A DNA stretch of 64,000 nt from Nitrososphaeria archaeon (GTDB taxonomy: Archaea; Thermoproteota; Nitrososphaeria; Nitrososphaerales; JAAOZN01): contig JARVJZ010000001.1 of NCBI GenBank assembly GCA_029775855.1, positions 288,001 to 352,000 on the forward strand, in the 5' to 3' direction. Below, piece after piece: positions 1 through 64,000 of this stretch. Numbering within the stretch: position 1 is the stretch's first letter; each line of letters begins with the position of its first letter. The notes under the pieces were generated by a model. That model was not told the origin of the DNA. It saw only the letters and a program-made list of their open reading frames with translations, and did no database searches. A program made the translations under genes and the position numbers.

Positions 1-859
1 ATGTTAAGCCTTCTGATATCTTTTTGAATACCTCTAATCCTTCGTATGCTATTGCTGAGCCTATCTGTAGGGCTGAGGCGCCGGCTAAAAGGTATTCTAC
101 AGCGTCTCGCCAAGTAGCTATGCCGCCTGAGCCTATGAGAGGTATCTTAACATATTCGAAGATTTCATACACACATCTTAGAGATATTGGCTTCAGAGCC
201 TTCCCTGATAGACCACCTACTTTATTTGAAAGGATGGGTTTTGCTGCATCAACATCTATAGCCATCGCTCTGATTGTGTTGGTTGCGGTTATAGCGTCTG
301 CACCGGCCTTCTCAGCGGCCACTGCTACTTCAACGATGTTAGGTAGGTTTGGTGAAAGCTTAACATATACGGGTTTCTTGGAGACCTCTTTTACCCGCTT
401 AACTATCTTCTTAACCAACTTAGGGTCATGCCCAACCTCTAAACCTACACCTTTAACGTGTGGGCATGATAAGTTCAGCTCATAGGCTTTTACGTGGCTG
501 TGCTCAAAGATTTGAGCGAGTTTTGCAAATTCTTCTTCATTCTCAGCGAATAAGCTTACAACTATAGGTGTGCTCTGCTCTTTGATTCTCTTTAACTCTT
601 TTAGAAACGCTCTAGCGCCTTGGTTCGCCAAGCCTATTGCGTTAATATATCCGCATTCAACAGCTACTATAGTTGGGTTTCGATAGCCTTCTCTAGGTTT
701 TAGGCTTATCGACTTCGTCACAACCGCTCCGGCGCCAGCCTCTAGAGCCTTCATAATCAGCTCAGCCGATACGCCAAGTATTCCAGATGCGAGCATCAAA
801 GGGTTCTTTATCTTTAACCCCCTTAGATTTACTGTTATGTCAACCTCTACACTATTCAA
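1..859 (-). CDS. pyrD: Dihydroorotate dehydrogenase (family 1), 3' end runs off the window
   Basis: Not in the ORF track; my translation from TTG at 859 gives MNSVEVDITVNLRGLKIKNPLMLASGILG, then GAVVTKS, ELNLSCPH, VKLSPN, INT-like site (ATNT) and GGLSGKALKP motifs. Confidence 0.93.
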   Translation of the reverse strand, partial: MNSVEVDITVNLRGLKIKNPLMLASGILGVSAELIMKALEAGAGAVVTKSISLKPREGYRNPTIVAVECGYINAIGLANQGARAFLKELKRIKEQSTPIVVSLFAENEEEFAKLAQIFEHSHVKAYELNLSCPHVKGVGLEVGHDPKLVKKIVKRVKEVSKKPVYVKLSPNLPNIVEVAVAAEKAGADAITATNTIRAMAIDVDAAKPILSNKVGGLSGKALKPISLRCVYEIFEYVKIPLIGSGGIATWRDAVEYLLAGASALQIGSAIAYEGLEVFKKISEGLT

Positions 860-901
860 ATAGGTTCACCGTAGGTTTTTAACTACACATGTATAAGGAT
901 T

Positions 902-2113
902 GTGTGCAAGTGGTTGGATGTGGAGTCAACAATATTAGTAAGCGAAGCTGGATTGGTGCTGCTTGACGATAAGTTAAACCCCATATTTGCCAAACCCTAC
1001 AAAGAGGAGCCTCTTAACGCGTATAGGATGCTTCTCTTAGGGGAGACAAGCCCCACTCTAGAAGAGTTTTTGAAGGAGGCTACTGGTATCGGTGTGAGCA
1101 AGTTTAAGGTGGGAGAAGAAGGGTTAAGGGCCGCAATCGAATCATTAGGATACTCCTGTGTTGCATTAGATGAGTATGTAGCTGCCGAGCTCAAGGAGAA
1201 GAGACTCGAGCTGATGGTTAGCGCGGGGCTTGTGGAGAATGTTGCGAAGGCTGAGGAGCTTGTGCGCCAAGCAGCTATATATTTGGCTGAAGCGAAGATC
1301 AGAGAAGCCTCGGCTAAACCAGATCTACAGATAATTCAATCTATACAGACGCTAGATGAAGTGGATAAGGCAGTGAACATATTCACATCACGCCTAAAGG
1401 AGTGGTTTGGTCTACACTTTCCAGAGTTATCAGATATCTTAACCGAACCTGAAAGCTACATAGACTACATACTAACGGTAGGCTATAGACATCTAACAAA
1501 AGAGTTGGCTAGGAACCTAAAGTTGGCTGAAAAGAAGATTGAGATTATATTAGAAGCCTCAGAAAAGTCGAAAGGCGCAGACATTAGAGAAGAAGACTTG
1601 AATAGAATAAAGATGCTAGCCAAAGAAGTCAAAGACCTATACGCCCTAAGAAAATCCCTACAACGACACATAGAAGTAACTATGACAAGAATAGCACCAA
1701 ACCTAACAGCTTTAGCAGGCGCTACAATAGCAGCAAGGCTCATAGCGAAAGCAGGCGGCTTAGAGAAGTTAGCTAGGCTTCCAGCCAGCACCATTCAAGT
1801 TTTAGGGGCTGAAAAAGCACTTTTCAGAGCGCTGCGCACAGGCGCACCCCCACCTAAACACGGGCTCTTATTTCAGCATAAGCTAGTTCACTCAGCTCCA
1901 GCGTGGCAAAGAGGAAAGGTTGCTAGATCTCTTGCAGCAAAGATAGCGTTAGCAGCTAGAGTCGATGTTTATAGAGGGGAGAGGGATAAGAGGATCGACA
2001 CACACCTTGAAAAAAGGATAGAAGAGATCAAAGCAAAGTATCCAAAGGCTCCTAAATTCTCTAAACCAAAGGGAGCAAAGTATGGAGAGAAAAAGCATAG
2101 GAGAAGGAAGTAG
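902..2113 (+). CDS. nop5: C/D box methylation guide RNP subunit Nop5 (Nop56/58)
   Basis: EWFGLHFPEL, PASTIQVLGAEKALF, PKHGLLFQH Nop-domain motifs; Lys-rich tail; directly upstream of fibrillarin; true start may be GTG at 920. Confidence 0.96.
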   Translation: MCKWLDVESTILVSEAGLVLLDDKLNPIFAKPYKEEPLNAYRMLLLGETSPTLEEFLKEATGIGVSKFKVGEEGLRAAIESLGYSCVALDEYVAAELKEKRLELMVSAGLVENVAKAEELVRQAAIYLAEAKIREASAKPDLQIIQSIQTLDEVDKAVNIFTSRLKEWFGLHFPELSDILTEPESYIDYILTVGYRHLTKELARNLKLAEKKIEIILEASEKSKGADIREEDLNRIKMLAKEVKDLYALRKSLQRHIEVTMTRIAPNLTALAGATIAARLIAKAGGLEKLARLPASTIQVLGAEKALFRALRTGAPPPKHGLLFQHKLVHSAPAWQRGKVARSLAAKIALAARVDVYRGERDKRIDTHLEKRIEEIKAKYPKAPKFSKPKGAKYGEKKHRRRK

Positions 2114-2765
2114 AATCATAAGATTAGAAGTCGATGGGCAGATTAGACTAGCAACCCAAAACTTAGCCCCAAACATAAGCGTCTACGGAGAGAAGCTCAT
2201 AGTGGTTGATGGGCAAGAATATAGAGTCTGGGACCCCTTTAGAAGCAAGTTGGCAGCAGCCATACTTAAGGGCCTTAAGGATATCGGCTTAAAAGAAGGG
2301 TACCGCGTCCTCTACCTAGGTGCGTCAACAGGCACAACCCTAAGCCACATATCAGACATAGTAGGTGAAAGAGGAGTAGTTTTTGGTGTTGAATTCTCAG
2401 CTAGAGTAGCACGAGAGCTTATAGAGCATGTAGCTAAATATAGGAAAAATGTTGTGCCTATAGTGGCTGATGCTAGGCACCCAAGATCATATCCTTCAAT
2501 ATATGGTAAAGTCGACTTAGTATATTGTGATATAGCTCAGCCAGACCAGACAAATATAGCGGTTGAAAACTGCAGAGTTCACCTCAAAAAGGAGGGAAGC
2601 CTTATGCTGATAGTAAAGTGTAGAAGCATAGATGTAGCCATGGAGCCTTCGCTCATAGTGAAGCAAGAGGTAGCCAAACTTAAGGAAAACGGATTTAAGA
2701 TCAACCAAGTCATTGAGCTAGAGCCTTTCGACAAAGATCACGCATTGATACACGCAACTCAATAA
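2082..2765 (+). CDS. flpA: Fibrillarin-like rRNA/tRNA 2'-O-methyltransferase
   Basis: EYRVWDPFRSKLAA, VLYLGASTGTTLSHISD, DIAQPDQ, LEPFDKDH. Confidence 0.97.
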   Translation: MERKSIGEGSRIIRLEVDGQIRLATQNLAPNISVYGEKLIVVDGQEYRVWDPFRSKLAAAILKGLKDIGLKEGYRVLYLGASTGTTLSHISDIVGERGVVFGVEFSARVARELIEHVAKYRKNVVPIVADARHPRSYPSIYGKVDLVYCDIAQPDQTNIAVENCRVHLKKEGSLMLIVKCRSIDVAMEPSLIVKQEVAKLKENGFKINQVIELEPFDKDHALIHATQ

Positions 2766-2784
2766 ACAAAGAAAAAGTCTTAAG

Positions 2785-3207
2785 GTGAGTGAATATACTC
2801 TCTTAGGAGATAGGAATTTGATTAAAGTTAGAGAAATTATGGTCTCACCCGTAATAACAATCGACTCAGAGGCGACCGTTGAAGAAGCTTGCAGAATAAT
2901 GGGTGAAAAACACATAGGCAGCGTAATCATAACAGAAGCCGGAAAGCCATCTGGAATCTTCACTGAAAGAGACCTCTTAACAAAGATCCTACTAAACGAC
3001 CACAGCCTAATGAAGGAGAAAGTTAAGAAATTCATGAGCAGCCCACTAACAGTCATCACACCAGACTTCGACTTAAGAGAGGCTGCTAGGATTATGACAC
3101 AGCTCAAGATAAGAAGGCTGCCGGTTGTGCACATGGATCAGCTCGTCGGTATAATAACCTCAGCAGACATAACCCGCGCAATAGGAGAGAACCCCTTAAA
3201 CATATAG
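2785..3207 (+). CDS. Tandem CBS-domain protein
   Basis: Two CBS repeats (GIFTERD, RRLPVV...GIITSAD). Confidence 0.9.
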   Translation: MSEYTLLGDRNLIKVREIMVSPVITIDSEATVEEACRIMGEKHIGSVIITEAGKPSGIFTERDLLTKILLNDHSLMKEKVKKFMSSPLTVITPDFDLREAARIMTQLKIRRLPVVHMDQLVGIITSADITRAIGENPLNI

Positions 3208-3219
3208 GGAGAGTCAACA

Positions 3220-3417
3220 TTGAGCAAAGAATTAAAGATTGCTAGATGTGTCGAATGCGGACGCATTATACCAAGTGATGAAGCATCTTGGAGAGTCTGC
3301 TCTATGTGCGGAGACAGCATATGCCTCGAACACACATATTATATGCGTGTAAAGCGCACGGGGCTCTACGACATCTATTATGATGTTGTTAGGGTCTGCA
3401 AGAAGTGTAAGATCTAA
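3220..3417 (+). CDS. Small Cys-rich double zinc-finger protein, unknown function
   Basis: 65 aa with CxxC, CxxC, CxxH, CxxC; GGGAG RBS-like sequence upstream; same strand, 12 nt after the CBS gene. Confidence 0.7.
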   Translation: MSKELKIARCVECGRIIPSDEASWRVCSMCGDSICLEHTYYMRVKRTGLYDIYYDVVRVCKKCKI

Positions 3418-4175
3418 GGCTTCTTAGATAAGAATGCTCTTAAACCCTCTTGAGCCTCTGGGCTACTTACCACTAAGTTAAAGGCAGCCCGCTCTAAAGT
3501 TTGAAGTGTTTCCCTATCAGAGTCCATGGATTGGTTTACAACCTGCTTTATTAGGCGAAGTGCAAAGCCGCTCTTTGTAGCGATCTTCTGAGCCAACCCC
3601 ATAGCTGCTTCTTCAAGCTTCTCAGGCGGCACAACGGTATTCACAAGCCCAGCTTCAAGAGCACGCTTAGCATCCCACCTATCTCCAGTATACAGAAGCT
3701 CCTTAGCACGCCTCAACCCAATAACACGAGGCAGCCTCATAGTGGAGCCGCCACCAGGCATAAGACCACGGTTGATATGCTCATCACCAAAGATAGCCTG
3801 CTCCGAAGCGACTACAAGGTCACAACATAGCGTCAATTCAAGCCCGCCAGCAAGAGCATAGCCATTCACAGCAGCAATAACAGGTTTATCGCAACACTCA
3901 AGCCTAAACAAAAACTCATCTAAGCTTTGAATGTAATCATATAGATCTTTTTGACTCGCTTGAGCCATAAACTTTAGGTCAGCACCAGCGCAAAAGGCTC
4001 TACCGGAACCAGTCAAAACAAGAACCTTGATCTGCGGATCCTGCTCTATATCTTTTAATGCTTGCCTCAATTCGTTGATTAATGTTGGGCTTAGAGCATT
4101 CAATGCTTCAGGTCTATTCAGCGTGATCTTAGCAACTGGAGGCTTCTTCTCTAGAATTATCTGTGTAAATGACAT
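3414..4175 (-). CDS. Enoyl-CoA hydratase/isomerase (crotonase) family protein
   Basis: LNRPEALNAL, AFCAGADL, AVNGYALAGGLEL, PGGGSTMRLPR. Confidence 0.93.
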   Translation of the reverse strand: MSFTQIILEKKPPVAKITLNRPEALNALSPTLINELRQALKDIEQDPQIKVLVLTGSGRAFCAGADLKFMAQASQKDLYDYIQSLDEFLFRLECCDKPVIAAVNGYALAGGLELTLCCDLVVASEQAIFGDEHINRGLMPGGGSTMRLPRVIGLRRAKELLYTGDRWDAKRALEAGLVNTVVPPEKLEEAAMGLAQKIATKSGFALRLIKQVVNQSMDSDRETLQTLERAAFNLVVSSPEAQEGLRAFLSKKP

Positions 4176-4258
4176 AATTATCTGCTTCGCTTAACGCTCT
4201 CTTAAGGTTTTTGTAAACCACTCTTTTAATATATCTGAAGATAAACCATAGGTGAGCG

Positions 4259-5356
4259 TTGCCTGAGCGGGTAATAATGCAAGTTGACTTAGATTACTTT
4301 TATGCCCAATGTGAAGAAGTTAGGGATCCTTCTCTTAAGAACAAACCTGTAGTCGTCTGCATCTACTCTGGAAGAGGAGAAGACAGCGGCGCAGTCTCAA
4401 CATCTAACTATGTAGCGAGAAGATACGGGGTTCGCTCAGGCATGCCTATTACGAAGGCTAAGCAGCTACTCAAAAACGCTGAAGCGGTCTTCTTAAAAGC
4501 AGACTTAGACTACTACGACGAAGTTTCCAGAAGAGTGATGAATATACTCAGAAAATACGCTGACAAATTCGAAGAAGTAAGTGTAGACGAAGCATACCTA
4601 GATGTAACGGAGAGGGCAAAAGGGGACTATGAAGCCGCAAGAGAGTTAGCGTCAAAGATAAAAAATGAGATAAAAGAAACTGAAAATCTAACATGCTCAA
4701 TAGGCATAGGGCCAAACAAGGTTATAGCAAAGATGGCTTCAGACTACCAGAAGCCAAACGGGCTTACAGTAGTCAAACCTACTGAAGCTTTTGAATTCAT
4801 ATCTAAGATGGCTGTCGACAAACTCCCTGGGGTAGGCGCTAAAACTAGGAAGATACTTGAGGAGATGGGTGTAAAGACGATAGGAGAACTCGCTAAGCAA
4901 GACCCTCAGAAACTTGTCTCAAGATTCGGCAGAAAACTTGGAAACTACCTTTACAACGCTGCAAACGGTAGGGATGATGAGCCAGTGAAAGAGAGGCTTG
5001 AACCCACCCAATTCAGCAGAATCGTAACCTTAAAGCAAGACCTCCAGAAGGTTGATGAAATCGAGAAGTATATTGATGAGATCTGCCGAGACCTTTACAC
5101 TCGAGTTTCATCCCAAGGATACATCTTTAAGAGTGTTGGGGTAATGTGTGTCAGTGACACACTTGCGGCATATACGCGCAGCGAAACATACGAGCATCCT
5201 TTAGACAGCTACGAAGCACTAAGATCGGCATCCACTACACTCTTATCTAGATTACTTGAAGAAGAAAAGATAAAGATAAGGAGGGTTGGGGTTAAGGTTT
5301 CAGATCTTGTGAAGAAGAGTGGTCAGAAGACACTTTACGACTTCATAACACCTTAG
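4259..5356 (+). CDS. dinB: Y-family DNA polymerase IV (DinB/Dbh)
   Basis: VDLDYFYAQCE, NYVARRYGV, SVDEAYLD, AKMASDYQKPNG, C-terminal PIP box QKTLYDF. Confidence 0.95.
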   Translation: MPERVIMQVDLDYFYAQCEEVRDPSLKNKPVVVCIYSGRGEDSGAVSTSNYVARRYGVRSGMPITKAKQLLKNAEAVFLKADLDYYDEVSRRVMNILRKYADKFEEVSVDEAYLDVTERAKGDYEAARELASKIKNEIKETENLTCSIGIGPNKVIAKMASDYQKPNGLTVVKPTEAFEFISKMAVDKLPGVGAKTRKILEEMGVKTIGELAKQDPQKLVSRFGRKLGNYLYNAANGRDDEPVKERLEPTQFSRIVTLKQDLQKVDEIEKYIDEICRDLYTRVSSQGYIFKSVGVMCVSDTLAAYTRSETYEHPLDSYEALRSASTTLLSRLLEEEKIKIRRVGVKVSDLVKKSGQKTLYDFITP

Positions 5357-5778
5357 GGCTGAGTAATCTTTATCGCTTGAACTGGGCACTGCACTTCACA
5401 AGCCATGCAGAAGATGCAGTCTTGCTCTCTCACCGGGTCGGACTTATCTGTCCTAAATTTTGCATGAAGTTCACCTTCTAGAGGCCATTTATCTTTTCCT
5501 GTACCAGCTTGCCCTTCGTTTAGAGCCCATTCGAAGACGTTGACTGGGCAAACATCCATACATATACCATCTGCGATGCAGCAGTCCCAGTCTACTGCTA
5601 CTTGTGTGCCGTGTATTCCGAGCTTTGTCGGGTAGGGGTTGCCGTCTCCATCTACTCTCTGTTTACCTTCAGCCCTAACCTTATGCCCTTTATGCTCGCC
5701 AGTAATGGGATACTCGTCACTCTTCTTGAGGAAGTCAGCATCTATTGGCTTGGGTTTGAAGTCAACTTCTCTTACCAT
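5353..5778 (-). CDS. zfx: Zinc-containing 7Fe ferredoxin (Zfx-type)
   Basis: Start reassigned to ATG at 5778; Zn-ligand motifs EHKGHKV, LGIHG, KSDP; clusters CIADGICMDVCP and CIFCMACEVQCP as in Sulfolobales/Thermoplasma Zfx. Confidence 0.88.
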   Translation of the reverse strand: MVREVDFKPKPIDADFLKKSDEYPITGEHKGHKVRAEGKQRVDGDGNPYPTKLGIHGTQVAVDWDCCIADGICMDVCPVNVFEWALNEGQAGTGKDKWPLEGELHAKFRTDKSDPVREQDCIFCMACEVQCPVQAIKITQP

Positions 5779-5929
5779 TCCTATCTCGAATAAAGATTCA
5801 ACGAAGATGTGTAAATATTTTTCTGCTAATCTGTTAGAGAAAATGCATAAACAGAAGGAGACTATGCATCTCAACGAGCACGAACTTAAGCGGTAAACGC
5901 TTATACTAAATCCCTCATATGCTAAGGGT

Positions 5930-6778
5930 GTGCAGAGCCTTAAAATAGGTTTCCACGTCTCAATATCCGGCTCAATAGATCTGGCTGTGGATAGGGCTAA
6001 GGAGGCGGGATGCACAGCCTTCCAGATCTTCTTAAAGAATCCAAGAGGATGGTCTTACAAACCGCTTCGCGAAGAAGAAGCGGCGCTTTTCGTAAAGAAG
6101 TGTGAAAAGTTTGGATACAGCGAGCTTTTGGCTCATATGCCTTATCTGCCTAACTTAGCATCACCTAATGATGGGATATACAAAAAATCTTTTAACTGTT
6201 TAGTTGAGGATCTTGTGAGGGCGGGTAGGCTTAGAATTCCATATCTTGTGCTGCATCTTGGAAGCCACATGGGTTCAGGAGAAGAGGCTGGTGTAAAGAG
6301 GATTGTAGAGGCTTGTAGAACCGCTCTTAATACCGTGGGTAACAAGGTTATGTTGCTGCTTGAGAACACAGCTGGGCAAAAGAATAGCATAGGTTCAAGG
6401 TTTAAGGATCTTAGAAGGATAATGGATGAGATAGGTGAGTATAGTAGGGTAGGGATATGCTTCGACACTTGCCACGCTTATGCTGCTGGTTATGACCTTA
6501 GAACAGAGAAAGCTGTGTCTGAGACATTACATCAACTTGACAAAGAGGTAGGCTTCGAACACGTAAAAAGCATACACTTAAACGACTCTGTAGGCGAACT
6601 CGGCTCACATCTAGATAGGCACGAGCATATAGGCTTAGGCAAGATAGGGGAGAATGGGATGAAAGCCATACTACACACACCAGAAATCAGAAAACTACCA
6701 ATAGTGATGGAGACACCAGTCGATAAAAGAAGAGACGATAGAGGAAACCTAATGAAAGCACTTGAACTAGCAACTTAA
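5930..6778 (+). CDS. nfo: Endonuclease IV (AP endonuclease family 2)
   Basis: GFHVSISG, HMPYLPNLAS, LENTAGQ, CFDTCHAYAAG, HLNDS, DRHEHIG. Confidence 0.95.
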   Translation: MQSLKIGFHVSISGSIDLAVDRAKEAGCTAFQIFLKNPRGWSYKPLREEEAALFVKKCEKFGYSELLAHMPYLPNLASPNDGIYKKSFNCLVEDLVRAGRLRIPYLVLHLGSHMGSGEEAGVKRIVEACRTALNTVGNKVMLLLENTAGQKNSIGSRFKDLRRIMDEIGEYSRVGICFDTCHAYAAGYDLRTEKAVSETLHQLDKEVGFEHVKSIHLNDSVGELGSHLDRHEHIGLGKIGENGMKAILHTPEIRKLPIVMETPVDKRRDDRGNLMKALELAT

Positions 6779-6823
6779 AAACTACACTTATGTATCCCTC
6801 AGATAAACCTAAGTGTAGAGCGC

Positions 6824-6908
6824 GCGGGGGTTGCCAAGCCAGGTCAAAGGCGCGAGGCTTAGAACCTCGTCCCATAGGGGTTCGTGGGTTCAAATCCCAC
6901 CCCCCGCA
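6824..6908 (+). tRNA. tRNA-Leu (anticodon TAG), intron-less, CCA not encoded
   Basis: Acceptor stem GCGGGGG/CCCCCGC, anticodon arm CGAGG-CTTAGAA-CCTCG, long variable arm, GTTCAAATC T-loop, discriminator A. Confidence 0.95.
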
Positions 6909-7048
6909 CTTTACAAGTAGTTTTAGTAGTAGAGGCTAATGCTACTATCCAGCAGAAAATCTGATAATGTAAACCCATCTTAACATCATAGTTAATGCTG
7001 GATAAATGCTTATATTCTGTCTTAAGGTTGGTCTGTCAAGGGAAATCG

Positions 7049-8428
7049 GTGCCGAAAGAGAAGTATGATGTAATCATCGTTGGTGCGAGCCCAGCTGGCA
7101 TATTTGCAGCACTCGAGTTAACAAGAAAGTCAGATCTAAGTGTGCTTATAATCGATAAGGGCAGAGATATCTCTCAACGCCAACACCAAGGCGAAGCGCT
7201 GATATCAGGTTGGGGCGGCGCAGGCGCATTCAGCGACGGTAAACTTAACTTCTCCACAACTTCAGGAGGCTGGCTTAGAGAATATGTTGGGGTTGAGCGG
7301 CTGAAGGCTCTTATGAATGAAGTGGACAAGATCTATCTTGAATTCGGCGCATCAAACCAAGTATATGGCTTGGATATGGATGAGATAGGGCATATTGCGA
7401 GAAAAGCAGCTTTCGCAGGCTTAAAGCTACTCCCGTTCAAGATACGCCACTTAGGCTCAGATATGGCGCCACTTATACTGCAGAGGATGAAGAAGGCTTT
7501 AGAGGAGAGAGCCGACATAATGCTTGAAACTGAAGTAACCAAGATTCTGACTTCAAACAGCGTTGTAAGCGGTGTCGAGTTAAAAAGCGGCGAAAAGATC
7601 TACGCTGACTATGTTATCGTAGCCGCTGGGAGGGCTGGTGCAAGCTGGCTTAGGCAAGAAGCAGCTAGGCTTGGGATAAAGTTGATGGCTAACCCAGTAG
7701 ATATAGGGGTGAGGGTCGAGGTTCCAGCAGCGATCATGCAGGAGATTACAGATGTTCTCTACGAACCTAAGTTCCTCTTCTACTCAAAGTCTTTTGATGA
7801 TCGAGTTAGGACTTTCTGCGTCTGCCCAAACGGCTTCGTCGTCCCAGAGTATACCGATGATCTTATAACTGTAAACGGGCATAGCTATCTAAATAAGAAG
7901 AGCGACAACACAAACTTCGCCCTTCTCGTAAGCACCAAGTTCACAGAACCATTCAACGACCCAATAGCGTATGGCAAATACATAGCGAAGCTCGCCAACC
8001 TCCTAGTAGGAGGCGTTATGGTTCAGAGGTTAGCAGACCTAGATGAAGGTCGAAGATCGACCGCTGAAAGGCTGGCGAAGAGCATAGTAGAACCAACATA
8101 CAAGGACGCGAAGCCAGGAGATTTGAGCTTCGTCTTACCAGCAAGATACCTAATAGGCATAAAGGAGATGCTCCAAGCCCTAGACAAAGTTACGCCCGGA
8201 GTGTATAGTAAGCACACACTATTGTATGGTGTTGAGGTGAAGTTCTACTCCTCAAGGCTTGAGTTGAGCAGCTGCTTAGAAACGAAGATAAAGAACTTCT
8301 TTGCGATAGGAGACGGCGCCGGCATCACACGCGGCTTGGTTCAATCTTCAGCCTCTGGCTTAATAGCTGCAAGAGAAGTTCTTGCTAGACACGGAATAGA
8401 TGCTGAGGGCAAGGGCTTAGGTATTTAA
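7049..8428 (+). CDS. FAD/NAD(P)-dependent oxidoreductase (COG2509-like)
   Basis: DVIIVGASPAG, GWGGAGAFSDGKL, VRTFCVCPNG, GDGAGITRG; start set at GTG 7049 (ORF track extends to 6995). Confidence 0.85.
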   Translation: MPKEKYDVIIVGASPAGIFAALELTRKSDLSVLIIDKGRDISQRQHQGEALISGWGGAGAFSDGKLNFSTTSGGWLREYVGVERLKALMNEVDKIYLEFGASNQVYGLDMDEIGHIARKAAFAGLKLLPFKIRHLGSDMAPLILQRMKKALEERADIMLETEVTKILTSNSVVSGVELKSGEKIYADYVIVAAGRAGASWLRQEAARLGIKLMANPVDIGVRVEVPAAIMQEITDVLYEPKFLFYSKSFDDRVRTFCVCPNGFVVPEYTDDLITVNGHSYLNKKSDNTNFALLVSTKFTEPFNDPIAYGKYIAKLANLLVGGVMVQRLADLDEGRRSTAERLAKSIVEPTYKDAKPGDLSFVLPARYLIGIKEMLQALDKVTPGVYSKHTLLYGVEVKFYSSRLELSSCLETKIKNFFAIGDGAGITRGLVQSSASGLIAAREVLARHGIDAEGKGLGI

Positions 8429-8454
8429 ACTCCAAATCTCTACACCTTCAGCTA

Positions 8455-9330
8455 TTGATGCCAGAAGAACTTAGCGTAATAGAAACATCCGATGAAGTAG
8501 TTTACTCAGCATACAGAGCGCGACGCAGAGATTCGAGGAAAGGTGAGAATGGACGAGTTCTTGTAGTAGGCGGGAGCTACCTATACCACGGGGCTCCTCT
8601 ACTCTCAGCATTAGGTGCATCTAAAGTAGGAGTAGATTTAGTCTACCTTGCTGTGCCGAAGGTAATATCTACACCTATAAGAGCGTACTCACCTACATTC
8701 ATAGTCTTACCTCTACCAGACTCAAAGCTCACCGTAGGGTGCGTAAACAAGCTTCTAAAGTGGCTTCCCGAAGTAGATGCTGCAGTAATAGGCCCAGGTT
8801 TAGGTAAGCAGAAGGTCGATGGCGCACAGAAGCTCGTAAGAGAACTTGCCTTCAAGGGTGTAAAGGTTGTGCTAGATGCTGACGCTCTTAGAAGCGAAGT
8901 AACCCAAGAAGTGTCTGGTAGGCTTAGTGTTCTTACACCACACCAAGGAGAATTCAAAAGAATCTTCAACAAAGATTTAGAACAAGAATTGGAGAAGAGA
9001 GCTTTAACCCTAAAAGAAGCTGCGTCGCAATCTAAGACAACCATCCTCCTAAAAGGGGCGGTAGATGTGATCTCAGACGGATCTAAAGTCGCCTTCAACA
9101 AAACAGGCACACCAGCCATGACCGTAGGAGGCACAGGAGATGTATTAGCTGGTGTGGTAGCGGCGTTCCTTGCTTTAGGAGCAGAGCCTTTTGCTGCTGC
9201 TGCAGCCGGAGCGTATATCAATGGTTTAGCTGGTGAACTTGCGGCTCAAGAACTTGGTCTTCATATCTCAGCTATTGATGTTGCTGAGAAGATACCGTAT
9301 GTGCTTAAACGCTTCGACCGAGTAAGATGA
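8455..9330 (+). CDS. nnrD: ADP-dependent NAD(P)H-hydrate dehydratase
   Basis: KGENGRVLVVGGS, IGPGLG, VLDADAL, LTPHQGEF, GGTGDVLAG. Confidence 0.92.
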   Translation: MMPEELSVIETSDEVVYSAYRARRRDSRKGENGRVLVVGGSYLYHGAPLLSALGASKVGVDLVYLAVPKVISTPIRAYSPTFIVLPLPDSKLTVGCVNKLLKWLPEVDAAVIGPGLGKQKVDGAQKLVRELAFKGVKVVLDADALRSEVTQEVSGRLSVLTPHQGEFKRIFNKDLEQELEKRALTLKEAASQSKTTILLKGAVDVISDGSKVAFNKTGTPAMTVGGTGDVLAGVVAAFLALGAEPFAAAAAGAYINGLAGELAAQELGLHISAIDVAEKIPYVLKRFDRVR

Positions 9331-9336
9331 TTTGGT

Positions 9337-10044
9337 TTGCCCAGATATGGGCTAGGCTTATTTTGGCATAAAATAGAGGATGCACTTAAGAGTCTGATAC
9401 CAGTTTACGATAAGGTGAATAGAGTAATCTCCTTAGGGCAGGATATTAGGTTTAGGCGCTTGGGTGTAATTAAGGCAATACGCGGTGAGGATCTTATAGT
9501 GCTTGACGCTGGCTGTGGACCCGGCACACTGACTGACCTTATCCTTAAGCAAACCGATTATATAAAGCAGATTATACTTCTTGACCCTATTAGAGCGATG
9601 CTTAATCAGTCAAAGCGTAGGCTAAATGATGAGAGAACATACTTTGTGCAAGCGGTCTTTGAATACCTTCCCTTCAAAAACGAAGTTTTCGATGCGGTTG
9701 TTAGCGCCTTTGCATTAAGAGATGCCTTCGACCTCTCTTCAGCCATCTCTGAGATTAGCCGTGTTGTTAAAACTGTTGGCGGTAGGCTGCTCATAGTGGA
9801 TCTAGGTAAACCCGAAAATATGCTGCTTCAGGCTGCCATAGGTGTTTATTGGAGAATATTTGCACCACTTTTGGCTTTAGCGTACATCGGCAGATACGGG
9901 AGCATTTACCGTCTCCTCTATTTAACATATGTTAAGCTGCCTACTAACCCAGCTTTGAAGAGGATGATTAAAAGATTCTTTAAATATGTTGACCTAGAAG
10001 AGAAGTTAGTAGGCGGAGTAGTCATTCTTATAGCAAAGAATTAA
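9337..10044 (+). CDS. Class I SAM-dependent methyltransferase (UbiE/MenG-like)
   Basis: YDKVNRVISLGQD, VLDAGCGPG, LPFKNEVFD, AFALRD. Confidence 0.8.
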   Translation: MPRYGLGLFWHKIEDALKSLIPVYDKVNRVISLGQDIRFRRLGVIKAIRGEDLIVLDAGCGPGTLTDLILKQTDYIKQIILLDPIRAMLNQSKRRLNDERTYFVQAVFEYLPFKNEVFDAVVSAFALRDAFDLSSAISEISRVVKTVGGRLLIVDLGKPENMLLQAAIGVYWRIFAPLLALAYIGRYGSIYRLLYLTYVKLPTNPALKRMIKRFFKYVDLEEKLVGGVVILIAKN

Positions 10045-10081
10045 CCTCAACCTCTAATGAGGATACAAGAAAACTAAAAGA

Positions 10082-11578
10082 ATGGTAGTTAACTACACTA
10101 CCATTCTTCTAAAACTTATTAGTAGGTTCACTGGTAGTAATCTTGGATTGAGCAAAACAGCTTCAGCGGCGGCTGTAATTTCAGTCATAGCTTTAGTTTT
10201 CGCAGCTTTAAGCGGCTATTCAACCTTCACCACTATCCAAGAGCCTAAATCTGAAGCAATCACTGCTGATATAGCTGGGTTAAGAGAGGCGCTGAGTCAG
10301 CTGAATACGAAGATAGTTGGAGTAGAGTCTGAGATTCAAGCATTATCACGGAATGCCTCACAACTATCCAATCAAGTAACTCAGCTTAAGGCTGAAAGCC
10401 TGAGTATGCTGAAAAGCCTCTCTAACCTAAACCAAAGTATATCAACACCAACTATTCTGGAAGCTATCTTAACTCTCAACCAAACACTTACCTCGAAGCT
10501 AACAACCTTAGATCAGAGCCTATCCAGCCTAAAAAAGAGGGTCGACGAGAGTGAGTCAAAGGTTGCTGCGATAAATTCAACCCTGCAGAGCCTAAACTCA
10601 ACTATAACAACATTAAGCAAAGAGTTAGCAGCAGTAAGTAAGCAAACCCCTGGCAGAGTATACGAAAAGGTCTACAAGTCAGTTGTACTCATAAGAACAT
10701 CAATCGGACAAGGCTCAGGCTTCATATACGATGATAACTTGGTCTTAACCAACTGGCATGTGGTAGAAGGTGTTAACAGCGCTGATGTTCAATTCTATGA
10801 CCAAACACGAACCTCCGCTTCAGTGCTAGCTACAGACGCCTATTCTGATGTCGCTGTGCTTAAGATCGATCGCAGACCGCCTGACTCTCTACCTTTGAAG
10901 CTTGCGAACTCCTCTGAAATATGGATAGGTGAAACTGTAGTGGCCATAGGTAATCCGTTAGGGTTAACTGGAAGCCTCTCAGTAGGTGTGATAAGCCAAG
11001 TAAACAGACTTCTAAACTTAGATCCAATTATAGTCCCAGTGCTTCAACTAGACATAACCATAGCCCCAGGCAGCTCGGGAGGACCCCTATTGAACTTGGT
11101 TGGTGAAGTCGTTGGGATAACTAACGCAGGCACAACAGTAGGGTTTAGCTTCGCCATACCCTCGAATATAGTCAAAAGAGTAGCATCAGATTTAGTGTCA
11201 AAAGGCTACTATCAGCACCCCTACTTCGGCTTCTCTGCGATAGCCCTAACACCAGAAAGCGTCAGAGCATATAACATCATGGATGTTGACCCATTCCAAA
11301 ATGGATTACTGGTTACAAGAGTTCTGCCAAATACGCCAGCCGATAACGCAGGATTAAGGGCTGCGACGCAAGTAAGAACAGCTTCAGGCATAGCCTATAG
11401 ACCTGGAGATATCATTTTGGCTGTTGATGGTAAGCAGACCTATACATTTGAGGAGTGGTCTGCGTATGTTTCCCAGAATGTCTCACCTAACCAGAAGGTG
11501 GTGTTGACTATACTTAGAGAGGGGAAGGTCATTTCGCTGCAAATCATACCTACAGCAAGACCGCCTTACCAAGGCTGA
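10082..11578 (+). CDS. Membrane-anchored HtrA-like serine protease with coiled-coil stalk and PDZ domain
   Basis: TNWHVV, DVAVLK, PGSSGGPL catalytic triad motifs; N-terminal TM; long heptad region; C-terminal PDZ; likely start TTG 10148. Confidence 0.9.
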   Translation: MVVNYTTILLKLISRFTGSNLGLSKTASAAAVISVIALVFAALSGYSTFTTIQEPKSEAITADIAGLREALSQLNTKIVGVESEIQALSRNASQLSNQVTQLKAESLSMLKSLSNLNQSISTPTILEAILTLNQTLTSKLTTLDQSLSSLKKRVDESESKVAAINSTLQSLNSTITTLSKELAAVSKQTPGRVYEKVYKSVVLIRTSIGQGSGFIYDDNLVLTNWHVVEGVNSADVQFYDQTRTSASVLATDAYSDVAVLKIDRRPPDSLPLKLANSSEIWIGETVVAIGNPLGLTGSLSVGVISQVNRLLNLDPIIVPVLQLDITIAPGSSGGPLLNLVGEVVGITNAGTTVGFSFAIPSNIVKRVASDLVSKGYYQHPYFGFSAIALTPESVRAYNIMDVDPFQNGLLVTRVLPNTPADNAGLRAATQVRTASGIAYRPGDIILAVDGKQTYTFEEWSAYVSQNVSPNQKVVLTILREGKVISLQIIPTARPPYQG

Positions 11579-11645
11579 GTTTAAGGTAACCTACTGCTTA
11601 AATACTTAATCTGATAAACATCCTAGATTGTAGAGGTCATAGGAC

Positions 11646-11789
11646 TTGCCTCAAGCATACTGTGTGAAGTGCAGGAAGAAGGTTGAAATCAAGAACCCTA
11701 CGCAGACCACTTTAAAGAATAAGAAGCCAGCAGTAGTTGGTGTCTGCCCTAACTGTGGAACAAAAGTCTTCAGAATAGGTAAAGCTTAG
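11646..11789 (+). CDS. Small basic zinc-ribbon protein (DUF5679-like, Cren7-related)
   Basis: Not in ORF track; my translation MPQAYCVKCRKKVEIKNPTQTTLKNKKPAVVGVCPNCGTKVFRIGKA; CTTAAATA TATA-like box near 11598; T-tract near 11810. Confidence 0.85.
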   Translation: MPQAYCVKCRKKVEIKNPTQTTLKNKKPAVVGVCPNCGTKVFRIGKA

Positions 11790-11903
11790 GGTTACTTACC
11801 ACCCACCCCTTTTTTCTTAAGAATCGCATGATAACCAAATGATGAGCTGTTCATTGTTTACCCAAAAAGATAAAAAACGCTAATGCAACTATACTTATAG
11901 TAG

Positions 11904-12386
11904 ATGCGAAATAAAAATCCTAGCAGCATAAAAAAGAGTCGTAGAAACGCCATCAAGAGTATACTAATCTTAGCTGGAGTGGCTGTTTTCAGCGCGCTCA
12001 TCTTTAACAGCTTCTTTGCAAAAGAAAGAAGTGTTGAGCTCAAAAAGCTACGAATCACCAATATAAAAGATGTTCCGAAGGGTACAGCTTACACATTTAA
12101 CGGCAGTTTATTAGATCAAAATCTTAAAGAAATATCTGGGCCTTTCATATTGATTCATCTACATAATGGGGAAATAAAGGCATTCTCCGCTGTATGCACA
12201 CACCTTGGGTGCACGACAAAATATAGTCAAGATACGAATATGATTGAGTGCCCTTGTCATGGTGGAAGATTTAACCCTCAGACTGGTGCTGTCGTCTCAG
12301 GTCCGCCGAATAAACCTCTACCAGAGGTTAATTTGACAGTAGATTCTAATGGTGATGTATATGCCATAGGTGTGAGAACACAATAG
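11904..12386 (+). CDS. Rieske 2Fe-2S protein (copy 1), Tat-like signal
   Basis: SRRNAIK plus TM helix; CTHLGC and CPCHGG. Confidence 0.93.
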   Translation: MRNKNPSSIKKSRRNAIKSILILAGVAVFSALIFNSFFAKERSVELKKLRITNIKDVPKGTAYTFNGSLLDQNLKEISGPFILIHLHNGEIKAFSAVCTHLGCTTKYSQDTNMIECPCHGGRFNPQTGAVVSGPPNKPLPEVNLTVDSNGDVYAIGVRTQ

Positions 12387-12434
12387 TGAGATTTATTAAT
12401 TATATGCAGAGCGCTTAAACTCTTTTGTGGAGTG

Positions 12435-13439
12435 TTAGTCTTCAAATCGTTCAAGTATTCTTTGCTTTTTTAAAGCGAATATATCTGTGTAAAGCGGCGT
12501 TCCTCCCCTTTTACGCTGCAAGTGGTTGTATGCGCTTAACGCTGCTCTAGCACCATCTCCAGCCGAGATTACTATCTGTTTATATCTGCTGTCTGTTATA
12601 TCGCCGGCTGCGAAAACTCCTGCTCTGCTCGTGCAGCAGTCTCGATCTGTCTTTACTTTACCATTTTCGTCGAGTTCAACAAATCCTTTAAGGAAATCTG
12701 TCTTGGCTTCAAAGCCTAGCTCAATAAAGAGATAGTCAACCTTGATTTCACGTTGAGCTTCTCCAAATGGTCCTTGGACGATGATGGATTCTAGTCTATC
12801 TGAGCCTTTAACCTCTGATACAGATGAGAGAGTTATTAATTCAACGTTTTTCTTATCTTCTAAGAATCTTGTCAGATCTATTGGCTCACCTATTCCACCC
12901 CACCAATAAATCAAATATACCTTTTCAGCAACTCTAGAAAGTAATGATGTAGATAGGAGAACCCTTTCTCCGAAGCCTACTACAGCAACAACTTTACCTT
13001 TGCATTCCTCGAGATCACAATAGGCACAGTAAGATATACCTCTACCTTCATATTTCTCCTCATCTTTAACCTCTAAGCGCTTAGGAGTTTCGCCGAATGC
13101 CAATATGAGTGTATAGCTCTCTATTTCCCCACGTGTAGTCAGTATGTGGAAAATGCTGTTTCCATCCTCCCATACTTTAAGCACTTCTGCAAACACAAAA
13201 TTAGCACCATAGCTTCTAGCCTGCTGCTCAAATCTGCTCATTAGCTCTAACCCTGTTATCGATAGAAAACCAGGGTAGTTTTCGATGCTTCTACGTGAAT
13301 AAGGTGAGTTGATTAGCGCTCTCCCTCCTATCTCTCTTGTTATTATAATTGTGCTTAATCCGAGCCTTGAGGTGAAGATTGCTGCAGAGAGCCCAGCGCT
13401 ACCTCCGCCTACCACCGCAACATCATATATCTCCACCAT
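12435..13439 (-). CDS. Thioredoxin reductase-like flavoprotein with degenerate NAD(P)H site
   Basis: VVGGGSAGLSAA, IENYPGF, GISYCAYCD, GVFAAGD; second nucleotide-binding motif reads GFGERV. Confidence 0.88.
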   Translation of the reverse strand: MVEIYDVAVVGGGSAGLSAAIFTSRLGLSTIIITREIGGRALINSPYSRRSIENYPGFLSITGLELMSRFEQQARSYGANFVFAEVLKVWEDGNSIFHILTTRGEIESYTLILAFGETPKRLEVKDEEKYEGRGISYCAYCDLEECKGKVVAVVGFGERVLLSTSLLSRVAEKVYLIYWWGGIGEPIDLTRFLEDKKNVELITLSSVSEVKGSDRLESIIVQGPFGEAQREIKVDYLFIELGFEAKTDFLKGFVELDENGKVKTDRDCCTSRAGVFAAGDITDSRYKQIVISAGDGARAALSAYNHLQRKRGGTPLYTDIFALKKQRILERFED

Positions 13440-13563
13440 TTTCTATACCCAACTAATCAGAAATAAAAAAAGTAAAAAGGTTACTATTAAACTTTATATT
13501 AAAAATTCAATGAAATATAGTTAACATTAAATACTCCTCAAGCAAAGAGAATAATAGATATCT

Positions 13564-16146
13564 ATGCACACACTTGAAAAGATCAAAAAAGATGAGATAT
13601 GGCAAGACGAATGGATACCAACCGTATGCAGCATGTGTCTACATCATTGCGGAGTGCTTGTACACGTTGTAAATGGTGTCGCTATCAAAGTTGACCCAGA
13701 CCCAGATTGCCCAGATAACGAAGGGCATAACTGCGCAAAAGCACAAGGTCTTTTACTTAAGCAGTATGATCCGCATAGGATTACGAAGCCTCTTATGCGC
13801 ACAAACTCTGAAAAGGGTGTCGGTGTAGATCCGAAGTGGAAGGAGATAACTTGGGATGAAGCTTGGTCGATAATAGTTGAGAAGTTCAAGAGGATCTTAA
13901 AGGAGGATCCACGTAAACTACTATATGCGGGTACAGACTTCAGAAGAAGCTGGATTTGGGCTTGGGGCGGCGCGGTCTTCGGCACACCTAACGGCTTCTT
14001 TAGCGATGTAGGAACTACTTGTGGTGGAGGCTACCATCCAGTGAACGGGATAATGTTCGGCTCCTTCGCAACACAGCCAGACTGGTACCGCTGCAACTAT
14101 CTTCTTCAGATTGGGGGTGGTGATGGGTTTGAGTCGCATCTACATTTAGCGGGTAATGCGAAGAGGTGTGCTGACGCTAGAATGAGGGGTATGAAGGTTG
14201 TCTCAGTAGATCCGAGGATGGCTACCGTATCCGTGAAGGCTGATGAGTGGATACCGATAAGGCCTGGAACAGACGGATGCTTTGTTCTATCACTCATGTA
14301 CGTGATGGTGCACGAGCTTGGAAAGTATGATAAGGAGTTTCTTAAGAAGCGTACAAATGCGCCATACCTCATAGGAGCAGATGGCTATTACGTCAGAGAT
14401 AGGGATAGTAAGAAGCCTCTAATATGGGATCCAATAGATCAGAAGCCTAAGCCCTTCAACGACAAGTCGATAAAAGACTTCGCACTCCTAGGAACATATT
14501 TTGTTGATGGCGTAGAATGCAAACCAGCCTTCCAACTTCTATTTGATAAACTCAAAGAATACCCACCTGAAAAGGCTGAGAAGATAACCACAGTACCAGC
14601 GTCCACAATAAGGAGAATCGCAAAAGAGTTTGTTGAAGCGGCGAGAATAGGTGAAACCATAGTCATAGATGGGGTGGAATACCCGTATAGACCAGCTTGT
14701 CTACAGTGGTATCGAGGAGCACACGCACACGAGCACTCATGGCTCGACAACCTCGCGTTCAAAACCTTGAACCTACTCGTAGGAAACACAGATATGCCAG
14801 GTGGGCACCTAAACATACCCCTAGGTTGGGACCCACATATAGATGCTTGGAGCTTGAAGTATCTTGGTAGACCGGGTCCGTCTTGGAACTTTGTCGAGCC
14901 TGATGAGGATGGTGTAACTAAGCCTTGGCTCTACGAGCTTAGACCACCTGTGCCATTCAAGTATCCTCCAGATCATCTGGATCTGCTTGAATATCTGCCT
15001 GTTGCTGTTGAGCCAGGGCACATATACCCTGAGGCTATTCTTAACCCCGATAGGTTTGGCATCACATATAGGCCTGAGGCTGCGCTCTTCATACACGCTA
15101 ATCCCGTGTGGAACATACCCGAGTCGTTCAAGACCATAGAAGCCATCAAAAAGCTCGACTTAGTGGTTGCTATGGATGTTCAAGCTGTGAGCGAAACAAC
15201 CTCTTTAGCCGATATCGTGCTACCAGACTACACCTACCTCGAAGCCTGGGGCATAGAGCACTGTGAAACACCCTTCATATGGGGACACATACTCAGACGC
15301 CCAGTGCTTAAACCTCCAGAAACATGCATGGACGCTACGGACTTTCTAACAGAACTCTCAGATAGGCTCGGAATCTTAGATAAGTGGAATGGATTCTTGA
15401 ACTGGCGCTTCATAGCGCCGTTCGGTAAGAATGAGTATCTGCTTGAACCTAATAGGAAGTATAGGGTTGAGGAGTTTCTTGATAGGTGGATGAGGGCGCA
15501 GCACGGCGTCGGCTTAGACTGGTTCATCGAGCATAAGTGGAATATGAGGAAGAAGACCCCTAAGGAGCTCTACTGGCCTTATGGTGATACGAGGATACCT
15601 CTATACGTTATGTGTGTGAAGCAGTATGGTGATGAGCTTAGGAAGCAGTTTGCGGAGCTAGGCTACCCGAAGGATTGGATGAAGAATTGGTGCGACGACT
15701 ACCTACCGCTACCAGAGTGGAAGCCCTCCAAGATACACAACCCAGATTCAGAATACGACCTATACATGATATACTACAAGCTCCCGCATATAACATTCAG
15801 CGACTTGGCTACAGGCGCTTGGATCTCGGAGGTGCTGCAGAAGAGAGCAGACATAGTCAGAGTTCAGATAAACACTCAAACCGCTAGGAAGAAGGGGCTC
15901 AAAGACGGAGACAAAGTGATAATAAGATCCAAAACGGCGCAGATGAAGGCTATAGTGCACGTCACTGAAGGTGTCCATCCAGATGTGGTAGCAGTAAGCA
16001 ACGCAGGCAAATGGGTCAAACACCCTTGGGCGATAAACTATGCACCAACCTCAAGCGCCCTACTACAAGGAGGCGTAGACTTTACATGCAAGGTCTCAGG
16101 ATGCCCAGAAACCGCGACTAGAGTTACAATTGAGAAGGAGGCTTAA
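13564..16146 (+). CDS. DMSO-reductase-family molybdopterin oxidoreductase, catalytic subunit (PadB/ArrA/PsrA-like), no Tat signal
   Basis: CSMCLHHC...CAK FS0 motif; RTNSEKGVGVDPKWKEITWDEA; ADEWIPIRPGTD; ADIVLPD; C-terminal dinucleotide-binding domain. Confidence 0.9.
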   Translation: MHTLEKIKKDEIWQDEWIPTVCSMCLHHCGVLVHVVNGVAIKVDPDPDCPDNEGHNCAKAQGLLLKQYDPHRITKPLMRTNSEKGVGVDPKWKEITWDEAWSIIVEKFKRILKEDPRKLLYAGTDFRRSWIWAWGGAVFGTPNGFFSDVGTTCGGGYHPVNGIMFGSFATQPDWYRCNYLLQIGGGDGFESHLHLAGNAKRCADARMRGMKVVSVDPRMATVSVKADEWIPIRPGTDGCFVLSLMYVMVHELGKYDKEFLKKRTNAPYLIGADGYYVRDRDSKKPLIWDPIDQKPKPFNDKSIKDFALLGTYFVDGVECKPAFQLLFDKLKEYPPEKAEKITTVPASTIRRIAKEFVEAARIGETIVIDGVEYPYRPACLQWYRGAHAHEHSWLDNLAFKTLNLLVGNTDMPGGHLNIPLGWDPHIDAWSLKYLGRPGPSWNFVEPDEDGVTKPWLYELRPPVPFKYPPDHLDLLEYLPVAVEPGHIYPEAILNPDRFGITYRPEAALFIHANPVWNIPESFKTIEAIKKLDLVVAMDVQAVSETTSLADIVLPDYTYLEAWGIEHCETPFIWGHILRRPVLKPPETCMDATDFLTELSDRLGILDKWNGFLNWRFIAPFGKNEYLLEPNRKYRVEEFLDRWMRAQHGVGLDWFIEHKWNMRKKTPKELYWPYGDTRIPLYVMCVKQYGDELRKQFAELGYPKDWMKNWCDDYLPLPEWKPSKIHNPDSEYDLYMIYYKLPHITFSDLATGAWISEVLQKRADIVRVQINTQTARKKGLKDGDKVIIRSKTAQMKAIVHVTEGVHPDVVAVSNAGKWVKHPWAINYAPTSSALLQGGVDFTCKVSGCPETATRVTIEKEA

Positions 16147-16149
16147 ACC

Positions 16150-16761
16150 TTGGTTAGGCTTGGGATGATAATCGACCTAAAGAGGTGCATAGGCTGCGAC
16201 AGCTGCACACTAGCCTGCAAAGCAGAGCAAGGCACACCAAAAGGTGTACTCTTTTCACGTGTCTACCGTAAACTTTACGGCGAGTACCCTAGGGTGAAGG
16301 GATTCTTTCTACCAGTGCTATGTAACCATTGTGAGAACCCCTCATGCGAGAAAGCTTGTCCAACAAGAGCGATCTACCGAACAAAGGATGGTGTAGTGCT
16401 CATAGATGAGGAAAAGTGCTCTGGTGTTAGAGCTTGCGTTTCAGCCTGCCCATATGGCGCCATATTCTTCCCTCTTGAAGATGGGTACTTCCCAAATAAG
16501 ATGACAGTATACGAGGAGTTTCATAACAAGTATAGGAAGAAGGATATAGCGTTAAAGTGTAACCTATGCTACCATAGGCTTAAGGAGGGGAAGGAGCCTG
16601 CTTGTGTCGTAGCCTGCCCCACAGAATGCAGAATCTTTGGAGACTTGGATGACCCGAACAGCAAACCCAACAGATATATACGTGAAAGGAAGCCGCAAGT
16701 TAAACCCTTACCTCTCAGACCTGAAACTGGAAATAAACCTAAGGTACTCTACCTACCCTAA
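16150..16761 (+). CDS. 4x[4Fe-4S] electron-transfer subunit (DmsB/NrfC/PadC-like)
   Basis: CIGCDSCTLAC, CNHCENPSCEKACP, CSGVRACVSACP, CNLC...CVVACP. Confidence 0.92.
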   Translation: MVRLGMIIDLKRCIGCDSCTLACKAEQGTPKGVLFSRVYRKLYGEYPRVKGFFLPVLCNHCENPSCEKACPTRAIYRTKDGVVLIDEEKCSGVRACVSACPYGAIFFPLEDGYFPNKMTVYEEFHNKYRKKDIALKCNLCYHRLKEGKEPACVVACPTECRIFGDLDDPNSKPNRYIRERKPQVKPLPLRPETGNKPKVLYLP

Positions 16762-16770
16762 GACCCTCTT

Positions 16771-17544
16771 TTATTCTAATCCTTCTTTAGGTCGAGTTGA
16801 AGCGATCTTCGCTGAGCTAAGGTAAAACGATTCAAGAGCATAATCTGTAAGCTCTTCGCCTTTAAAGTCAATTAATATGTTTCTCTTTTCGAGCTCAACC
16901 CTAAATCTTTCAAAGAACTTTGCGTAAGGCGCGACCGCAACATGCATAAACTTTGTAAAGGGCATCGCTAAGAGCGAAGCCGCTACAGCAATAAGATGCA
17001 GCACATAAATAGTAAAGTCCATAGAGAAGGCTGGCTCCACAGCACCGTAATACTTCATTAGAAAACCTGTTCCAACAGCTGCACATAATAAAGCTAGGAA
17101 TGGGCCGTCAGCGTAAGGGCTTGTCGTCTCACGCTTACCTTGTAGAAAACGTATTAACGCCAGAAGCCCACCTACAAGCACAGCAACTACACCCATAGTA
17201 TTTAGAGACCAAAGAAGGTCTGTAGGTGGTGTTGTGCTGACCTCAGGTCCAAATCCATACATAATTAATGCCGCTATGAAGATTGCTACTGAACCCCAGA
17301 ATATGAGCATATGCTTAAGCCATCTAAGTTTATGGGTTGAGAAGAGAGGCGTTAAAAGGAAGACGTCGAGCACCAATGTTTGGAAGAAGACTTTCACTTT
17401 TAGGCTGAAGCTTAGTTTTTCTATTTCATCCATCATACGTTCAGGAATAGCGTTTCTATGCAACCTATCTATTCTGTAAATCAACCATAAACCAATTATG
17501 ATTGTTAAGAACACGCCTTCCCTGCAGACCAAGCCATTCATCAC
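16771..17544 (-). CDS. NarI/HdrE/QmoC-like heme b membrane subunit
   Basis: Multiple TM helices; RWLKHMLIFWG and LHL...PFTKFMH histidine motifs; AGGAGA RBS upstream. Confidence 0.78.
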   Translation of the reverse strand: MMNGLVCREGVFLTIIIGLWLIYRIDRLHRNAIPERMMDEIEKLSFSLKVKVFFQTLVLDVFLLTPLFSTHKLRWLKHMLIFWGSVAIFIAALIMYGFGPEVSTTPPTDLLWSLNTMGVVAVLVGGLLALIRFLQGKRETTSPYADGPFLALLCAAVGTGFLMKYYGAVEPAFSMDFTIYVLHLIAVAASLLAMPFTKFMHVAVAPYAKFFERFRVELEKRNILIDFKGEELTDYALESFYLSSAKIASTRPKEGLE

Positions 17545-17733
17545 AGCTTAAATCTCCTATAAAAGAGTTTTGGCTTAGTAAAAATTGATACATAATATTC
17601 TTCGTAGATTGTATTGGTTATATTGGTGTGTATATTGTAGTATTTTTGAATGTTCTGATATGAATTGACATCCAAGACTAAAAGCAAAAATGTTATATGC
17701 AGAATTTGTAAGAGTAATAAGTTCGGATAGAAT

Positions 17734-18222
17734 ATGTCAGATAGAAACGATGCTTCTGAAGATTTTAAAACTTCACGCAGAAATGCTATAAAAGGTATGC
17801 TAACCATCTCAGGTTTATCCCTACTTAGCGTACTTAGCTTCGGAAGCTATATAGCAAAAGAAAGAAAAGTTGTTTATGAAAAGATCAGAATCGCAAACAT
17901 AAAAGATGTCCCTAAAGGCACAGCTTACACATTCAACTATCCGTTCAGCGACCTAAATCAAGTAGATATATCAGGGCCTTGCATGTTAATTCACCTACCT
18001 AATGGTGAGTTGAAGGCATATTCATCAATATGCACACATCTCCGTTGCATAGTAAGATATAGTGAAGAAAATAATATCATACAATGCTTATGCCACGGTG
18101 GGAAATTTGATCCCCAGACTGGCTCAGTCCTCTCAGGTCCTCCAAAAAGACCTTTGCCAGAGGTTAACTTGATTGTGGATTCTAACGGCGACGTATATGC
18201 TACTGGTGTAAAAATATTGTAG
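17734..18222 (+). CDS. Rieske 2Fe-2S protein (copy 2), Tat-like signal
   Basis: SRRNAIK plus TM; CTHLRC and CLCHGG; directly upstream of cytochrome b. Confidence 0.92.
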   Translation: MSDRNDASEDFKTSRRNAIKGMLTISGLSLLSVLSFGSYIAKERKVVYEKIRIANIKDVPKGTAYTFNYPFSDLNQVDISGPCMLIHLPNGELKAYSSICTHLRCIVRYSEENNIIQCLCHGGKFDPQTGSVLSGPPKRPLPEVNLIVDSNGDVYATGVKIL

Positions 18223-18235
18223 AAGGTGTGTTGGA

Positions 18236-19624
18236 TTGAGTGAAGAGGAGAAGGGTGTTAAAGGGTGGTTTGATCTTCGTCTCCGTCTTAGAAACTTCTT
18301 AGACCGTGATACGCCTAAGTATTCTACTAACCCACTTTACGGCTTAGGCGGCTTAGCCTTAGCTTGTGGAATAATAGTGATAATCACAGGTTGGCTCTTA
18401 TCAATCTATTATGAGCCGTCTCTAGAACACGCTTTCGAGAGTGTCAGAAGAATATCAGAAGAGATTCCTTATGGTAGTGTTATACGCTCTATACATAGAT
18501 ATGGAGCTGATCTTATCATCATATTTGCTATAATGCACTTCCTACGCGTCTTCTTCACAGCCTCCTATAGAAAGCCTAGGGACTTAACCTACATCATAGG
18601 GATCTTAGCCGGTATAGCTATTGTGTTAACATCTTATGCTGGGTACTCTCTTCCATTGAACGAAGTTTCAGTTGCTGCAACATATATAGGTGTAGGTCTA
18701 ATACTGTCTATACCATTTATCGGTAATTGGCTTACGTCAGTCCTTCTTGGAGGTGGCGGATTAAATGACATATTAAGTAGATACTACACCTACCACCTGG
18801 CGGTACTCCCAGCGGTAATTGTGCTCTTGCTTCTAATACACTTCTACCTAGTAAGAACACATCGAGTCTCTGAACCGTATAGCAGCAAACAAGACACAAC
18901 ACCAGTACCGTTCTACCCTAATTTACTCCTAACCGAGATTTCAGCAATATTTCTACTTGTAGGCATATTGATTGTGGTAAGCAGCATCTTCCCAGTACCA
19001 GTAGGAGAAAGGTTTGACCCAACAAAGCCTACAGGTATAATAGAGCCAGAATGGTATCTACTAGCTACTTATGCGCTGATAAAGACTGGACTACCAGTAT
19101 TTGAGTCAGGAATTTTATTCACAGCAGCTATATTACTCATCCTCATCTGCATCCCGTTTATAGATATCGGAGGAAATAGGCATCCTAAGTACAGACCTTT
19201 CTACACAGCATTAGGTATAACTCTAGCTCTTGAGTTCCTAATATTTACAATCTGGGGGTATGTTACGCCGGGTCAAACAATACCGTTAAGCGGCGCAATA
19301 ACAGTAGGCGTCGGGGTGGCTGCAGCAGTTTTCATAGCGTCTCTTATCTTAAGATATAGGGTACCTATGAGCAGCGTTGAGGCAGAGGTAACTCTACCCA
19401 TAACCTCTTCAAGCAGCAATTCTACACCAAGTTGGATTACACCCACAGCCGCTTTGCTAACCGCTGTAAGCATAATACTAGCTGCGGCGGCAGTCTATTA
19501 CCACGTGTCTGGACTTTGGTTGAATACAGCGCTGCTAGTGGGCTTAGATTTCATAGTCTTCTCAGCTTTCCTCTACATCTATAGAGCAGCCTACTACCCC
19601 TACGTAAGCAGAAGAATTGGCTGA
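18236..19624 (+). CDS. Cytochrome b of a Rieske/cytb complex (fused b6 plus subunit IV type)
   Basis: Four heme His in RSIHRYG..IMHFLR and YTYHL..LIHFY; PFYP and PEWY motifs; extra C-terminal TM helices. Confidence 0.93.
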   Translation: MSEEEKGVKGWFDLRLRLRNFLDRDTPKYSTNPLYGLGGLALACGIIVIITGWLLSIYYEPSLEHAFESVRRISEEIPYGSVIRSIHRYGADLIIIFAIMHFLRVFFTASYRKPRDLTYIIGILAGIAIVLTSYAGYSLPLNEVSVAATYIGVGLILSIPFIGNWLTSVLLGGGGLNDILSRYYTYHLAVLPAVIVLLLLIHFYLVRTHRVSEPYSSKQDTTPVPFYPNLLLTEISAIFLLVGILIVVSSIFPVPVGERFDPTKPTGIIEPEWYLLATYALIKTGLPVFESGILFTAAILLILICIPFIDIGGNRHPKYRPFYTALGITLALEFLIFTIWGYVTPGQTIPLSGAITVGVGVAAAVFIASLILRYRVPMSSVEAEVTLPITSSSSNSTPSWITPTAALLTAVSIILAAAAVYYHVSGLWLNTALLVGLDFIVFSAFLYIYRAAYYPYVSRRIG

Positions 19625-21199
19625 CTATATCTCACCCTTCTTTACATCCTCTAATATAACCTTTACAGCGTTGTGCCCAGGTGCTCCGCTTACACCTCCT
19701 CCTGGATGGGTTGAAGCGCTGCACATGTAGAGACCTTTGATGGGTGTGCGGTAGTTTGACCATCCTGGGAAGGGGCGTAGAGCCATAGATTGATCAAGAG
19801 TTGCGCTTCCTATGCATGGGTCGCCGAGGATTATGTTTGGGGCTATGTTCTGAATGTCTTCTGGTGAGTGAACTACTCTCTTTAGTATGATGTTTTTGAT
19901 GTTTGGTGCGTATTCTGAGATTACATCTATGGCCCTATCTGCAAACCTTTCTTTTACTTCGCTCCACTCGCCTCGAGCTAGTTTCGCTGGCGCTCTCACG
20001 AAAGCCCAAAGAATGTGCTTCCCTTGAGGTGCCCTTGACGGATCATATACGGTTGTGTTATCTATAGTTATAAATGGGCGCTTAGGCGGAATACCGTTAC
20101 TACATTGATTATATGCCTCTGAAATGTAGCGAAGCGATGGCCCTAACTGAACTATTCCAGCCTTCTGTAAATCTTTTGGCTTGTAATCGAGCCAAGCATC
20201 TAGCGCTGCGTGCACCATAACCTCTGTAACTCTAGCGTATCTAAAGCGCTCAACTTTTTTAATAAAGCTCGGTTCAAGATGCTCTTTACCTACTAAGTTA
20301 AAGAATAGGGTCTTAGGTTCAACGTTAGATAAGATGCCACGTTTAGCCTCGATCTCCTGTCCGTTCCTTAGCTTTACACCTTTAGCCGCGGCGTCTTTAA
20401 CCACTATCTCAATGACTTCAGCGTTCTTAGCGATAATACCACCATGAGCTTGGAAGCATAGAGCTAACGCATCTGCTAAAGTTTTGATTCCGCCAACAGG
20501 TATGCCGCAACCCTTTTCTTGTAGAAGCCCATAGAAGACCAAGATTATAGGCACACTACCACTGTCTTCAGGAGCGTAAGGCACGTGATTGCAAGCCCAT
20601 AGAGCTAGAAAAGCCTTAACTTCTTCAGACTCAAAATTCTCATCCAGATAATCTCTTGCAGACATGAACATGAGCCTTATGAATTCTCTTCCCTCTTCAC
20701 TTTCTTCTAGAAGCGTCATAAGCGTGCCTAAAGGCAAAGGAGGGCCATAGAGACCACTAAGGAGCGTGTCCTTGCTATTCAAGTAGAAGTTATAAAGATC
20801 CTCAAGCGCTTTTGCATCCTTCTTAGAATAGCGTTCAACTGTTTTGTAAGTCAGCTTTGGATCCTTATAGATCATTATGGCTGAGCCGCCCTTAAAAGGT
20901 GTTCCAGCAACAGGCTCAGGGTTCAACTCTCTGTAGCCAAATCTTTCGAGCTCGAGTTCCTGCTGTATAGGTCCCGCCTTAAAGATGTTGATAGAGGTTG
21001 CTAAAACGTCGTGCTTGAAACCTGGTAGTGTAATTTCTTCAGTTATTGCGCCTCCTCCAACCGCATCCTTCTTCTCCAAAAGTAGTGTTTTAAAGCCAGC
21101 CTTAGCCAAGTAGCAAGCCGCTGTTAAACCGTTAATGCCTCCTCCTATTACTATGAAGTCAAATAAAGCTGCAGAAGCCATAAACTTCAACACCTTCAA
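19625..21199 (-). CDS. Phytoene desaturase-like FAD oxidoreductase (COG1233)
   Basis: IGGGINGLTAA, GGGAITEE, YRTPIKGLYMC, THPGGGVSGAPG; likely start ATG 21181. Confidence 0.85.
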   Translation of the reverse strand: MKVLKFMASAALFDFIVIGGGINGLTAACYLAKAGFKTLLLEKKDAVGGGAITEEITLPGFKHDVLATSINIFKAGPIQQELELERFGYRELNPEPVAGTPFKGGSAIMIYKDPKLTYKTVERYSKKDAKALEDLYNFYLNSKDTLLSGLYGPPLPLGTLMTLLEESEEGREFIRLMFMSARDYLDENFESEEVKAFLALWACNHVPYAPEDSGSVPIILVFYGLLQEKGCGIPVGGIKTLADALALCFQAHGGIIAKNAEVIEIVVKDAAAKGVKLRNGQEIEAKRGILSNVEPKTLFFNLVGKEHLEPSFIKKVERFRYARVTEVMVHAALDAWLDYKPKDLQKAGIVQLGPSLRYISEAYNQCSNGIPPKRPFITIDNTTVYDPSRAPQGKHILWAFVRAPAKLARGEWSEVKERFADRAIDVISEYAPNIKNIILKRVVHSPEDIQNIAPNIILGDPCIGSATLDQSMALRPFPGWSNYRTPIKGLYMCSASTHPGGGVSGAPGHNAVKVILEDVKKGEI

Positions 21200-21252
21200 A
21201 TTACTATATTAATTTTACGAGTCTCAATTAAGCTCTAAACTACATAAGGAAC

Positions 21253-21283
21253 AAAAAGAGAAAAGGTGGAGAGAGACTCCACC
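21253..21283 (-). terminator. Hairpin plus U-tract downstream of the ABC solute-binding gene
   Basis: Minus strand GGTGGAG-TCTCT-CTCCACC followed by TTTTCTCTTTTT, 10 nt after the stop at 21294. Confidence 0.7.
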
Positions 21284-21293
21284 GCTGAGTAAT

Positions 21294-22745
21294 CTACTCA
21301 AAAGGCGCTGGATAGACGTGCCTACCCGTCCTTATCTCAGGAGGCCAGAGTATGACCCGTTTACCATTCTGCCACTGCACAGGGAAGGCCCTTATCAACC
21401 CAGCACCAACAGCTTTGTATTGTGGATCGTCAAGGAACCATGGGCCTGGTTCGTGCCAAGCTCTATGTGGACCTGCGATAGTCAGTATATGCATCTCGTC
21501 AAGCGCCTTCCTTATCTTCTCCTTGTCAAGTGAGCCAGCTATTTCAATAGCCTTAGCAGCCATCTCCAAGCCGAAGAAAGCGATAGTAACCCAGGGCCAG
21601 TCAAAGTCTGTGTACCCCGCCTCTTTTTGAACCTGCTCGTAGAACCGTTTACTCCAGACTCCTTGATACGGTAGCTCTTCGTGCCAATAGAGGTCTGCTG
21701 TTATCCAGTTTTCAAGCCCACCCATAGCTTTAGCTACAGGTCCTAAGGCTCCAAAGCAGGGATGGAAGTCTTTGGGTTTGAATCCTAATGCTCTAGCTTG
21801 CTTCCAGAATGTAGCTTGAAGTATCCCTGTTGGGTCGCACATCGAGACAACATCTGGGTTCCACTCTTTTAGTTTGGTTATTATTGGTGTGAAGTCTGTT
21901 GTTTCAAAGGTGTACTTTAGCTGCCCGAGTACATTGAAGCCCATTCTCGAGGCTATCTCCATTCCACCGCCATTAACTTCGTTTCCGAATGGTTCGTCGC
22001 TGTTTATGAAAGCAATGCTCTTTGCTTTTCCTTCATCCTTTAACATCTCAAGGTAGTTGAGAAGCCATTTAGGCATTATATCAAGAGAACCAAAGACCCA
22101 TTTCTTATTGAATATAGGTACCTCGGCAGCCTGTAAGTCTATTTCAGGCACACCGTATCTTTCACAGATCGTTGCAGCTGGGAAGGCGTTTACAGCAGTC
22201 ATCGGCCCCATGGCTATATCTATCTTATCTTCGGTGCATAGCTTAGTGTAATATTTCTCGACCGTGGGTGGATCACTCTTGTCGTCGTACCATATCACTT
22301 GCACAGGTAGATGCCTACCATACTCCTCTACATATATGCCACCATATTTTTCGTTAACCAACTTGGCCCAAGCATCATACATCTTACCCTGTACACCAGT
22401 AGAAGATGAGAAGATTCCTGTGACACAGACCGTACCACCTATCTTTATCACTCTTGGCGCTGCTTCTATGCGCGCAGCAGTAACTGTTTGTGTGACTGTG
22501 GTTGCTGGTGCGGTTACTGTGGTGGTTACGGTTTGAGGTGCCGCTGTGGCTGCTGTAACTGTTGTTGTTTTTGTTTCTGTAACGGTGGCTGGTGGTGCAG
22601 CTGATTGACCAGCCAGATATCCTCCTACTGCGCCAACTACAAGTCCTCCTACTATGCCTCCCGCTGCAGCCGCTGTTGAGACGCCGAGAAACTTTCTGCG
22701 TGAGATCTTGTGTTTTTCCTCAAGCTCATCTTTCTTGCTAGGCAT
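21294..22745 (-). CDS. Liv-type (branched-chain amino acid/aromatic acid) ABC transporter substrate-binding protein
   Basis: Tat motif SRRKFL, TM anchor, Thr/Val-rich linker, YDDKSDP, TDFTPII, VQWQNGK. Confidence 0.9.
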   Translation of the reverse strand: MPSKKDELEEKHKISRRKFLGVSTAAAAGGIVGGLVVGAVGGYLAGQSAAPPATVTETKTTTVTAATAAPQTVTTTVTAPATTVTQTVTAARIEAAPRVIKIGGTVCVTGIFSSSTGVQGKMYDAWAKLVNEKYGGIYVEEYGRHLPVQVIWYDDKSDPPTVEKYYTKLCTEDKIDIAMGPMTAVNAFPAATICERYGVPEIDLQAAEVPIFNKKWVFGSLDIMPKWLLNYLEMLKDEGKAKSIAFINSDEPFGNEVNGGGMEIASRMGFNVLGQLKYTFETTDFTPIITKLKEWNPDVVSMCDPTGILQATFWKQARALGFKPKDFHPCFGALGPVAKAMGGLENWITADLYWHEELPYQGVWSKRFYEQVQKEAGYTDFDWPWVTIAFFGLEMAAKAIEIAGSLDKEKIRKALDEMHILTIAGPHRAWHEPGPWFLDDPQYKAVGAGLIRAFPVQWQNGKRVILWPPEIRTGRHVYPAPFE

Positions 22746-22927
22746 ACCTTTATTCGTATCTTGATACTATATATAAACTTACCGTCAAATCGAATAAAGT
22801 TAATGAAAGTTAAGATAACAACCGATTTTCCGTAAATAAATTAAGCGCGAATGCATAAATTTGTTAAATATGTAAAGCGTCGCAGAGCATCAGTTTTTAA
22901 AGAGCCTTTTAACCATACTGTATAGGT

Positions 22928-24685
22928 TTGGTTAAAGAGTTCTACGGATTACGTAGGTTTGCTGCATATTTGCTCTACATAGGGTTTGGAGCTTTTTCAA
23001 CACTCTTCGTTCTAAGTATAATCGCCGCTCTCGCAAACATTCCAAACTATGGAGCAAAGCTAGCGGGACAGAACTGTGCTTGTAGAGTTCCTAATGAGCT
23101 TATTGTGTATATTGATGTTGGAGGGTTGATGCTTGGAGTAGGGTTACTTGTGCCAACACTCCTTTTCTCAGGCGCTACAATCTACCTTTTTGCTAGCCGA
23201 AGGCTCGAGTTGAGTAAGGAGTTCAAAAGATTTTTATCTGTAGGGGTACTCTTAGCCGCTCTAATTGCAGCCACACTGCTACTTACGACTTCTCCTCTAC
23301 CTGAGAAGGGTGAAGCAACGTTCAACTCTATAAACCCTTATCCGTTAACAGTAAGGCTGCTTAATGGCTCTACCCTTACTACAAACGCTTTAACTGGCAA
23401 GGTTGTTGTAGCTCAATTCTTTTTACCTGACTGTCCTATCTGCGAACTGCAGCTGCAGGAATTAAAGAAGATTGTTAATCAGAAAAGTGTGAATGCTGTG
23501 TTTATGCTTGTTGTACCTTCGTGGAGCCACGTTAGTTTGGATGAGTTGAAGATGTTCGCTCAAAATGTACCTGATAAAATTTTAGTTGGTTTTGATGTAG
23601 GTACATCTACAAAAGAATATGAAGTGGATGTTGTGCCTATTATGGTGGTTTTAAGCTCCGATAGGTCGATTGCCTTTATACATATAGGTCTTGCTAAAGA
23701 TGATGAATTGATGGATATGTTGTCAAAATTGGGCGCATTAAGGACCGATGTAAAAGAAGATTTGTTAGAAGAGGTTAAAGAAGGAGTGGTATATGTTTAT
23801 GTTGAAGATCATCTAGAGGTGCCGCTAATTCAACGTTTAGCAGAAGGCTTTAGACAAAAGTATCCTAATATAAGTGTAGTCATACTTTGGCCAAACTGCT
23901 GCGGCTCAGGTAAAACCTTGTGGCCGGTCGACATTATAACAGGTTCAAATATGAGCCTCTTGACGGAGTTAAAAACTATGGGTAAGCTGAGAGTGATCAA
24001 AGAGGCGCCTCTTGACTACTTTCCATCTTGGGCGAAAGATAATGAAGGCTTTTGGGTCGCTCAAGGCATAAAGGTAGATGTTCCAGCATATAATAGGGCT
24101 TTACTTGATAAGCCACCACATTCTTTCTTACATATGGTTCGGCTAAGTGATCTTACTGTACTAGGCAAGCCAGACTACAGCATCAGAAGTTCATCTTTTG
24201 TAGCGTTAACTCAACTCTATGGTATGGATTATTGGTTTAGCTATAGGAATTCATCGATGCTGGTGGTTCCTCTGCTTAGAGTAGCAGATATACTTGCTTC
24301 CGGGGATAGAGCGTTAACACCTTTTATTCCACTTTCTGAATATGTTAGGGCTAGAAGTTTAAACGAAAATGTGCTCTACTTTCTGCCAGAAGAAGGGATC
24401 TTCGTAAGATTAAGCTGGATAGCTTTAGCCGCAGATTCACCACATCCAAACACGGGTGAACTTTGGCTGCGCTATGTTTTATCATATGAGGGGCAAGTGA
24501 TGAGACAGAGTATCTACTTTGACCTATCAGCTAGGCTCGATGTTGGAAGTGAGCCCTACTTTGATGAGATTTTGAAGGCTGTGAAGAGCTATAATGTTGT
24601 TCAGCCTGAATGGTCTTCTTATTCTAGAGATTTAGAGAGATACTTGACGTTTTTTAACGAATTGTTTCCTACAAGTAATTCGTGA
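22928..24685 (+). CDS. Fusion protein: TM helices + TlpA-like thioredoxin fold + iron/polyamine-type solute-binding domain
   Basis: Three hydrophobic segments; GKVVVAQFFLPDCPICE; PAYNRALL, PEEG, SPHPNTGELWLRYVLSYEGQ SBP motifs. Confidence 0.7.
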   Translation: MVKEFYGLRRFAAYLLYIGFGAFSTLFVLSIIAALANIPNYGAKLAGQNCACRVPNELIVYIDVGGLMLGVGLLVPTLLFSGATIYLFASRRLELSKEFKRFLSVGVLLAALIAATLLLTTSPLPEKGEATFNSINPYPLTVRLLNGSTLTTNALTGKVVVAQFFLPDCPICELQLQELKKIVNQKSVNAVFMLVVPSWSHVSLDELKMFAQNVPDKILVGFDVGTSTKEYEVDVVPIMVVLSSDRSIAFIHIGLAKDDELMDMLSKLGALRTDVKEDLLEEVKEGVVYVYVEDHLEVPLIQRLAEGFRQKYPNISVVILWPNCCGSGKTLWPVDIITGSNMSLLTELKTMGKLRVIKEAPLDYFPSWAKDNEGFWVAQGIKVDVPAYNRALLDKPPHSFLHMVRLSDLTVLGKPDYSIRSSSFVALTQLYGMDYWFSYRNSSMLVVPLLRVADILASGDRALTPFIPLSEYVRARSLNENVLYFLPEEGIFVRLSWIALAADSPHPNTGELWLRYVLSYEGQVMRQSIYFDLSARLDVGSEPYFDEILKAVKSYNVVQPEWSSYSRDLERYLTFFNELFPTSNS

Positions 24686-24809
24686 AAATTTAACAATAAT
24701 TTTTTGGAAATATGAGTCTTAAATAAAGATACTAGAATAGATGACAAGTTGTGGAATTAAACGAAACTTTTAATATCTGTTTTAGGCGAGGTTTGTTAGT
24801 GAGCCTTCA

Positions 24810-25718
24810 GTGCAAGAGCATATAACCTTGATACTTGGGGGTCTTCTCTTAGGAGGCATTTATTCGATGATAGCTTTTGGTTTAACTCTCACATTCGGCG
24901 TATCAAGGATCCTTAACGTGGCTCACGGCGACTTCCTTATCTTAGGCAGCGTGATAGGATTGATGCTGCTTGATCTATTAGGGTTAAACCCGTTTCTTGG
25001 TCTTGCTATAATAGCGCCAATCTTTTTTGTAGTTGGTATGGCTTTCGATAGAGGTCTTATCAGAACCATTGTAACAAGAACAGCTGAAAAGGCTCTTGCA
25101 GCATCTATAGTAGTTACAGTAGGGCTTTCTATGGCCATAGAAGACTCTACAGCCTACTACCTGGGTCAAGCTGGAGGCTGGGCTGGCGGCTTAGGATACA
25201 TCTCCATACCCTATAATCTACCCGCAGTAGCATTATTCGGCTACTATCTACCAACCGTAAGACTACTAACACTCATCACTATTGTAGCTATAGCGCTTTT
25301 GTTGTGGATTATAATAACGAGAACTTACATCGGTAAAGTGATTAGAGCAACAATACAGGATAGAGAAACAGCTATGGCTCTGGGAGCTGACGTCGGTTTG
25401 ACATCGGCTATAACGTTAGGAATGGGTATAGCCTTAGCAGCTATAGCAGGAGTCTTCTACGCTATGATAACAAGTGTGTCACCATTCGCAGGTCTAGGTT
25501 TAACGGTCAAAGCGCTTACGATAGTAATATTGGGAGGCTTAGGCAGCCTCTTCGGCTCAATCTTAGGAGGACTTATAATAGGATTAATAGAATCCTACGT
25601 CTCATACTACGCAGGCACTATTTGGGCAGCGCCTATGTCGATCTTCATACTTATAGTGGTTTTGCTCGTGAGACCTAGAGGGCTATTTGGGCGAAGAGTT
25701 GAGGAGGTCAGAAAGTAA
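24810..25718 (+). CDS. livH: Liv-type ABC permease (LivH-like)
   Basis: GLTLTFGVSRILNVAHGDF, RATIQDRETAMALG, VILGGLGS, RPRGLFG. Confidence 0.9.
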   Translation: MQEHITLILGGLLLGGIYSMIAFGLTLTFGVSRILNVAHGDFLILGSVIGLMLLDLLGLNPFLGLAIIAPIFFVVGMAFDRGLIRTIVTRTAEKALAASIVVTVGLSMAIEDSTAYYLGQAGGWAGGLGYISIPYNLPAVALFGYYLPTVRLLTLITIVAIALLLWIIITRTYIGKVIRATIQDRETAMALGADVGLTSAITLGMGIALAAIAGVFYAMITSVSPFAGLGLTVKALTIVILGGLGSLFGSILGGLIIGLIESYVSYYAGTIWAAPMSIFILIVVLLVRPRGLFGRRVEEVRK

Positions 25719-26696
25719 ATGAAGACAAGTAGAAAAAAACTTTCGCTAAGGGCATTAATTCTTCTAGTTGTTACGCTGGCTATATTCGCTACGTTAGCGC
25801 CTATAATATCCCCATATCTTAGAGTTGTCTTTGTCTTTCTTTTCACATACATAATCTTAGCCGAAAGCTATGACGTGTTCAGCGGATACACAGGCTATTA
25901 CAATCTTGGACATGGCGCCTTCTTCGGATTGGGCGCATACATCTTTGGTGTGCTAGTGGGTGGAGTTAGAGGAGGCTATTCGCCCGTTCTAACAAATCCT
26001 TTACCTTTGCCTGTAGCAATAATAGCGGCAGTCGTAGCTGCAGTAGCCTTCGCAGCAGCCATAAGTGTACCATACTTCAGATTAAGAGGTGCATACTTCT
26101 CGGTAGCATCGCTCGGATTAGTGCTGCTGGTTTACTACCTAGCAAACAACCTACGCGCCTTCACAGGAGGACCTGAAGGACTCCACTTACCTGGACACGG
26201 TGAGATGTCTTCGCTTGAAGCCTACTACTTACTACTTCCCGCAGCTCTAGCTTCAATAGTTACGAACTATTTAGTATCTAAGAGTAGGCTTGGTTTAGCC
26301 CTCATCAGCATAAGAGAGGATGAAGATGTTGCTTTAGAATACGGAATAAACACATACAGGATAAAAACCTTAGCAATAATTATTAGTGCAGCCTTCTCAG
26401 GATATGCAGGAGCAGCCTTCGCTCACGCGATAGGCGTCGTTAATCCTACTGGTATGCTTGGGCTTGAAATAGCGTTGGCACCTGTAGTTATGACGCTCTT
26501 TGGCGGGATGGGTAGCTATATAGGTGCGCTTATCGGCGCAGTGACTTTAACAGTTATACAAGAAGCGCTTTATACTCAAATTGCATACTTCCACCTCTTT
26601 ACGTATGGGGTTCTCCTATTGATTGTAGGACTCTTGGCGCCAGGAGGCATAGTTAGGCTGGGAGTGTTAAAGAGAGTATTCAAGCCCCCTGAGTAA
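25719..26696 (+). CDS. livM: Liv-type ABC permease (LivM-like)
   Basis: GYTGYYNLGHGAFFGLGAY, RLRGAYF, TGGPEG, IREDEDVA. Confidence 0.9.
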   Translation: MKTSRKKLSLRALILLVVTLAIFATLAPIISPYLRVVFVFLFTYIILAESYDVFSGYTGYYNLGHGAFFGLGAYIFGVLVGGVRGGYSPVLTNPLPLPVAIIAAVVAAVAFAAAISVPYFRLRGAYFSVASLGLVLLVYYLANNLRAFTGGPEGLHLPGHGEMSSLEAYYLLLPAALASIVTNYLVSKSRLGLALISIREDEDVALEYGINTYRIKTLAIIISAAFSGYAGAAFAHAIGVVNPTGMLGLEIALAPVVMTLFGGMGSYIGALIGAVTLTVIQEALYTQIAYFHLFTYGVLLLIVGLLAPGGIVRLGVLKRVFKPPE

Positions 26697-26743
26697 GAGG
26701 TTAGTAAAGCAAATAAGTTAAGGTCCAGTATTAATATTCTGAT

Positions 26744-26974
26744 ATGAGCATTAGAGTGGATTACCACTGGCTAAGCCGAAATCCCTACGCCTTTAGGGAA
26801 TATGCTGGAATGTATATTGCTATTGTTGGCAGAGAAGTTGTTGGCTCAGGGGAGACCGCTGAAGAAGCATATAAGAAAGCATCAGAGAAATGCGAAGGCA
26901 AGACACCGGCGATAGGCTACGTTAGGAAAGGCGATGGTGGACTACATCTTCTCACTGGTCAAGCTGGGGGCTAA
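26744..26974 (+). CDS. DUF5678-like small protein
   Basis: YAGMYIAIVGREVVGSGETAEEAYKKA resembles the family pattern. Confidence 0.65.
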   Translation: MSIRVDYHWLSRNPYAFREYAGMYIAIVGREVVGSGETAEEAYKKASEKCEGKTPAIGYVRKGDGGLHLLTGQAGG

Positions 26975-26976
26975 AA

Positions 26977-27687
26977 CTATACACCTAAGTATGCTTGCAT
27001 CACATATTTATCTGACATAAGGTCGGCTGAGCGGCCTGACTTTACGATTCTGCCGTTCTCTAGAATAAGGGTTCTATCACTCATCTTTAGTGTCTGCCTT
27101 ACGTTCTGCTCCACTAGAAGTATCGTCACACCTTTCCTGTTTATGTCTTGTATCAGTTGGAAGACTTGCAGCACTATATTAGGCGCCAACCCTAATGAGG
27201 GTTCATCTATCATCATCAGTTTAGGCTCTGACATAAGTGCTCTTGCTATAGCAAGCATCTGCCTCTCACCACCGCTCAAAGTTCCTGCGAGCTGTGCAGC
27301 TCGCTCTTTGAGGATAGGGAAGAGCTCAAAGACAACCCTTATGTTATCTTTCATATTGGCTCTAGCCCTCTTCGGTAAAGCACCTAGCTGAATATTTTCA
27401 AGCACAGTCATATCTGGGAAGACTCGTCTACCTTCTGGAACATAGCAGATACCGTATTCAACTCTTTTCTTAACAGATTCTTCCCCTATATTAAATGAAT
27501 CAAACATAATTTTGCCAGCGCTGTGCGGTACAATTCCAAGTATAGATTTCAGCAAGGTACTCTTTCCCGCGCCATTAGGTCCGATCAGTGAGAGTATTTC
27601 TCCTTTTTCAATGTTAAAACTCACATTCCAAAGCACTTGAGCAACTCCATATTTGACGTTTAGGTCTTCTACGGTTAAGAGTGGCAT
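26977..27687 (-). CDS. livF: Liv-type ABC ATPase (LivF-like)
   Basis: GPNGAGKST, VPEGRRVF, LSGGERQ, DEPSLGLAP, VEQN. Confidence 0.92.
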   Translation of the reverse strand: MPLLTVEDLNVKYGVAQVLWNVSFNIEKGEILSLIGPNGAGKSTLLKSILGIVPHSAGKIMFDSFNIGEESVKKRVEYGICYVPEGRRVFPDMTVLENIQLGALPKRARANMKDNIRVVFELFPILKERAAQLAGTLSGGERQMLAIARALMSEPKLMMIDEPSLGLAPNIVLQVFQLIQDINRKGVTILLVEQNVRQTLKMSDRTLILENGRIVKSGRSADLMSDKYVMQAYLGV

Positions 27688-28412
27688 CAGATCGCCTCTC
27701 CTAAGTATGCTTTTATTACGTTGATGTCGCTTGTTACTTCTGATGGAGTTCCTTCAGATATCTTTTCGCCGTGGTGTATCACTACCACTCGATTGCAGAG
27801 TCCTGTTATGACTTTCATAACATGCTCGACTATGCAGATCGTTATGTTTCTTCGGCTTATCTCTTTTATTGTATTCATAAATTGTGATAGTTCGGATGGG
27901 TTTAACCCGCTGGCCGGCTCATCTAGTAGGAGAAGTGAAGGTTTAGTTGCAAGCGCTCGGGCAAGTTCGACGTTTTTACGCTCTAGAATGTTAAGGTTCT
28001 TTACATATTCGTTTCGCTTATCGTATAGGTTGAGAAGTTTCAGGATTGATGATGCTTCTTCAACCGCTTCATCGTCGCTTACCTTGTTTACATGCCCAAA
28101 AAACCTACCTACGAGTGCGTTTTGCAACACAGTTTGGTTTAGGAAGGGTTTGCTTAATTGGTGTGTGCGTGCTATGCCTTTTTTGCAGATCTCGTATGGT
28201 TTATGTTTTGTTATGTCTTCTCCTTTGTATATGATTTTGCCAGAATCTGGTTTTAGTATGCCTGTTAATAGGTTGAAGACGGTGGTCTTTCCTGCTCCGT
28301 TCGGTCCTATTAGTCCCAGTATATCGTTTTCTTCGATTTTGAAAGATAGTTCGTTTACTGCAATTAATCCGCCAAAGCGTTTCGTTAGTCTTTCTGTTTG
28401 CAGAATTGTCAT
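27687..28412 (-). CDS. livG: Liv-type ABC ATPase (LivG-like)
   Basis: KRFGGLIAV, GPNGAGKTT, DEPASGLN, VEHVM, AYLG. Confidence 0.92.
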   Translation of the reverse strand: MTILQTERLTKRFGGLIAVNELSFKIEENDILGLIGPNGAGKTTVFNLLTGILKPDSGKIIYKGEDITKHKPYEICKKGIARTHQLSKPFLNQTVLQNALVGRFFGHVNKVSDDEAVEEASSILKLLNLYDKRNEYVKNLNILERKNVELARALATKPSLLLLDEPASGLNPSELSQFMNTIKEISRRNITICIVEHVMKVITGLCNRVVVIHHGEKISEGTPSEVTSDINVIKAYLGEAI

Positions 28413-28463
28413 ACTGCGCCCTTATAGGTTTGTTTCATAGGTAATATAAGTTTGTTGTATTTT

Positions 28464-31034
28464 CTAAACTATTGGTTTTTCACTAATTGTTTGCGTGATT
28501 TCTATAAGTCTGGTTGCCATCTCTTTCATATTTCTTAGGACTTCTATGGCGCCTTTTTTGAGTAGGAATTCGTTGTTGTTGCCACATTTGTATGAGTAGG
28601 TGCACCTTGGGCAGCCTGATTCTGATGTGCATCTGCAACCCTCAACTATTTCTAACGCTTTTTTATGTGCTTCTTCGAATCTGTCGTAGAGTGCTTTTGT
28701 TGCGCCGTTTCCTCCTACTGCACCATCGTAGATGAAGATGAGTCCTGTTGTGCCTATGCTTATGCCTCCCATTTCTTCTGCTACGCCTCCTGTTATTGGG
28801 TTGGTTGCTTCTATCATTAGGTGTTCGGTTGCGTGGTAGCTGCTCATTAGCGCATATTCTTTTTGGTCTCGGTATTGTTGGAGGATTTGGTGTGGTGTTG
28901 GCGCTTTGAAGACGATACCTTTTGTGTTGAATCTGTAGGTTACTGGTTGGTGTAGCAAGGTTGGTCTTCCTTTCGCTGTTGGGTTATTGATTTCTATGTT
29001 CACATATCCTATCACCTTCTTCTCTATCTCTAACTCGACTCTTTTAATTTCTAAGCCGTAGATCTGTTTTGATTCGATTACGTGTTTGATGTGGGGCCAC
29101 TCTTCTTTTAGAGGCTTTGTGTAGTAGGGGTAGTTTTGAGGTAGGGTTTCTACTTCGGCGTAGCTTTTTGCGCCATTTACTTTCAGTGTTTTGCTTTTGT
29201 ATCTTATGCCTGCGTGTAGATATACGGCTTCTGGGTGGAGCTCTTCTAATGCTTGGGGTAGCGCTCTCTCACCTATCTTTTTGCTGTTGAAGATTATCGC
29301 TACGTTTTCTCCGCTTCCTCTTATGTTGTATGCTGATAGGATTCTTCTGGCAGTTGGTGTGTCAGCTTTAAACACGTCTTTGACTCGGTAAAGTAGTCTT
29401 CTTGCCGTTAGGTTTTCTATGATCTGCTTGTATTCTTGGAACTCTTTTATGTGGATTGGTTTGTCTAGTGCTGCTGCTAGGATCTGTTTTTCTGCTACGG
29501 TTGGGTTAAATGGGTCTGTGTATGCGTGGGGTATGTCTTTGAAGTATTGCTCGGGGTGGTTTCGGTAATATTGGCTTATTGGATCGTTGTCTCTTAGTAG
29601 GAGATAGATTAATGCCTCTTGACCTCTTCTGCCAGCCCTTCCAGCGCGTTGTATGAGTCTGTTTATGGGCACTAGGTCTGAAACTACGGCGTCGACTGAG
29701 CCTATGTCTATGCCTAATTCGAGTGTGGGTGTGGTTGAGATGGCTTTGAGGATACCTCTTCTGAAGTCTTCCTCAACTTTTTTACGCCATTCGTCTGGTA
29801 AGCCGGCTCTGTGCACAGCGATGTTTACACCTTCACGCTTTGCGTAGTATGCGTTCAGCTCGGCGCTGAGGTGTGAGCTCGAGAAGATTAGCGGTTTGTA
29901 TCTTGCTTTGAAGAGTTTTTTGATGGTGTCGACTACTAATGCGCGGTGGCTTCTTAGGGTTGGGAAGAGTATGGTGAAGTGTAATGCGCCGTGTTTTCCT
30001 TTGTCTTCTTTGATGACTTTGAATCTTCTTCTGAATAGTGTTTCGCAGAATTCTGCTGGGTTGGCTATGGTTGCTGATGCTGCTATTATTTGCAGTCTGT
30101 TTGCTATTCTTTCGAGTCTTTTGATTATGAAGTGGATGTTTGAGCCGAAGGTGCCTGTGTAGACGTGAACTTCGTCTACTACTATTATCTTTGTTGTTTT
30201 AAGTAGTCTGCTGAAGGCTGTTCGGTGTATGAGGTGGTGGTGTATGGTGTCGAAGTTTGTTAAGATTATGTGTGGCGGCTTTTGTAGTATTCGCTCTCTT
30301 TCTTTTTTCGGCGTGTCGCCGTCGAAGACACCTATTTCTATTCCTACTGCTTCGGCGAGTCTTTTGATTTTAAGTTGTTGGTCGCGTGCGAGCGCCTTTG
30401 TTGGGTAGATGAAGAGAGCTTTGATCTTTGGTTGCTCGATTCTTAAGCCGCTTAGCTCGTTAGCTTCGGTTGAGAGCATAGTTAGTATTGGTATGGTGAA
30501 GGCTTCTGTTTTGCCGCTGCCTGTTGGTGCTGCTATGACGACGTCTTCTCCTTTAAGTATGTGTTTTATTGCTTCTGCTTGGAAGCTGTAGAGTGTGTTT
30601 ATGCCTATTTTGCTTAGTGTTTCTGTTAGGGGTTTGGGTAGGTTGTGTGTTGAGGTGTCTATTGCTGTTGTTGGTTTTTCTTCTTCTATGAGTTTGTAGT
30701 ATACTAAGTAGTCTTGGTTTGATCTTAGTGATTCTTCTAGGATTGGTGGTATAGGTTGACCTCTGTTTTTGGCTTCGTTGATTATCTGCTCTACTTCGGC
30801 TCTTCTGCGGATGAAGCCTTCAGACTCCAAAATCTCTTCCAGCGGCTTCTTCAGGTTGATTTCACCTTTGTCATAAGCGAGGAGCATTTGCATATACTCC
30901 TCATCTTCGCTCTTGCCTCTTGTTCGAAGGAGATACTTCAAGCCACATTTAACGCAGTGAAATAGTGCTCTACCATCATATGCTCTTTTTAAATCTAGCT
31001 TCGTTTTACATCTTGGGCAGCGATACCTTTGCAC
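28464..31034 (-). CDS. SF2 DEAD/DEAH helicase with N-terminal Zn ribbon and C-terminal DUF1998 (Hrq1/SftH/MrfA family)
   Basis: APTGSGKT, DEVH, SAT, LELGIDIG, QRAGRAGR, CRC..GCPRC..CGNNN; N-terminal CPRC/CVKC. Confidence 0.92.
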   Translation of the reverse strand: MQRYRCPRCKTKLDLKRAYDGRALFHCVKCGLKYLLRTRGKSEDEEYMQMLLAYDKGEINLKKPLEEILESEGFIRRRAEVEQIINEAKNRGQPIPPILEESLRSNQDYLVYYKLIEEEKPTTAIDTSTHNLPKPLTETLSKIGINTLYSFQAEAIKHILKGEDVVIAAPTGSGKTEAFTIPILTMLSTEANELSGLRIEQPKIKALFIYPTKALARDQQLKIKRLAEAVGIEIGVFDGDTPKKERERILQKPPHIILTNFDTIHHHLIHRTAFSRLLKTTKIIVVDEVHVYTGTFGSNIHFIIKRLERIANRLQIIAASATIANPAEFCETLFRRRFKVIKEDKGKHGALHFTILFPTLRSHRALVVDTIKKLFKARYKPLIFSSSHLSAELNAYYAKREGVNIAVHRAGLPDEWRKKVEEDFRRGILKAISTTPTLELGIDIGSVDAVVSDLVPINRLIQRAGRAGRRGQEALIYLLLRDNDPISQYYRNHPEQYFKDIPHAYTDPFNPTVAEKQILAAALDKPIHIKEFQEYKQIIENLTARRLLYRVKDVFKADTPTARRILSAYNIRGSGENVAIIFNSKKIGERALPQALEELHPEAVYLHAGIRYKSKTLKVNGAKSYAEVETLPQNYPYYTKPLKEEWPHIKHVIESKQIYGLEIKRVELEIEKKVIGYVNIEINNPTAKGRPTLLHQPVTYRFNTKGIVFKAPTPHQILQQYRDQKEYALMSSYHATEHLMIEATNPITGGVAEEMGGISIGTTGLIFIYDGAVGGNGATKALYDRFEEAHKKALEIVEGCRCTSESGCPRCTYSYKCGNNNEFLLKKGAIEVLRNMKEMATRLIEITQTISEKPIV

Positions 31035-31202
31035 ACAGCTTCTTCTTTAGCCGTGGTTAATAAAATTGAAGAGCCTATAGCGTTCACATTTTTCCGCTAC
31101 CCCTTTATATAGTGTGGTGCAAGATGGGGGGTAGCGCCACAACCAACAGCAGAAAGGCTTAAATCGAACCCAAAACCATATAATGGAGCGAGAAAAGGGT
31201 CG
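31035..31202 (+). promoter_or_regulatory. CRISPR leader, shared with the divergent helicase promoter region
   Basis: Non-coding 168 nt next to the first intact repeat; BRE/TATA-like AGAAAGGCTTAAAT near 31151-31164; degenerate repeat at the opposite end of the array. Confidence 0.75.
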
Positions 31203-34200
31203 GAATCTCACATAGAGAATTGAAAGTATGCCATTTATCATTTGCTTGAATTTCGTTGAAACACGAATCTCACATAGAGAATTGAAAGTTTATTTTGCTT
31301 AGAATTGTGGGCAAAAACGGTTTAAGCGGGAATCTCACATAGAGAATTGAAAGATGGTGTAGGCGGTTCAGAGCCTAATATGTCGCTGTATAATGAATCT
31401 CACATAGAGAATTGAAAGTACTGTAGCCACCATGTTAGCGGGTATGCTAACTGTAGCGAATCTCACATAGAGAATTGAAAGTTTGTGGTTGTGATTGTGA
31501 TTGGGGTTGTGGTTGTGATGGAATCTCACATAGAGAATTGAAAGCCATCCGTTGAATGGGTCATACCACTCCCAGCGTGAGTGGAATCTCACATAGAGAA
31601 TTGAAAGCCCTCTACTCGAGGGCGTTTCGGTTTATAAAATGGTGATGGAATCTCACATAGAGAATTGAAAGTCACTACTTCGACTGACGGACGCGGTGGA
31701 CCGATTCGAATGAATCTCACATAGAGAATTGAAAGAGAGACCTATTACATAGCGGTTACCAGAAGCTGGGTCTGGGGAATCTCACATAGAGAATTGAAAG
31801 TTTTTTAGTTGTTCTTTTAATTGTTTAAATTCTTCTGATGGAATCTCACATAGAGAATTGAAAGCTGCTGCTTGTCCTGCTCTCTCCACCGTAAAGTGGA
31901 GAGAATCTCACATAGAGAATTGAAAGCTGACAAAGACAGGGAGTCATTGATTCTCTTACAGAAACTTCTGAATCTCACATAGAGAATTGAAAGTTCTATT
32001 GCTGATTTTATTTTGGGTAGTTCCGTTTTTTCAGAATCTCACATAGAGAATTGAAAGATGACATCCTTGGTAGTAAAGACCAATGGCTCTCCTATTGAAT
32101 CTCACATAGAGAATTGAAAGGTTGCGTAAGGTTACGGTTAAAATCAGTGAAGATGTTGAATCTCACATAGAGAATTGAAAGTATAATGCGGGTAGCGGTT
32201 GGATTGGCTATGAGCCATACGAATCTCACATAGAGAATTGAAAGTAGCGAAGGCTGATGCGCTGCGGGAAAAGAGCTTAACGGGAATCTCACATAGAGAA
32301 TTGAAAGATAAAATAGTTTCTCGGCACATCACTCAAGTTTTTGTTAAGGAATCTCACATAGAGAATTGAAAGTAGTAGTAGCTGATTCGCTCTATAATAA
32401 AAGAATAGAATCTCACATAGAGAATTGAAAGATATGCTTCACGAAGGGGTAGCTTCTATGCTTCACCTTCGGAATCTCACATAGAGAATTGAAAGTTTTC
32501 ACCGCGTGCTTCTCCACGACCCGCCCTTCTGGGTCAGAATCTCACATAGAGAATTGAAAGGGTATATCAACCTTATAGTATTCATAATCATACTCCACTC
32601 CGAATCTCACATAGAGAATTGAAAGGCTCCACCAGCCAGAGCCCAATTCGCTGGCAAAAGCTTTGGAATCTCACATAGAGAATTGAAAGGTTAGAATAAG
32701 GCACTGAATAAATTTGTTTTTGTTGTATGGAATCTCACATAGAGAATTGAAAGCGATGAAGAGGATTTTCAGCTGCTTAAGCAGCTGAAGGGCAGAATCT
32801 CACATAGAGAATTGAAAGTGCCTACAGGCGGGAGACTCCGAAAGATGCTGTATGTATGAATCTCACATAGAGAATTGAAAGTTTATTTCGCTCAACGCAC
32901 CACCACCGAAAACTCATCCAGAATCTCACATAGAGAATTGAAAGTCGTCTTAATCCCCACCCTTCTTTTTTTCTTTTTTTGTTGAATCTCACATAGAGAA
33001 TTGAAAGTAGCTAACGCTACCAATACGCCTACTCCCGCTAAGAGAATCTCACATAGAGAATTGAAAGCCAACCTCTATGAGATCTTTGGCGCTAAGATCA
33101 GCAGAGAGAATCTCACATAGAGAATTGAAAGTACGTGAGCCTTGTCTTAAAACGCGTTGCGCATTATACGAATCTCACATAGAGAATTGAAAGAAGGCTT
33201 TGGGTGCGGGAATACATACTCGACCAAATAGCTGAATCTCACATAGAGAATTGAAAGGCTGTCTTACCGTCAAACAAATAAGCCAACCCACCCGCGAATC
33301 TCACATAGAGAATTGAAAGAAAAGTAAGGTGATGGACTAACGACCTCCTTCTCATTCTCTTGAATCTCACATAGAGAATTGAAAGGAGGTTATGGGTCAG
33401 GGAGTATATCCTTGACCAAATAGCAAGAATCTCACATAGAGAATTGAAAGTCTACCTCAGGAATTGTAGCTGTTGTCGCCGATTTGAATCTCACATAGAG
33501 AATTGAAAGTTTAGGGAAGGCCATCGGCTGATCTTCCCATTAGCGCATCGAATCTCACATAGAGAATTGAAAGTAAATATGGTTGAGAAAATTGGACTTG
33601 ATCTAAAATGGTGGGAATCTCACATAGAGAATTGAAAGAAGATGACATCCACATTCCAAATGCTACCCGACGAATTGAATCTCACATAGAGAATTGAAAG
33701 ATACTGAATAGGACGCAGAAGAAACTTCTTCGGGCTTAAGGAATCTCACATAGAGAATTGAAAGAACGGAATTAAATCGCTTAACCGTAAGAGATCTGAT
33801 GGTGAATCTCACATAGAGAATTGAAAGTACCACTCGAAGCGGCGGTGGTATTCGCACTTTAAGGAATCTCACATAGAGAATTGAAAGTTAGAGTTGATCT
33901 CTTCTGCACGAGCAGAGAGCAGCTTTCGAATCTCACATAGAGAATTGAAAGATTCTAGGCTCGAAAGTTGCCACAGCGGAAAACGGATGTAGAATCTCAC
34001 ATAGAGAATTGAAAGGCATGTGAAGCGGGCAATCAGCGTCTCTCTCAACTTCTCCAGAATCTCACATAGAGAATTGAAAGTCGAGAGCGAGTGCAGCCGA
34101 TTATACTTCAGCTAGAGCGAATCTCACATAGAGAATTGAAAGGCTATCTCTCTTTTGTCTATCATTATGACTGAATCTGAGAATCTCACATAGAGAATTG

Positions 34201-36302
34201 AAAGACCCAGCAGACTATCTAGACGATGATTTACTTACCTAGAATCTCACATAGAGAATTGAAAGCACCGAGGGTGAATAGTAGAGGTCTTCGACTTTAG
34301 CCGAATCTCACATAGAGAATTGAAAGTACTTGGTTATTTTGTGCGTAGGCAACACCTTAAACTCGAATCTCACATAGAGAATTGAAAGGCATGTGAAGCG
34401 GGCAATCAGCGTCTCTCTCAACTTCTCCAGAATCTCACATAGAGAATTGAAAGTCATAATATTTGCTACGAACCCGCCTGAGTTCAGCGGATTGGAATCT
34501 CACATAGAGAATTGAAAGTTGAGAAAGTAAAGTTTGTATCCAGACTGAGCGTGGTTTTGAGAATCTCACATAGAGAATTGAAAGTTGGTTCAAAGAACAT
34601 TATCGTAATCTACCACCGGTAATTTTGAATCTCACATAGAGAATTGAAAGTTAGCAGATTCCCTATTAGCCGATGATATCTGAGTTTCGGAATCTCACAT
34701 AGAGAATTGAAAGTTCTCAGCTCTCTTAGCTTCAGCTCTAAGCTTTGCATCATGAATCTCACATAGAGAATTGAAAGCCAGCTGTAGGTGCGCAGGTAGC
34801 TGGGCCGAATAGCCAGCGAATCTCACATAGAGAATTGAAAGACAATATTTTTACTGTTTTGAAGGAAAAGGTGAGTACGAATCTCACATAGAGAATTGAA
34901 AGCAATCTTCTTTCAACTGACCACCAAATTGATACCCATCATACTGCAGAATCTCACATAGAGAATTGAAAGCTGAGCTAGAAAACATAGACAAAGAAAT
35001 AGCAGCCAAGAATCTCACATAGAGAATTGAAAGTAAAAACTAAATCTAAACCATTTTCTGTTATAAAGTTTCCTGAATCTCACATAGAGAATTGAAAGAC
35101 AAACTGCCCATCCAGTGATGTGGGCGGATCAATTATTCGAATCTCACATAGAGAATTGAAAGTTTTTACTATAGCCTGATACGATAATAGCCTGATACGA
35201 TAATAGAATCTCACATAGAGAATTGAAAGAGCTGTCTTTTGAACGCAGTACGCCACAACCTTAGCTGGAATCTCACATAGAGAATTGAAAGCTCCTATCG
35301 CAACTGCTGATGCTGAACCGCTCGGCGCCGTGAATCTCACATAGAGAATTGAAAGTATTTTTCGTCGATGAGTTTAACCCATTTAACGTGCCTCGAATCT
35401 CACATAGAGAATTGAAAGCCACTATTTGAAGCACCACTAACATTATCGCTTGGAGCAGAATCTCACATAGAGAATTGAAAGTAGATGACATTAATGACAT
35501 TAGCAGACCTACTGATGACAGAATCTCACATAGAGAATTGAAAGCACTCGACCCGTCAGCTCCTTTTTGTCAATTTGCTTTAGAATCTCACATAGAGAAT
35601 TGAAAGTACAGACGCAGCAACAGGTCAAAAAGTCTCTAAGCAAGAATCTCACATAGAGAATTGAAAGTCACTCATCAAACATCATCCTTTTCTTTGCAGT
35701 ATTGAATCTCACATAGAGAATTGAAAGAATACAGGCGCATACAAGCAGTTTGGCTCACCCTGGAATCTCACATAGAGAATTGAAAGAATTCGGAAAGATA
35801 TTTCGTAAGTCAAAAATTTTGAATTTGTGAATCTCACATAGAGAATTGAAAGACCGTGGTCTTCAACGCCCCCACAGCAACCTCCGGAACCGGAATCTCA
35901 CATAGAGAATTGAAAGCAAAGCTGAAGGTAAGTTGCGATGTTGACTAGGCTCTGAATCTCACATAGAGAATTGAAAGTATCTACTCACCAACTTTTAGAA
36001 TAAGCCCCTGAACCATCCAGAATCTCACATAGAGAATTGAAAGGTGAGAACCTCTTTGATTTGCTCAGCGTCGAGCTTTGATAAAGAATCTCACATAGAG
36101 AATTGAAAGCCTTTTTAGAATTTCTTCGACTATTTTCATCTAAGATTCTCGAATCTCACATAGAGAATTGAAAGGACTTCTAATGCTAGTGGTGTTTATT
36201 CAAGTTTAGTAAATTTAGAATCTCACATAGAGAATTGAAAGTTGTGTGTTAGCGTCGTGTCTTGTTGGCTTTCAGAATGAGTTTCACATAGAGGGTTGCA
36301 AG
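31203..36302 (+). CRISPR. CRISPR array, 24-bp repeat GAATCTCACATAGAGAATTGAAAG, about 80 intact repeats plus 1 degenerate terminal repeat, about 80 spacers of 35-46 nt
   Basis: Repeat counted by eye; terminal copy GAGTTTCACATAGAGGGTTGCAAG at 36279-36302; ATTGAAAG 3' end typical of archaeal type I-A/III arrays; no cas genes in the window. Confidence 0.99.
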
Positions 36303-36380
36303 AAATTATCGCTACACAAGAAAACAGTATTATTAAAGCACCTTTTTAAGCTGAAATATAACCTTCTACCATCTAGTGAC

Positions 36381-38651
36381 ATGTTGACCCGCCTTCGCAT
36401 CCTAATCAAAGGTGTCGTCCAAGGTGTAGGCTTCAGACCCTTCATCTACCGAGCAGCCACAGAGAAAGGGTTGAAAGGGTATGTAAAAAACCTAGGAGAC
36501 GGCACAGTCGAAATACTCGTGGAGGGTAAAGACGGCATACTAAAATCCTTTATAGACGACATCCATCTTAGAAGACCACCTCTATCAAAGATATACGACC
36601 TTAAGATCGAGGAAGTAGATGCTGAACCTCCTCTACCAACATTCACCATCCTCGAAAGCTCAAAAACGGGCTTCGAAAGCGGCTCCATAATACCAGCAGA
36701 CGTCTCAATCTGCAACAACTGTCTACAAGAACTCTACAACCCAAACGACAGACGCTACAGATACTTCTTCATAACCTGCACAGACTGCGGACCAAGGTTC
36801 ACAGCCATAGAAGAAATGCCATATGACAGACCAAACACAACGATGGCAGAATTCCCTATGTGCAAAGAATGCAGAAGAGAATACACAGACCCCTTAAACA
36901 GAAGATTCCACGCCCAAACGATAGCTTGCAGCATCTGTGGACCAAAAGTCTTCCTAGCAGATAAAAGAGGCGAAATTATAGACTGCAGAGATCCGATAGA
37001 AGAAGCAGCCAAGCTAATAGACGAAGAAATGATCGTTGCAGTCAAAGGAAACGGCGGCTTCCACCTTGCAGTAGCAACCACCAACCCAACACCTATCTTA
37101 AGGTTGAGAAGAAGCAAACACAGAGCCCAAAAACCCTTCGCTATAATGGCTAAGAGCATAGAAGTAATAAAGACATTCGCAGAGGTCTCAAAGAAGGAAG
37201 AAGAGCTTCTACTCTCACACATAAAACCCATCGTGCTACTGAAAAAGAGCAGCAACTACTACCTCGCTGAAGAAATCGCCCCAGGCTTACACAACATCGG
37301 CACCATGCTACCATATACAGCCCTACACTCCCTCCTACTCAACGCAACAAAAGAGCCAGCCCTCATAATGACGAGCGCCAACCCCTCTGGAGAACCCATA
37401 ATCATCGACAACAAGGAAGCCATCACGAGACTCAACAGCGAAGTAGACTACTTCCTACTCCACAACAGAAAGATCGCACATAGATGCGACGACTCAGTAG
37501 TCAAGTTCATCGACGATAAACCATCCCTAATCCGAAGATCCAGAGGCTATGCACCAGAACCCGTTGAGCTGAAATTCCAACCAAAAGAATCAGTCCTTGG
37601 ACTAGGCGGAGAGCTTAACGTCACTTCGTGCATAAACGTAGCACACAGAGCATACCTAACCCAACACATAGGCGACATAGAGCACCACAACACCTACCTA
37701 TTCCTAAAAGATGCAATCAAACACCTAACAAGGCTCATAAGGGCGAAAATAAGCAAAGTCGCATGTGACCTACACCCAGCATACCTAACCACAAAGCTGG
37801 CTGAAGAAATGGTGCAAGAGCAAAACCTCCAACTCATAAAAGTGCAGCACCACCATGCACACATAACCTCAGTTATGGCTGAATATGGATTAGACGAAGC
37901 AATCGGAATCTCAGTAGACGGAGCGGGCTACGGAGCAGACGGAACCATCTGGGGCGGTGAAGTGCTCTACTGCACATACAACCAATACAGACGCCTAGCC
38001 CACCTCCAACTACATCAACTTCCAGGAGGAGATCTTGCCACAAAGTACCCTATCAGAGTAGCAGCCGCTATACTCTCACACTCAAACCGCCACAAAGAAT
38101 GGCTAAGCTCCGTAGCACACAAACTACCATACGGAGAAAAAGAAGCCGAAGTCATACTAAAGATGATTGAACAAAAACGCAACCCTAAAACCTCAAGCTG
38201 TGGTAGGGTACTAGACGCCATCTCAGCAATACTTGGAATATGCTATGAGCGTACATACGAAGGGGAACCAGCCATGAAGCTTGAAGCAGCAGCCCAAAAT
38301 GGGGAAGACGTGTTAAAAGTAGCACCAGTCATAAAAGGCAACATATTAGAGACCTCAATAATAGTAGAGCAGATACTTGACAACCTAAAAAGATACCACA
38401 TAAAAGACCTAGCATACTCTGCAGAAGAATATCTAGCCAAAGGCCTAGCAGAATTAGCCATAAACCAAGCAGAAGAGCTCAAAGTGAAGAGCATAGCCCT
38501 CTCAGGCGGCGTAGCATACAACCAACACATAACAACCACCATCAGAAACCTAGTTAAAGGAGCTCAACGTATATTTTATACGAACATGCTCGTTCCACCA
38601 GGGGATGGAGGCATATCACTTGGGCAAGTAGCCGCTGCCTGCTACATTTAA
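36381..38651 (+). CDS. hypF: Hydrogenase maturation carbamoyltransferase HypF
   Basis: GVVQGVGFRPF, zinc fingers, KGNGGFHL, QHHHAH, PPGDGGISLGQ; start set at ATG 36381 because the ORF-track extension overlaps the array end. Confidence 0.97.
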   Translation: MLTRLRILIKGVVQGVGFRPFIYRAATEKGLKGYVKNLGDGTVEILVEGKDGILKSFIDDIHLRRPPLSKIYDLKIEEVDAEPPLPTFTILESSKTGFESGSIIPADVSICNNCLQELYNPNDRRYRYFFITCTDCGPRFTAIEEMPYDRPNTTMAEFPMCKECRREYTDPLNRRFHAQTIACSICGPKVFLADKRGEIIDCRDPIEEAAKLIDEEMIVAVKGNGGFHLAVATTNPTPILRLRRSKHRAQKPFAIMAKSIEVIKTFAEVSKKEEELLLSHIKPIVLLKKSSNYYLAEEIAPGLHNIGTMLPYTALHSLLLNATKEPALIMTSANPSGEPIIIDNKEAITRLNSEVDYFLLHNRKIAHRCDDSVVKFIDDKPSLIRRSRGYAPEPVELKFQPKESVLGLGGELNVTSCINVAHRAYLTQHIGDIEHHNTYLFLKDAIKHLTRLIRAKISKVACDLHPAYLTTKLAEEMVQEQNLQLIKVQHHHAHITSVMAEYGLDEAIGISVDGAGYGADGTIWGGEVLYCTYNQYRRLAHLQLHQLPGGDLATKYPIRVAAAILSHSNRHKEWLSSVAHKLPYGEKEAEVILKMIEQKRNPKTSSCGRVLDAISAILGICYERTYEGEPAMKLEAAAQNGEDVLKVAPVIKGNILETSIIVEQILDNLKRYHIKDLAYSAEEYLAKGLAELAINQAEELKVKSIALSGGVAYNQHITTTIRNLVKGAQRIFYTNMLVPPGDGGISLGQVAAACYI

Positions 38652-38668
38652 CATATAGGTGAATCGAA

Positions 38669-38905
38669 ATGTGTTTAGCTGTTCCAGGCTTGGTGTTAAG
38701 CAAGGAAGGTACACATGCTAAAGTAGATTTTGGAGGGGGTATAATTAGAGAGGTTAACATCTCTCTTGTTGATGTTAAGGTTGGGCAGTATGTGATCGTG
38801 CACGCCGGCTTTGCGATTCAAGTCATGGATGAGGATGAAGCGAAAGAAACGCTCGAATTATGGCGGCAAGTGTTTAACCTAGATGAAGAGGAGCAGAGCG
38901 TATGA
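38669..38905 (+). CDS. hypC: Hydrogenase chaperone HypC
   Basis: MCLAVPG, YVIVHAGFAI. Confidence 0.97.
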   Translation: MCLAVPGLVLSKEGTHAKVDFGGGIIREVNISLVDVKVGQYVIVHAGFAIQVMDEDEAKETLELWRQVFNLDEEEQSV

Positions 38906-40008
38906 CCTTCAAATTATCAGATCAACATACAGCCAAACATATCTTAAAAAAGATTAGAGAACTTAACCTAAACCTAAGGATCATGCATGTCTGCGGCACA
39001 CACCAAGACACCTTAGTCAAACATGGGTTAGACACCCTTCTTCAAGAATGTAATGTCGAAATGAGACAAGGACCTGGCTGCCCAGTCTGTGTAACACCTC
39101 CAAGAGAGTTCGAGGAAGCCAAAATCTTAGCTAAAGAAGGATGTGTAATAGCGGTATATGGCGATGTTATAAGGGTTCCAGTGGAAGGGGGTTCATTAGC
39201 AGACCTTAAAGCAGAAGGATACGACATACGCATCGTCTATGGCGCAGAAGACGCTGTTAAAATCGCTAAAAAAACACATAAACCTGTTGTCTTCATGGCA
39301 ATAGGATTCGAAACTACCGCGCCAAGCACAGCTTCAGTATTGCTTAATGAGCCGCCTGAAAACTTTTATGTGCTATCATGCCACCGCTATGTTCCACCAG
39401 CCTTAGATGCTCTGCTTGGAATGGGTGAATTGAAGATCGATGGGTTAATAGATCCTGGGCATGTAAGCGCGATTATAGGTCTTAAACCTTATGAATACCT
39501 CTCGGAGAGGTATCATCTCCCTCAAGTAGTTTCAGGGTTTGAGCCCCTTGATATGTTGGTTGCCGTGTTGATGATAGCGCTTCAGATAAAAAAAGGTGAA
39601 GCTAGGGTTGAAAACGAGTACAAGCGTGTAGTAAAGTATGAAGGAAACATTAAGGCTCTGAAGATCTTAAATGAAGTCTTCCAGCCTTCAGATGCTGTCT
39701 GGAGGGGCTTAGGTCTCATAAAGGATTCTGGTATGAAGATTAGAGGAGTATTCGAAGACCACGATGCGAGGCAAGTCTTTGAAGACAGGCTTAAGGTGCT
39801 TGACTCTATTGAATTCAAAGAGCCTTTTGGATGTAGGTGCAGCGAGGTTATACGGGGTCTACTTTACCCACAGGAATGTGTTTTATTCGGTAAGGTGTGC
39901 ACACCAACCAGACCCATTGGACCTTGTATGGTTTCGGTTGAGGGTTCGTGTAATATTGAATACAAATATGGTAGGTTGAATGTTAAGTTGTCTTCTAACA
40001 GATCCTAG
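38902..40008 (+). CDS. hypD: Hydrogenase maturation protein HypD
   Basis: VCGTH, GPGCPVCVTP, GFETTAP, PGHVS, GPCMVSVEGSC. Confidence 0.97.
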   Translation: MTFKLSDQHTAKHILKKIRELNLNLRIMHVCGTHQDTLVKHGLDTLLQECNVEMRQGPGCPVCVTPPREFEEAKILAKEGCVIAVYGDVIRVPVEGGSLADLKAEGYDIRIVYGAEDAVKIAKKTHKPVVFMAIGFETTAPSTASVLLNEPPENFYVLSCHRYVPPALDALLGMGELKIDGLIDPGHVSAIIGLKPYEYLSERYHLPQVVSGFEPLDMLVAVLMIALQIKKGEARVENEYKRVVKYEGNIKALKILNEVFQPSDAVWRGLGLIKDSGMKIRGVFEDHDARQVFEDRLKVLDSIEFKEPFGCRCSEVIRGLLYPQECVLFGKVCTPTRPIGPCMVSVEGSCNIEYKYGRLNVKLSSNRS

Positions 40009-41047
40009 GGACTGGGTCTCCTATAGGTGGTGGGATTATTCTCTTACCTCCTACTTTTGTCTTTAAGACTACTTCTTTGAAGTTGCTTGTTGCTTCACCT
40101 ATTATCTCAGCTTCCCTTCCTTCTGGTGTTTCACGGAGTGCTGCTAAGACTTCTTCAGCCTTCTCTTTAACCACGCCTACTATCATCTTACCCTCATTCC
40201 CAACATCATAGGGGTCTATTCCGAGCATCTCACAAGCAGCCCTAACATTCTCATGCACAGGAATCTTCTCCTCCTCTACAAGAATGCCTACTGCTGATTT
40301 TTCACTCCACTCGTTTAAAGCATTTGATAATCCACCCCTCGTTGGATCTTTTAACGCGACAACACCCCCAGTCTCAAGGATCTTCTCTACTGCTTTGTTC
40401 AACGGCTTGACATCAGAGCATACATTTCCTTCGAAGCCGTAGCCTTCTCTGCTGGAAAGAACAGCTATACCATGGTCTCCAACCGCACCAGATAATATGA
40501 TCTTATCTCCAGCTCTAATATTCGAATCTAAGAGCCACCTTGCTTCAAAGGCTCTGTATCTTTTTACAACCTCGATATTTCTATCTAAAAATCTGCTGCG
40601 CCGACCTATCCCTGATGTGTTTATGACGAACTTATCTAACGCGCCTTTTTCAACCACTTTTGTGTCTCCCGCAACAATAAAGACACCAGCCTCTCTGCAA
40701 GTCTCTGCCATACTCTCAACGATCTTGGTCAAGTCATCTAACGGGAAGCCTTCTTCCAAGATGAAGCCAGCTGTCAAAGCTAGGGGTTCACCTCCAACCA
40801 TACATATATCGTTGACTGTTCCTGATACAGCAAGCCTACCTATGTCACCTCCTGGAAAGAAGAGCGGCTTGACGGTGTGGGAATCTGTCTTCAAGACTAT
40901 GTTATCAACAACAGCAGCATCATCAAGGGCTTCAAGAGGCACTTCAACTCCGCTTCCACCTAGCCTACTCACTATGAGCCTCTTGATGAGGCTCTGCATA
41001 ACCGAGCCTCCAGCCCCATGCGCCATAGTCACAAGCTTACTTGCCAT
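39995..41047 (-). CDS. hypE: Hydrogenase maturation protein HypE
   Basis: MAHGAGG, FFPGGDIG, GDTKVV, DPTRGG, C-terminal PRIC. Confidence 0.97.
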   Translation of the reverse strand: MASKLVTMAHGAGGSVMQSLIKRLIVSRLGGSGVEVPLEALDDAAVVDNIVLKTDSHTVKPLFFPGGDIGRLAVSGTVNDICMVGGEPLALTAGFILEEGFPLDDLTKIVESMAETCREAGVFIVAGDTKVVEKGALDKFVINTSGIGRRSRFLDRNIEVVKRYRAFEARWLLDSNIRAGDKIILSGAVGDHGIAVLSSREGYGFEGNVCSDVKPLNKAVEKILETGGVVALKDPTRGGLSNALNEWSEKSAVGILVEEEKIPVHENVRAACEMLGIDPYDVGNEGKMIVGVVKEKAEEVLAALRETPEGREAEIIGEATSNFKEVVLKTKVGGKRIIPPPIGDPVPRIC

Positions 41048-41166
41048 CCTCTCACTGCCCTATCATGATATGGGTCGCAGATATAGAACTTAACTGTTTA
41101 GTAATCTATGAAGCTGGTTTACCGAGCTTCCCACATTATAATATTCTGAGGAATAGCAATTGTAGA

Positions 41167-41541
41167 CTATGGGATTACCATCTTTATGGCTTTGATTCTG
41201 CACTCAAGGCCTTCTTTGATCTTAACCGGCTCACCGCATTTAGGGCAAGATAGGGATACCGCCCACAATCCCAGTTCATCATCGCTTACTTTGCCTATTG
41301 AGCCTATGTAGCCGCAGCTGCTGCACTCTACTTTGGGTTCTTGCTCTGTTATCACAAGTCTCGACCCTTTTAGGATGTTATCTCTTTTTAGGATGTTGTA
41401 GCAGAAGGTTAGTTGTTCTTTGCTGAGGTGTGTGAGTCTACCTACTATAAGATGCACGCTTTTAACTTGCTTAGCACCTCTTTTTTCAGCCTCTCTTATA
41501 GCGACTTTCACTATTTCACTAGCTACAGATAGTTCGTGCAC
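41167..41541 (-). CDS. hypA: Nickel metallochaperone HypA
   Basis: MHELSVA, two CxxC motifs. Confidence 0.96.
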   Translation of the reverse strand: MHELSVASEIVKVAIREAEKRGAKQVKSVHLIVGRLTHLSKEQLTFCYNILKRDNILKGSRLVITEQEPKVECSSCGYIGSIGKVSDDELGLWAVSLSCPKCGEPVKIKEGLECRIKAIKMVIP

Positions 41542-41553
41542 GGTCTTCTCCCT

Positions 41554-42261
41554 TTAAAGCCCTATTGCTTTAACTACATCTTCCACTCCTTCGCCAGTTT
41601 TACAGCTTGTCTTTACAACTTTAAGGCTAGGCTTTATGGTGTGGATGTCTTTTTCTATCTTAATAGGGTCTACATTCATTATTGGTGCTAAGTCGATTTT
41701 GTTTATGATCGCAAGGTCGGCTTCAGCGAATATGTATGGGTGTTTGACGACCATATGCTCACCTTCACTCACGCTTATCACTACTATCCGCTTTTCACAC
41801 CCTAAGGGGAAGTCTGCGGGGCATATGAGGTTCCCAACATTCTCAATAAAGAGCACATCTATGTTGCTTAAATCAAGTCTTGTTAGAGCTTTTTTAACTA
41901 AGTTTGCATCTAGATGGCATTCTTTTCCAGTGTTTATCTGAAGAACCTTAGCGCCGTGTTTACCTATACGCTCAGCATCTATCGTTGTCGCAGCATCCCC
42001 TCCAATCGCAGCTACCCTATACTTACCCTTAAGCATCTGCACAAGCCTCTCGATAAGCGATGTCTTACCAGAACCAACAGAGCCCATTATGTCGAATGAC
42101 CTAATGCCATACTTAAGTAAGGTTTTAGCGTTTTCATCGGCTAACTTCCGATTCGCTTCAAGAATGTCTTCCTCTAACTCGACATCGAAGATCTCATCTG
42201 GCTCAGGCTTAATCACAGCATCTACATCCAAGCAGCATTCCTCCAACTGGAAGCGACACAT
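41554..42261 (-). CDS. hypB: Nickel incorporation NTPase HypB
   Basis: GSVGSGKT, ECHLDA, ENVGNLICPA, NKID; true start may be TTG 42231. Confidence 0.96.
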   Translation of the reverse strand: MCRFQLEECCLDVDAVIKPEPDEIFDVELEEDILEANRKLADENAKTLLKYGIRSFDIMGSVGSGKTSLIERLVQMLKGKYRVAAIGGDAATTIDAERIGKHGAKVLQINTGKECHLDANLVKKALTRLDLSNIDVLFIENVGNLICPADFPLGCEKRIVVISVSEGEHMVVKHPYIFAEADLAIINKIDLAPIMNVDPIKIEKDIHTIKPSLKVVKTSCKTGEGVEDVVKAIGL

Positions 42262-42318
42262 AAAATATTGTTAAACTAAGATATATCTGCTTCCCATTTT
42301 CTTTACAACTCTGCATAT

Positions 42319-42795
42319 CTAAGGATCTAAAGCCAGTCTAGCAGCTAAAGCTGCAGCCTTTGGAATAGATTCCACAACCTCATTAGACATCTCGGTACAA
42401 ACCTCGTTAGGTAAATAGCCAACGATGCATGCTACTATGTAGATCTTTACACCCATAGCCTCTAACTGAGCAAGCATATCTCTGTTAGGAAAAGTATGTG
42501 ATGGTGATACGCTCCTATGGTCAGGCACATCTTGTACACCAAGAACTTTTACCTCTCCGATTGTTCCCTTCTGCTGTAAGGCATCGACTAATATGAGTTT
42601 AGTTGGTTTCTCTTCTTCCGAGAGTATGTTAAGCAGAACTTGTGAGATGCCTAAACCAACATCTAAAACCTCAACTTCTTCCTCGCTTACAAGATGTTCT
42701 TTAATTATATACTCGACAACCTTAGGTCCAAAGCCATCATCTCCTCTGAATATATTCCCACAACCTAAGATTAATGGCTTATTTCTAATACGCAT
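42319..42795 (-). CDS. Hydrogenase maturation protease (HycI/HybD family)
   Basis: GCGNIFRGDDGFG, LVDAL, PSH. Confidence 0.93.
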   Translation of the reverse strand: MRIRNKPLILGCGNIFRGDDGFGPKVVEYIIKEHLVSEEEVEVLDVGLGISQVLLNILSEEEKPTKLILVDALQQKGTIGEVKVLGVQDVPDHRSVSPSHTFPNRDMLAQLEAMGVKIYIVACIVGYLPNEVCTEMSNEVVESIPKAAALAARLALDP

Positions 42796-43019
42796 AGCCT
42801 GATCTCTGTTTAACTAGTGTTTATGCTTTCTTCTAATGTCTGTTATTCATGTTTTTTTAGATTATATAATGAATATATAGTGCTGCATAGTTAATATTTT
42901 ATTTACACCACAGATATATAGAATAACTACCCATAGATTGTTGGATGAAGGGGATGAATAAATATCTACCCCTTAACCCTGAGGCTGAAAAACCCTCAGG
43001 ACGGAGGTGTGATATATAG

Positions 43020-43523
43020 ATGCAGACTTATGCCCAAACCGATATTCTCGACGCTGTAAGAGGTGTCATCGGTGATCATAGACCAGAGGCTTGCTACCAA
43101 TGTATGAAGTGCACAAGCGGCTGCCCAGCTGCTAAAGTGAGTGAATACAAGCCTCATATGATGGTGATACTGACTAAAGCGGGGTTAGCTGAAGAGGTTA
43201 TGAAAAGCGGCATAATATGGGCTTGCTCTATGTGTCTAAAGTGTAAAGAATATTGTCCACAAGATGTTGCACCCTTCGATGTTGTCACAGCCTTAAAGAA
43301 TGTAGCTATCTCTAAAGGCTATCGCCCACCTGAGATGCTTGTAGGGATGTCAAATAATGTTCTAGACTATGGTTGCATAATGGATAAGCCTATGACAATA
43401 ACCACAACAGACTTCGAAGAAGTATCAAGAAAGAGCTTAGGGCTTCCCGATATTGTGCATCCTAAAGATATGGAGCAGTTTAAGAAAACAGTTGCCAGAT
43501 TCGGATTCAGGAGGTTGAGCTAG
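43020..43523 (+). CDS. hdrC: Heterodisulfide reductase subunit C
   Basis: CYQCMKCTSGCP and CSMCLKCKEYCP; first gene of hdrCBA; GGAGGTG RBS at 43003-43009. Confidence 0.92.
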   Translation: MQTYAQTDILDAVRGVIGDHRPEACYQCMKCTSGCPAAKVSEYKPHMMVILTKAGLAEEVMKSGIIWACSMCLKCKEYCPQDVAPFDVVTALKNVAISKGYRPPEMLVGMSNNVLDYGCIMDKPMTITTTDFEEVSRKSLGLPDIVHPKDMEQFKKTVARFGFRRLS

Positions 43524-44399
43524 TTGAAGCTATACATCTTCTTAGGATGCGCTACGCCAACCAAACAATACGGCTATGAGCTTTCAACCAGAGCGGTCTT
43601 CCCCAAGCTTGGAATAGAGTTAGAAGAGATGCCTGATTCAAACTGCTGCGGCACTCCAATTATGGGTGTAAATAGATTTTACAGCATATATGGTCCGGCG
43701 AGATTGATGGCTATAGCCGAAGCAGGCGGGTTAGACTTACTTGCGCCTTGCAATGGATGTCACCTAGCCTTAAGCGAAGCATCATTTCTTCTAAGAGAAA
43801 GGAAGCATCTCTTAGAGCAGGTAAATAATCTGCTTAAGGAGGAAGGTCTAAAATACACGGGGAAGGCTCGGGTCTATCACCCAGTCGAAGCGCTACACGA
43901 CTTAGTTGGTGTGGAAAAGATCTCCTCTGCAATATCCTATAAGCTTCCGCCTTTGAAGTTCGCCTGCCATCCGGGGTGCCATCTCGTTCGCCCTTCTCAT
44001 ATAGGTAGACCGGAAAAGAGAGACGGTAAGTTAAAGCTTGAGGCACTTGCTGAGGCTATTGGACTACAGACTAGAGATCATCCGGAAAAATATGAGTGCT
44101 GCGGAGCAGCTATGCTTCCATACTCTACTGATGCAGCTATCAAAACCGTTGGAATGAGACTGAAACGCTTCGTAGAAGGAGGATTTGATGGAGTAACTAC
44201 ACTATGCCCCTACTGCTTCGACATGATCGATGGGAAGCAAGACGCTGCCAAGACCATAACCGGAGACAGAACTCTCTCTATACCAACATTCTACTACACC
44301 CAACTTCTAGGATTATCTATGGGTTTGAGTGAAAGAGAATTGGGGCTCAATCTGAATATGAGCCCAGTTGGAAACGTGCTTGAAAAGTTAAAGAGGTGA
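43524..44399 (+). CDS. hdrB: Heterodisulfide reductase subunit B
   Basis: Two CCG domains: GC..CCG..CNGC and HPGCH..CCG..CPYC; YYTQLLGL. Confidence 0.93.
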   Translation: MKLYIFLGCATPTKQYGYELSTRAVFPKLGIELEEMPDSNCCGTPIMGVNRFYSIYGPARLMAIAEAGGLDLLAPCNGCHLALSEASFLLRERKHLLEQVNNLLKEEGLKYTGKARVYHPVEALHDLVGVEKISSAISYKLPPLKFACHPGCHLVRPSHIGRPEKRDGKLKLEALAEAIGLQTRDHPEKYECCGAAMLPYSTDAAIKTVGMRLKRFVEGGFDGVTTLCPYCFDMIDGKQDAAKTITGDRTLSIPTFYYTQLLGLSMGLSERELGLNLNMSPVGNVLEKLKR

Positions 44400-44400
44400 A

Positions 44401-46383
44401 ATGAAGGTGGCTGAAGAACCTAAAGTTGGAGTATATGTATGCCACTGCGGCGTAAACATAGCAAGCGTCGTTAATGTAAAAGCGGTAGTAGAGTACGCTT
44501 CAACCCTACCTAATGTAGAAGTAGCAAAAGACTACCCATTCATGTGCTCAGACCCTGGTCAGAACATAGTAATCGAAGATATAAAATCAAAAGGACTTAA
44601 TAGAATCGTTGTAGCTTCTTGCTCACCCAGAATGCACGAGCCCACCTTCAGAAAAGCTCTGGAGCGAGCTGGTCTCAACCCCTATCTGCTTGAAATGGCA
44701 AATATACGCGAGCACTGCTCTTGGGTCCACGAAAAGCAGCCTCAAGAGGCAACCGAGAAGGCTAAGGATCTTGTTGCGGCTGCTGTTGCAAAGGCGCGCA
44801 TGCTGAAGCCTCTTGAAACCATCAAGATGCCTGCTGTAAAACGTGCTTTGGTGATAGGTGGAGGTGTTGCTGGTATAAGGGCTGCGCTTGACATAGCTAA
44901 CAGTGGTTTTGAAGTCTATCTTGTGGAGACGAGGCCAAGTATAGGGGGTAATATGGCTAGGCTTGATAAGACCTTTCCAACACTCGACTGCTCCCAATGC
45001 ATATTAACGCCTATGATGGTTGAAGTTGCACAGCATCCAAACATAAAGCTCCTAACATATAGCGAAGTCAAAAGTATAGATGGTTCGGTAGGGAACTTTA
45101 CCGTCAAGATACTTAAGAAACCTAGATATGTCAAAGAAGATGTATGCACCGGCTGCGGTGTATGTGAGCAAAAGTGCCCATATACAGTTCCAAGCGAGTT
45201 CAACCTAGGTCTTGGTAAGAGAAAAGTGATCTACTTTGAGTTCCCACAAGCTGTGCCTCTAAAACCTGTGTTGGATAGAGAGAACTGCGTCTACTTTAAG
45301 AAGGGCACTTGCAGAGCTTGTGAAAAGTTCTGCCCAACTAAAGCGATAGACTACACCCAGCAGCCACAAGAGATAACGGTTGATGTTGGCGCAATCATCT
45401 TGGCAACAGGATATGGTCTATACGATGTTAAGAGTAAGATGCCTGAATATAGATACGGTCTAAGCAAGAACGTAATAACAGGCTTAGAACTTGAGCGCCT
45501 CACATCAGCTACAGGACCGACAAAAGGGCATATCTTAAGACCCGGCGACAAGAAGGAGCCTAAGGATGTAGCCATAATTCTCTGTGTAGGCTCTAGAGAT
45601 GAAAAGCATCTGGACTACTGCTGCAGATTCGGATGCGTCGCTGGCATAAAGCACGCCTACTACATAGTGAGCCACATACCTGACGCAAGGGTAACCATAT
45701 GCTACACAGACATAAGGGCATTCGGAAAAGGTTACGAAGACTTCTACGCAAGGATAAGATCGTTGGATAACGTTCAGTTCATCCGAGGCAGACCTATGGA
45801 GGTGTTTGAAGATTCAAACGGTTCACTCTACTTCGATGTCTTCGACCAGAACACAAATAGACTCATAAGACTTAACCCAGACCTCGTCGTCCTAGAGACA
45901 GGAGTCGTGCCAGACCCATCATTTGAGCAGATAGCAACAGTTCTTAAATGCTCAAGAGGACCTGATGGCTTTGCACTCGAGCTACACCCGAAGCTCAGAC
46001 CAACTGAGACTTCTGTTGACGGCGTCTTCTTGGCTGGTGTAGTACAAGGGCCAAAGGATATTCCAGACACAGTGGCGCAGGCAGGCGCAGCCGCAGCATC
46101 AGCTATAGCGCTCCTATCAAGAGGGGAAGTTGAGAGTGTGCCTAACGTTGCTTCAGTCAACCAAGAGTTATGTAGCGGATGTGGGGTCTGTGAGCCAATA
46201 TGTCCATACACCGCTATAGTGCTTGAAGCTAGAAACGGTGGTAGAGTAGCTAAAGTTGAGGCTACTAAGTGTAAAGGCTGTGGTGCTTGTGCAGCAGCGT
46301 GCCCATCGGGTGCAATGACACAGCTAGGCTTCGAAGATAAGCAGATTATACCTCAGTTAGAGGTGCTTGCTAAAGGGAGGTAG
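44401..46383 (+). CDS. hdrA: Heterodisulfide reductase subunit A (bifurcating flavoprotein)
   Basis: GVYVCHCG, CSPRMHE, NIREHCSW, GGGVAG, LDKTFPTLDC, inserted ferredoxin, CVGSRD, HPKLRP, C-terminal ferredoxin. Confidence 0.97.
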   Translation: MKVAEEPKVGVYVCHCGVNIASVVNVKAVVEYASTLPNVEVAKDYPFMCSDPGQNIVIEDIKSKGLNRIVVASCSPRMHEPTFRKALERAGLNPYLLEMANIREHCSWVHEKQPQEATEKAKDLVAAAVAKARMLKPLETIKMPAVKRALVIGGGVAGIRAALDIANSGFEVYLVETRPSIGGNMARLDKTFPTLDCSQCILTPMMVEVAQHPNIKLLTYSEVKSIDGSVGNFTVKILKKPRYVKEDVCTGCGVCEQKCPYTVPSEFNLGLGKRKVIYFEFPQAVPLKPVLDRENCVYFKKGTCRACEKFCPTKAIDYTQQPQEITVDVGAIILATGYGLYDVKSKMPEYRYGLSKNVITGLELERLTSATGPTKGHILRPGDKKEPKDVAIILCVGSRDEKHLDYCCRFGCVAGIKHAYYIVSHIPDARVTICYTDIRAFGKGYEDFYARIRSLDNVQFIRGRPMEVFEDSNGSLYFDVFDQNTNRLIRLNPDLVVLETGVVPDPSFEQIATVLKCSRGPDGFALELHPKLRPTETSVDGVFLAGVVQGPKDIPDTVAQAGAAAASAIALLSRGEVESVPNVASVNQELCSGCGVCEPICPYTAIVLEARNGGRVAKVEATKCKGCGACAAACPSGAMTQLGFEDKQIIPQLEVLAKGR

Positions 46384-46388
46384 AGATT

Positions 46389-46856
46389 ATGGCGAGCAGC
46401 TTCGAACCAAGAATAGTTGTATTTGCATGCAACTGGTGCTCGTATGCAGGCATGGACCTAGCTGGTACAAGCAGAATGCTTTACCCCGCAAACCTTAGAG
46501 TGGTAAGATTAATGTGCTCGGGTAGGCTGGAGCCAGAGCACATACTATATGCATTCAAGGCAGGTGCTGACGGTGTGCTTGTTACTGGGTGTCATCCAGG
46601 AGACTGCCACTACATCTCTGGCAACTATAAGACGAGAAAGAGGATTAGACTGCTGGAGCAGTTGTTGGCTCAATTCGGACTTGAAAAGGAGCGTCTGAGG
46701 TTAGAGTGGATCTCAGCTTCAGAGGGAGAACTATTTACTAGAATAGCAAAGGAGTTCATCGAGAAGATAAGATCTCTAGGTCCAAGTCCACTGAAGCAGG
46801 AAGGGCTCTTCGCACCGCTGATTACTGTAGCAGCGGCTGGAGGAGGTGGTGAGTAG
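46389..46856 (+). CDS. mvhD: Methyl-viologen-reducing hydrogenase subunit D (2Fe-2S)
   Basis: CNWCSYAG, MCSGR, GCHPGDCHY, WISASEG. Confidence 0.96.
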   Translation: MASSFEPRIVVFACNWCSYAGMDLAGTSRMLYPANLRVVRLMCSGRLEPEHILYAFKAGADGVLVTGCHPGDCHYISGNYKTRKRIRLLEQLLAQFGLEKERLRLEWISASEGELFTRIAKEFIEKIRSLGPSPLKQEGLFAPLITVAAAGGGGE

Positions 46857-47830
46857 TGAGCAAACCTAAGGTTGCTATAGTGTTAGGTTCGACTTGCGCA
46901 GGCTGCGACTACTCCTTACTAGACCTTGGTCCGACCGTTGCTGATGTGCTGGCTAGTGTCGAGATTGTATACTGGCCTACTGGCGCAGACTTCAAGTTAA
47001 GTGATTTGGAATCTGTGCCTGATGGTAGTGTCGCTCTAACTCTATATGAAGGCGCTATAACCAACAGTGATAATGAGGAGCTCGCTAAGCTCGTTAGAAG
47101 AAAATCTAAAGCGGTTGTAGCATACGGCTCCTGCGCGTGCTTCGGCGGCATACCGGGATTGGCAAACGTATCTACAGCTAAAGATATTATGAAGACAGCG
47201 TATGTAGAAACTTGGAGTAGTGATAACAAAGAGGGTCAGCTACCACAACCCCTCTCTAAGGTAAATGGTAAGCACCTCGAGCTACCAGTAACATATGACA
47301 CCATAAGAGCCCTTGACCAAGTTATACCTGTTGAATACTACATGCCGGGTTGCCCGCCGCCTCTATCATACATCGAGCAAGCCCTTGTAGCAGCGCTTTC
47401 TGGTAAACTTCCACCACCAGGATACGTTTTCGCCTCTGAACGCTCACTTTGCGATGAATGCAAGAGGACAAAGGAAAAGAAGAACCTAACAGCCATCAAA
47501 AGATTCCACGAAATCATACCAGACAGCCAAAGATGCCTACTTGAACAAGGAATACTCTGCATGGGTCCAGCGACAAGAGGTGGATGCAAAGCTCCATGCG
47601 TAGATAACAATATACCTTGCCGTGGATGTATGGGTCCAACACCAGAAGCGCTTGACCAAGGAGCGAAGATGCTCTCAGCCCTAGCGTCTATACTTGCATT
47701 AGATATGGAGAGTGGTGTGTCAGAAGATAGGCTCATTCCTCTCATTCAGCAAGTAAAAGACCCATTAGGCACATTCTACAGATTTGGGTTACCTAAGTCG
47801 ATGTTTAGAAGAGTGATACCGAGGAGGTGA
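46856..47830 (+). CDS. mvhG: Group 3c NiFe hydrogenase small subunit
   Basis: CAGC, GSCACFGGIPG, PGCPP, CDEC, CMGPAT..C..CRGC, DQGAKM. Confidence 0.94.
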   Translation: MSKPKVAIVLGSTCAGCDYSLLDLGPTVADVLASVEIVYWPTGADFKLSDLESVPDGSVALTLYEGAITNSDNEELAKLVRRKSKAVVAYGSCACFGGIPGLANVSTAKDIMKTAYVETWSSDNKEGQLPQPLSKVNGKHLELPVTYDTIRALDQVIPVEYYMPGCPPPLSYIEQALVAALSGKLPPPGYVFASERSLCDECKRTKEKKNLTAIKRFHEIIPDSQRCLLEQGILCMGPATRGGCKAPCVDNNIPCRGCMGPTPEALDQGAKMLSALASILALDMESGVSEDRLIPLIQQVKDPLGTFYRFGLPKSMFRRVIPRR

Positions 47831-47837
47831 GAATAGG

Positions 47838-49307
47838 TTGGAGAAGAAAGATAAAGTTGTAACTATACAGCCGATAACAAGGCTCGAAGGACACGGAAAG
47901 ATCAGCATCTTCCTAGACGACGAAGGCAACGTAGATGACGCATACTACCAAGTCGTGGAATTCAGAGGATTCGAAAAGTTCTGCAGAGGCAGACCTGTAG
48001 AAGAGCTACCACTCATAACACCTAGAATCTGCGGAGTATGCCCATGGGCTCACCACATGGCCTCAGCAAAGGCTGTTGACGCAGTCTATCACGTAACACC
48101 CCCTCCAGCAGGCAGAAAGCTGCGTGAGTTAGCCTACAATACATTCTATGTTCACGACCACGGTGCGGTCTTCTATGCTCTCCAAGCCCCAGACTTTGTT
48201 GTAGGCCCTACTGCACCCCGTGCTGAGCGTAATGTGCTCGGCGTAATAGCGAAGGTAGGTATGGAGCTTGTAAAGAATATACTTGCGGCTAGGCTCGAGG
48301 CTACCCGAATGCTTGAAGTGCTCGGTGGGAGAGCTGTGCACCCAGTTATGACTGTGCCTGGTGGTGTAGGTAAGCCGATAACTGAAGATCAGAGGAAGGA
48401 GTTGGAGCAACGAGCCGCTAAGATGGTTGAATTGGCTAAGTTAACTCTAAAGATCTTCAACGATGTTGTTCTTAAGAACAAGGAGTATGTCGACCTCATT
48501 ACCGGCGACATCTACGCACATAAAACCTACTACATGGGGTTAGTTGATGAAAAGGGGAAGGTCAACTTCTATGAAGGTAAGTTAAGGGTGATGGCACCAG
48601 ACGGCAAAATCGTCGCAGAATTCAACCCAAGCGAATACCTCAACTACATAGCTGAACACGTAGAGCCTTGGTCATACCTCAAATTCCCATACCTAAAGGC
48701 TGTGGGTTGGAAGGGCTTTAGAGATGGAGCGGATAGTGGCATATATCGCGTAGGCCCATTAGCGAGGCTCAACGTAAGCGATGGCTTCACAACACCCCTA
48801 GCGCAAGAAGCGTACGAAAAATTCGTATCCATATTAGGGAAACCCGCACACGCAACACTCGGCTTCCACTGGGCTAGAGTTATAGAGATCATGGCAGCGG
48901 CAGAATCAGCGCTGGAGTTAGCAAGAGACCCAGAGATTGCAAGCAAAGAAGTAAGAACAATACCAACAGCCACACCAGATGAAGGTGTAGGTGTTGTGGA
49001 AGCACCAAGAGGAGTACTAATACACCACTACAAGACAGACAGCGAAGGATTAGTAGAAGCTCTTAACCTAATAGTAGCTACAGTACACAACAACGCTGGA
49101 ATAAACCTCTCAGTCAAAAAAGCAGCCCAAAGTCTCATAAAGAACTGGCAGGTTAACGACGGGCTGCTTAACATGGTTGAGATGGCTTTCAGACCATACG
49201 ACCCCTGCTTAGCCTGCGGAACACACGCTCTACTAGGTCAGATGCCGCTGGAAGTCAACATATACGATAAAGAAAAGCGCCTCTATAAGCGGCTCACGCG
49301 AGGCTAA
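47838..49307 (+). CDS. mvhA: Group 3c NiFe hydrogenase large subunit
   Basis: TRLEGHG, L1 RICGVC, EAPRG, L2 DPCLACGTH plus cleavable C-terminal extension; Cys, not Sec. Confidence 0.96.
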   Translation: MEKKDKVVTIQPITRLEGHGKISIFLDDEGNVDDAYYQVVEFRGFEKFCRGRPVEELPLITPRICGVCPWAHHMASAKAVDAVYHVTPPPAGRKLRELAYNTFYVHDHGAVFYALQAPDFVVGPTAPRAERNVLGVIAKVGMELVKNILAARLEATRMLEVLGGRAVHPVMTVPGGVGKPITEDQRKELEQRAAKMVELAKLTLKIFNDVVLKNKEYVDLITGDIYAHKTYYMGLVDEKGKVNFYEGKLRVMAPDGKIVAEFNPSEYLNYIAEHVEPWSYLKFPYLKAVGWKGFRDGADSGIYRVGPLARLNVSDGFTTPLAQEAYEKFVSILGKPAHATLGFHWARVIEIMAAAESALELARDPEIASKEVRTIPTATPDEGVGVVEAPRGVLIHHYKTDSEGLVEALNLIVATVHNNAGINLSVKKAAQSLIKNWQVNDGLLNMVEMAFRPYDPCLACGTHALLGQMPLEVNIYDKEKRLYKRLTRG

Positions 49308-49315
49308 GCAAGGAG

Positions 49316-49329
49316 GTTCTTCTTTTTTT
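49316..49329 (+). terminator. Oligo-T terminator after mvhA
   Basis: TTCTTCTTTTTTT starting about 10 nt after the mvhA stop. Confidence 0.5.
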
Positions 49330-49407
49330 GAGCAATTCTTATTCTTACCTCTTAGCTCCTTGGTTATGTCAGTATATACCAGATATGTTAGTAAAAGATG
49401 ATGAACT

Positions 49408-50238
49408 ATGGTTGGGGCTGTAGATATAGCTGCAGCCTTTTTTGCTATAGGCGTTGTCGCATTTGTGGTAGGAGCGCTACTCAACCTTAGACTATGGCTG
49501 CTTGGCTCAGAAAGCATATCATCTACAATAACTTCAGTCATCAGAACGATCTTCAGTAAAAGAATTCTAGTAATAATCCGAACCTTCATATTCAACATAT
49601 TTGGGCAGGCACGTCTCTTCTCGGTTGATAGATTTAGAGGGTTGGAGAAGTCTTCTTTTGTTATCTTCTATGTGCTTCTGATACTCATAAACCACGTGTT
49701 AGCAGATTTAGCTGCTGGGGTCTCGACGTTAGAAGCATTTATCTACGAATTCTTTAGATCACCTTTCTTCCCAGCATACATATTTGTAGAGGTGGCAAAT
49801 GTCCAAGCACCACTTTGGCTCCTATTCTTCTTTATTGACAATCTAAGTATGGCTATTGTGCTCTTTTTCGCAGAGATGCTTGCGGTGCATCGAAGGTTCT
49901 TTAAGAAACACTTTGAAGCAGCGACAAGAGAGGATTCTATATTACTCTTCTTACCTGTGATCTGGTTTATATTTAGATATATGGCTCAAGCAGTAACTAT
50001 AGTAAAGTATGGTAGCCCAGATGGAAGCCAATTCATGTTTGTGGCGTATGGAATATCGAGGCTTTTAACAACATTAAACAGCGCTCAGCTTGATATGCTA
50101 TATAACATCTTGTGGCCTATTTCAGGTTTCTTTTTAGGTCTCTTCTTCGGTATAATACCTTACACAGGTAGGCTCTGGCACGCCTTTGCAGCACCACTTA
50201 CAATGCTCGTCAACTCAGCTGGAGGTAAGCAGCGATGA
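49408..50238 (+). CDS. HdrE/NarI-like membrane subunit (divergent)
   Basis: About 5 TM helices; C-terminal IPYTGRLWHAF; overlaps the downstream HdrD-like gene (ATGA). Confidence 0.7.
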   Translation: MVGAVDIAAAFFAIGVVAFVVGALLNLRLWLLGSESISSTITSVIRTIFSKRILVIIRTFIFNIFGQARLFSVDRFRGLEKSSFVIFYVLLILINHVLADLAAGVSTLEAFIYEFFRSPFFPAYIFVEVANVQAPLWLLFFFIDNLSMAIVLFFAEMLAVHRRFFKKHFEAATREDSILLFLPVIWFIFRYMAQAVTIVKYGSPDGSQFMFVAYGISRLLTTLNSAQLDMLYNILWPISGFFLGLFFGIIPYTGRLWHAFAAPLTMLVNSAGGKQR

Positions 50239-51458
50239 AACACTCTAAAAGACCGCTACCCCTCACAGTGCGACAGCTCATAGAATTAGATGGCTGCACA
50301 AGATGTGAAATCTGTAAAGACGAGTGCACAGTCTATAGATTGGCTAAACAAGACTCATCGATAAACTTTCCACAGAGCTACGCAGCCCTAATCCGAGGCT
50401 TCAGACAGATACTTAGAAAACAGCACGGGTTGAAGGCTAAACTCTTCGGCTCGAATCTACCAACAGAGCAGCTCAAAACATATACAGAAGGTCTATTTAG
50501 ATGCACAACCTGTGGTAGATGCCGAACCTTCTGCCCAGTCGGTATAGACACAAGGTCACTAGGTATAGCGATTAGGGAATACTTTGTGCAGCAGAAGATA
50601 TACCCAAAGAACTTTGATCTAATGAAAGAGGGTCTGAGAAGCAATTACAACGTATTTAATCTACCATACACCGAACGCACCTTCTGGGGGGATTATGCAC
50701 CAATACCCGTAAGCTTCCTAGGTCAGAGTGAGCAAGGTGAATTTGATGTGGTTTATTTTGTTGGCTGCATGACATCCTACTCACCTACAATACAAGATAT
50801 AGCTGTAGCCACAGCCTCCTTATTCGACAAGACGGGGTTGAAGTATATCTGCTTAGGGAGTGAAGAGTGGTGCTGCGGATATCCTCTCATATTAGCTGGT
50901 ATGCGCGATGAGGTTGATTGGCTTAAACAACATAACGTTGAGCGCGTAAAGGCTCTGAACCCTAAGATCATAACTTTCTCTTGCCCTTCTTGTTACCATA
51001 CTTGGGTCCACGAATACGCGCCACATTTACCTGGGGTAAGGATGATGCATAGCACACAGCTCCTTTATGAGTTGATTAAAGATGGTAGACTAAAACCTAA
51101 GCAGCTCGAGCTGAAAGTGACATACCACGATCCATGCGACCTAGGGCGAAACTCAGGCATCTACAACGAGCCTCGTGAAGTTATAAACAGCATACCAAAG
51201 ATATCGTTCAGAGATATGCCTAACACCAGAGATAAATCTTGGTGCTGCGGGGGTGGCGGCGACGTGGAGATGGTTGACGAAAACCTACCCTATAAACTTG
51301 CGAAGACCGTGCTTGATGAAGCCGAAGAAACAAATGCTGAAGCACTAATAACAGCGTGCGGCCAATGTAAACGAATCTTTCTGAAGGCTGTACCAAAGCA
51401 CGGGAAGCGTCTTAAGGTTATGGACATAAACGAATTAATGCTAAAGTCGATTGAGTGA
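50235..51458 (+). CDS. HdrD-like Fe-S/CCG oxidoreductase (copy 1)
   Basis: CTRCEICKDEC, CTTCGRCRTFCP, WCCG..CPSC, YHDPC..CCGGGG..CGQC. Confidence 0.92.
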   Translation: MKHSKRPLPLTVRQLIELDGCTRCEICKDECTVYRLAKQDSSINFPQSYAALIRGFRQILRKQHGLKAKLFGSNLPTEQLKTYTEGLFRCTTCGRCRTFCPVGIDTRSLGIAIREYFVQQKIYPKNFDLMKEGLRSNYNVFNLPYTERTFWGDYAPIPVSFLGQSEQGEFDVVYFVGCMTSYSPTIQDIAVATASLFDKTGLKYICLGSEEWCCGYPLILAGMRDEVDWLKQHNVERVKALNPKIITFSCPSCYHTWVHEYAPHLPGVRMMHSTQLLYELIKDGRLKPKQLELKVTYHDPCDLGRNSGIYNEPREVINSIPKISFRDMPNTRDKSWCCGGGGDVEMVDENLPYKLAKTVLDEAEETNAEALITACGQCKRIFLKAVPKHGKRLKVMDINELMLKSIE

Positions 51459-51488
51459 AAAGAGGGATGCTTTGAAGCGCCCATAAAT

Positions 51489-51920
51489 CTACTTCTTTAT
51501 AATCTTAGGTATCTCCTCCTTTAACCACTCGTTTACCACATTCAAATCACTCATAAGGTTCTTTAACTCTTCCTGTAGCTTTGAGGGTTTAAGAACTGCA
51601 ACCCACCCATCGCCGTAAGGATCTGAGTTAAGAAGCTTAGGCTCTGTTTTGAGTCTCTCATTCACCTCTACAATTGTTCCTGAAACAGGGGATTTTAAGG
51701 GGCCTACCCATTTGCCTGTCTCTATCGTTCCAAGCGGCTTACCCGCCTCAACTACCCTACCTTTAGGCATAAGTCTAACAAACACAATCGGCCCAGCTGC
51801 TTGCTGCGCGATATCTGTAATTCCCACTCTAACGTTATCACCTTCTTGCTTTAACCACAAATGATCTTTTGAATAATACAGCCCTTCTAGGAATTCATAT
51901 TTCTCGTGAAGCTTAACCAT
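51489..51920 (-). CDS. Glycine cleavage H-like lipoate-binding protein (LbpA-type)
   Basis: YYSKDHLW, VGITD, IETGKWVG with lipoyl Lys (AAA at 51711-51713), LNSDPYGDGW. Confidence 0.92.
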   Translation of the reverse strand: MVKLHEKYEFLEGLYYSKDHLWLKQEGDNVRVGITDIAQQAAGPIVFVRLMPKGRVVEAGKPLGTIETGKWVGPLKSPVSGTIVEVNERLKTEPKLLNSDPYGDGWVAVLKPSKLQEELKNLMSDLNVVNEWLKEEIPKIIKK

Positions 51921-52018
51921 AAGCCATCTTTATAGGTAAATGCCAAAGTATGATAAAAGTCTTACTACCCATCCAACTTAGGAACATTTTTATTCCAAAC
52001 TCTTTATAATGTTATAAG

Positions 52019-52462
52019 ATGGAGATTAAAAATCCAGATGTCGTCTCATACAGTGTTAAGGCAGATTGGGATGAGCAGAGCGGAGCAGAAATAACTAGTA
52101 GGGGTATAACAATAAGAGTTGATCTTCCGCCTGAGTTTGGAGGCTTAGGACAGCGCTTAACACCAGATGAACTCTTTTTAGGCGCAATAAGTGGATGCCT
52201 GATGATAACCTTTCTCCACTTTAGGAGAATCAATAAACTTAAGCTCCGTTTGCTACAGTGTACTATAACAAGCAAAAGAATGCAAACAGAAAAAGGATAC
52301 CGTTTGCAGAACGTGCAAGCTACTGTGCGCATAAGAGTGGACAAGAATCAAGTTGAATTAGGAAAGAAGTGCATTGAATTAGCTCGAGACTATTGTCCGC
52401 TTTTAGCGGATCTACGCTCACCAATCCATATTGATGTTCAGGGGCAAGTTGAAGAAGCCTAA
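52019..52462 (+). CDS. OsmC/Ohr family protein
   Basis: PPEFGG, TPDELFLGAISGC, DYCP (both Cys present). Confidence 0.88.
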   Translation: MEIKNPDVVSYSVKADWDEQSGAEITSRGITIRVDLPPEFGGLGQRLTPDELFLGAISGCLMITFLHFRRINKLKLRLLQCTITSKRMQTEKGYRLQNVQATVRIRVDKNQVELGKKCIELARDYCPLLADLRSPIHIDVQGQVEEA

Positions 52463-53653
52463 CTACGTTAACTCAGCTTGTATAGCAAACATTTCTAGGA
52501 TATCCAATACCTCTATACCGCTCTTAACCCTTCTGGCGGCTTCAGAAAGCGCTATCTTACAATCAGGACAGGCTGAAACTACTATATCCGCCCTTATAGC
52601 ACCAGCTTGAAAGAGTCTCCTTCCAGCTTCTTCTAATCTTCTTAAGGGGTCGACAACTTCAACTATATCACAGACTCCTGCGCCACAGCATCTTGTCTCG
52701 ACACCGTTCTCAGGAAACTCAACAACCTTATTAGCAATCTTAGCTAGTATACGCCTAGGTTCATCATACACATTTAAGCACCTTACAAGCTGGCATGGGT
52801 CGTGGTAAGCAACCTTTAGCTCAGTCTTCTTAAGTTTCTTTAACACGCCTCCCTCTAAGCGCCTATCAACGAGCTGTGTAATATGCTGAACCTTAAAGTA
52901 TGGTTTTCTGCCAATAAGTTTTGGGTATTGATTCTTCAACATATACACACAGGAGGGGCAGCTAGAGACAACCATCTTAACTCCAAGCGACTCTATGAAC
53001 TCAACATTATGAGTAGCGAGCTCCTTAGTACCAATCCGGTCTCCTATTGCTAAAAGAGGCATGCCGCAGCACCATTCATCTGCACCCAGAATCGTCCAAT
53101 CTTCGTTTAAAGTGTTTAGGGTTAAGGATGCCGCATAAGCTATATCTTGACCTTGTGCCCTATAAGATGGCGTACAGCCTACAAAATAAAGTGTTTCCGC
53201 AGATTTATTCAACTGTATTTTTGCAAGCCCTACAAAATCCACCCACATACTTCTAGCAGAAGTATCAGCGCCGTACGCATTTTTCTTTCCTCTTACAGTA
53301 TGTTGAAGGTCCACTAATGTCTTAGGTATTAGACCTTTAGATGCAAGGAGTCTTCTAAGTCTATATGACAATTCCACTACATCTAATTTATGTATACACT
53401 CTAAACATCTACCACATAAACTGCACTTATAGGTCTCTTTTAACATCTCTATATCAGTTTCACTTAAATTGGATGAGCAGTTAATCGTAAGCAGTCCTTC
53501 AGCTATCAAGCTCGGCAGAGGACGCAACTCGCCACCTTTATCTACCGCGCAGAAGCTTAAACAATTCTTACAAGCAGCGCAAATTTTAAGGGCATTAGTT
53601 TCCTCTAAACTCATACTCTCCATGGTTTGTTTACCTCCTCTAAACACTTTCAC
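52463..53653 (-). CDS. HdrD-like Fe-S/CCG oxidoreductase (copy 2)
   Basis: CAACKNCLSFC, CSLCGRCLEC, WCCG..CPSC, YHDPC..CCG..CPDC; likely start ATG 53623. Confidence 0.88.
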   Translation of the reverse strand: MKVFRGGKQTMESMSLEETNALKICAACKNCLSFCAVDKGGELRPLPSLIAEGLLTINCSSNLSETDIEMLKETYKCSLCGRCLECIHKLDVVELSYRLRRLLASKGLIPKTLVDLQHTVRGKKNAYGADTSARSMWVDFVGLAKIQLNKSAETLYFVGCTPSYRAQGQDIAYAASLTLNTLNEDWTILGADEWCCGMPLLAIGDRIGTKELATHNVEFIESLGVKMVVSSCPSCVYMLKNQYPKLIGRKPYFKVQHITQLVDRRLEGGVLKKLKKTELKVAYHDPCQLVRCLNVYDEPRRILAKIANKVVEFPENGVETRCCGAGVCDIVEVVDPLRRLEEAGRRLFQAGAIRADIVVSACPDCKIALSEAARRVKSGIEVLDILEMFAIQAELT

Positions 53654-54731
53654 GTAAAGTAGTTTCTCCTTTCTTGAGTCCAGTTTCTATTGTGATGTAG
53701 CTTCCTGACTCCTCAGTGCCTCTGTTTATCGCTATCTCAGCGATAGCTTTTAGGTCGAGGATGCTACACTTTAACTCGCATATAACATTGAGTAAAGCTG
53801 TTTTCAGCAGATTGTCGTCAAACAAGGTTGATATGTTGATAACGCTATTTTCAACTTCTTGAGTTTTCTGTGTAGCTTGTTCTATAGCATAGTTAGCTTT
53901 CTCTATATCACGCATAAGTAAAGCCTCTATCGCTTCTGACTGGATATGCAAAGTAAATCTACCAAGCTCCACAATATAACTGATGATGTCTTTGGACGGT
54001 CTTACACCATTCTCCATAATCTTGAGAACCCATTTGCATATGCTTTCGTTATGCCTAATCAATGTTTTAAGAATTCTAATTACCGCCCTATTGCCAACCA
54101 GCCATAGGTATGACTTCACTCCTAGGCTATCAGACATCACTTTATCGCTAGCCGCAGTAAGAAGCTGCCTAATTATCAGCCAATAGATTTTATCACATTC
54201 TCCACCTGTAAAGAGCACATTGTCTAAAAGGCTTCTATCCCACTCTAAGAGGGCTCGTAAGATGTTTTCTAACATCGAGTAAGTTAAAAGGTGAAGCCTT
54301 CTTATTGAGTTGTCTAGAGATGGTTTAGTTGGGTCTGCTAGGCTCTGTAGTAGAACGATGTTTTCCGTCTGCTCAACGATATGCAACCCTACTAGCTTCT
54401 GTAGGGTTTTATTAACTTCCATCATCTGTTCTGGTTTAATGCCTTGCCTTGAATGAAGCCAGATCAATTCATGCCCAACCGCATATGCGCCGATAATGAG
54501 CCTAGTAAGAAGGGTTTTAGATCTGATAGAGTCTACATTTATAACACAGACCTTTGGTGCGATGTAGAACTTGTCTCTCATCTTTGACAATCTAAGTGTG
54601 TTTTCTCCACCGTCCTCTGCTAACACATAGTCTCCTTTCTTCAGTTTAATAGATTCAACCCACTCCTTTGGTAAGGTCACAGCTAATGTTGATCTACCAA
54701 GTTTCACTACCCTACGCATCTGTGGTTTCAT
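53640..54731 (-). CDS. AbrB/MazE DNA-binding + PhoU-domain regulator
   Basis: RRVVKLGRSTLAVTLPKEW N-terminus followed by helical PhoU-like repeats; start set at ATG 54731. Confidence 0.85.
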   Translation of the reverse strand: MKPQMRRVVKLGRSTLAVTLPKEWVESIKLKKGDYVLAEDGGENTLRLSKMRDKFYIAPKVCVINVDSIRSKTLLTRLIIGAYAVGHELIWLHSRQGIKPEQMMEVNKTLQKLVGLHIVEQTENIVLLQSLADPTKPSLDNSIRRLHLLTYSMLENILRALLEWDRSLLDNVLFTGGECDKIYWLIIRQLLTAASDKVMSDSLGVKSYLWLVGNRAVIRILKTLIRHNESICKWVLKIMENGVRPSKDIISYIVELGRFTLHIQSEAIEALLMRDIEKANYAIEQATQKTQEVENSVINISTLFDDNLLKTALLNVICELKCSILDLKAIAEIAINRGTEESGSYITIETGLKKGETTLRESV

Positions 54732-54781
54732 ACAGTTCTTCGATTGCATATCTGCCTTATATTGTTTATGCATGTTAAGCA

Positions 54782-54793
54782 GGTATTAATACC
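54782..54793. promoter_or_regulatory. Perfect 12-bp palindrome GGTATTAATACC in a divergent promoter
   Basis: Seen directly between the regulator and the second H-like gene; function is inferred. Confidence 0.45.
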
Positions 54794-54836
54794 ATTACGA
54801 CTTACTCTATATAGACAGCTGGGTAAATAGAACGCG

Positions 54837-55232
54837 GTGATGCGTATGGCTAAAAAAAGCAGAATCGAGGAGGTTGTGGGTCAAGTAGTAGTTTCCCCAG
54901 ATGAGATATGGGCTAAGGTAGAGGGGAATCCTTCTGCACTGACCGTCAAGGTAGGTATAACTGATAAGCTCCAGAGGGAGCTAGGGAACATAGAGTTCGT
55001 GAGAGTGCTGCCTAAAGGAAGATATGTTGGCAGAGGATACCCATTTGGCTCCATCGAAGCTGGAAGGCGCGTCTTCCTACTAAGAGCACCTATATCAGGC
55101 TCAATACAAGAAGTAAATGAAGAACTTAGGGCTGACCCAACACTTCTAAACAAAGATCCAACTGGAAGAGGATGGGTAGCTGTCTTAAGACCTATAAACC
55201 TCGAGGAAGAGTTAGAGCATCTAAGTAAGTAG
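54837..55232 (+). CDS. Glycine cleavage H-like protein lacking the lipoyl lysine
   Basis: VGITD, GSIEAGRRV (Arg in place of Lys), APISG, LLNKDPTGRGW. Confidence 0.85.
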   Translation: MMRMAKKSRIEEVVGQVVVSPDEIWAKVEGNPSALTVKVGITDKLQRELGNIEFVRVLPKGRYVGRGYPFGSIEAGRRVFLLRAPISGSIQEVNEELRADPTLLNKDPTGRGWVAVLRPINLEEELEHLSK

Positions 55233-55337
55233 CAGCACAGCATATACGCCCATATCCATCTATTTACTTTCTTTATTACAATATAGTCTAATTGGTATTA
55301 ACATATAAGTAGACCACTGCATACATATAATCGAGAA

Positions 55338-56780
55338 ATGGGTGTAAAAGAAGAACTTATTGCCTTTTTAGGTGAGCAAGGCATTTCTGATACACAGTCT
55401 GAGAAAAAAGTCTACAGCCACGACTTAGCCCCACTACCTAGCGAAGTTTCTTGGCTCTTTAAAAGCACACCAGACCTAGTAGTTAAACCGAAATCAAAAG
55501 AGCAAGTTTCTGAAATTCTGAAGATTGCAAATAAGTATAAAATACCAGTTACACCTAGAGGCGCAGCAACCTGGGGATACGGAGGAGCGGTGCCCACAAA
55601 AGGCGGTATTCTACTCGATTTAACCGGCTTAGATCGGATACTTGAGTTTGATAAGAAGAATGGTTTAATCAAAGTTGAATGCGGAGTTGTCTGGCAGAAT
55701 CTAATAGACCTTCTTGCAGACACAGAGTGGCGTCTTCCTGTTTGTCCGTCGAGCTCTCCTAGCTCTACCGTTGGCGGTTGGGCTGCTACTGGTGGGTTGG
55801 GCTACGGCTCTCTTAAGTATGGTAGGTTTGTGGATAATGTAGTTGCAGCTACTGTAGCGCTTCCTTCTGGTGAAATAATTTCTATAGATAAGAGGTCGGC
55901 GCCACTAACTCTTGAACAAGCCTTTTCATCGGAAGGCATACTTTGCATATTTTTAGATCTAACCATTAGACTTGCACCTAAGCTAGAATCAGAGGAACCG
56001 TTTCTAGCCTACTTCTATCAGCTTCAAGGCGCGTTAAATGCGGCTTTGCGTGTTTTGGAGTCGACAAAGCCTGATACCTTAGTCCTAAGAGCCTTCGGCT
56101 TCCTAAAGGCGAGGCGAGATAAGCCCATTAAATCAATAGAAGATGCAGAATCTGGCGCAATTTTATTCGGGCTCTACACAGGCGCTAAGCCTGAGGTTGA
56201 ATCTTGGATGAAAGTTTTCCGCGATATAGCATTAGAATATGGGGGCAATGTAAGACCTTCCGCAGAAGCTTGGGAAGAATGGAATGAACGCTTCTATCCG
56301 CTGAGAATAAAGAAGTGGGGACCTACAGTCCTAACATCAGACGTTCTAATTCCTGTTAGAGCTTTACATAATATGATACTCTACTCTTGGAGGCTTGGTA
56401 AAGATTCTGGCATGGATGTTGAGCTTGAAGCAATATTTACTTCACCAGAACACGTGCTCTACTTCCCCCTCTTTCTAAGCGACGAAAGAAAGCCGATGAA
56501 ATACCTTACACACACAGCCATCACAAAGAAGCTAATAGATGAAGCGGTAAAACACGGAGGGCGCTCCTATGGATATGGAATCTGGAACTCCTTCCACCTA
56601 AAGAAGTCAGAACCAGAACGGAAGAAAGAGTTTATCACACTTAAGAAGCAGTTAGACCCTAATTCCATTCTCAACCCAGGTAAGACTATTGAAGCAAGAT
56701 CAAAGTTTGGCTTAGCCTTACCAGCACCACTTTACTCACTCTTTCTGGACGCGTTATGGATGTTTGGGAAGGTGTTGTAG
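55338..56780 (+). CDS. FAD-linked oxidoreductase (GlcD/VAO-PCMH family)
   Basis: TPRGAATWGYGG, STVGGW, SEGIL, DPNSILNPGK. Confidence 0.9.
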   Translation: MGVKEELIAFLGEQGISDTQSEKKVYSHDLAPLPSEVSWLFKSTPDLVVKPKSKEQVSEILKIANKYKIPVTPRGAATWGYGGAVPTKGGILLDLTGLDRILEFDKKNGLIKVECGVVWQNLIDLLADTEWRLPVCPSSSPSSTVGGWAATGGLGYGSLKYGRFVDNVVAATVALPSGEIISIDKRSAPLTLEQAFSSEGILCIFLDLTIRLAPKLESEEPFLAYFYQLQGALNAALRVLESTKPDTLVLRAFGFLKARRDKPIKSIEDAESGAILFGLYTGAKPEVESWMKVFRDIALEYGGNVRPSAEAWEEWNERFYPLRIKKWGPTVLTSDVLIPVRALHNMILYSWRLGKDSGMDVELEAIFTSPEHVLYFPLFLSDERKPMKYLTHTAITKKLIDEAVKHGGRSYGYGIWNSFHLKKSEPERKKEFITLKKQLDPNSILNPGKTIEARSKFGLALPAPLYSLFLDALWMFGKVL

Positions 56781-57965
56781 ATGAGTCTATTTAAACTCCC
56801 AACACTTCAAAAAACGGACATCTTTGCTTGTGCTCAATGCGGCTACTGCGTCAAAAAATGCCCTGTTTATAACGCTCTAAATTGGGAATCCTACTCCCCT
56901 AGAGGCAGACTCTACCTGCTTAAACAGCTACAAGATGAAAACAAATCCTTTTTGGGCAAGTTAATCATAAGAGACAAAATCGACGTAAAAGAAGTCGCTC
57001 AAAGGATCTACGATTGTGCTATATGTGGTAGATGCGAAGAAGCTTGCCACCTAGAGCTTAATCTACCATCCTTATGGGCTAAGGCAAGAGAAGCTTTATT
57101 CTCAATAGGTGCAGCACCCCAACTCCTAACACAAGTCGAAACCACTATACTCAGTAGAAAGAACGTCTTTGGAATGGATGCTGAATCCAGAGGAGACTGG
57201 GTCATATATACTGGTGTAGATGCACCTACCAAGAAGGAAGCTGAAATAGCATACTTCGTCGGATGTGTAACATCATACTCTGGCAGAGTGCAGAGCGTAG
57301 CACAAGCAATCGCCAGCTTATTAAATCACGTAGGCGCAAATTGGACTCTACTAGACGGTGAATGGTGCTGTGGACACCCGCTCTACGTAAGCGGCGCAGT
57401 CTCAAAGTATAAGGAGTTGGCTGAACATAACGTTAAAGCAATCGAATCTACTGGCGCTAAGATTGTAGTAACGGGATGCCCAGGCTGTAGACTCGCACTT
57501 GCTGAGGAGTATCCAGCTATCCTAGGGTATGAGCCCGACTTTGAGGTGCTACACTTTACACAGCTATTGGATCGGTGGTTATCTGAAGGACGGCTTAAGA
57601 TTGAGATGGGTGAAGAGCTCATTACCTATCATGATCCATGTGAACTTGCTAGACTTGGTGGTGTAATCGAGCAGCCTAGAAGAGTAATATCATCGTTAAC
57701 CAGTAGGTTTGTGGAGCCTCTTGAAAGAGGTAGAGATGGTGTATGCTGCGGCTCAGGAGGCATGCTAAAAGCCACTAACCCTACGCTCTCTGCTACACTC
57801 GCTGAATCAAGACTAAACTCTCTTGTGAACACAGGCTCCAGTTTGATACTCTCAGCATGCCCGACTTGTGATCAATCTCTCGCTGAAGCTGCGGTTAAGG
57901 CTCAAAGGAGTGTAAGAGTTGTGGATTTGACTCAGCTAATAGCTGAGCGTCTAGGGTTGATGTAA
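56781..57965 (+). CDS. HdrD/GlcF-like Fe-S/CCG oxidoreductase (copy 3)
   Basis: CAQCGYCVKKCP, SPRGR, CAICGRCEEAC, WCCG..CPGC, YHDPC..CCG..CPTC; abuts the FAD oxidoreductase. Confidence 0.92.
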   Translation: MSLFKLPTLQKTDIFACAQCGYCVKKCPVYNALNWESYSPRGRLYLLKQLQDENKSFLGKLIIRDKIDVKEVAQRIYDCAICGRCEEACHLELNLPSLWAKAREALFSIGAAPQLLTQVETTILSRKNVFGMDAESRGDWVIYTGVDAPTKKEAEIAYFVGCVTSYSGRVQSVAQAIASLLNHVGANWTLLDGEWCCGHPLYVSGAVSKYKELAEHNVKAIESTGAKIVVTGCPGCRLALAEEYPAILGYEPDFEVLHFTQLLDRWLSEGRLKIEMGEELITYHDPCELARLGGVIEQPRRVISSLTSRFVEPLERGRDGVCCGSGGMLKATNPTLSATLAESRLNSLVNTGSSLILSACPTCDQSLAEAAVKAQRSVRVVDLTQLIAERLGLM

Positions 57966-58019
57966 ACCTTAACAGTAACTTCTTTAAGAAACCTTTAGAG
58001 TAGAGAGTGTGAATAGCGA

Positions 58020-59129
58020 ATGGTAGGTTTGGAGTCTCCAGAATATGTTAGGACGAGCTTGGCTGGCGCTATGACGCTAGGATTTGTTCCCGGTAGATTT
58101 TATAGAGACGCAAAGTCTTACTGCCTTAACCTCCTTTTGACTTATAGGGATGGCTGTATGGGGAGATGCGCTTATTGCGGTCTCTCGCGTGCACGCCTAC
58201 CAGATACTCCGTGGTCGGAGCGGAGCTTTATTAGAGTTGACTGGCCTATAGTTAGACTCGACGATGTTATTGAAAGATTATCTAAAGGTTCCTGTGCAGA
58301 TGTTGAGCGTATTTGCGTTTCTATGGTTACTAATGGTAGAGCTAGAATTGACACAATAACCGTAGTTGAGAGAATTAGAAGAGTCTTCGAGCAGATCTCT
58401 GTGTTGATAACACCAACAATAGTCGATGAAGATTGGTTGAAGGAAACCCATGAGGCTGGTGCTGATATGGTTGGTGTTGCTATAGATGCTGCTACACCCA
58501 TGCTCTTCGATTTGTTAAGGGGAAAGAGTGTAGGTGGGCCACATAGGTGGGAGCGTTACTGGAGTATTTTGAAGAGCGCTGTAAAGGTCTTCGGTAGATA
58601 CAACGCTGGAGTGCACTTAATTGTTGGTTTAGGGGAAAGCGAATACGATATGGTTAATGCGATTCAACAAGCATATGATCTAGGTGCTTTGACACATCTT
58701 TTCTCATTCTTCCCAGAGGAGAAGTCGCCAATGGAGTTCTACTCACAGCCTCCAATAGGGCAGTATAGGCGGATACAGCTTGCAAGGTATCTGATAAACA
58801 AGGGTCTTAGCAGAGCAGAACATATGAAGTTTGATAGTAGAGGTAGGATAATTGAGTTTGGCGTGGATGAATCAACCCTAGAAGAGAGTATAACCTGTGG
58901 CGCTCCCTTCATGACATCTGGGTGCAGAAGTAAAAACAGAGAAGGTGCTTGCAATCGACCTTACTCTAACTCCACACCATATCAAGCGTTAATAGGTGAA
59001 ATAAGAAACTACCCCTTCCAACCAACGGCTGAAGATGTTAAGATCATAAGGCTTCAGCTAAAAGACTATTCTGATATCCCGGTTAAACGGTGGGTAGAGG
59101 CTCCTGAGCTGGTGGATGAAGTGGAGTAA
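58020..59129 (+). CDS. lipS2: Radical SAM lipoyl synthase subunit, LipS2-type
   Basis: CMGRCAYC radical SAM motif; C-terminal TSGC...CNRP; context of ligase and H-protein; LipS1/LipS2 naming follows the Thermococcus motifs as I recall them. Confidence 0.8.
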   Translation: MVGLESPEYVRTSLAGAMTLGFVPGRFYRDAKSYCLNLLLTYRDGCMGRCAYCGLSRARLPDTPWSERSFIRVDWPIVRLDDVIERLSKGSCADVERICVSMVTNGRARIDTITVVERIRRVFEQISVLITPTIVDEDWLKETHEAGADMVGVAIDAATPMLFDLLRGKSVGGPHRWERYWSILKSAVKVFGRYNAGVHLIVGLGESEYDMVNAIQQAYDLGALTHLFSFFPEEKSPMEFYSQPPIGQYRRIQLARYLINKGLSRAEHMKFDSRGRIIEFGVDESTLEESITCGAPFMTSGCRSKNREGACNRPYSNSTPYQALIGEIRNYPFQPTAEDVKIIRLQLKDYSDIPVKRWVEAPELVDEVE

Positions 59130-60148
59130 TGGGGATAATAGACACCTGCCTACAGCAGCCTTTTAATACATTAGCAGAGTTATTCGACCGAGCGGAAGAA
59201 ATATTAAAGCAGAACTTTGCAAACAACATTTACCTGTATGCGCCGGGTATGGTGAATTATGAGACAAGCTACTATAAGAGCAGCCCCTTCTCTTTCCCAG
59301 CCATCTCAGTTACTGGTAGGCGATGCTTCCTAAACTGCGACCACTGTGGGGGTAAGTTGCTTGAGAGCATGTTTTCAGCCGAATCGCCAGATAAGCTCTA
59401 CACTTTGATGAAGCGGCTCGTTCAGAAGGGTGCTAAAGGTTTTCTGCTAAGCGGCGGCTGCAACTCACAGGGTTATGTTCCACTTGAGCAGTTTTTGCCT
59501 GTTGTAGCGAAGATTAAGCGTGAAGTATCTATTGAAGTGGTTGTTCACTGCGGCTTAGCTCCTTCACATGTAGCCGATGCGCTTGCAGAATCTGGTGTAG
59601 ACGCAGTTCTACTTGATATAGTAGGTTCAGACGCAACAATAAAAGAAGTCTGCCACCTCGATAAATGTGTTGACTCGTTTAACCACCTTCTGAAGACACT
59701 CTCTGAGCGCTCTTTGCCTGTCGTGCCACATATAGTCGTTGGTATGCATTATGGTATGATGCTTGGAGAAAGATATGCTCTAGCGCTTATCTCAAAATAT
59801 AGACCAGCTGCTGTTGTTATAGTAGCCCTTATGCCACTAGAGGGAACGAAGATGATGCACATAGCACCACCCTCACCACAAGACATCGCTCGAGTTATGC
59901 TTGCAGCTAGGCTCACTATGCCTAACATACCAATAGTGCTGGGCTGCGCTAGGCCTAGAGGAAATCATAGAGTGGCGACAGATGCTTTAGCTGTAAGGTG
60001 TGGTGTCAACGGCATAACCTATCCAAGCGAATCCCTATTCCATATTTGTACGCGTCGTGGAATCCACCTAGCCTTCTCAGAAAAGTGCTGCGGCTTAATA
60101 TGGAGAGATATCTCTAGTTCCATAAATAGGGCTGAGTTCAGCATATGA
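59129..60148 (+). CDS. lipS1: Radical SAM lipoyl synthase subunit, LipS1-type
   Basis: SVTGRRCFLNCDHC; LLSGG; GCARP and terminal CC motifs. Confidence 0.8.
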   Translation: MGIIDTCLQQPFNTLAELFDRAEEILKQNFANNIYLYAPGMVNYETSYYKSSPFSFPAISVTGRRCFLNCDHCGGKLLESMFSAESPDKLYTLMKRLVQKGAKGFLLSGGCNSQGYVPLEQFLPVVAKIKREVSIEVVVHCGLAPSHVADALAESGVDAVLLDIVGSDATIKEVCHLDKCVDSFNHLLKTLSERSLPVVPHIVVGMHYGMMLGERYALALISKYRPAAVVIVALMPLEGTKMMHIAPPSPQDIARVMLAARLTMPNIPIVLGCARPRGNHRVATDALAVRCGVNGITYPSESLFHICTRRGIHLAFSEKCCGLIWRDISSSINRAEFSI

Positions 60149-61713
60149 AACCTACTTGGAGGCTTTTAGACACTGGCTTAAGATCAGCGGCTGAAAATAT
60201 GGCCCTAGACGACATTATACTTGAATGTAGATCTAGGAATCTGGTTCCAGACACCTTAAGGTTCCTCCGGTTTAAGCCCCCAGCTGTCCTTGTGGGCTAC
60301 CACCAAGATGTGCTCCATGAAGTCAGATTAGAGTATGTAAAGAGCCGTGGAATCGATGTTAATAGGAGAATCACCGGCGGCGGAGCCATCTACTTTGATG
60401 AAAACACAATAGGCTGGGAGATTATAGCTTCAAAAGCTTCCTTAGACGAATCAATTAAGATAGAAGGTCTCTTCGAAGTAATGTGTAGAGCACCCATAAT
60501 CGCTTTAAGCAAACTTGGTCTAGAAGCCAGATTCAGACCTAGAAACGACATCGAAGTCAAAGGTAAAAAGATCTCAGGAACAGGAGGGACTGAGCGTGAG
60601 GGTGCTTTCCTCTTTCAAGGCACACTTCTAACCGACTTCGACATAGAATCCATGATCAAATCTCTTAAAATACCCATAGTCAAGCTGAAAGATAAAGAGA
60701 TAGCATCAGCAAAGCAGAGAGTAACTTGTATAAAATGGGAACTAGGCGATACACCATCGTTTGAGGAATTGAAGAGCCTATTAGTTGAAAGCTTCTCAGA
60801 GGCTCTCGATGTAAACTTTAAGGAAGGTGATTTAAGCGAATGTGAACAAAATCTTCTACAGGAGAAGCTCCCCTACTTTCAGTCTGAGGAGTGGATTTAC
60901 CTAGACCGCCGAGCGCCAGAAGAGGCTGGTGTGGTAAGAGCTATAAATAAGGCTAAAGGAGGGCTAGTTGAAGTCTCGTTAACCATAGATCGAAGAGCGA
61001 AGATCATTAAATCCATAATTATAACAGGGGACTTCTTCGCTACACCCTCAAAAGGAGTGCTAGATCTAGAAGCTGCCTTAAAATTTACAAGCTATGAAAG
61101 AGAAAGCCTTGAGAAGACAATCACCTCAGCATTCAAAGAGAAGAATATAGATATAGTGGGTGTAGAGCCCCAATTCATCGCCAACCTAATCACACAAGCA
61201 GTGAACAAGACTAGTCTAGAAGCCTTCGGAATAACTCTAGACGAAGCAAACTACATACACACCATCAACCTAGACTCAACACCTCTGCTAGACTACAAAT
61301 GGAGATATCTTCTACTCCCCTACTGCTCAAAGCTAGTAAGCTGCGCATACCGTAAAGAAGAAGGCTGTGTGCAGTGCGGATTATGCAGCATAGGAGAAGC
61401 ATACAAGCTAGGTCAAGAAGCGGGTTTAATCGTAAAAACGATACAAAATTTTGAACATCTTATGGAGGTTCTAGAAGAGGTTAAGCGCTCAAATTCAGCC
61501 TACATAGGATGCTGCTGCGAAGCCTTTTACACAAAACATTTAGATGAACTGCGTGATATAGGAGTTCCAGCTCTTCTACTGGATATTGATGATAAAACGT
61601 GCTACGACTTAGGTAAGGATGATAAAGCGTATATAGGAACATTCGAGGGTCAGACGACACTAAAACTACCCATACTCACAAAGATCCTAAACACGCTAGC
61701 AAGTGTAGCCTAA
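60145..61713 (+). CDS. Lipoate/octanoate-protein ligase (LplA + LplB-like domains) fused to a Cys-rich DUF116-like domain
   Basis: NMALDD, RRITGGGAIY, NDIEVKGKKISG, ITGDFF; C-terminal LPYC..C..CVQCGLC..GCCCE. Confidence 0.88.
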   Translation: MKPTWRLLDTGLRSAAENMALDDIILECRSRNLVPDTLRFLRFKPPAVLVGYHQDVLHEVRLEYVKSRGIDVNRRITGGGAIYFDENTIGWEIIASKASLDESIKIEGLFEVMCRAPIIALSKLGLEARFRPRNDIEVKGKKISGTGGTEREGAFLFQGTLLTDFDIESMIKSLKIPIVKLKDKEIASAKQRVTCIKWELGDTPSFEELKSLLVESFSEALDVNFKEGDLSECEQNLLQEKLPYFQSEEWIYLDRRAPEEAGVVRAINKAKGGLVEVSLTIDRRAKIIKSIIITGDFFATPSKGVLDLEAALKFTSYERESLEKTITSAFKEKNIDIVGVEPQFIANLITQAVNKTSLEAFGITLDEANYIHTINLDSTPLLDYKWRYLLLPYCSKLVSCAYRKEEGCVQCGLCSIGEAYKLGQEAGLIVKTIQNFEHLMEVLEEVKRSNSAYIGCCCEAFYTKHLDELRDIGVPALLLDIDDKTCYDLGKDDKAYIGTFEGQTTLKLPILTKILNTLASVA

Positions 61714-61714
61714 G

Positions 61715-62773
61715 TTGAAAGATAAATACGATGTTCTGATAGTCGGCGCTGGACCAGCAGGCTCAGCAGCATCTATAAAATGTGTTGAAGAAGGTCTTAA
61801 CACGTTGCTGGTAGAGAAGGGCGGGTTAGGTAGGCATAAACCTTGTGCAGGCGTGCTTCCACCAGTAGCTTCCTATGTGTTAGATGAATTAGGTTTACAT
61901 CTCTCTGATAACGTTCTAAGCGACCCTCCTAAGCTTAAGGTGTTCTATGTCCCACCAAGCGGTAGAGCAAACGGTGGGGAATTAAGAAACTACTTTGTTT
62001 TCAATTTGGATAGAGACCTCTTTGACAGATGGCTTGCTGAGAAAGCGGTTGAAAGGGGTGTTAATCTGCAGACCAACACCAACTTCATAACCCTTGAACA
62101 AGGCGCACAAGTAGAAGCGATCTTGGAAACGAAGGGCAATATACAAAAAGTAGAAGTAGAGTATATAGTGGGAGCAGATGGAGCCAACTCAAAGGTGAGA
62201 AGATGCTTAAAAGACGCGCCAACACAAAAACTACTTACAGTCATTCAGGAGTCTTGGGAAGGCTATGGAGAATTTGAAGACTCTTTCTACACCATCCTAA
62301 ACCGCAAAATAACACCAACATACGGCTACTTGTTGAAGAAGAGAGGCACATTATTAATAGGCACAGGCGCCAAAGACTCTAAACTATGTGTTCAGAGTCT
62401 AGAAGCGTTAAAAAGTTGGCTCAAGAGCATGTTTAACTTCAAGCCAAATAAGATGATTAAAAGAGAAGTAGGATTCCTGCCCTATGGTGAATGCTTCATT
62501 GGATGTGGTAATGTTATGCTTATCGGGGATGCAGCTGGTCTATGCAACAGATTTTCAGGTGAAGGGATTAGATTCGCTTTAGAAAGTGGCTTAACCGTGG
62601 CTGAATCAATCAAGGATGCAAAGAGTGGTTGTCAAGCCTTAGAAATATATAAGATGCGTGCTCAACCTATTCTAGATTTTGTAGAGAAGACTGCAAACAT
62701 ACTTGAGGAAAAGGATGATAAATGGCGAGAAGAATTCGTCTTAACGGAGCTGAGACGCTCTAACCTCTGGTAA
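61715..62773 (+). CDS. Geranylgeranyl-reductase-family FAD oxidoreductase (LipT-like by context)
   Basis: VGAGPAG, KPCAG, VGADGANS, GDAAG..FSGEGI; last gene of the lipS2-lipS1-ligase operon. Confidence 0.8.
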   Translation: MKDKYDVLIVGAGPAGSAASIKCVEEGLNTLLVEKGGLGRHKPCAGVLPPVASYVLDELGLHLSDNVLSDPPKLKVFYVPPSGRANGGELRNYFVFNLDRDLFDRWLAEKAVERGVNLQTNTNFITLEQGAQVEAILETKGNIQKVEVEYIVGADGANSKVRRCLKDAPTQKLLTVIQESWEGYGEFEDSFYTILNRKITPTYGYLLKKRGTLLIGTGAKDSKLCVQSLEALKSWLKSMFNFKPNKMIKREVGFLPYGECFIGCGNVMLIGDAAGLCNRFSGEGIRFALESGLTVAESIKDAKSGCQALEIYKMRAQPILDFVEKTANILEEKDDKWREEFVLTELRRSNLW

Positions 62774-62806
62774 AAATTAAATAAGGAAGGGGGTTGGACC
62801 CCATAT

Positions 62807-64000
62807 TCAGTCTGGCACATAGCTTGGGTATTGGATTTCAGTAGGTTCCCAGTCAGGAAGCTTGCCAGCCATATATGCTTCGTAGCCTGAGAGATCAAGT
62901 AAGCCGTGTCCAGAGTGGTTAAAGACTATTACTTTCTTCTCGCCTGTCTGTTTGCACCTTCTAGCTTCATCTATAACAAACTTTATTTCGTGCGCTGATT
63001 CTGGTGCTGAAATTATCCCCTCTGTTCTAGCAAAGATTTTAGCTGCCTCGAATATTTCGTTTTGATGATATGCGACAGACCTAATGTAGCCTTTTGCAAG
63101 AAGATAGGAGACAATAGGCGCCATACCGTGATATCTTAACCCGCCTGCGTGTATCGGTGGGTTCTTGTAATCCTTGCCTAGCGTATACATCTTAAGTAAG
63201 GGTGTTGTGCCAGCAGTATCACCAAAATCGTAAGTATATTTGCCTCTGGTTGTATGTGGGACAGCTCTAGACTCACAGGCGACGAAGTCTATATCCCTCT
63301 TCTTGTTGATCTTATCGGCAACGAAAGGCAGACAGAAACCTGCGAAGTTAGAGCCGCCTCCGACATTACCAGCCATAACATCCGGCTCCTCGTCTAACAA
63401 TTCGAGCTGCTTTTTCACTTCTAAGCCTATGACGGTCTGATGCATCAACACGTGATTCAACACAGACCCTAGACAATATCTCGCCTTCTCATCGCCCAAC
63501 ACATCTTCAAGCGCCTCGCTAATAGCTATACCTAATGAGCCTGGGTCATTAGGATCCTTTTCTAATAGGCTTCTACCGAACTTTGTTCTGTTGCTTGGGG
63601 AGGAGTAGACTTCTGCGCCCCAAGTCTCCATCATAATTCTTCTGCCGGGCTTCTGTCTGTAGCTAGCTGCAACCATGTAGACTGTGCATTTAAGACCAAA
63701 GATGGCTGAGGACATCGATAGCGCTGAGCCCCACTGCCCTGCTCCAGTTTCTGTGACTACGCGTTCCATCCCTTCTTTCTTATTGTAGTATGCTTGTGCT
63801 AACGCTGTATTCGGTTTATGGCTACCTGCTGGTGTGACGCCTTCCCATTTAAAGTAGATTCTCGCTGGTGTATTAAGATATTCTTCAAGCCTCTTAGCTC
63901 TTATGAGCGGGGTTGGTCTAGATATGAGTTTGTAAGCCTCTAAGACTTCATCTGGTATGGGTATATAGCGTTGAGTCGAAACTTCTTGCGCTACAAGTTC
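62807..64000 (-). CDS. trpB2: Tryptophan synthase beta-like protein TrpB2, 5' end outside the window
   Basis: Frame continues past 63769 to the window edge (GSHKPNTA); [33 protein letters not shown]. Confidence 0.93.

What the first reader, a model, noticed from the sequence alone, without database searches (positions are those of the whole stretch)
36381..62773. Candidate novel system: bifurcating Mvh-Hdr hydrogenase coupled to a protein-bound lipoate disulfide cycle
Seen: one ~26 kb cluster holds all six hyp genes plus protease, hdrCBA-mvhDGA, three HdrD-like CCG proteins, an HdrE-like membrane protein, an H-protein with the LbpA-type ETGKWVG lipoylation site, OsmC and a full lipS2-lipS1-ligase-LipT-like operon. 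It has no gcvP/T/L, 2-oxoacid dehydrogenase, mcr, CoM/CoB synthesis, dsrC, tusA or dsrE. Established: MvhADG-HdrABC bifurcates H2 electrons to ferredoxin and CoM-S-S-CoB in methanogens; LbpA with LipS1/S2 serves the sulfur-oxidising sHdr complex; the disulfide used by Hdr in non-methanogenic archaea is largely unknown. Inference: here the lipoyl-H-protein is the disulfide acceptor of HdrB, H2 drives ferredoxin reduction, and the dihydrolipoyl carrier is re-oxidised by HdrD/HdrE-like proteins, playing the role DsrC or CoM/CoB play elsewhere.
Basis: partly seen in the sequence, partly recalled or inferred. Interest (0 to 1): 0.92.

Follow-up and report, generated by a model that had tools for sequence, protein, structure and literature searches.

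The report
Lipoyl carrier protein wired to Hdr enzymes
A hot-spring archaeon keeps a special lipoic-acid-carrying protein, with its own maturation genes, among a hydrogen-oxidising Mvh-Hdr complex and a membrane-bound Hdr-type enzyme, which suggests that protein-bound lipoate is the long-sought disulfide substrate of Hdr enzymes in organisms that make no methane.

Summary
Window 36381-62773 carries hypFCD/EAB plus protease, hdrCBA-mvhDGA, a membrane protein with an HdrD-like partner, a lipoylatable H-type protein (H_a), OsmC, two more CCG proteins and lipS2-lipS1-ligase-lipT-like.

The genome does have gcvT, gcvPAB, an LpdA-like gene, a canonical acidic GcvH, LipA and a second ligase elsewhere. 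H_a with LipS1/S2 is therefore a second, dedicated lipoyl system.

H_a-type proteins are Hdr-linked, not glycine-cleavage-linked:
- 22 of 26 loci with an HdrD1 orthologue carry one.
- 55 of 80 H_a-anchored metagenome loci hold Hdr-type genes and 0 hold glycine-cleavage genes.
- 0 of 15 canonical GcvH loci hold Hdr genes.

The membrane protein and HdrD1 are fused in at least 11 loci. A co-fold of HdrD1 with H_a scored 0.62 against a best control of 0.22.

I did not test the HdrB-lipoyl step or the direction of electron flow; both are inferred. Verdict: a new variant of the LbpA-Hdr kind, hydrogenase- and quinone-linked. Interest is high and the mechanism is unproven.

The parts
36381..42795 (.). 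[NiFe]-hydrogenase maturation set: hypF, hypC, hypD (+); hypE, hypA, hypB and a HycI-type protease (-)
   Evidence: Pfam (HypF domains, HypD 441 bits, AIRS/AIRS_C, HypA, cobW/HypB, HycI). HypC was read from the translation.
43020..46383 (+). hdrC-hdrB-hdrA: full-length, methanogen-type (bifurcating-type) heterodisulfide reductase
   Evidence: Pfam. HdrA aligns 3-655 with residues 8-651 of 8rvu_a (776 bits), whereas sHdrA 6tjr_A covers only 326-571. HdrB aligns over its full length with 8rvu_b (161.7 bits), and both CCG motifs are present.
46389..49307 (+). mvhD-mvhG-mvhA: F420-non-reducing [NiFe] hydrogenase
   Evidence: Pfam (FlpD 183 bits, Oxidored_q6, NiFeSe_Hases). The best solved relative of MvhA is 5odc_F MvhA, 437.8 bits. 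Gaps within hdrC..mvhA run from -1 to 7 nt.
49408..50238 (+). Membrane anchor 'Memb' (about 5-6 TM helices) of the HdrD1 enzyme
   Evidence: No Pfam, NCBIfam or PDB sequence hit. It is fused to HdrD1 in one ORF of 625-695 aa in at least 11 loci. AF2 model: pLDDT 75.3. Best fold match is M. smegmatis EtfD 9ojn, TMq 0.58, then NarI, TMq 0.42.
50235..51458 (+). HdrD1: two [4Fe-4S] motifs plus two intact CCG domains; membrane-bound Hdr-type thiol/disulfide oxidoreductase
   Evidence: Pfam. Ten invariant CCG-domain cysteines in 15 sequences. 11 of 11 fused orthologues keep both CCG motifs. Best solved relative is EtfD 9ojn_A, 140.9 bits. Co-fold with H_a: 0.62 against a best control of 0.22.
51489..51920 (-). 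H_a: LbpA-like lipoate-binding H-type protein (lipoyl lysine K70 in ETGKWVG)
   Evidence: GCV_H 135.6 bits. It fails the gcvH equivalog cut-off, 106.9 against 115.85. pI 7.86 against 4.89 for the canonical GcvH. Motif shared with Hdr-linked H proteins. Neighbour counts; tree.
52019..52462 (+). OsmC-family peroxiredoxin, divergent from H_a; possible lipoyl-dependent peroxidase
   Evidence: Pfam OsmC. Two candidate catalytic cysteines were read by eye. An OsmC gene lies in the H_a/HdrD1 loci L009, L010, L012, L013, L029, L091, L092 and L096.
52463..53653 (-). CCG2: third HdrD-like protein (two CCG domains; N-terminal Cys motifs not called by Pfam)
   Evidence: Pfam CCG 87 bits. NCBIfam best hits are TfrB, LdhH and GlpC, all below cut-off.
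53640..54773 (-). AbrB/SpoVT-PhoU domain regulator
   Evidence: Pfam. Conserved next to H_b and GlcD/GlcF in L010, L012, L013, L091, L092, L096, L097, L099 and L100.
54837..55232 (+). H_b: H-type paralogue without the lipoyl lysine (arginine in its place)
   Evidence: GCV_H 85.9 bits. Alignment: R at the lysine column in every H_b-type row except the G008 copy (L088). Clade of 11 rows with support 100.
55338..57965 (+). GlcD-like FAD flavoprotein plus GlcF/HdrD-like CCG iron-sulfur subunit
   Evidence: Pfam. NCBIfam glcD and TfrB/LdhH/GlcF hits are below cut-off.
58020..62773 (+). lipS2-lipS1-lipoate:protein ligase (LplA-B catalytic domain + C-terminal domain + DUF116)-lipT-like flavoprotein
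   Evidence: Pfam. LipS1 (NF053742) 233.2 bits, above the 230 cut-off. LipS2 (NF053743) 209.1 bits, below the 270 cut-off. GG-reductase family 147.8 bits. LipS1 and LipS2 are single-copy in the genome.

Best explanation
The cluster encodes a redox module built around protein-bound lipoate. H_a is a lipoylatable, LbpA-like H-type protein. It is matured by its own lipS2-lipS1-ligase-lipT-like operon and is separate from the glycine-cleavage GcvH, which has LipA and a second ligase elsewhere.

The dithiolane/dithiol of H_a is the substrate of the Hdr-type (CCG, non-cubane cluster) enzymes encoded around it. For the membrane-anchored HdrD1/Memb enzyme this link is supported here by synteny, gene fusion and a co-fold. 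For the HdrB subunit of MvhADG-HdrABC it is inferred.

Proposed flow:
1. H2 is oxidised by MvhAG.
2. Electrons pass via MvhD to the HdrA flavin and bifurcate to ferredoxin and, through HdrC/HdrB, to lipoyl-H_a.
3. Dihydrolipoyl-H_a is re-oxidised by HdrD1, which passes electrons through its two cubane clusters and the membrane subunit to the quinone pool.
4. OsmC may be a second outlet, reducing peroxides. The GlcD/GlcF pair may be a second inlet, from a 2-hydroxyacid.

Shown here: gene content, family assignments, conserved neighbourhoods, the fusion, the co-fold pass, and presence in RNA libraries. Inferred: every electron-transfer step and its direction.
For: 1. H_a is not the glycine-cleavage H protein.
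- It fails the gcvH equivalog cut-off and has pI 7.86 against 4.89.
- The canonical type (ESVKA site) lies elsewhere. In relatives that type sits beside gcvT/gcvP in 9 of 15 loci and beside Hdr-type genes in 0 of 15.
- The genome also holds LipA (384 bits, cut-off 310) and a second ligase.

2. H_a-type proteins are Hdr-linked.
- Of 26 genome loci with a full-length HdrD1 relative at 39% identity or more, 22 hold an H_a-type gene, 17 a ligase, 13 HdrA, 8 mvhA/G, 0 glycine-cleavage genes and 1 TusA/DsrE. For more distant HdrD paralogues the counts are 3 of 22 and 3 of 29.
- Of 80 H_a-anchored metagenome loci, 55 hold Hdr-type genes, 49 a ligase and 0 glycine-cleavage genes. Among loci of 12 kb or more, 25 of 30 hold Hdr-type genes.
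- hdrC-hdrB-H_a are adjacent and co-directional in L097-L100.

3. Phyletic pattern. In 31 genomes of the order, an H_a orthologue, an HdrD1 orthologue and a long HdrA were found together in G000-G003 and G008, and none of the three in the other 26.

4. HdrD1 looks like a catalytic disulfide enzyme tied to the membrane.
- Memb and HdrD1 form one ORF in at least 11 loci.
- HdrD1 keeps both CCG double cysteines. The electron-wire homologue EtfD has lost one (PMC13083937, passages).

5. Co-fold of HdrD1 with H_a.
- ipSAE 0.62 (runs 0.62, 0.65, 0.59); best of 3 controls 0.22. That mark was reached by 58 of 80 solved complexes and 2 of 110 mismatched pairs.
- The runs agree in at least 95% of their contacts, and partner pLDDT is at least 89.
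- The interface on H_a is residues 46-74, around K70. On HdrD1 it lies at residues 141-154, 182-188, 349 and 384, in or near the CCG-domain region.

6. A quinone context exists: a UbiE-type methyltransferase, two Rieske proteins and cytochrome b in the window, and a Nuo-like antiporter set elsewhere.

7. No known Hdr substrate system was found: no McrA, ComA, DsrC or NIR_SIR match.

8. Contigs of two metatranscriptome runs from one study hold hdrC to mvhA, H_a and OsmC at 99% identity or more.
Against: - The HdrB-H_a step was never tested; the single complex job went to HdrD1.
- mvh is not a constant partner. G008 has the H_a/HdrD1 module but gave no match to the MvhA query at E <= 1e-20, and only 2 of 80 H_a-anchored loci hold mvhA/G.
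- H_a has no cysteines, so it lacks the two cysteines typical of bacterial LbpA (Cao 2018, section 6).
- An LpdA-like gene exists and could re-oxidise H_a with NAD+ instead of HdrD1.
- From recalled midpoint potentials, lipoate (about -290 mV) gives a bifurcating Hdr much less pull than CoM-S-S-CoB (about -140 mV).
- The membrane subunit has only one invariant histidine, so a haem-based path to quinone is uncertain.
- Gene labels in other loci come from tblastn best hits to this window's proteins, not from independent annotation.
- Related genomes are not independent samples.
- The RNA evidence consists of assembled contigs. It shows presence in RNA libraries, not transcript level or strand.
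Confidence: 0.5

Rival explanations
1. Variant of the sulfur-oxidising sHdr-LbpA pathway. H_a works as LbpA does in sulfur oxidisers: Hdr-like proteins oxidise protein-bound sulfane sulfur, delivered by TusA/DsrE proteins encoded elsewhere. The hydrogenase is merely a neighbour.
For: - H_a shares the E-[ST]-G-K-W-V-G site and a basic pI with H proteins that sit in tusA-dsrE-ligase-hdr clusters. 25 of 80 H_a-anchored loci hold TusA/DsrE.
- The genome has two tusA-dsrE pairs.
- One genome of the same order (G027, locus L177) has a classical-looking sHdr cluster.
- In one Actinomycetes locus (L047) the module lies near genes that looked to me like sat and aprBA. This was judged by eye and not tested.
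Against: - HdrA is the 660-aa full-length type. sHdrA covers only residues 326-571.
- There is no shdrC1B1AHC2B2 arrangement and no sulfur transferase within the 26 kb.
- Only 1 of 26 HdrD1-orthologue loci holds TusA/DsrE.
- In the tree, H_a lies outside the 73-row sulfurtransferase-linked clade. It falls on the 24-row side of a branch with support 96 that holds no sulfurtransferase-linked row.
- No heme-copper oxidase match was found.
Confidence: 0.12
2. Antioxidant system. The primary role of H_a is to reduce OsmC, as a lipoyl-dependent peroxidase. The Hdr-type enzymes, and H2 via Mvh-Hdr, keep H_a reduced in an oxygen-sensitive anaerobe.
For: - OsmC is divergently transcribed from H_a with a 98-nt gap and has two candidate catalytic cysteines (read by eye).
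- An OsmC gene recurs in the archaeal H_a/HdrD1 loci L009, L010, L012, L013, L029, L091, L092 and L096. One also lies next to the canonical GcvH of G008 (L090).
- Lipoyl-dependent Ohr/OsmC peroxidases are in print (Cussiol 2010; Nyvltova 2016). I saw only their titles in reference lists.
- RNA-library contigs cover both H_a and OsmC.
Against: - OsmC was found in only 2 of 80 H_a-anchored metagenome loci, and it was not among the genes mapped in the Chloroflexota and Actinomycetes loci.
- A membrane-anchored HdrD1 and a bifurcating Hdr are elaborate for a detoxification role.
- This reading does not exclude the main one: OsmC may simply be one outlet.
Confidence: 0.15
3. Coincidental neighbourhood. 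H_a and the lip genes are general lipoate metabolism. Mvh-Hdr and the HdrD-like proteins use some other, unknown thiol/disulfide or serve as plain electron wires (EtfD/EMO-like, GlcF-like).
For: - The genome has a full glycine cleavage set elsewhere.
- HdrD1's best solved relative is the electron wire EtfD.
- The GlcD/GlcF pair looks like an ordinary 2-hydroxyacid dehydrogenase.
- Two ETF pairs exist in the genome.
Against: - A canonical GcvH, LipA and a second ligase already serve glycine cleavage.
- The H_a-HdrD1 neighbourhood recurs in Chloroflexota, Actinomycetes, Syntrophomonadaceae and several archaeal lineages: 22 of 26 loci.
- 0 of 80 H_a-anchored loci hold glycine-cleavage genes.
- HdrD1 keeps the catalytic-type double cysteines that EtfD lacks.
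- The co-fold passed its controls.
- No ETF gene lies in the window.
Confidence: 0.08

Closest known systems
sHdr-LbpA sulfur-oxidation system (Cao et al. 2018, PMC6067878; Tanabe et al. 2023, PMC10332631)
   Same: - A GcvH-like lipoate-binding protein is encoded among hdr-like genes.
- It has a dedicated ligase-LipS1-LipS2-LipT-type maturation set in a genome that also has a canonical lipoylation route.
- The lipoylation-site motif and the basic pI are shared.
   Different: - HdrA here is the full-length bifurcating type, followed by mvhDGA.
- There is no sHdrH and no C1B1A-C2B2 layout.
- No TusA, DsrE or rhodanese lies in the cluster.
- H_a has no cysteines and lies outside the sulfurtransferase-linked clade.
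- The constant partner is a membrane-anchored HdrD-type enzyme.
MvhADG-HdrABC of hydrogenotrophic methanogens (solved: 5odc, 8rvu)
   Same: - All six subunits are present in one tight operon.
- HdrA, HdrB and MvhA each align over their full length with the solved methanogen proteins.
   Different: No mcrA and no comA were found, so CoM-S-S-CoB is not the expected substrate. The proposed acceptor is a protein-bound dithiolane.
HdrDE / DsrMK / mycobacterial EtfD (9ojn; PMC13083937)
   Same: The architecture is a membrane subunit plus two cubane-cluster motifs plus two CCG domains, and it is fused in many orthologues as in EtfD. The predicted fold of the membrane part is closest to EtfD, then NarI.
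   Different: - It is not an electron wire like EtfD, because both CCG motifs keep the double cysteine.
- No ETF gene is adjacent.
- Only one histidine is invariant in the membrane part, so the haem content is uncertain.
- All NCBIfam hits (TfrB, DsrK, HmcF) are far below their cut-offs.
GcvH next to HdrA2B2C2/Ehe in Culexarchaeia (Kohtz et al. 2022, PMC9723716)
   Same: A published speculation, seen as passages, that a GcvH-bound lipoyl group could be the unknown disulfide for HdrB in archaea that lack CoM and CoB.
   Different: - That case involves a group 4 membrane hydrogenase and a GcvH named as such.
- It gives no dedicated maturation genes, no HdrD/membrane partner, no comparative counts and no binding model.
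- This genome also has such a pair, hdrA2-C2-B2-gcvH on contig C3.

Membership tests
LbpA (Hdr-associated lipoate-binding protein) | Conserved lipoyl-lysine in a GcvH fold | tested here: met
   K70 aligns with the lipoyl lysine of solved GcvH proteins. GCV_H 135.6 bits.
LbpA (Hdr-associated lipoate-binding protein) | [quoted passage not shown] | tested here: not met
   H_a has 0 cysteines.
LbpA (Hdr-associated lipoate-binding protein) | Less acidic, more basic surface than GcvH (Kumpel et al. 2026 preprint, passages) | tested here: met
   pI 7.86 for H_a and 9.05 for H_b, against 4.89 and 4.99 for the two GcvH-type proteins. Only whole-protein pI was computed, not surface maps.
LbpA (Hdr-associated lipoate-binding protein) | Encoded in or beside hdr-like genes together with ligase and LipS1/S2 genes | tested here: met
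LbpA (Hdr-associated lipoate-binding protein) | Placement within the LbpA1/LbpA2 clades | tested here: not met
   FastTree of 176 H proteins: H_a is on the 24-row side of a branch with support 96, apart from the 73-row sulfurtransferase-linked clade. No named LbpA1 or LbpA2 reference sequences were available, so those clades are inferred from gene context.
sHdr system (type I or II) | Short sHdrA (about 350 aa) in an shdrC1B1AHC2B2 or shdrC1B1AHB3-etfAB-emo layout | tested here: not met
   HdrA is 660 aa and matches methanogen HdrA over its full length. 6tjr_A covers only residues 326-571. The gene order is hdrCBA-mvhDGA. ETF genes occur only elsewhere in the genome.
sHdr system (type I or II) | Accompanying TusA, DsrE or rhodanese sulfur transferases | tested here: not met
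   None in the 26 kb. TusA (3 matches) and DsrE (2 matches) lie on other contigs.
MvhADG-HdrABC bifurcating complex | All six subunits present, with full-length HdrA, two CCG motifs in HdrB and the NiFe large-subunit motifs | tested here: met
   Motifs were read from the translations.
MvhADG-HdrABC bifurcating complex | CoM-S-S-CoB as substrate (requires Mcr and CoM/CoB synthesis) | tested here: not met
   No MCR_alpha match and no ComA match in a 98.4% complete genome. CoB synthesis genes were not searched.
HdrDE-type membrane heterodisulfide reductase | HdrD with two cubane-cluster motifs and two CCG domains | tested here: met
   Pfam. Ten invariant CCG-domain cysteines.
HdrDE-type membrane heterodisulfide reductase | HdrE b-type cytochrome anchor with conserved histidine ligands | tested here: inconclusive
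   The fold is closest to EtfD and then NarI. Only H258 is invariant, and H96 is present in the archaeal rows only. The H96-H258 spacing of 162 residues resembles the 163 between the EtfD haem ligands.
EtfD/EMO electron-wire oxidoreductase | Non-catalytic CCG clusters (second cysteine of one CCG motif replaced) and an ETF partner | tested here: not met
   Both CCG motifs are intact in 15 of 15 unfused sequences and 11 of 11 fused orthologues. No ETF gene lies in the window.
Glycine cleavage H protein (GcvH) | Passes the gcvH equivalog model and lies with, or serves, gcvT/gcvP | tested here: not met
   TIGR00527 score 106.9, below the 115.85 cut-off. 0 of 80 H_a-anchored loci hold gcvT/P, against 9 of 15 canonical GcvH loci.
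sLpl(AB)-LipS1/LipS2 lipoate assembly | LipS1, LipS2 and a lipoate:protein ligase with a C-terminal LplB-like domain, often with LipT | tested here: met
   LipS1 233.2 bits (cut-off 230). LipS2 209.1 bits, below the 270 cut-off but the best hit. The ligase has LplA-B_cat plus Lip_prot_lig_C domains. The flavoprotein falls in the GG-reductase family, and its identity as LipT was not tested.

The most novel reading that the evidence does not exclude
Protein-bound lipoate on a dedicated LbpA-like carrier is the physiological 'heterodisulfide' of flavin-based electron-bifurcating Hdr complexes in non-methanogenic archaea, and by synteny in many Chloroflexota. Together with a membrane-bound HdrD-type dihydrolipoyl:quinone oxidoreductase it closes an energy-conserving loop in which H2 yields reduced ferredoxin plus quinol. 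A lysine-less paralogue (H_b) acts as a regulator or scaffold.
Probability: 0.3. Interest if true: 0.9.

Novelty: new variant of a known kind. Interest (0 to 1): 0.78.

Why it matters
What HdrABC-type enzymes reduce in organisms that have neither CoM/CoB nor DsrC is a long-standing open question. This window offers a concrete candidate that can be tested at the bench: a small lipoylated protein with its own maturation genes, one membrane-bound partner and one hydrogenase-linked partner.

If the candidate is confirmed:
- It would extend the role of lipoate beyond 2-oxoacid and glycine metabolism and sulfur oxidation, to hydrogen-driven electron bifurcation and quinone reduction.
- It would give a function to a widespread, unnamed membrane-HdrD enzyme family found in Chloroflexota, Actinomycetes, Syntrophomonadaceae and several archaeal lineages.

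Tried and rejected
Glycine cleavage as the explanation for H_a. Rejected: a canonical GcvH, LipA and a second ligase exist elsewhere, and H_a-type genes never sat with gcvT/P (0 of 80 loci).

rRNA operon as the explanation for the ORF-free 31-36 kb stretch. Rejected: Rfam found only one tRNA in the whole window, and the stretch is a CRISPR array.

Membrane protein by sequence. No Pfam hit even at E 10, no NCBIfam hit and no PDB sequence hit. Only the predicted fold gave a lead (E 4e-3, which is weak).

Literature. Searches for a described LbpA or GcvH link to Mvh-Hdr or HdrD found only the Culexarchaeia speculation. Two of these searches returned nothing. They may already include relatives of this lineage.

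RNA cover. Bins without RNA contigs in X7 and X8 (parts of hdrD1, CCG2 and the lip genes) are not evidence of silence.

Full report
OBSERVATION. The window is G000:C1:288001-352000 of a 1.507-Mb, 6-contig genome rated 98.4% complete.
- hypF, hypC, hypD (+); hypE, hypA, hypB and a HycI-type protease (-).
- A tight hdrC-hdrB-hdrA-mvhD-mvhG-mvhA operon with gaps from -1 to 7 nt.
- After a 100-nt gap, a membrane protein whose stop overlaps the start of an HdrD-like protein (HdrD1).
- A convergent H-type protein (H_a) and a divergent OsmC.
- A second HdrD-like protein (CCG2).
- Further on, lipS2-lipS1-ligase and a geranylgeranyl-reductase-family flavoprotein (LipT-like).

They are an AbrB/PhoU regulator (53640-54773, -), a second H-like gene (H_b, 54837-55232, +) whose lipoyl lysine is an arginine, a GlcD-like flavoprotein (55338-56780) that pairs with the third CCG protein, and a CRISPR array of about 79 repeats (31186-36244). 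The array ends just before hypF, which fixes the hypF start at 36381.

WHAT THE PARTS ARE. HdrA (660 aa) aligns end to end with solved methanogen HdrA (8rvu_a, 776 bits). The short sulfur-oxidiser sHdrA (6tjr_A) covers only residues 326-571. HdrB and MvhA likewise match the solved methanogen subunits over their full length. By sequence, then, this is a genuine bifurcating-type Mvh-Hdr.

HdrD1 has two cubane-cluster motifs and two CCG domains. All ten CCG-domain cysteines are invariant in 15 sequences. Its closest solved relative is mycobacterial EtfD.

The membrane protein has no family by sequence. In at least 11 loci from Actinomycetes, Chloroflexota and archaea it forms a single ORF with HdrD1. 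Its AF2 model (pLDDT 75.3) is closest to the membrane part of EtfD (TMq 0.58, E 4e-3), then NarI.

The EtfD paper (PMC13083937, passages) says EtfD's CCG clusters are non-catalytic because one CCG cysteine is replaced. HdrD1 and all 11 fused orthologues keep both double cysteines. That is the pattern of disulfide-cleaving Hdr. Only one histidine (H258) is invariant in the membrane part, so 'HdrE-like cytochrome b' is not established.

IS H_a JUST THE GLYCINE-CLEAVAGE H PROTEIN? No. The genome has four GCV_H genes:
- One on contig C2 has the canonical ESVKA site and pI 4.89. In relatives, this type lies beside gcvT/gcvP.
- One on contig C3 is GcvH-like (pI 4.99) and lies directly after a second hdrA-hdrC-hdrB set.
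- H_a has the site ETGKWVG and pI 7.86, and fails the gcvH equivalog cut-off.
- H_b has pI 9.05 and no lysine at the site.

gcvT, gcvPA/PB and an LpdA-like gene exist elsewhere. So do a canonical LipA and a second ligase. LipS1 and LipS2 occur only in the window. Two parallel lipoylation systems with two classes of acceptor is the situation described for organisms that carry LbpA (Cao 2018, section 5; Kumpel 2026 preprint, passages).

COMPARATIVE EVIDENCE. First I anchored on HdrD1 in one genome per species (79 loci; maps).
- Of 26 loci with a full-length relative at 39% identity or more, 22 hold an H_a-type gene, 17 a ligase, 13 HdrA, 8 mvhA/G, 1 TusA/DsrE and 0 glycine-cleavage genes.
- More distant HdrD paralogues hold an H gene in 3 of 22 loci (mostly GlcD-linked) and in 3 of 29 loci (those lying upstream of hdrA).
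- The record titles of these loci name Nitrososphaerales/Nitrosopumilales MAGs (87-88% identity), a Scotarchaeum MAG, Geoarchaeota, Desulfurococcales, Bathyarchaeia, Actinomycetes, Syntrophomonadaceae and many Anaerolineae/Chloroflexota.
- All aligned H proteins from these loci carry E-[ST]-G-K-[WFY] at the lipoyl site.

Second I anchored on H_a itself in metagenome contigs (patterns taken from four archaeal sequences, so the scan is biased to that form; 80 loci).
- 55 hold Hdr-type genes, 49 a ligase, 25 TusA/DsrE, 2 mvhA/G and 0 glycine-cleavage genes.
- Among loci of 12 kb or more, 25 of 30 hold Hdr-type genes.

As a control, 15 canonical-type GcvH loci from relatives hold Hdr-type genes in 0 cases and gcvT/P in 9.

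The loci with TusA/DsrE look like classical sHdr-lbpA clusters, so the site motif is shared with LbpA. In a FastTree of 176 H proteins, however, H_a and H_b fall on the 24-row side of a branch with support 96. That side holds 19 HdrD1/Memb-linked rows, 3 other Hdr-linked rows and the two own proteins, and no sulfurtransferase- or glycine-cleavage-linked row. The sulfurtransferase-linked proteins form a separate 73-row clade with support 98. These are short proteins and the deep forks are weak.

In the four closest non-genus contigs (L097-L100, 64-67% identity), hdrC-hdrB-H_a are adjacent on one strand.

Among 31 genomes of the order, an H_a orthologue, an HdrD1 orthologue and a long HdrA were found together in the genus (G000-G003) and in G008, and in none of the other 26. 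An MvhA orthologue was found only in the genus. These are effectively two lineages, not five independent samples.

BINDING MODEL. The one complex job went to HdrD1 (15-row alignment) with H_a (18-row alignment).
- The score was 0.62 (runs 0.62, 0.65, 0.59) against a best control of 0.22. That mark was reached by 58 of 80 solved complexes and 2 of 110 mismatched pairs.
- The runs share at least 95% of their contacts, and partner pLDDT is at least 89.
- The interface on H_a is the hairpin around K70 (residues 46-74). On HdrD1 it lies at residues 141-154, 182-188, 349 and 384, in or near the CCG-domain region.
- This supports binding but does not show it. I know of no solved HdrD-GcvH complex, so a pass from memory seems unlikely.

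CONTEXT.
- No McrA, ComA, DsrC, NIR_SIR, E2 or heme-copper oxidase match was found.
- A quinone-based chain is indicated by a UbiE-type methyltransferase, two Rieske proteins, cytochrome b and a molybdopterin oxidoreductase in the window itself, and by a Nuo-like antiporter set on contig C3.
- The stretch occurs in hot-spring metagenome runs. Contigs of two metatranscriptome runs from one study cover hdrC to mvhA, H_a and OsmC at 99% identity or more. This shows presence in RNA libraries only.

MECHANISM. My best reading (confidence 0.5) is that lipoyl-H_a is the dithiol/disulfide substrate of the cluster's CCG enzymes.
- The link to HdrD1/Memb rests on synteny, fusion, intact catalytic-type motifs and the co-fold.
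- The link to HdrB rests on operon neighbourhood, on adjacency in relatives, and on the lack of any other known substrate system.
- The proposed loop runs from H2 through MvhAGD to the HdrA flavin, then to ferredoxin and, via HdrCB, to lipoyl-H_a. Dihydrolipoyl-H_a then passes electrons through HdrD1/Memb to quinone.
- The direction through HdrD1 follows only from recalled midpoint potentials (lipoate about -290 mV, menaquinone about -70 mV).
- OsmC is a plausible second outlet. GlcD/GlcF is a plausible second inlet.
- The LpdA-like protein is a plausible alternative re-oxidant.

RIVALS. Three rivals were weighed and are listed with their evidence: a sulfur-oxidising sHdr variant (0.12), a mainly antioxidant H_a-OsmC system (0.15), and a coincidental neighbourhood (0.08). 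The antioxidant reading is compatible with the main one.

NOVELTY. LbpA with sHdr is known (PMC6067878, PMC10332631). The idea that a GcvH lipoyl group might serve HdrB in archaea has been floated once, for Culexarchaeia (PMC9723716, passages). My six literature searches found no description of three things seen here:
- An LbpA-like clade without sulfur transferases.
- Its constant pairing with a membrane-anchored, catalytic-type HdrD.
- Its placement in an hdrCBA-mvhDGA neighbourhood.

I file the finding as a new variant of a known kind.

Noticed in passing
window 31186-36244: Large CRISPR array: about 79 copies of a 24-nt repeat, period about 64 nt. One spacer-repeat unit is duplicated exactly (33992-34082 and 34365-34455). 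The array ends about 140 nt before hypF. A DEAD/Cas3-like helicase with an MrfA Zn-binding domain lies just upstream (28464-31034, -).
   Followed up: partly
G000:C3:148986-153288 (outside the window): A second Hdr-H pairing: hdrA (794 aa, with an MvhD-like domain fused at its C-terminus), hdrC, hdrB and a GcvH-like acidic H protein (ESIKT site). A hydrogenase maturation protease lies on the other strand. The arrangement is conserved in genus-mates (L192), and a similar neighbourhood occurs in L133.
   Followed up: partly
window 54837-55232 (+): H_b is an H-type paralogue with arginine at the lipoyl-lysine position, so it cannot be lipoylated at that site. The arginine is conserved in every H_b-type row except the G008 copy. 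The gene always lies beside the AbrB/PhoU regulator and the GlcD/GlcF pair. Its role is unknown; it could be a regulator, a decoy or a scaffold.
   Followed up: partly
window 60145-61713 (+): The lipoate:protein ligase carries a C-terminal DUF116 domain (residues 381-488). Full-length matches in G008 and in the Actinomycetes loci suggest the fusion is conserved there. Chloroflexota matches cover only about 0.6 of the protein.
   Followed up: no
window 9337-19624: Respiratory genes upstream of the cluster: a UbiE-type methyltransferase, a Rieske protein, a thioredoxin-reductase-like flavoprotein, a molybdopterin oxidoreductase (860 aa) with a Fer4_11 subunit, and a second Rieske protein followed by cytochrome b. 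The substrate of the molybdoenzyme is unknown.
   Followed up: no
L047:8793-15000 (Actinomycetes MAG): Downstream of the fused Memb-HdrD1 and of HdrB- and HdrC-like genes lie ORFs that looked to me like adenylate kinase, sat, aprB and aprA, followed by HdrA/Qmo-like genes. This was judged by eye only. If correct, it points to a link between this module and APS/sulfite metabolism in that lineage.
   Followed up: no
G000:C2:311309-313173 (outside the window): A second [NiFe] hydrogenase, with small and large subunits 34-36% identical to MvhG and MvhA. The single hyp gene set in the window presumably serves both hydrogenases.
   Followed up: no
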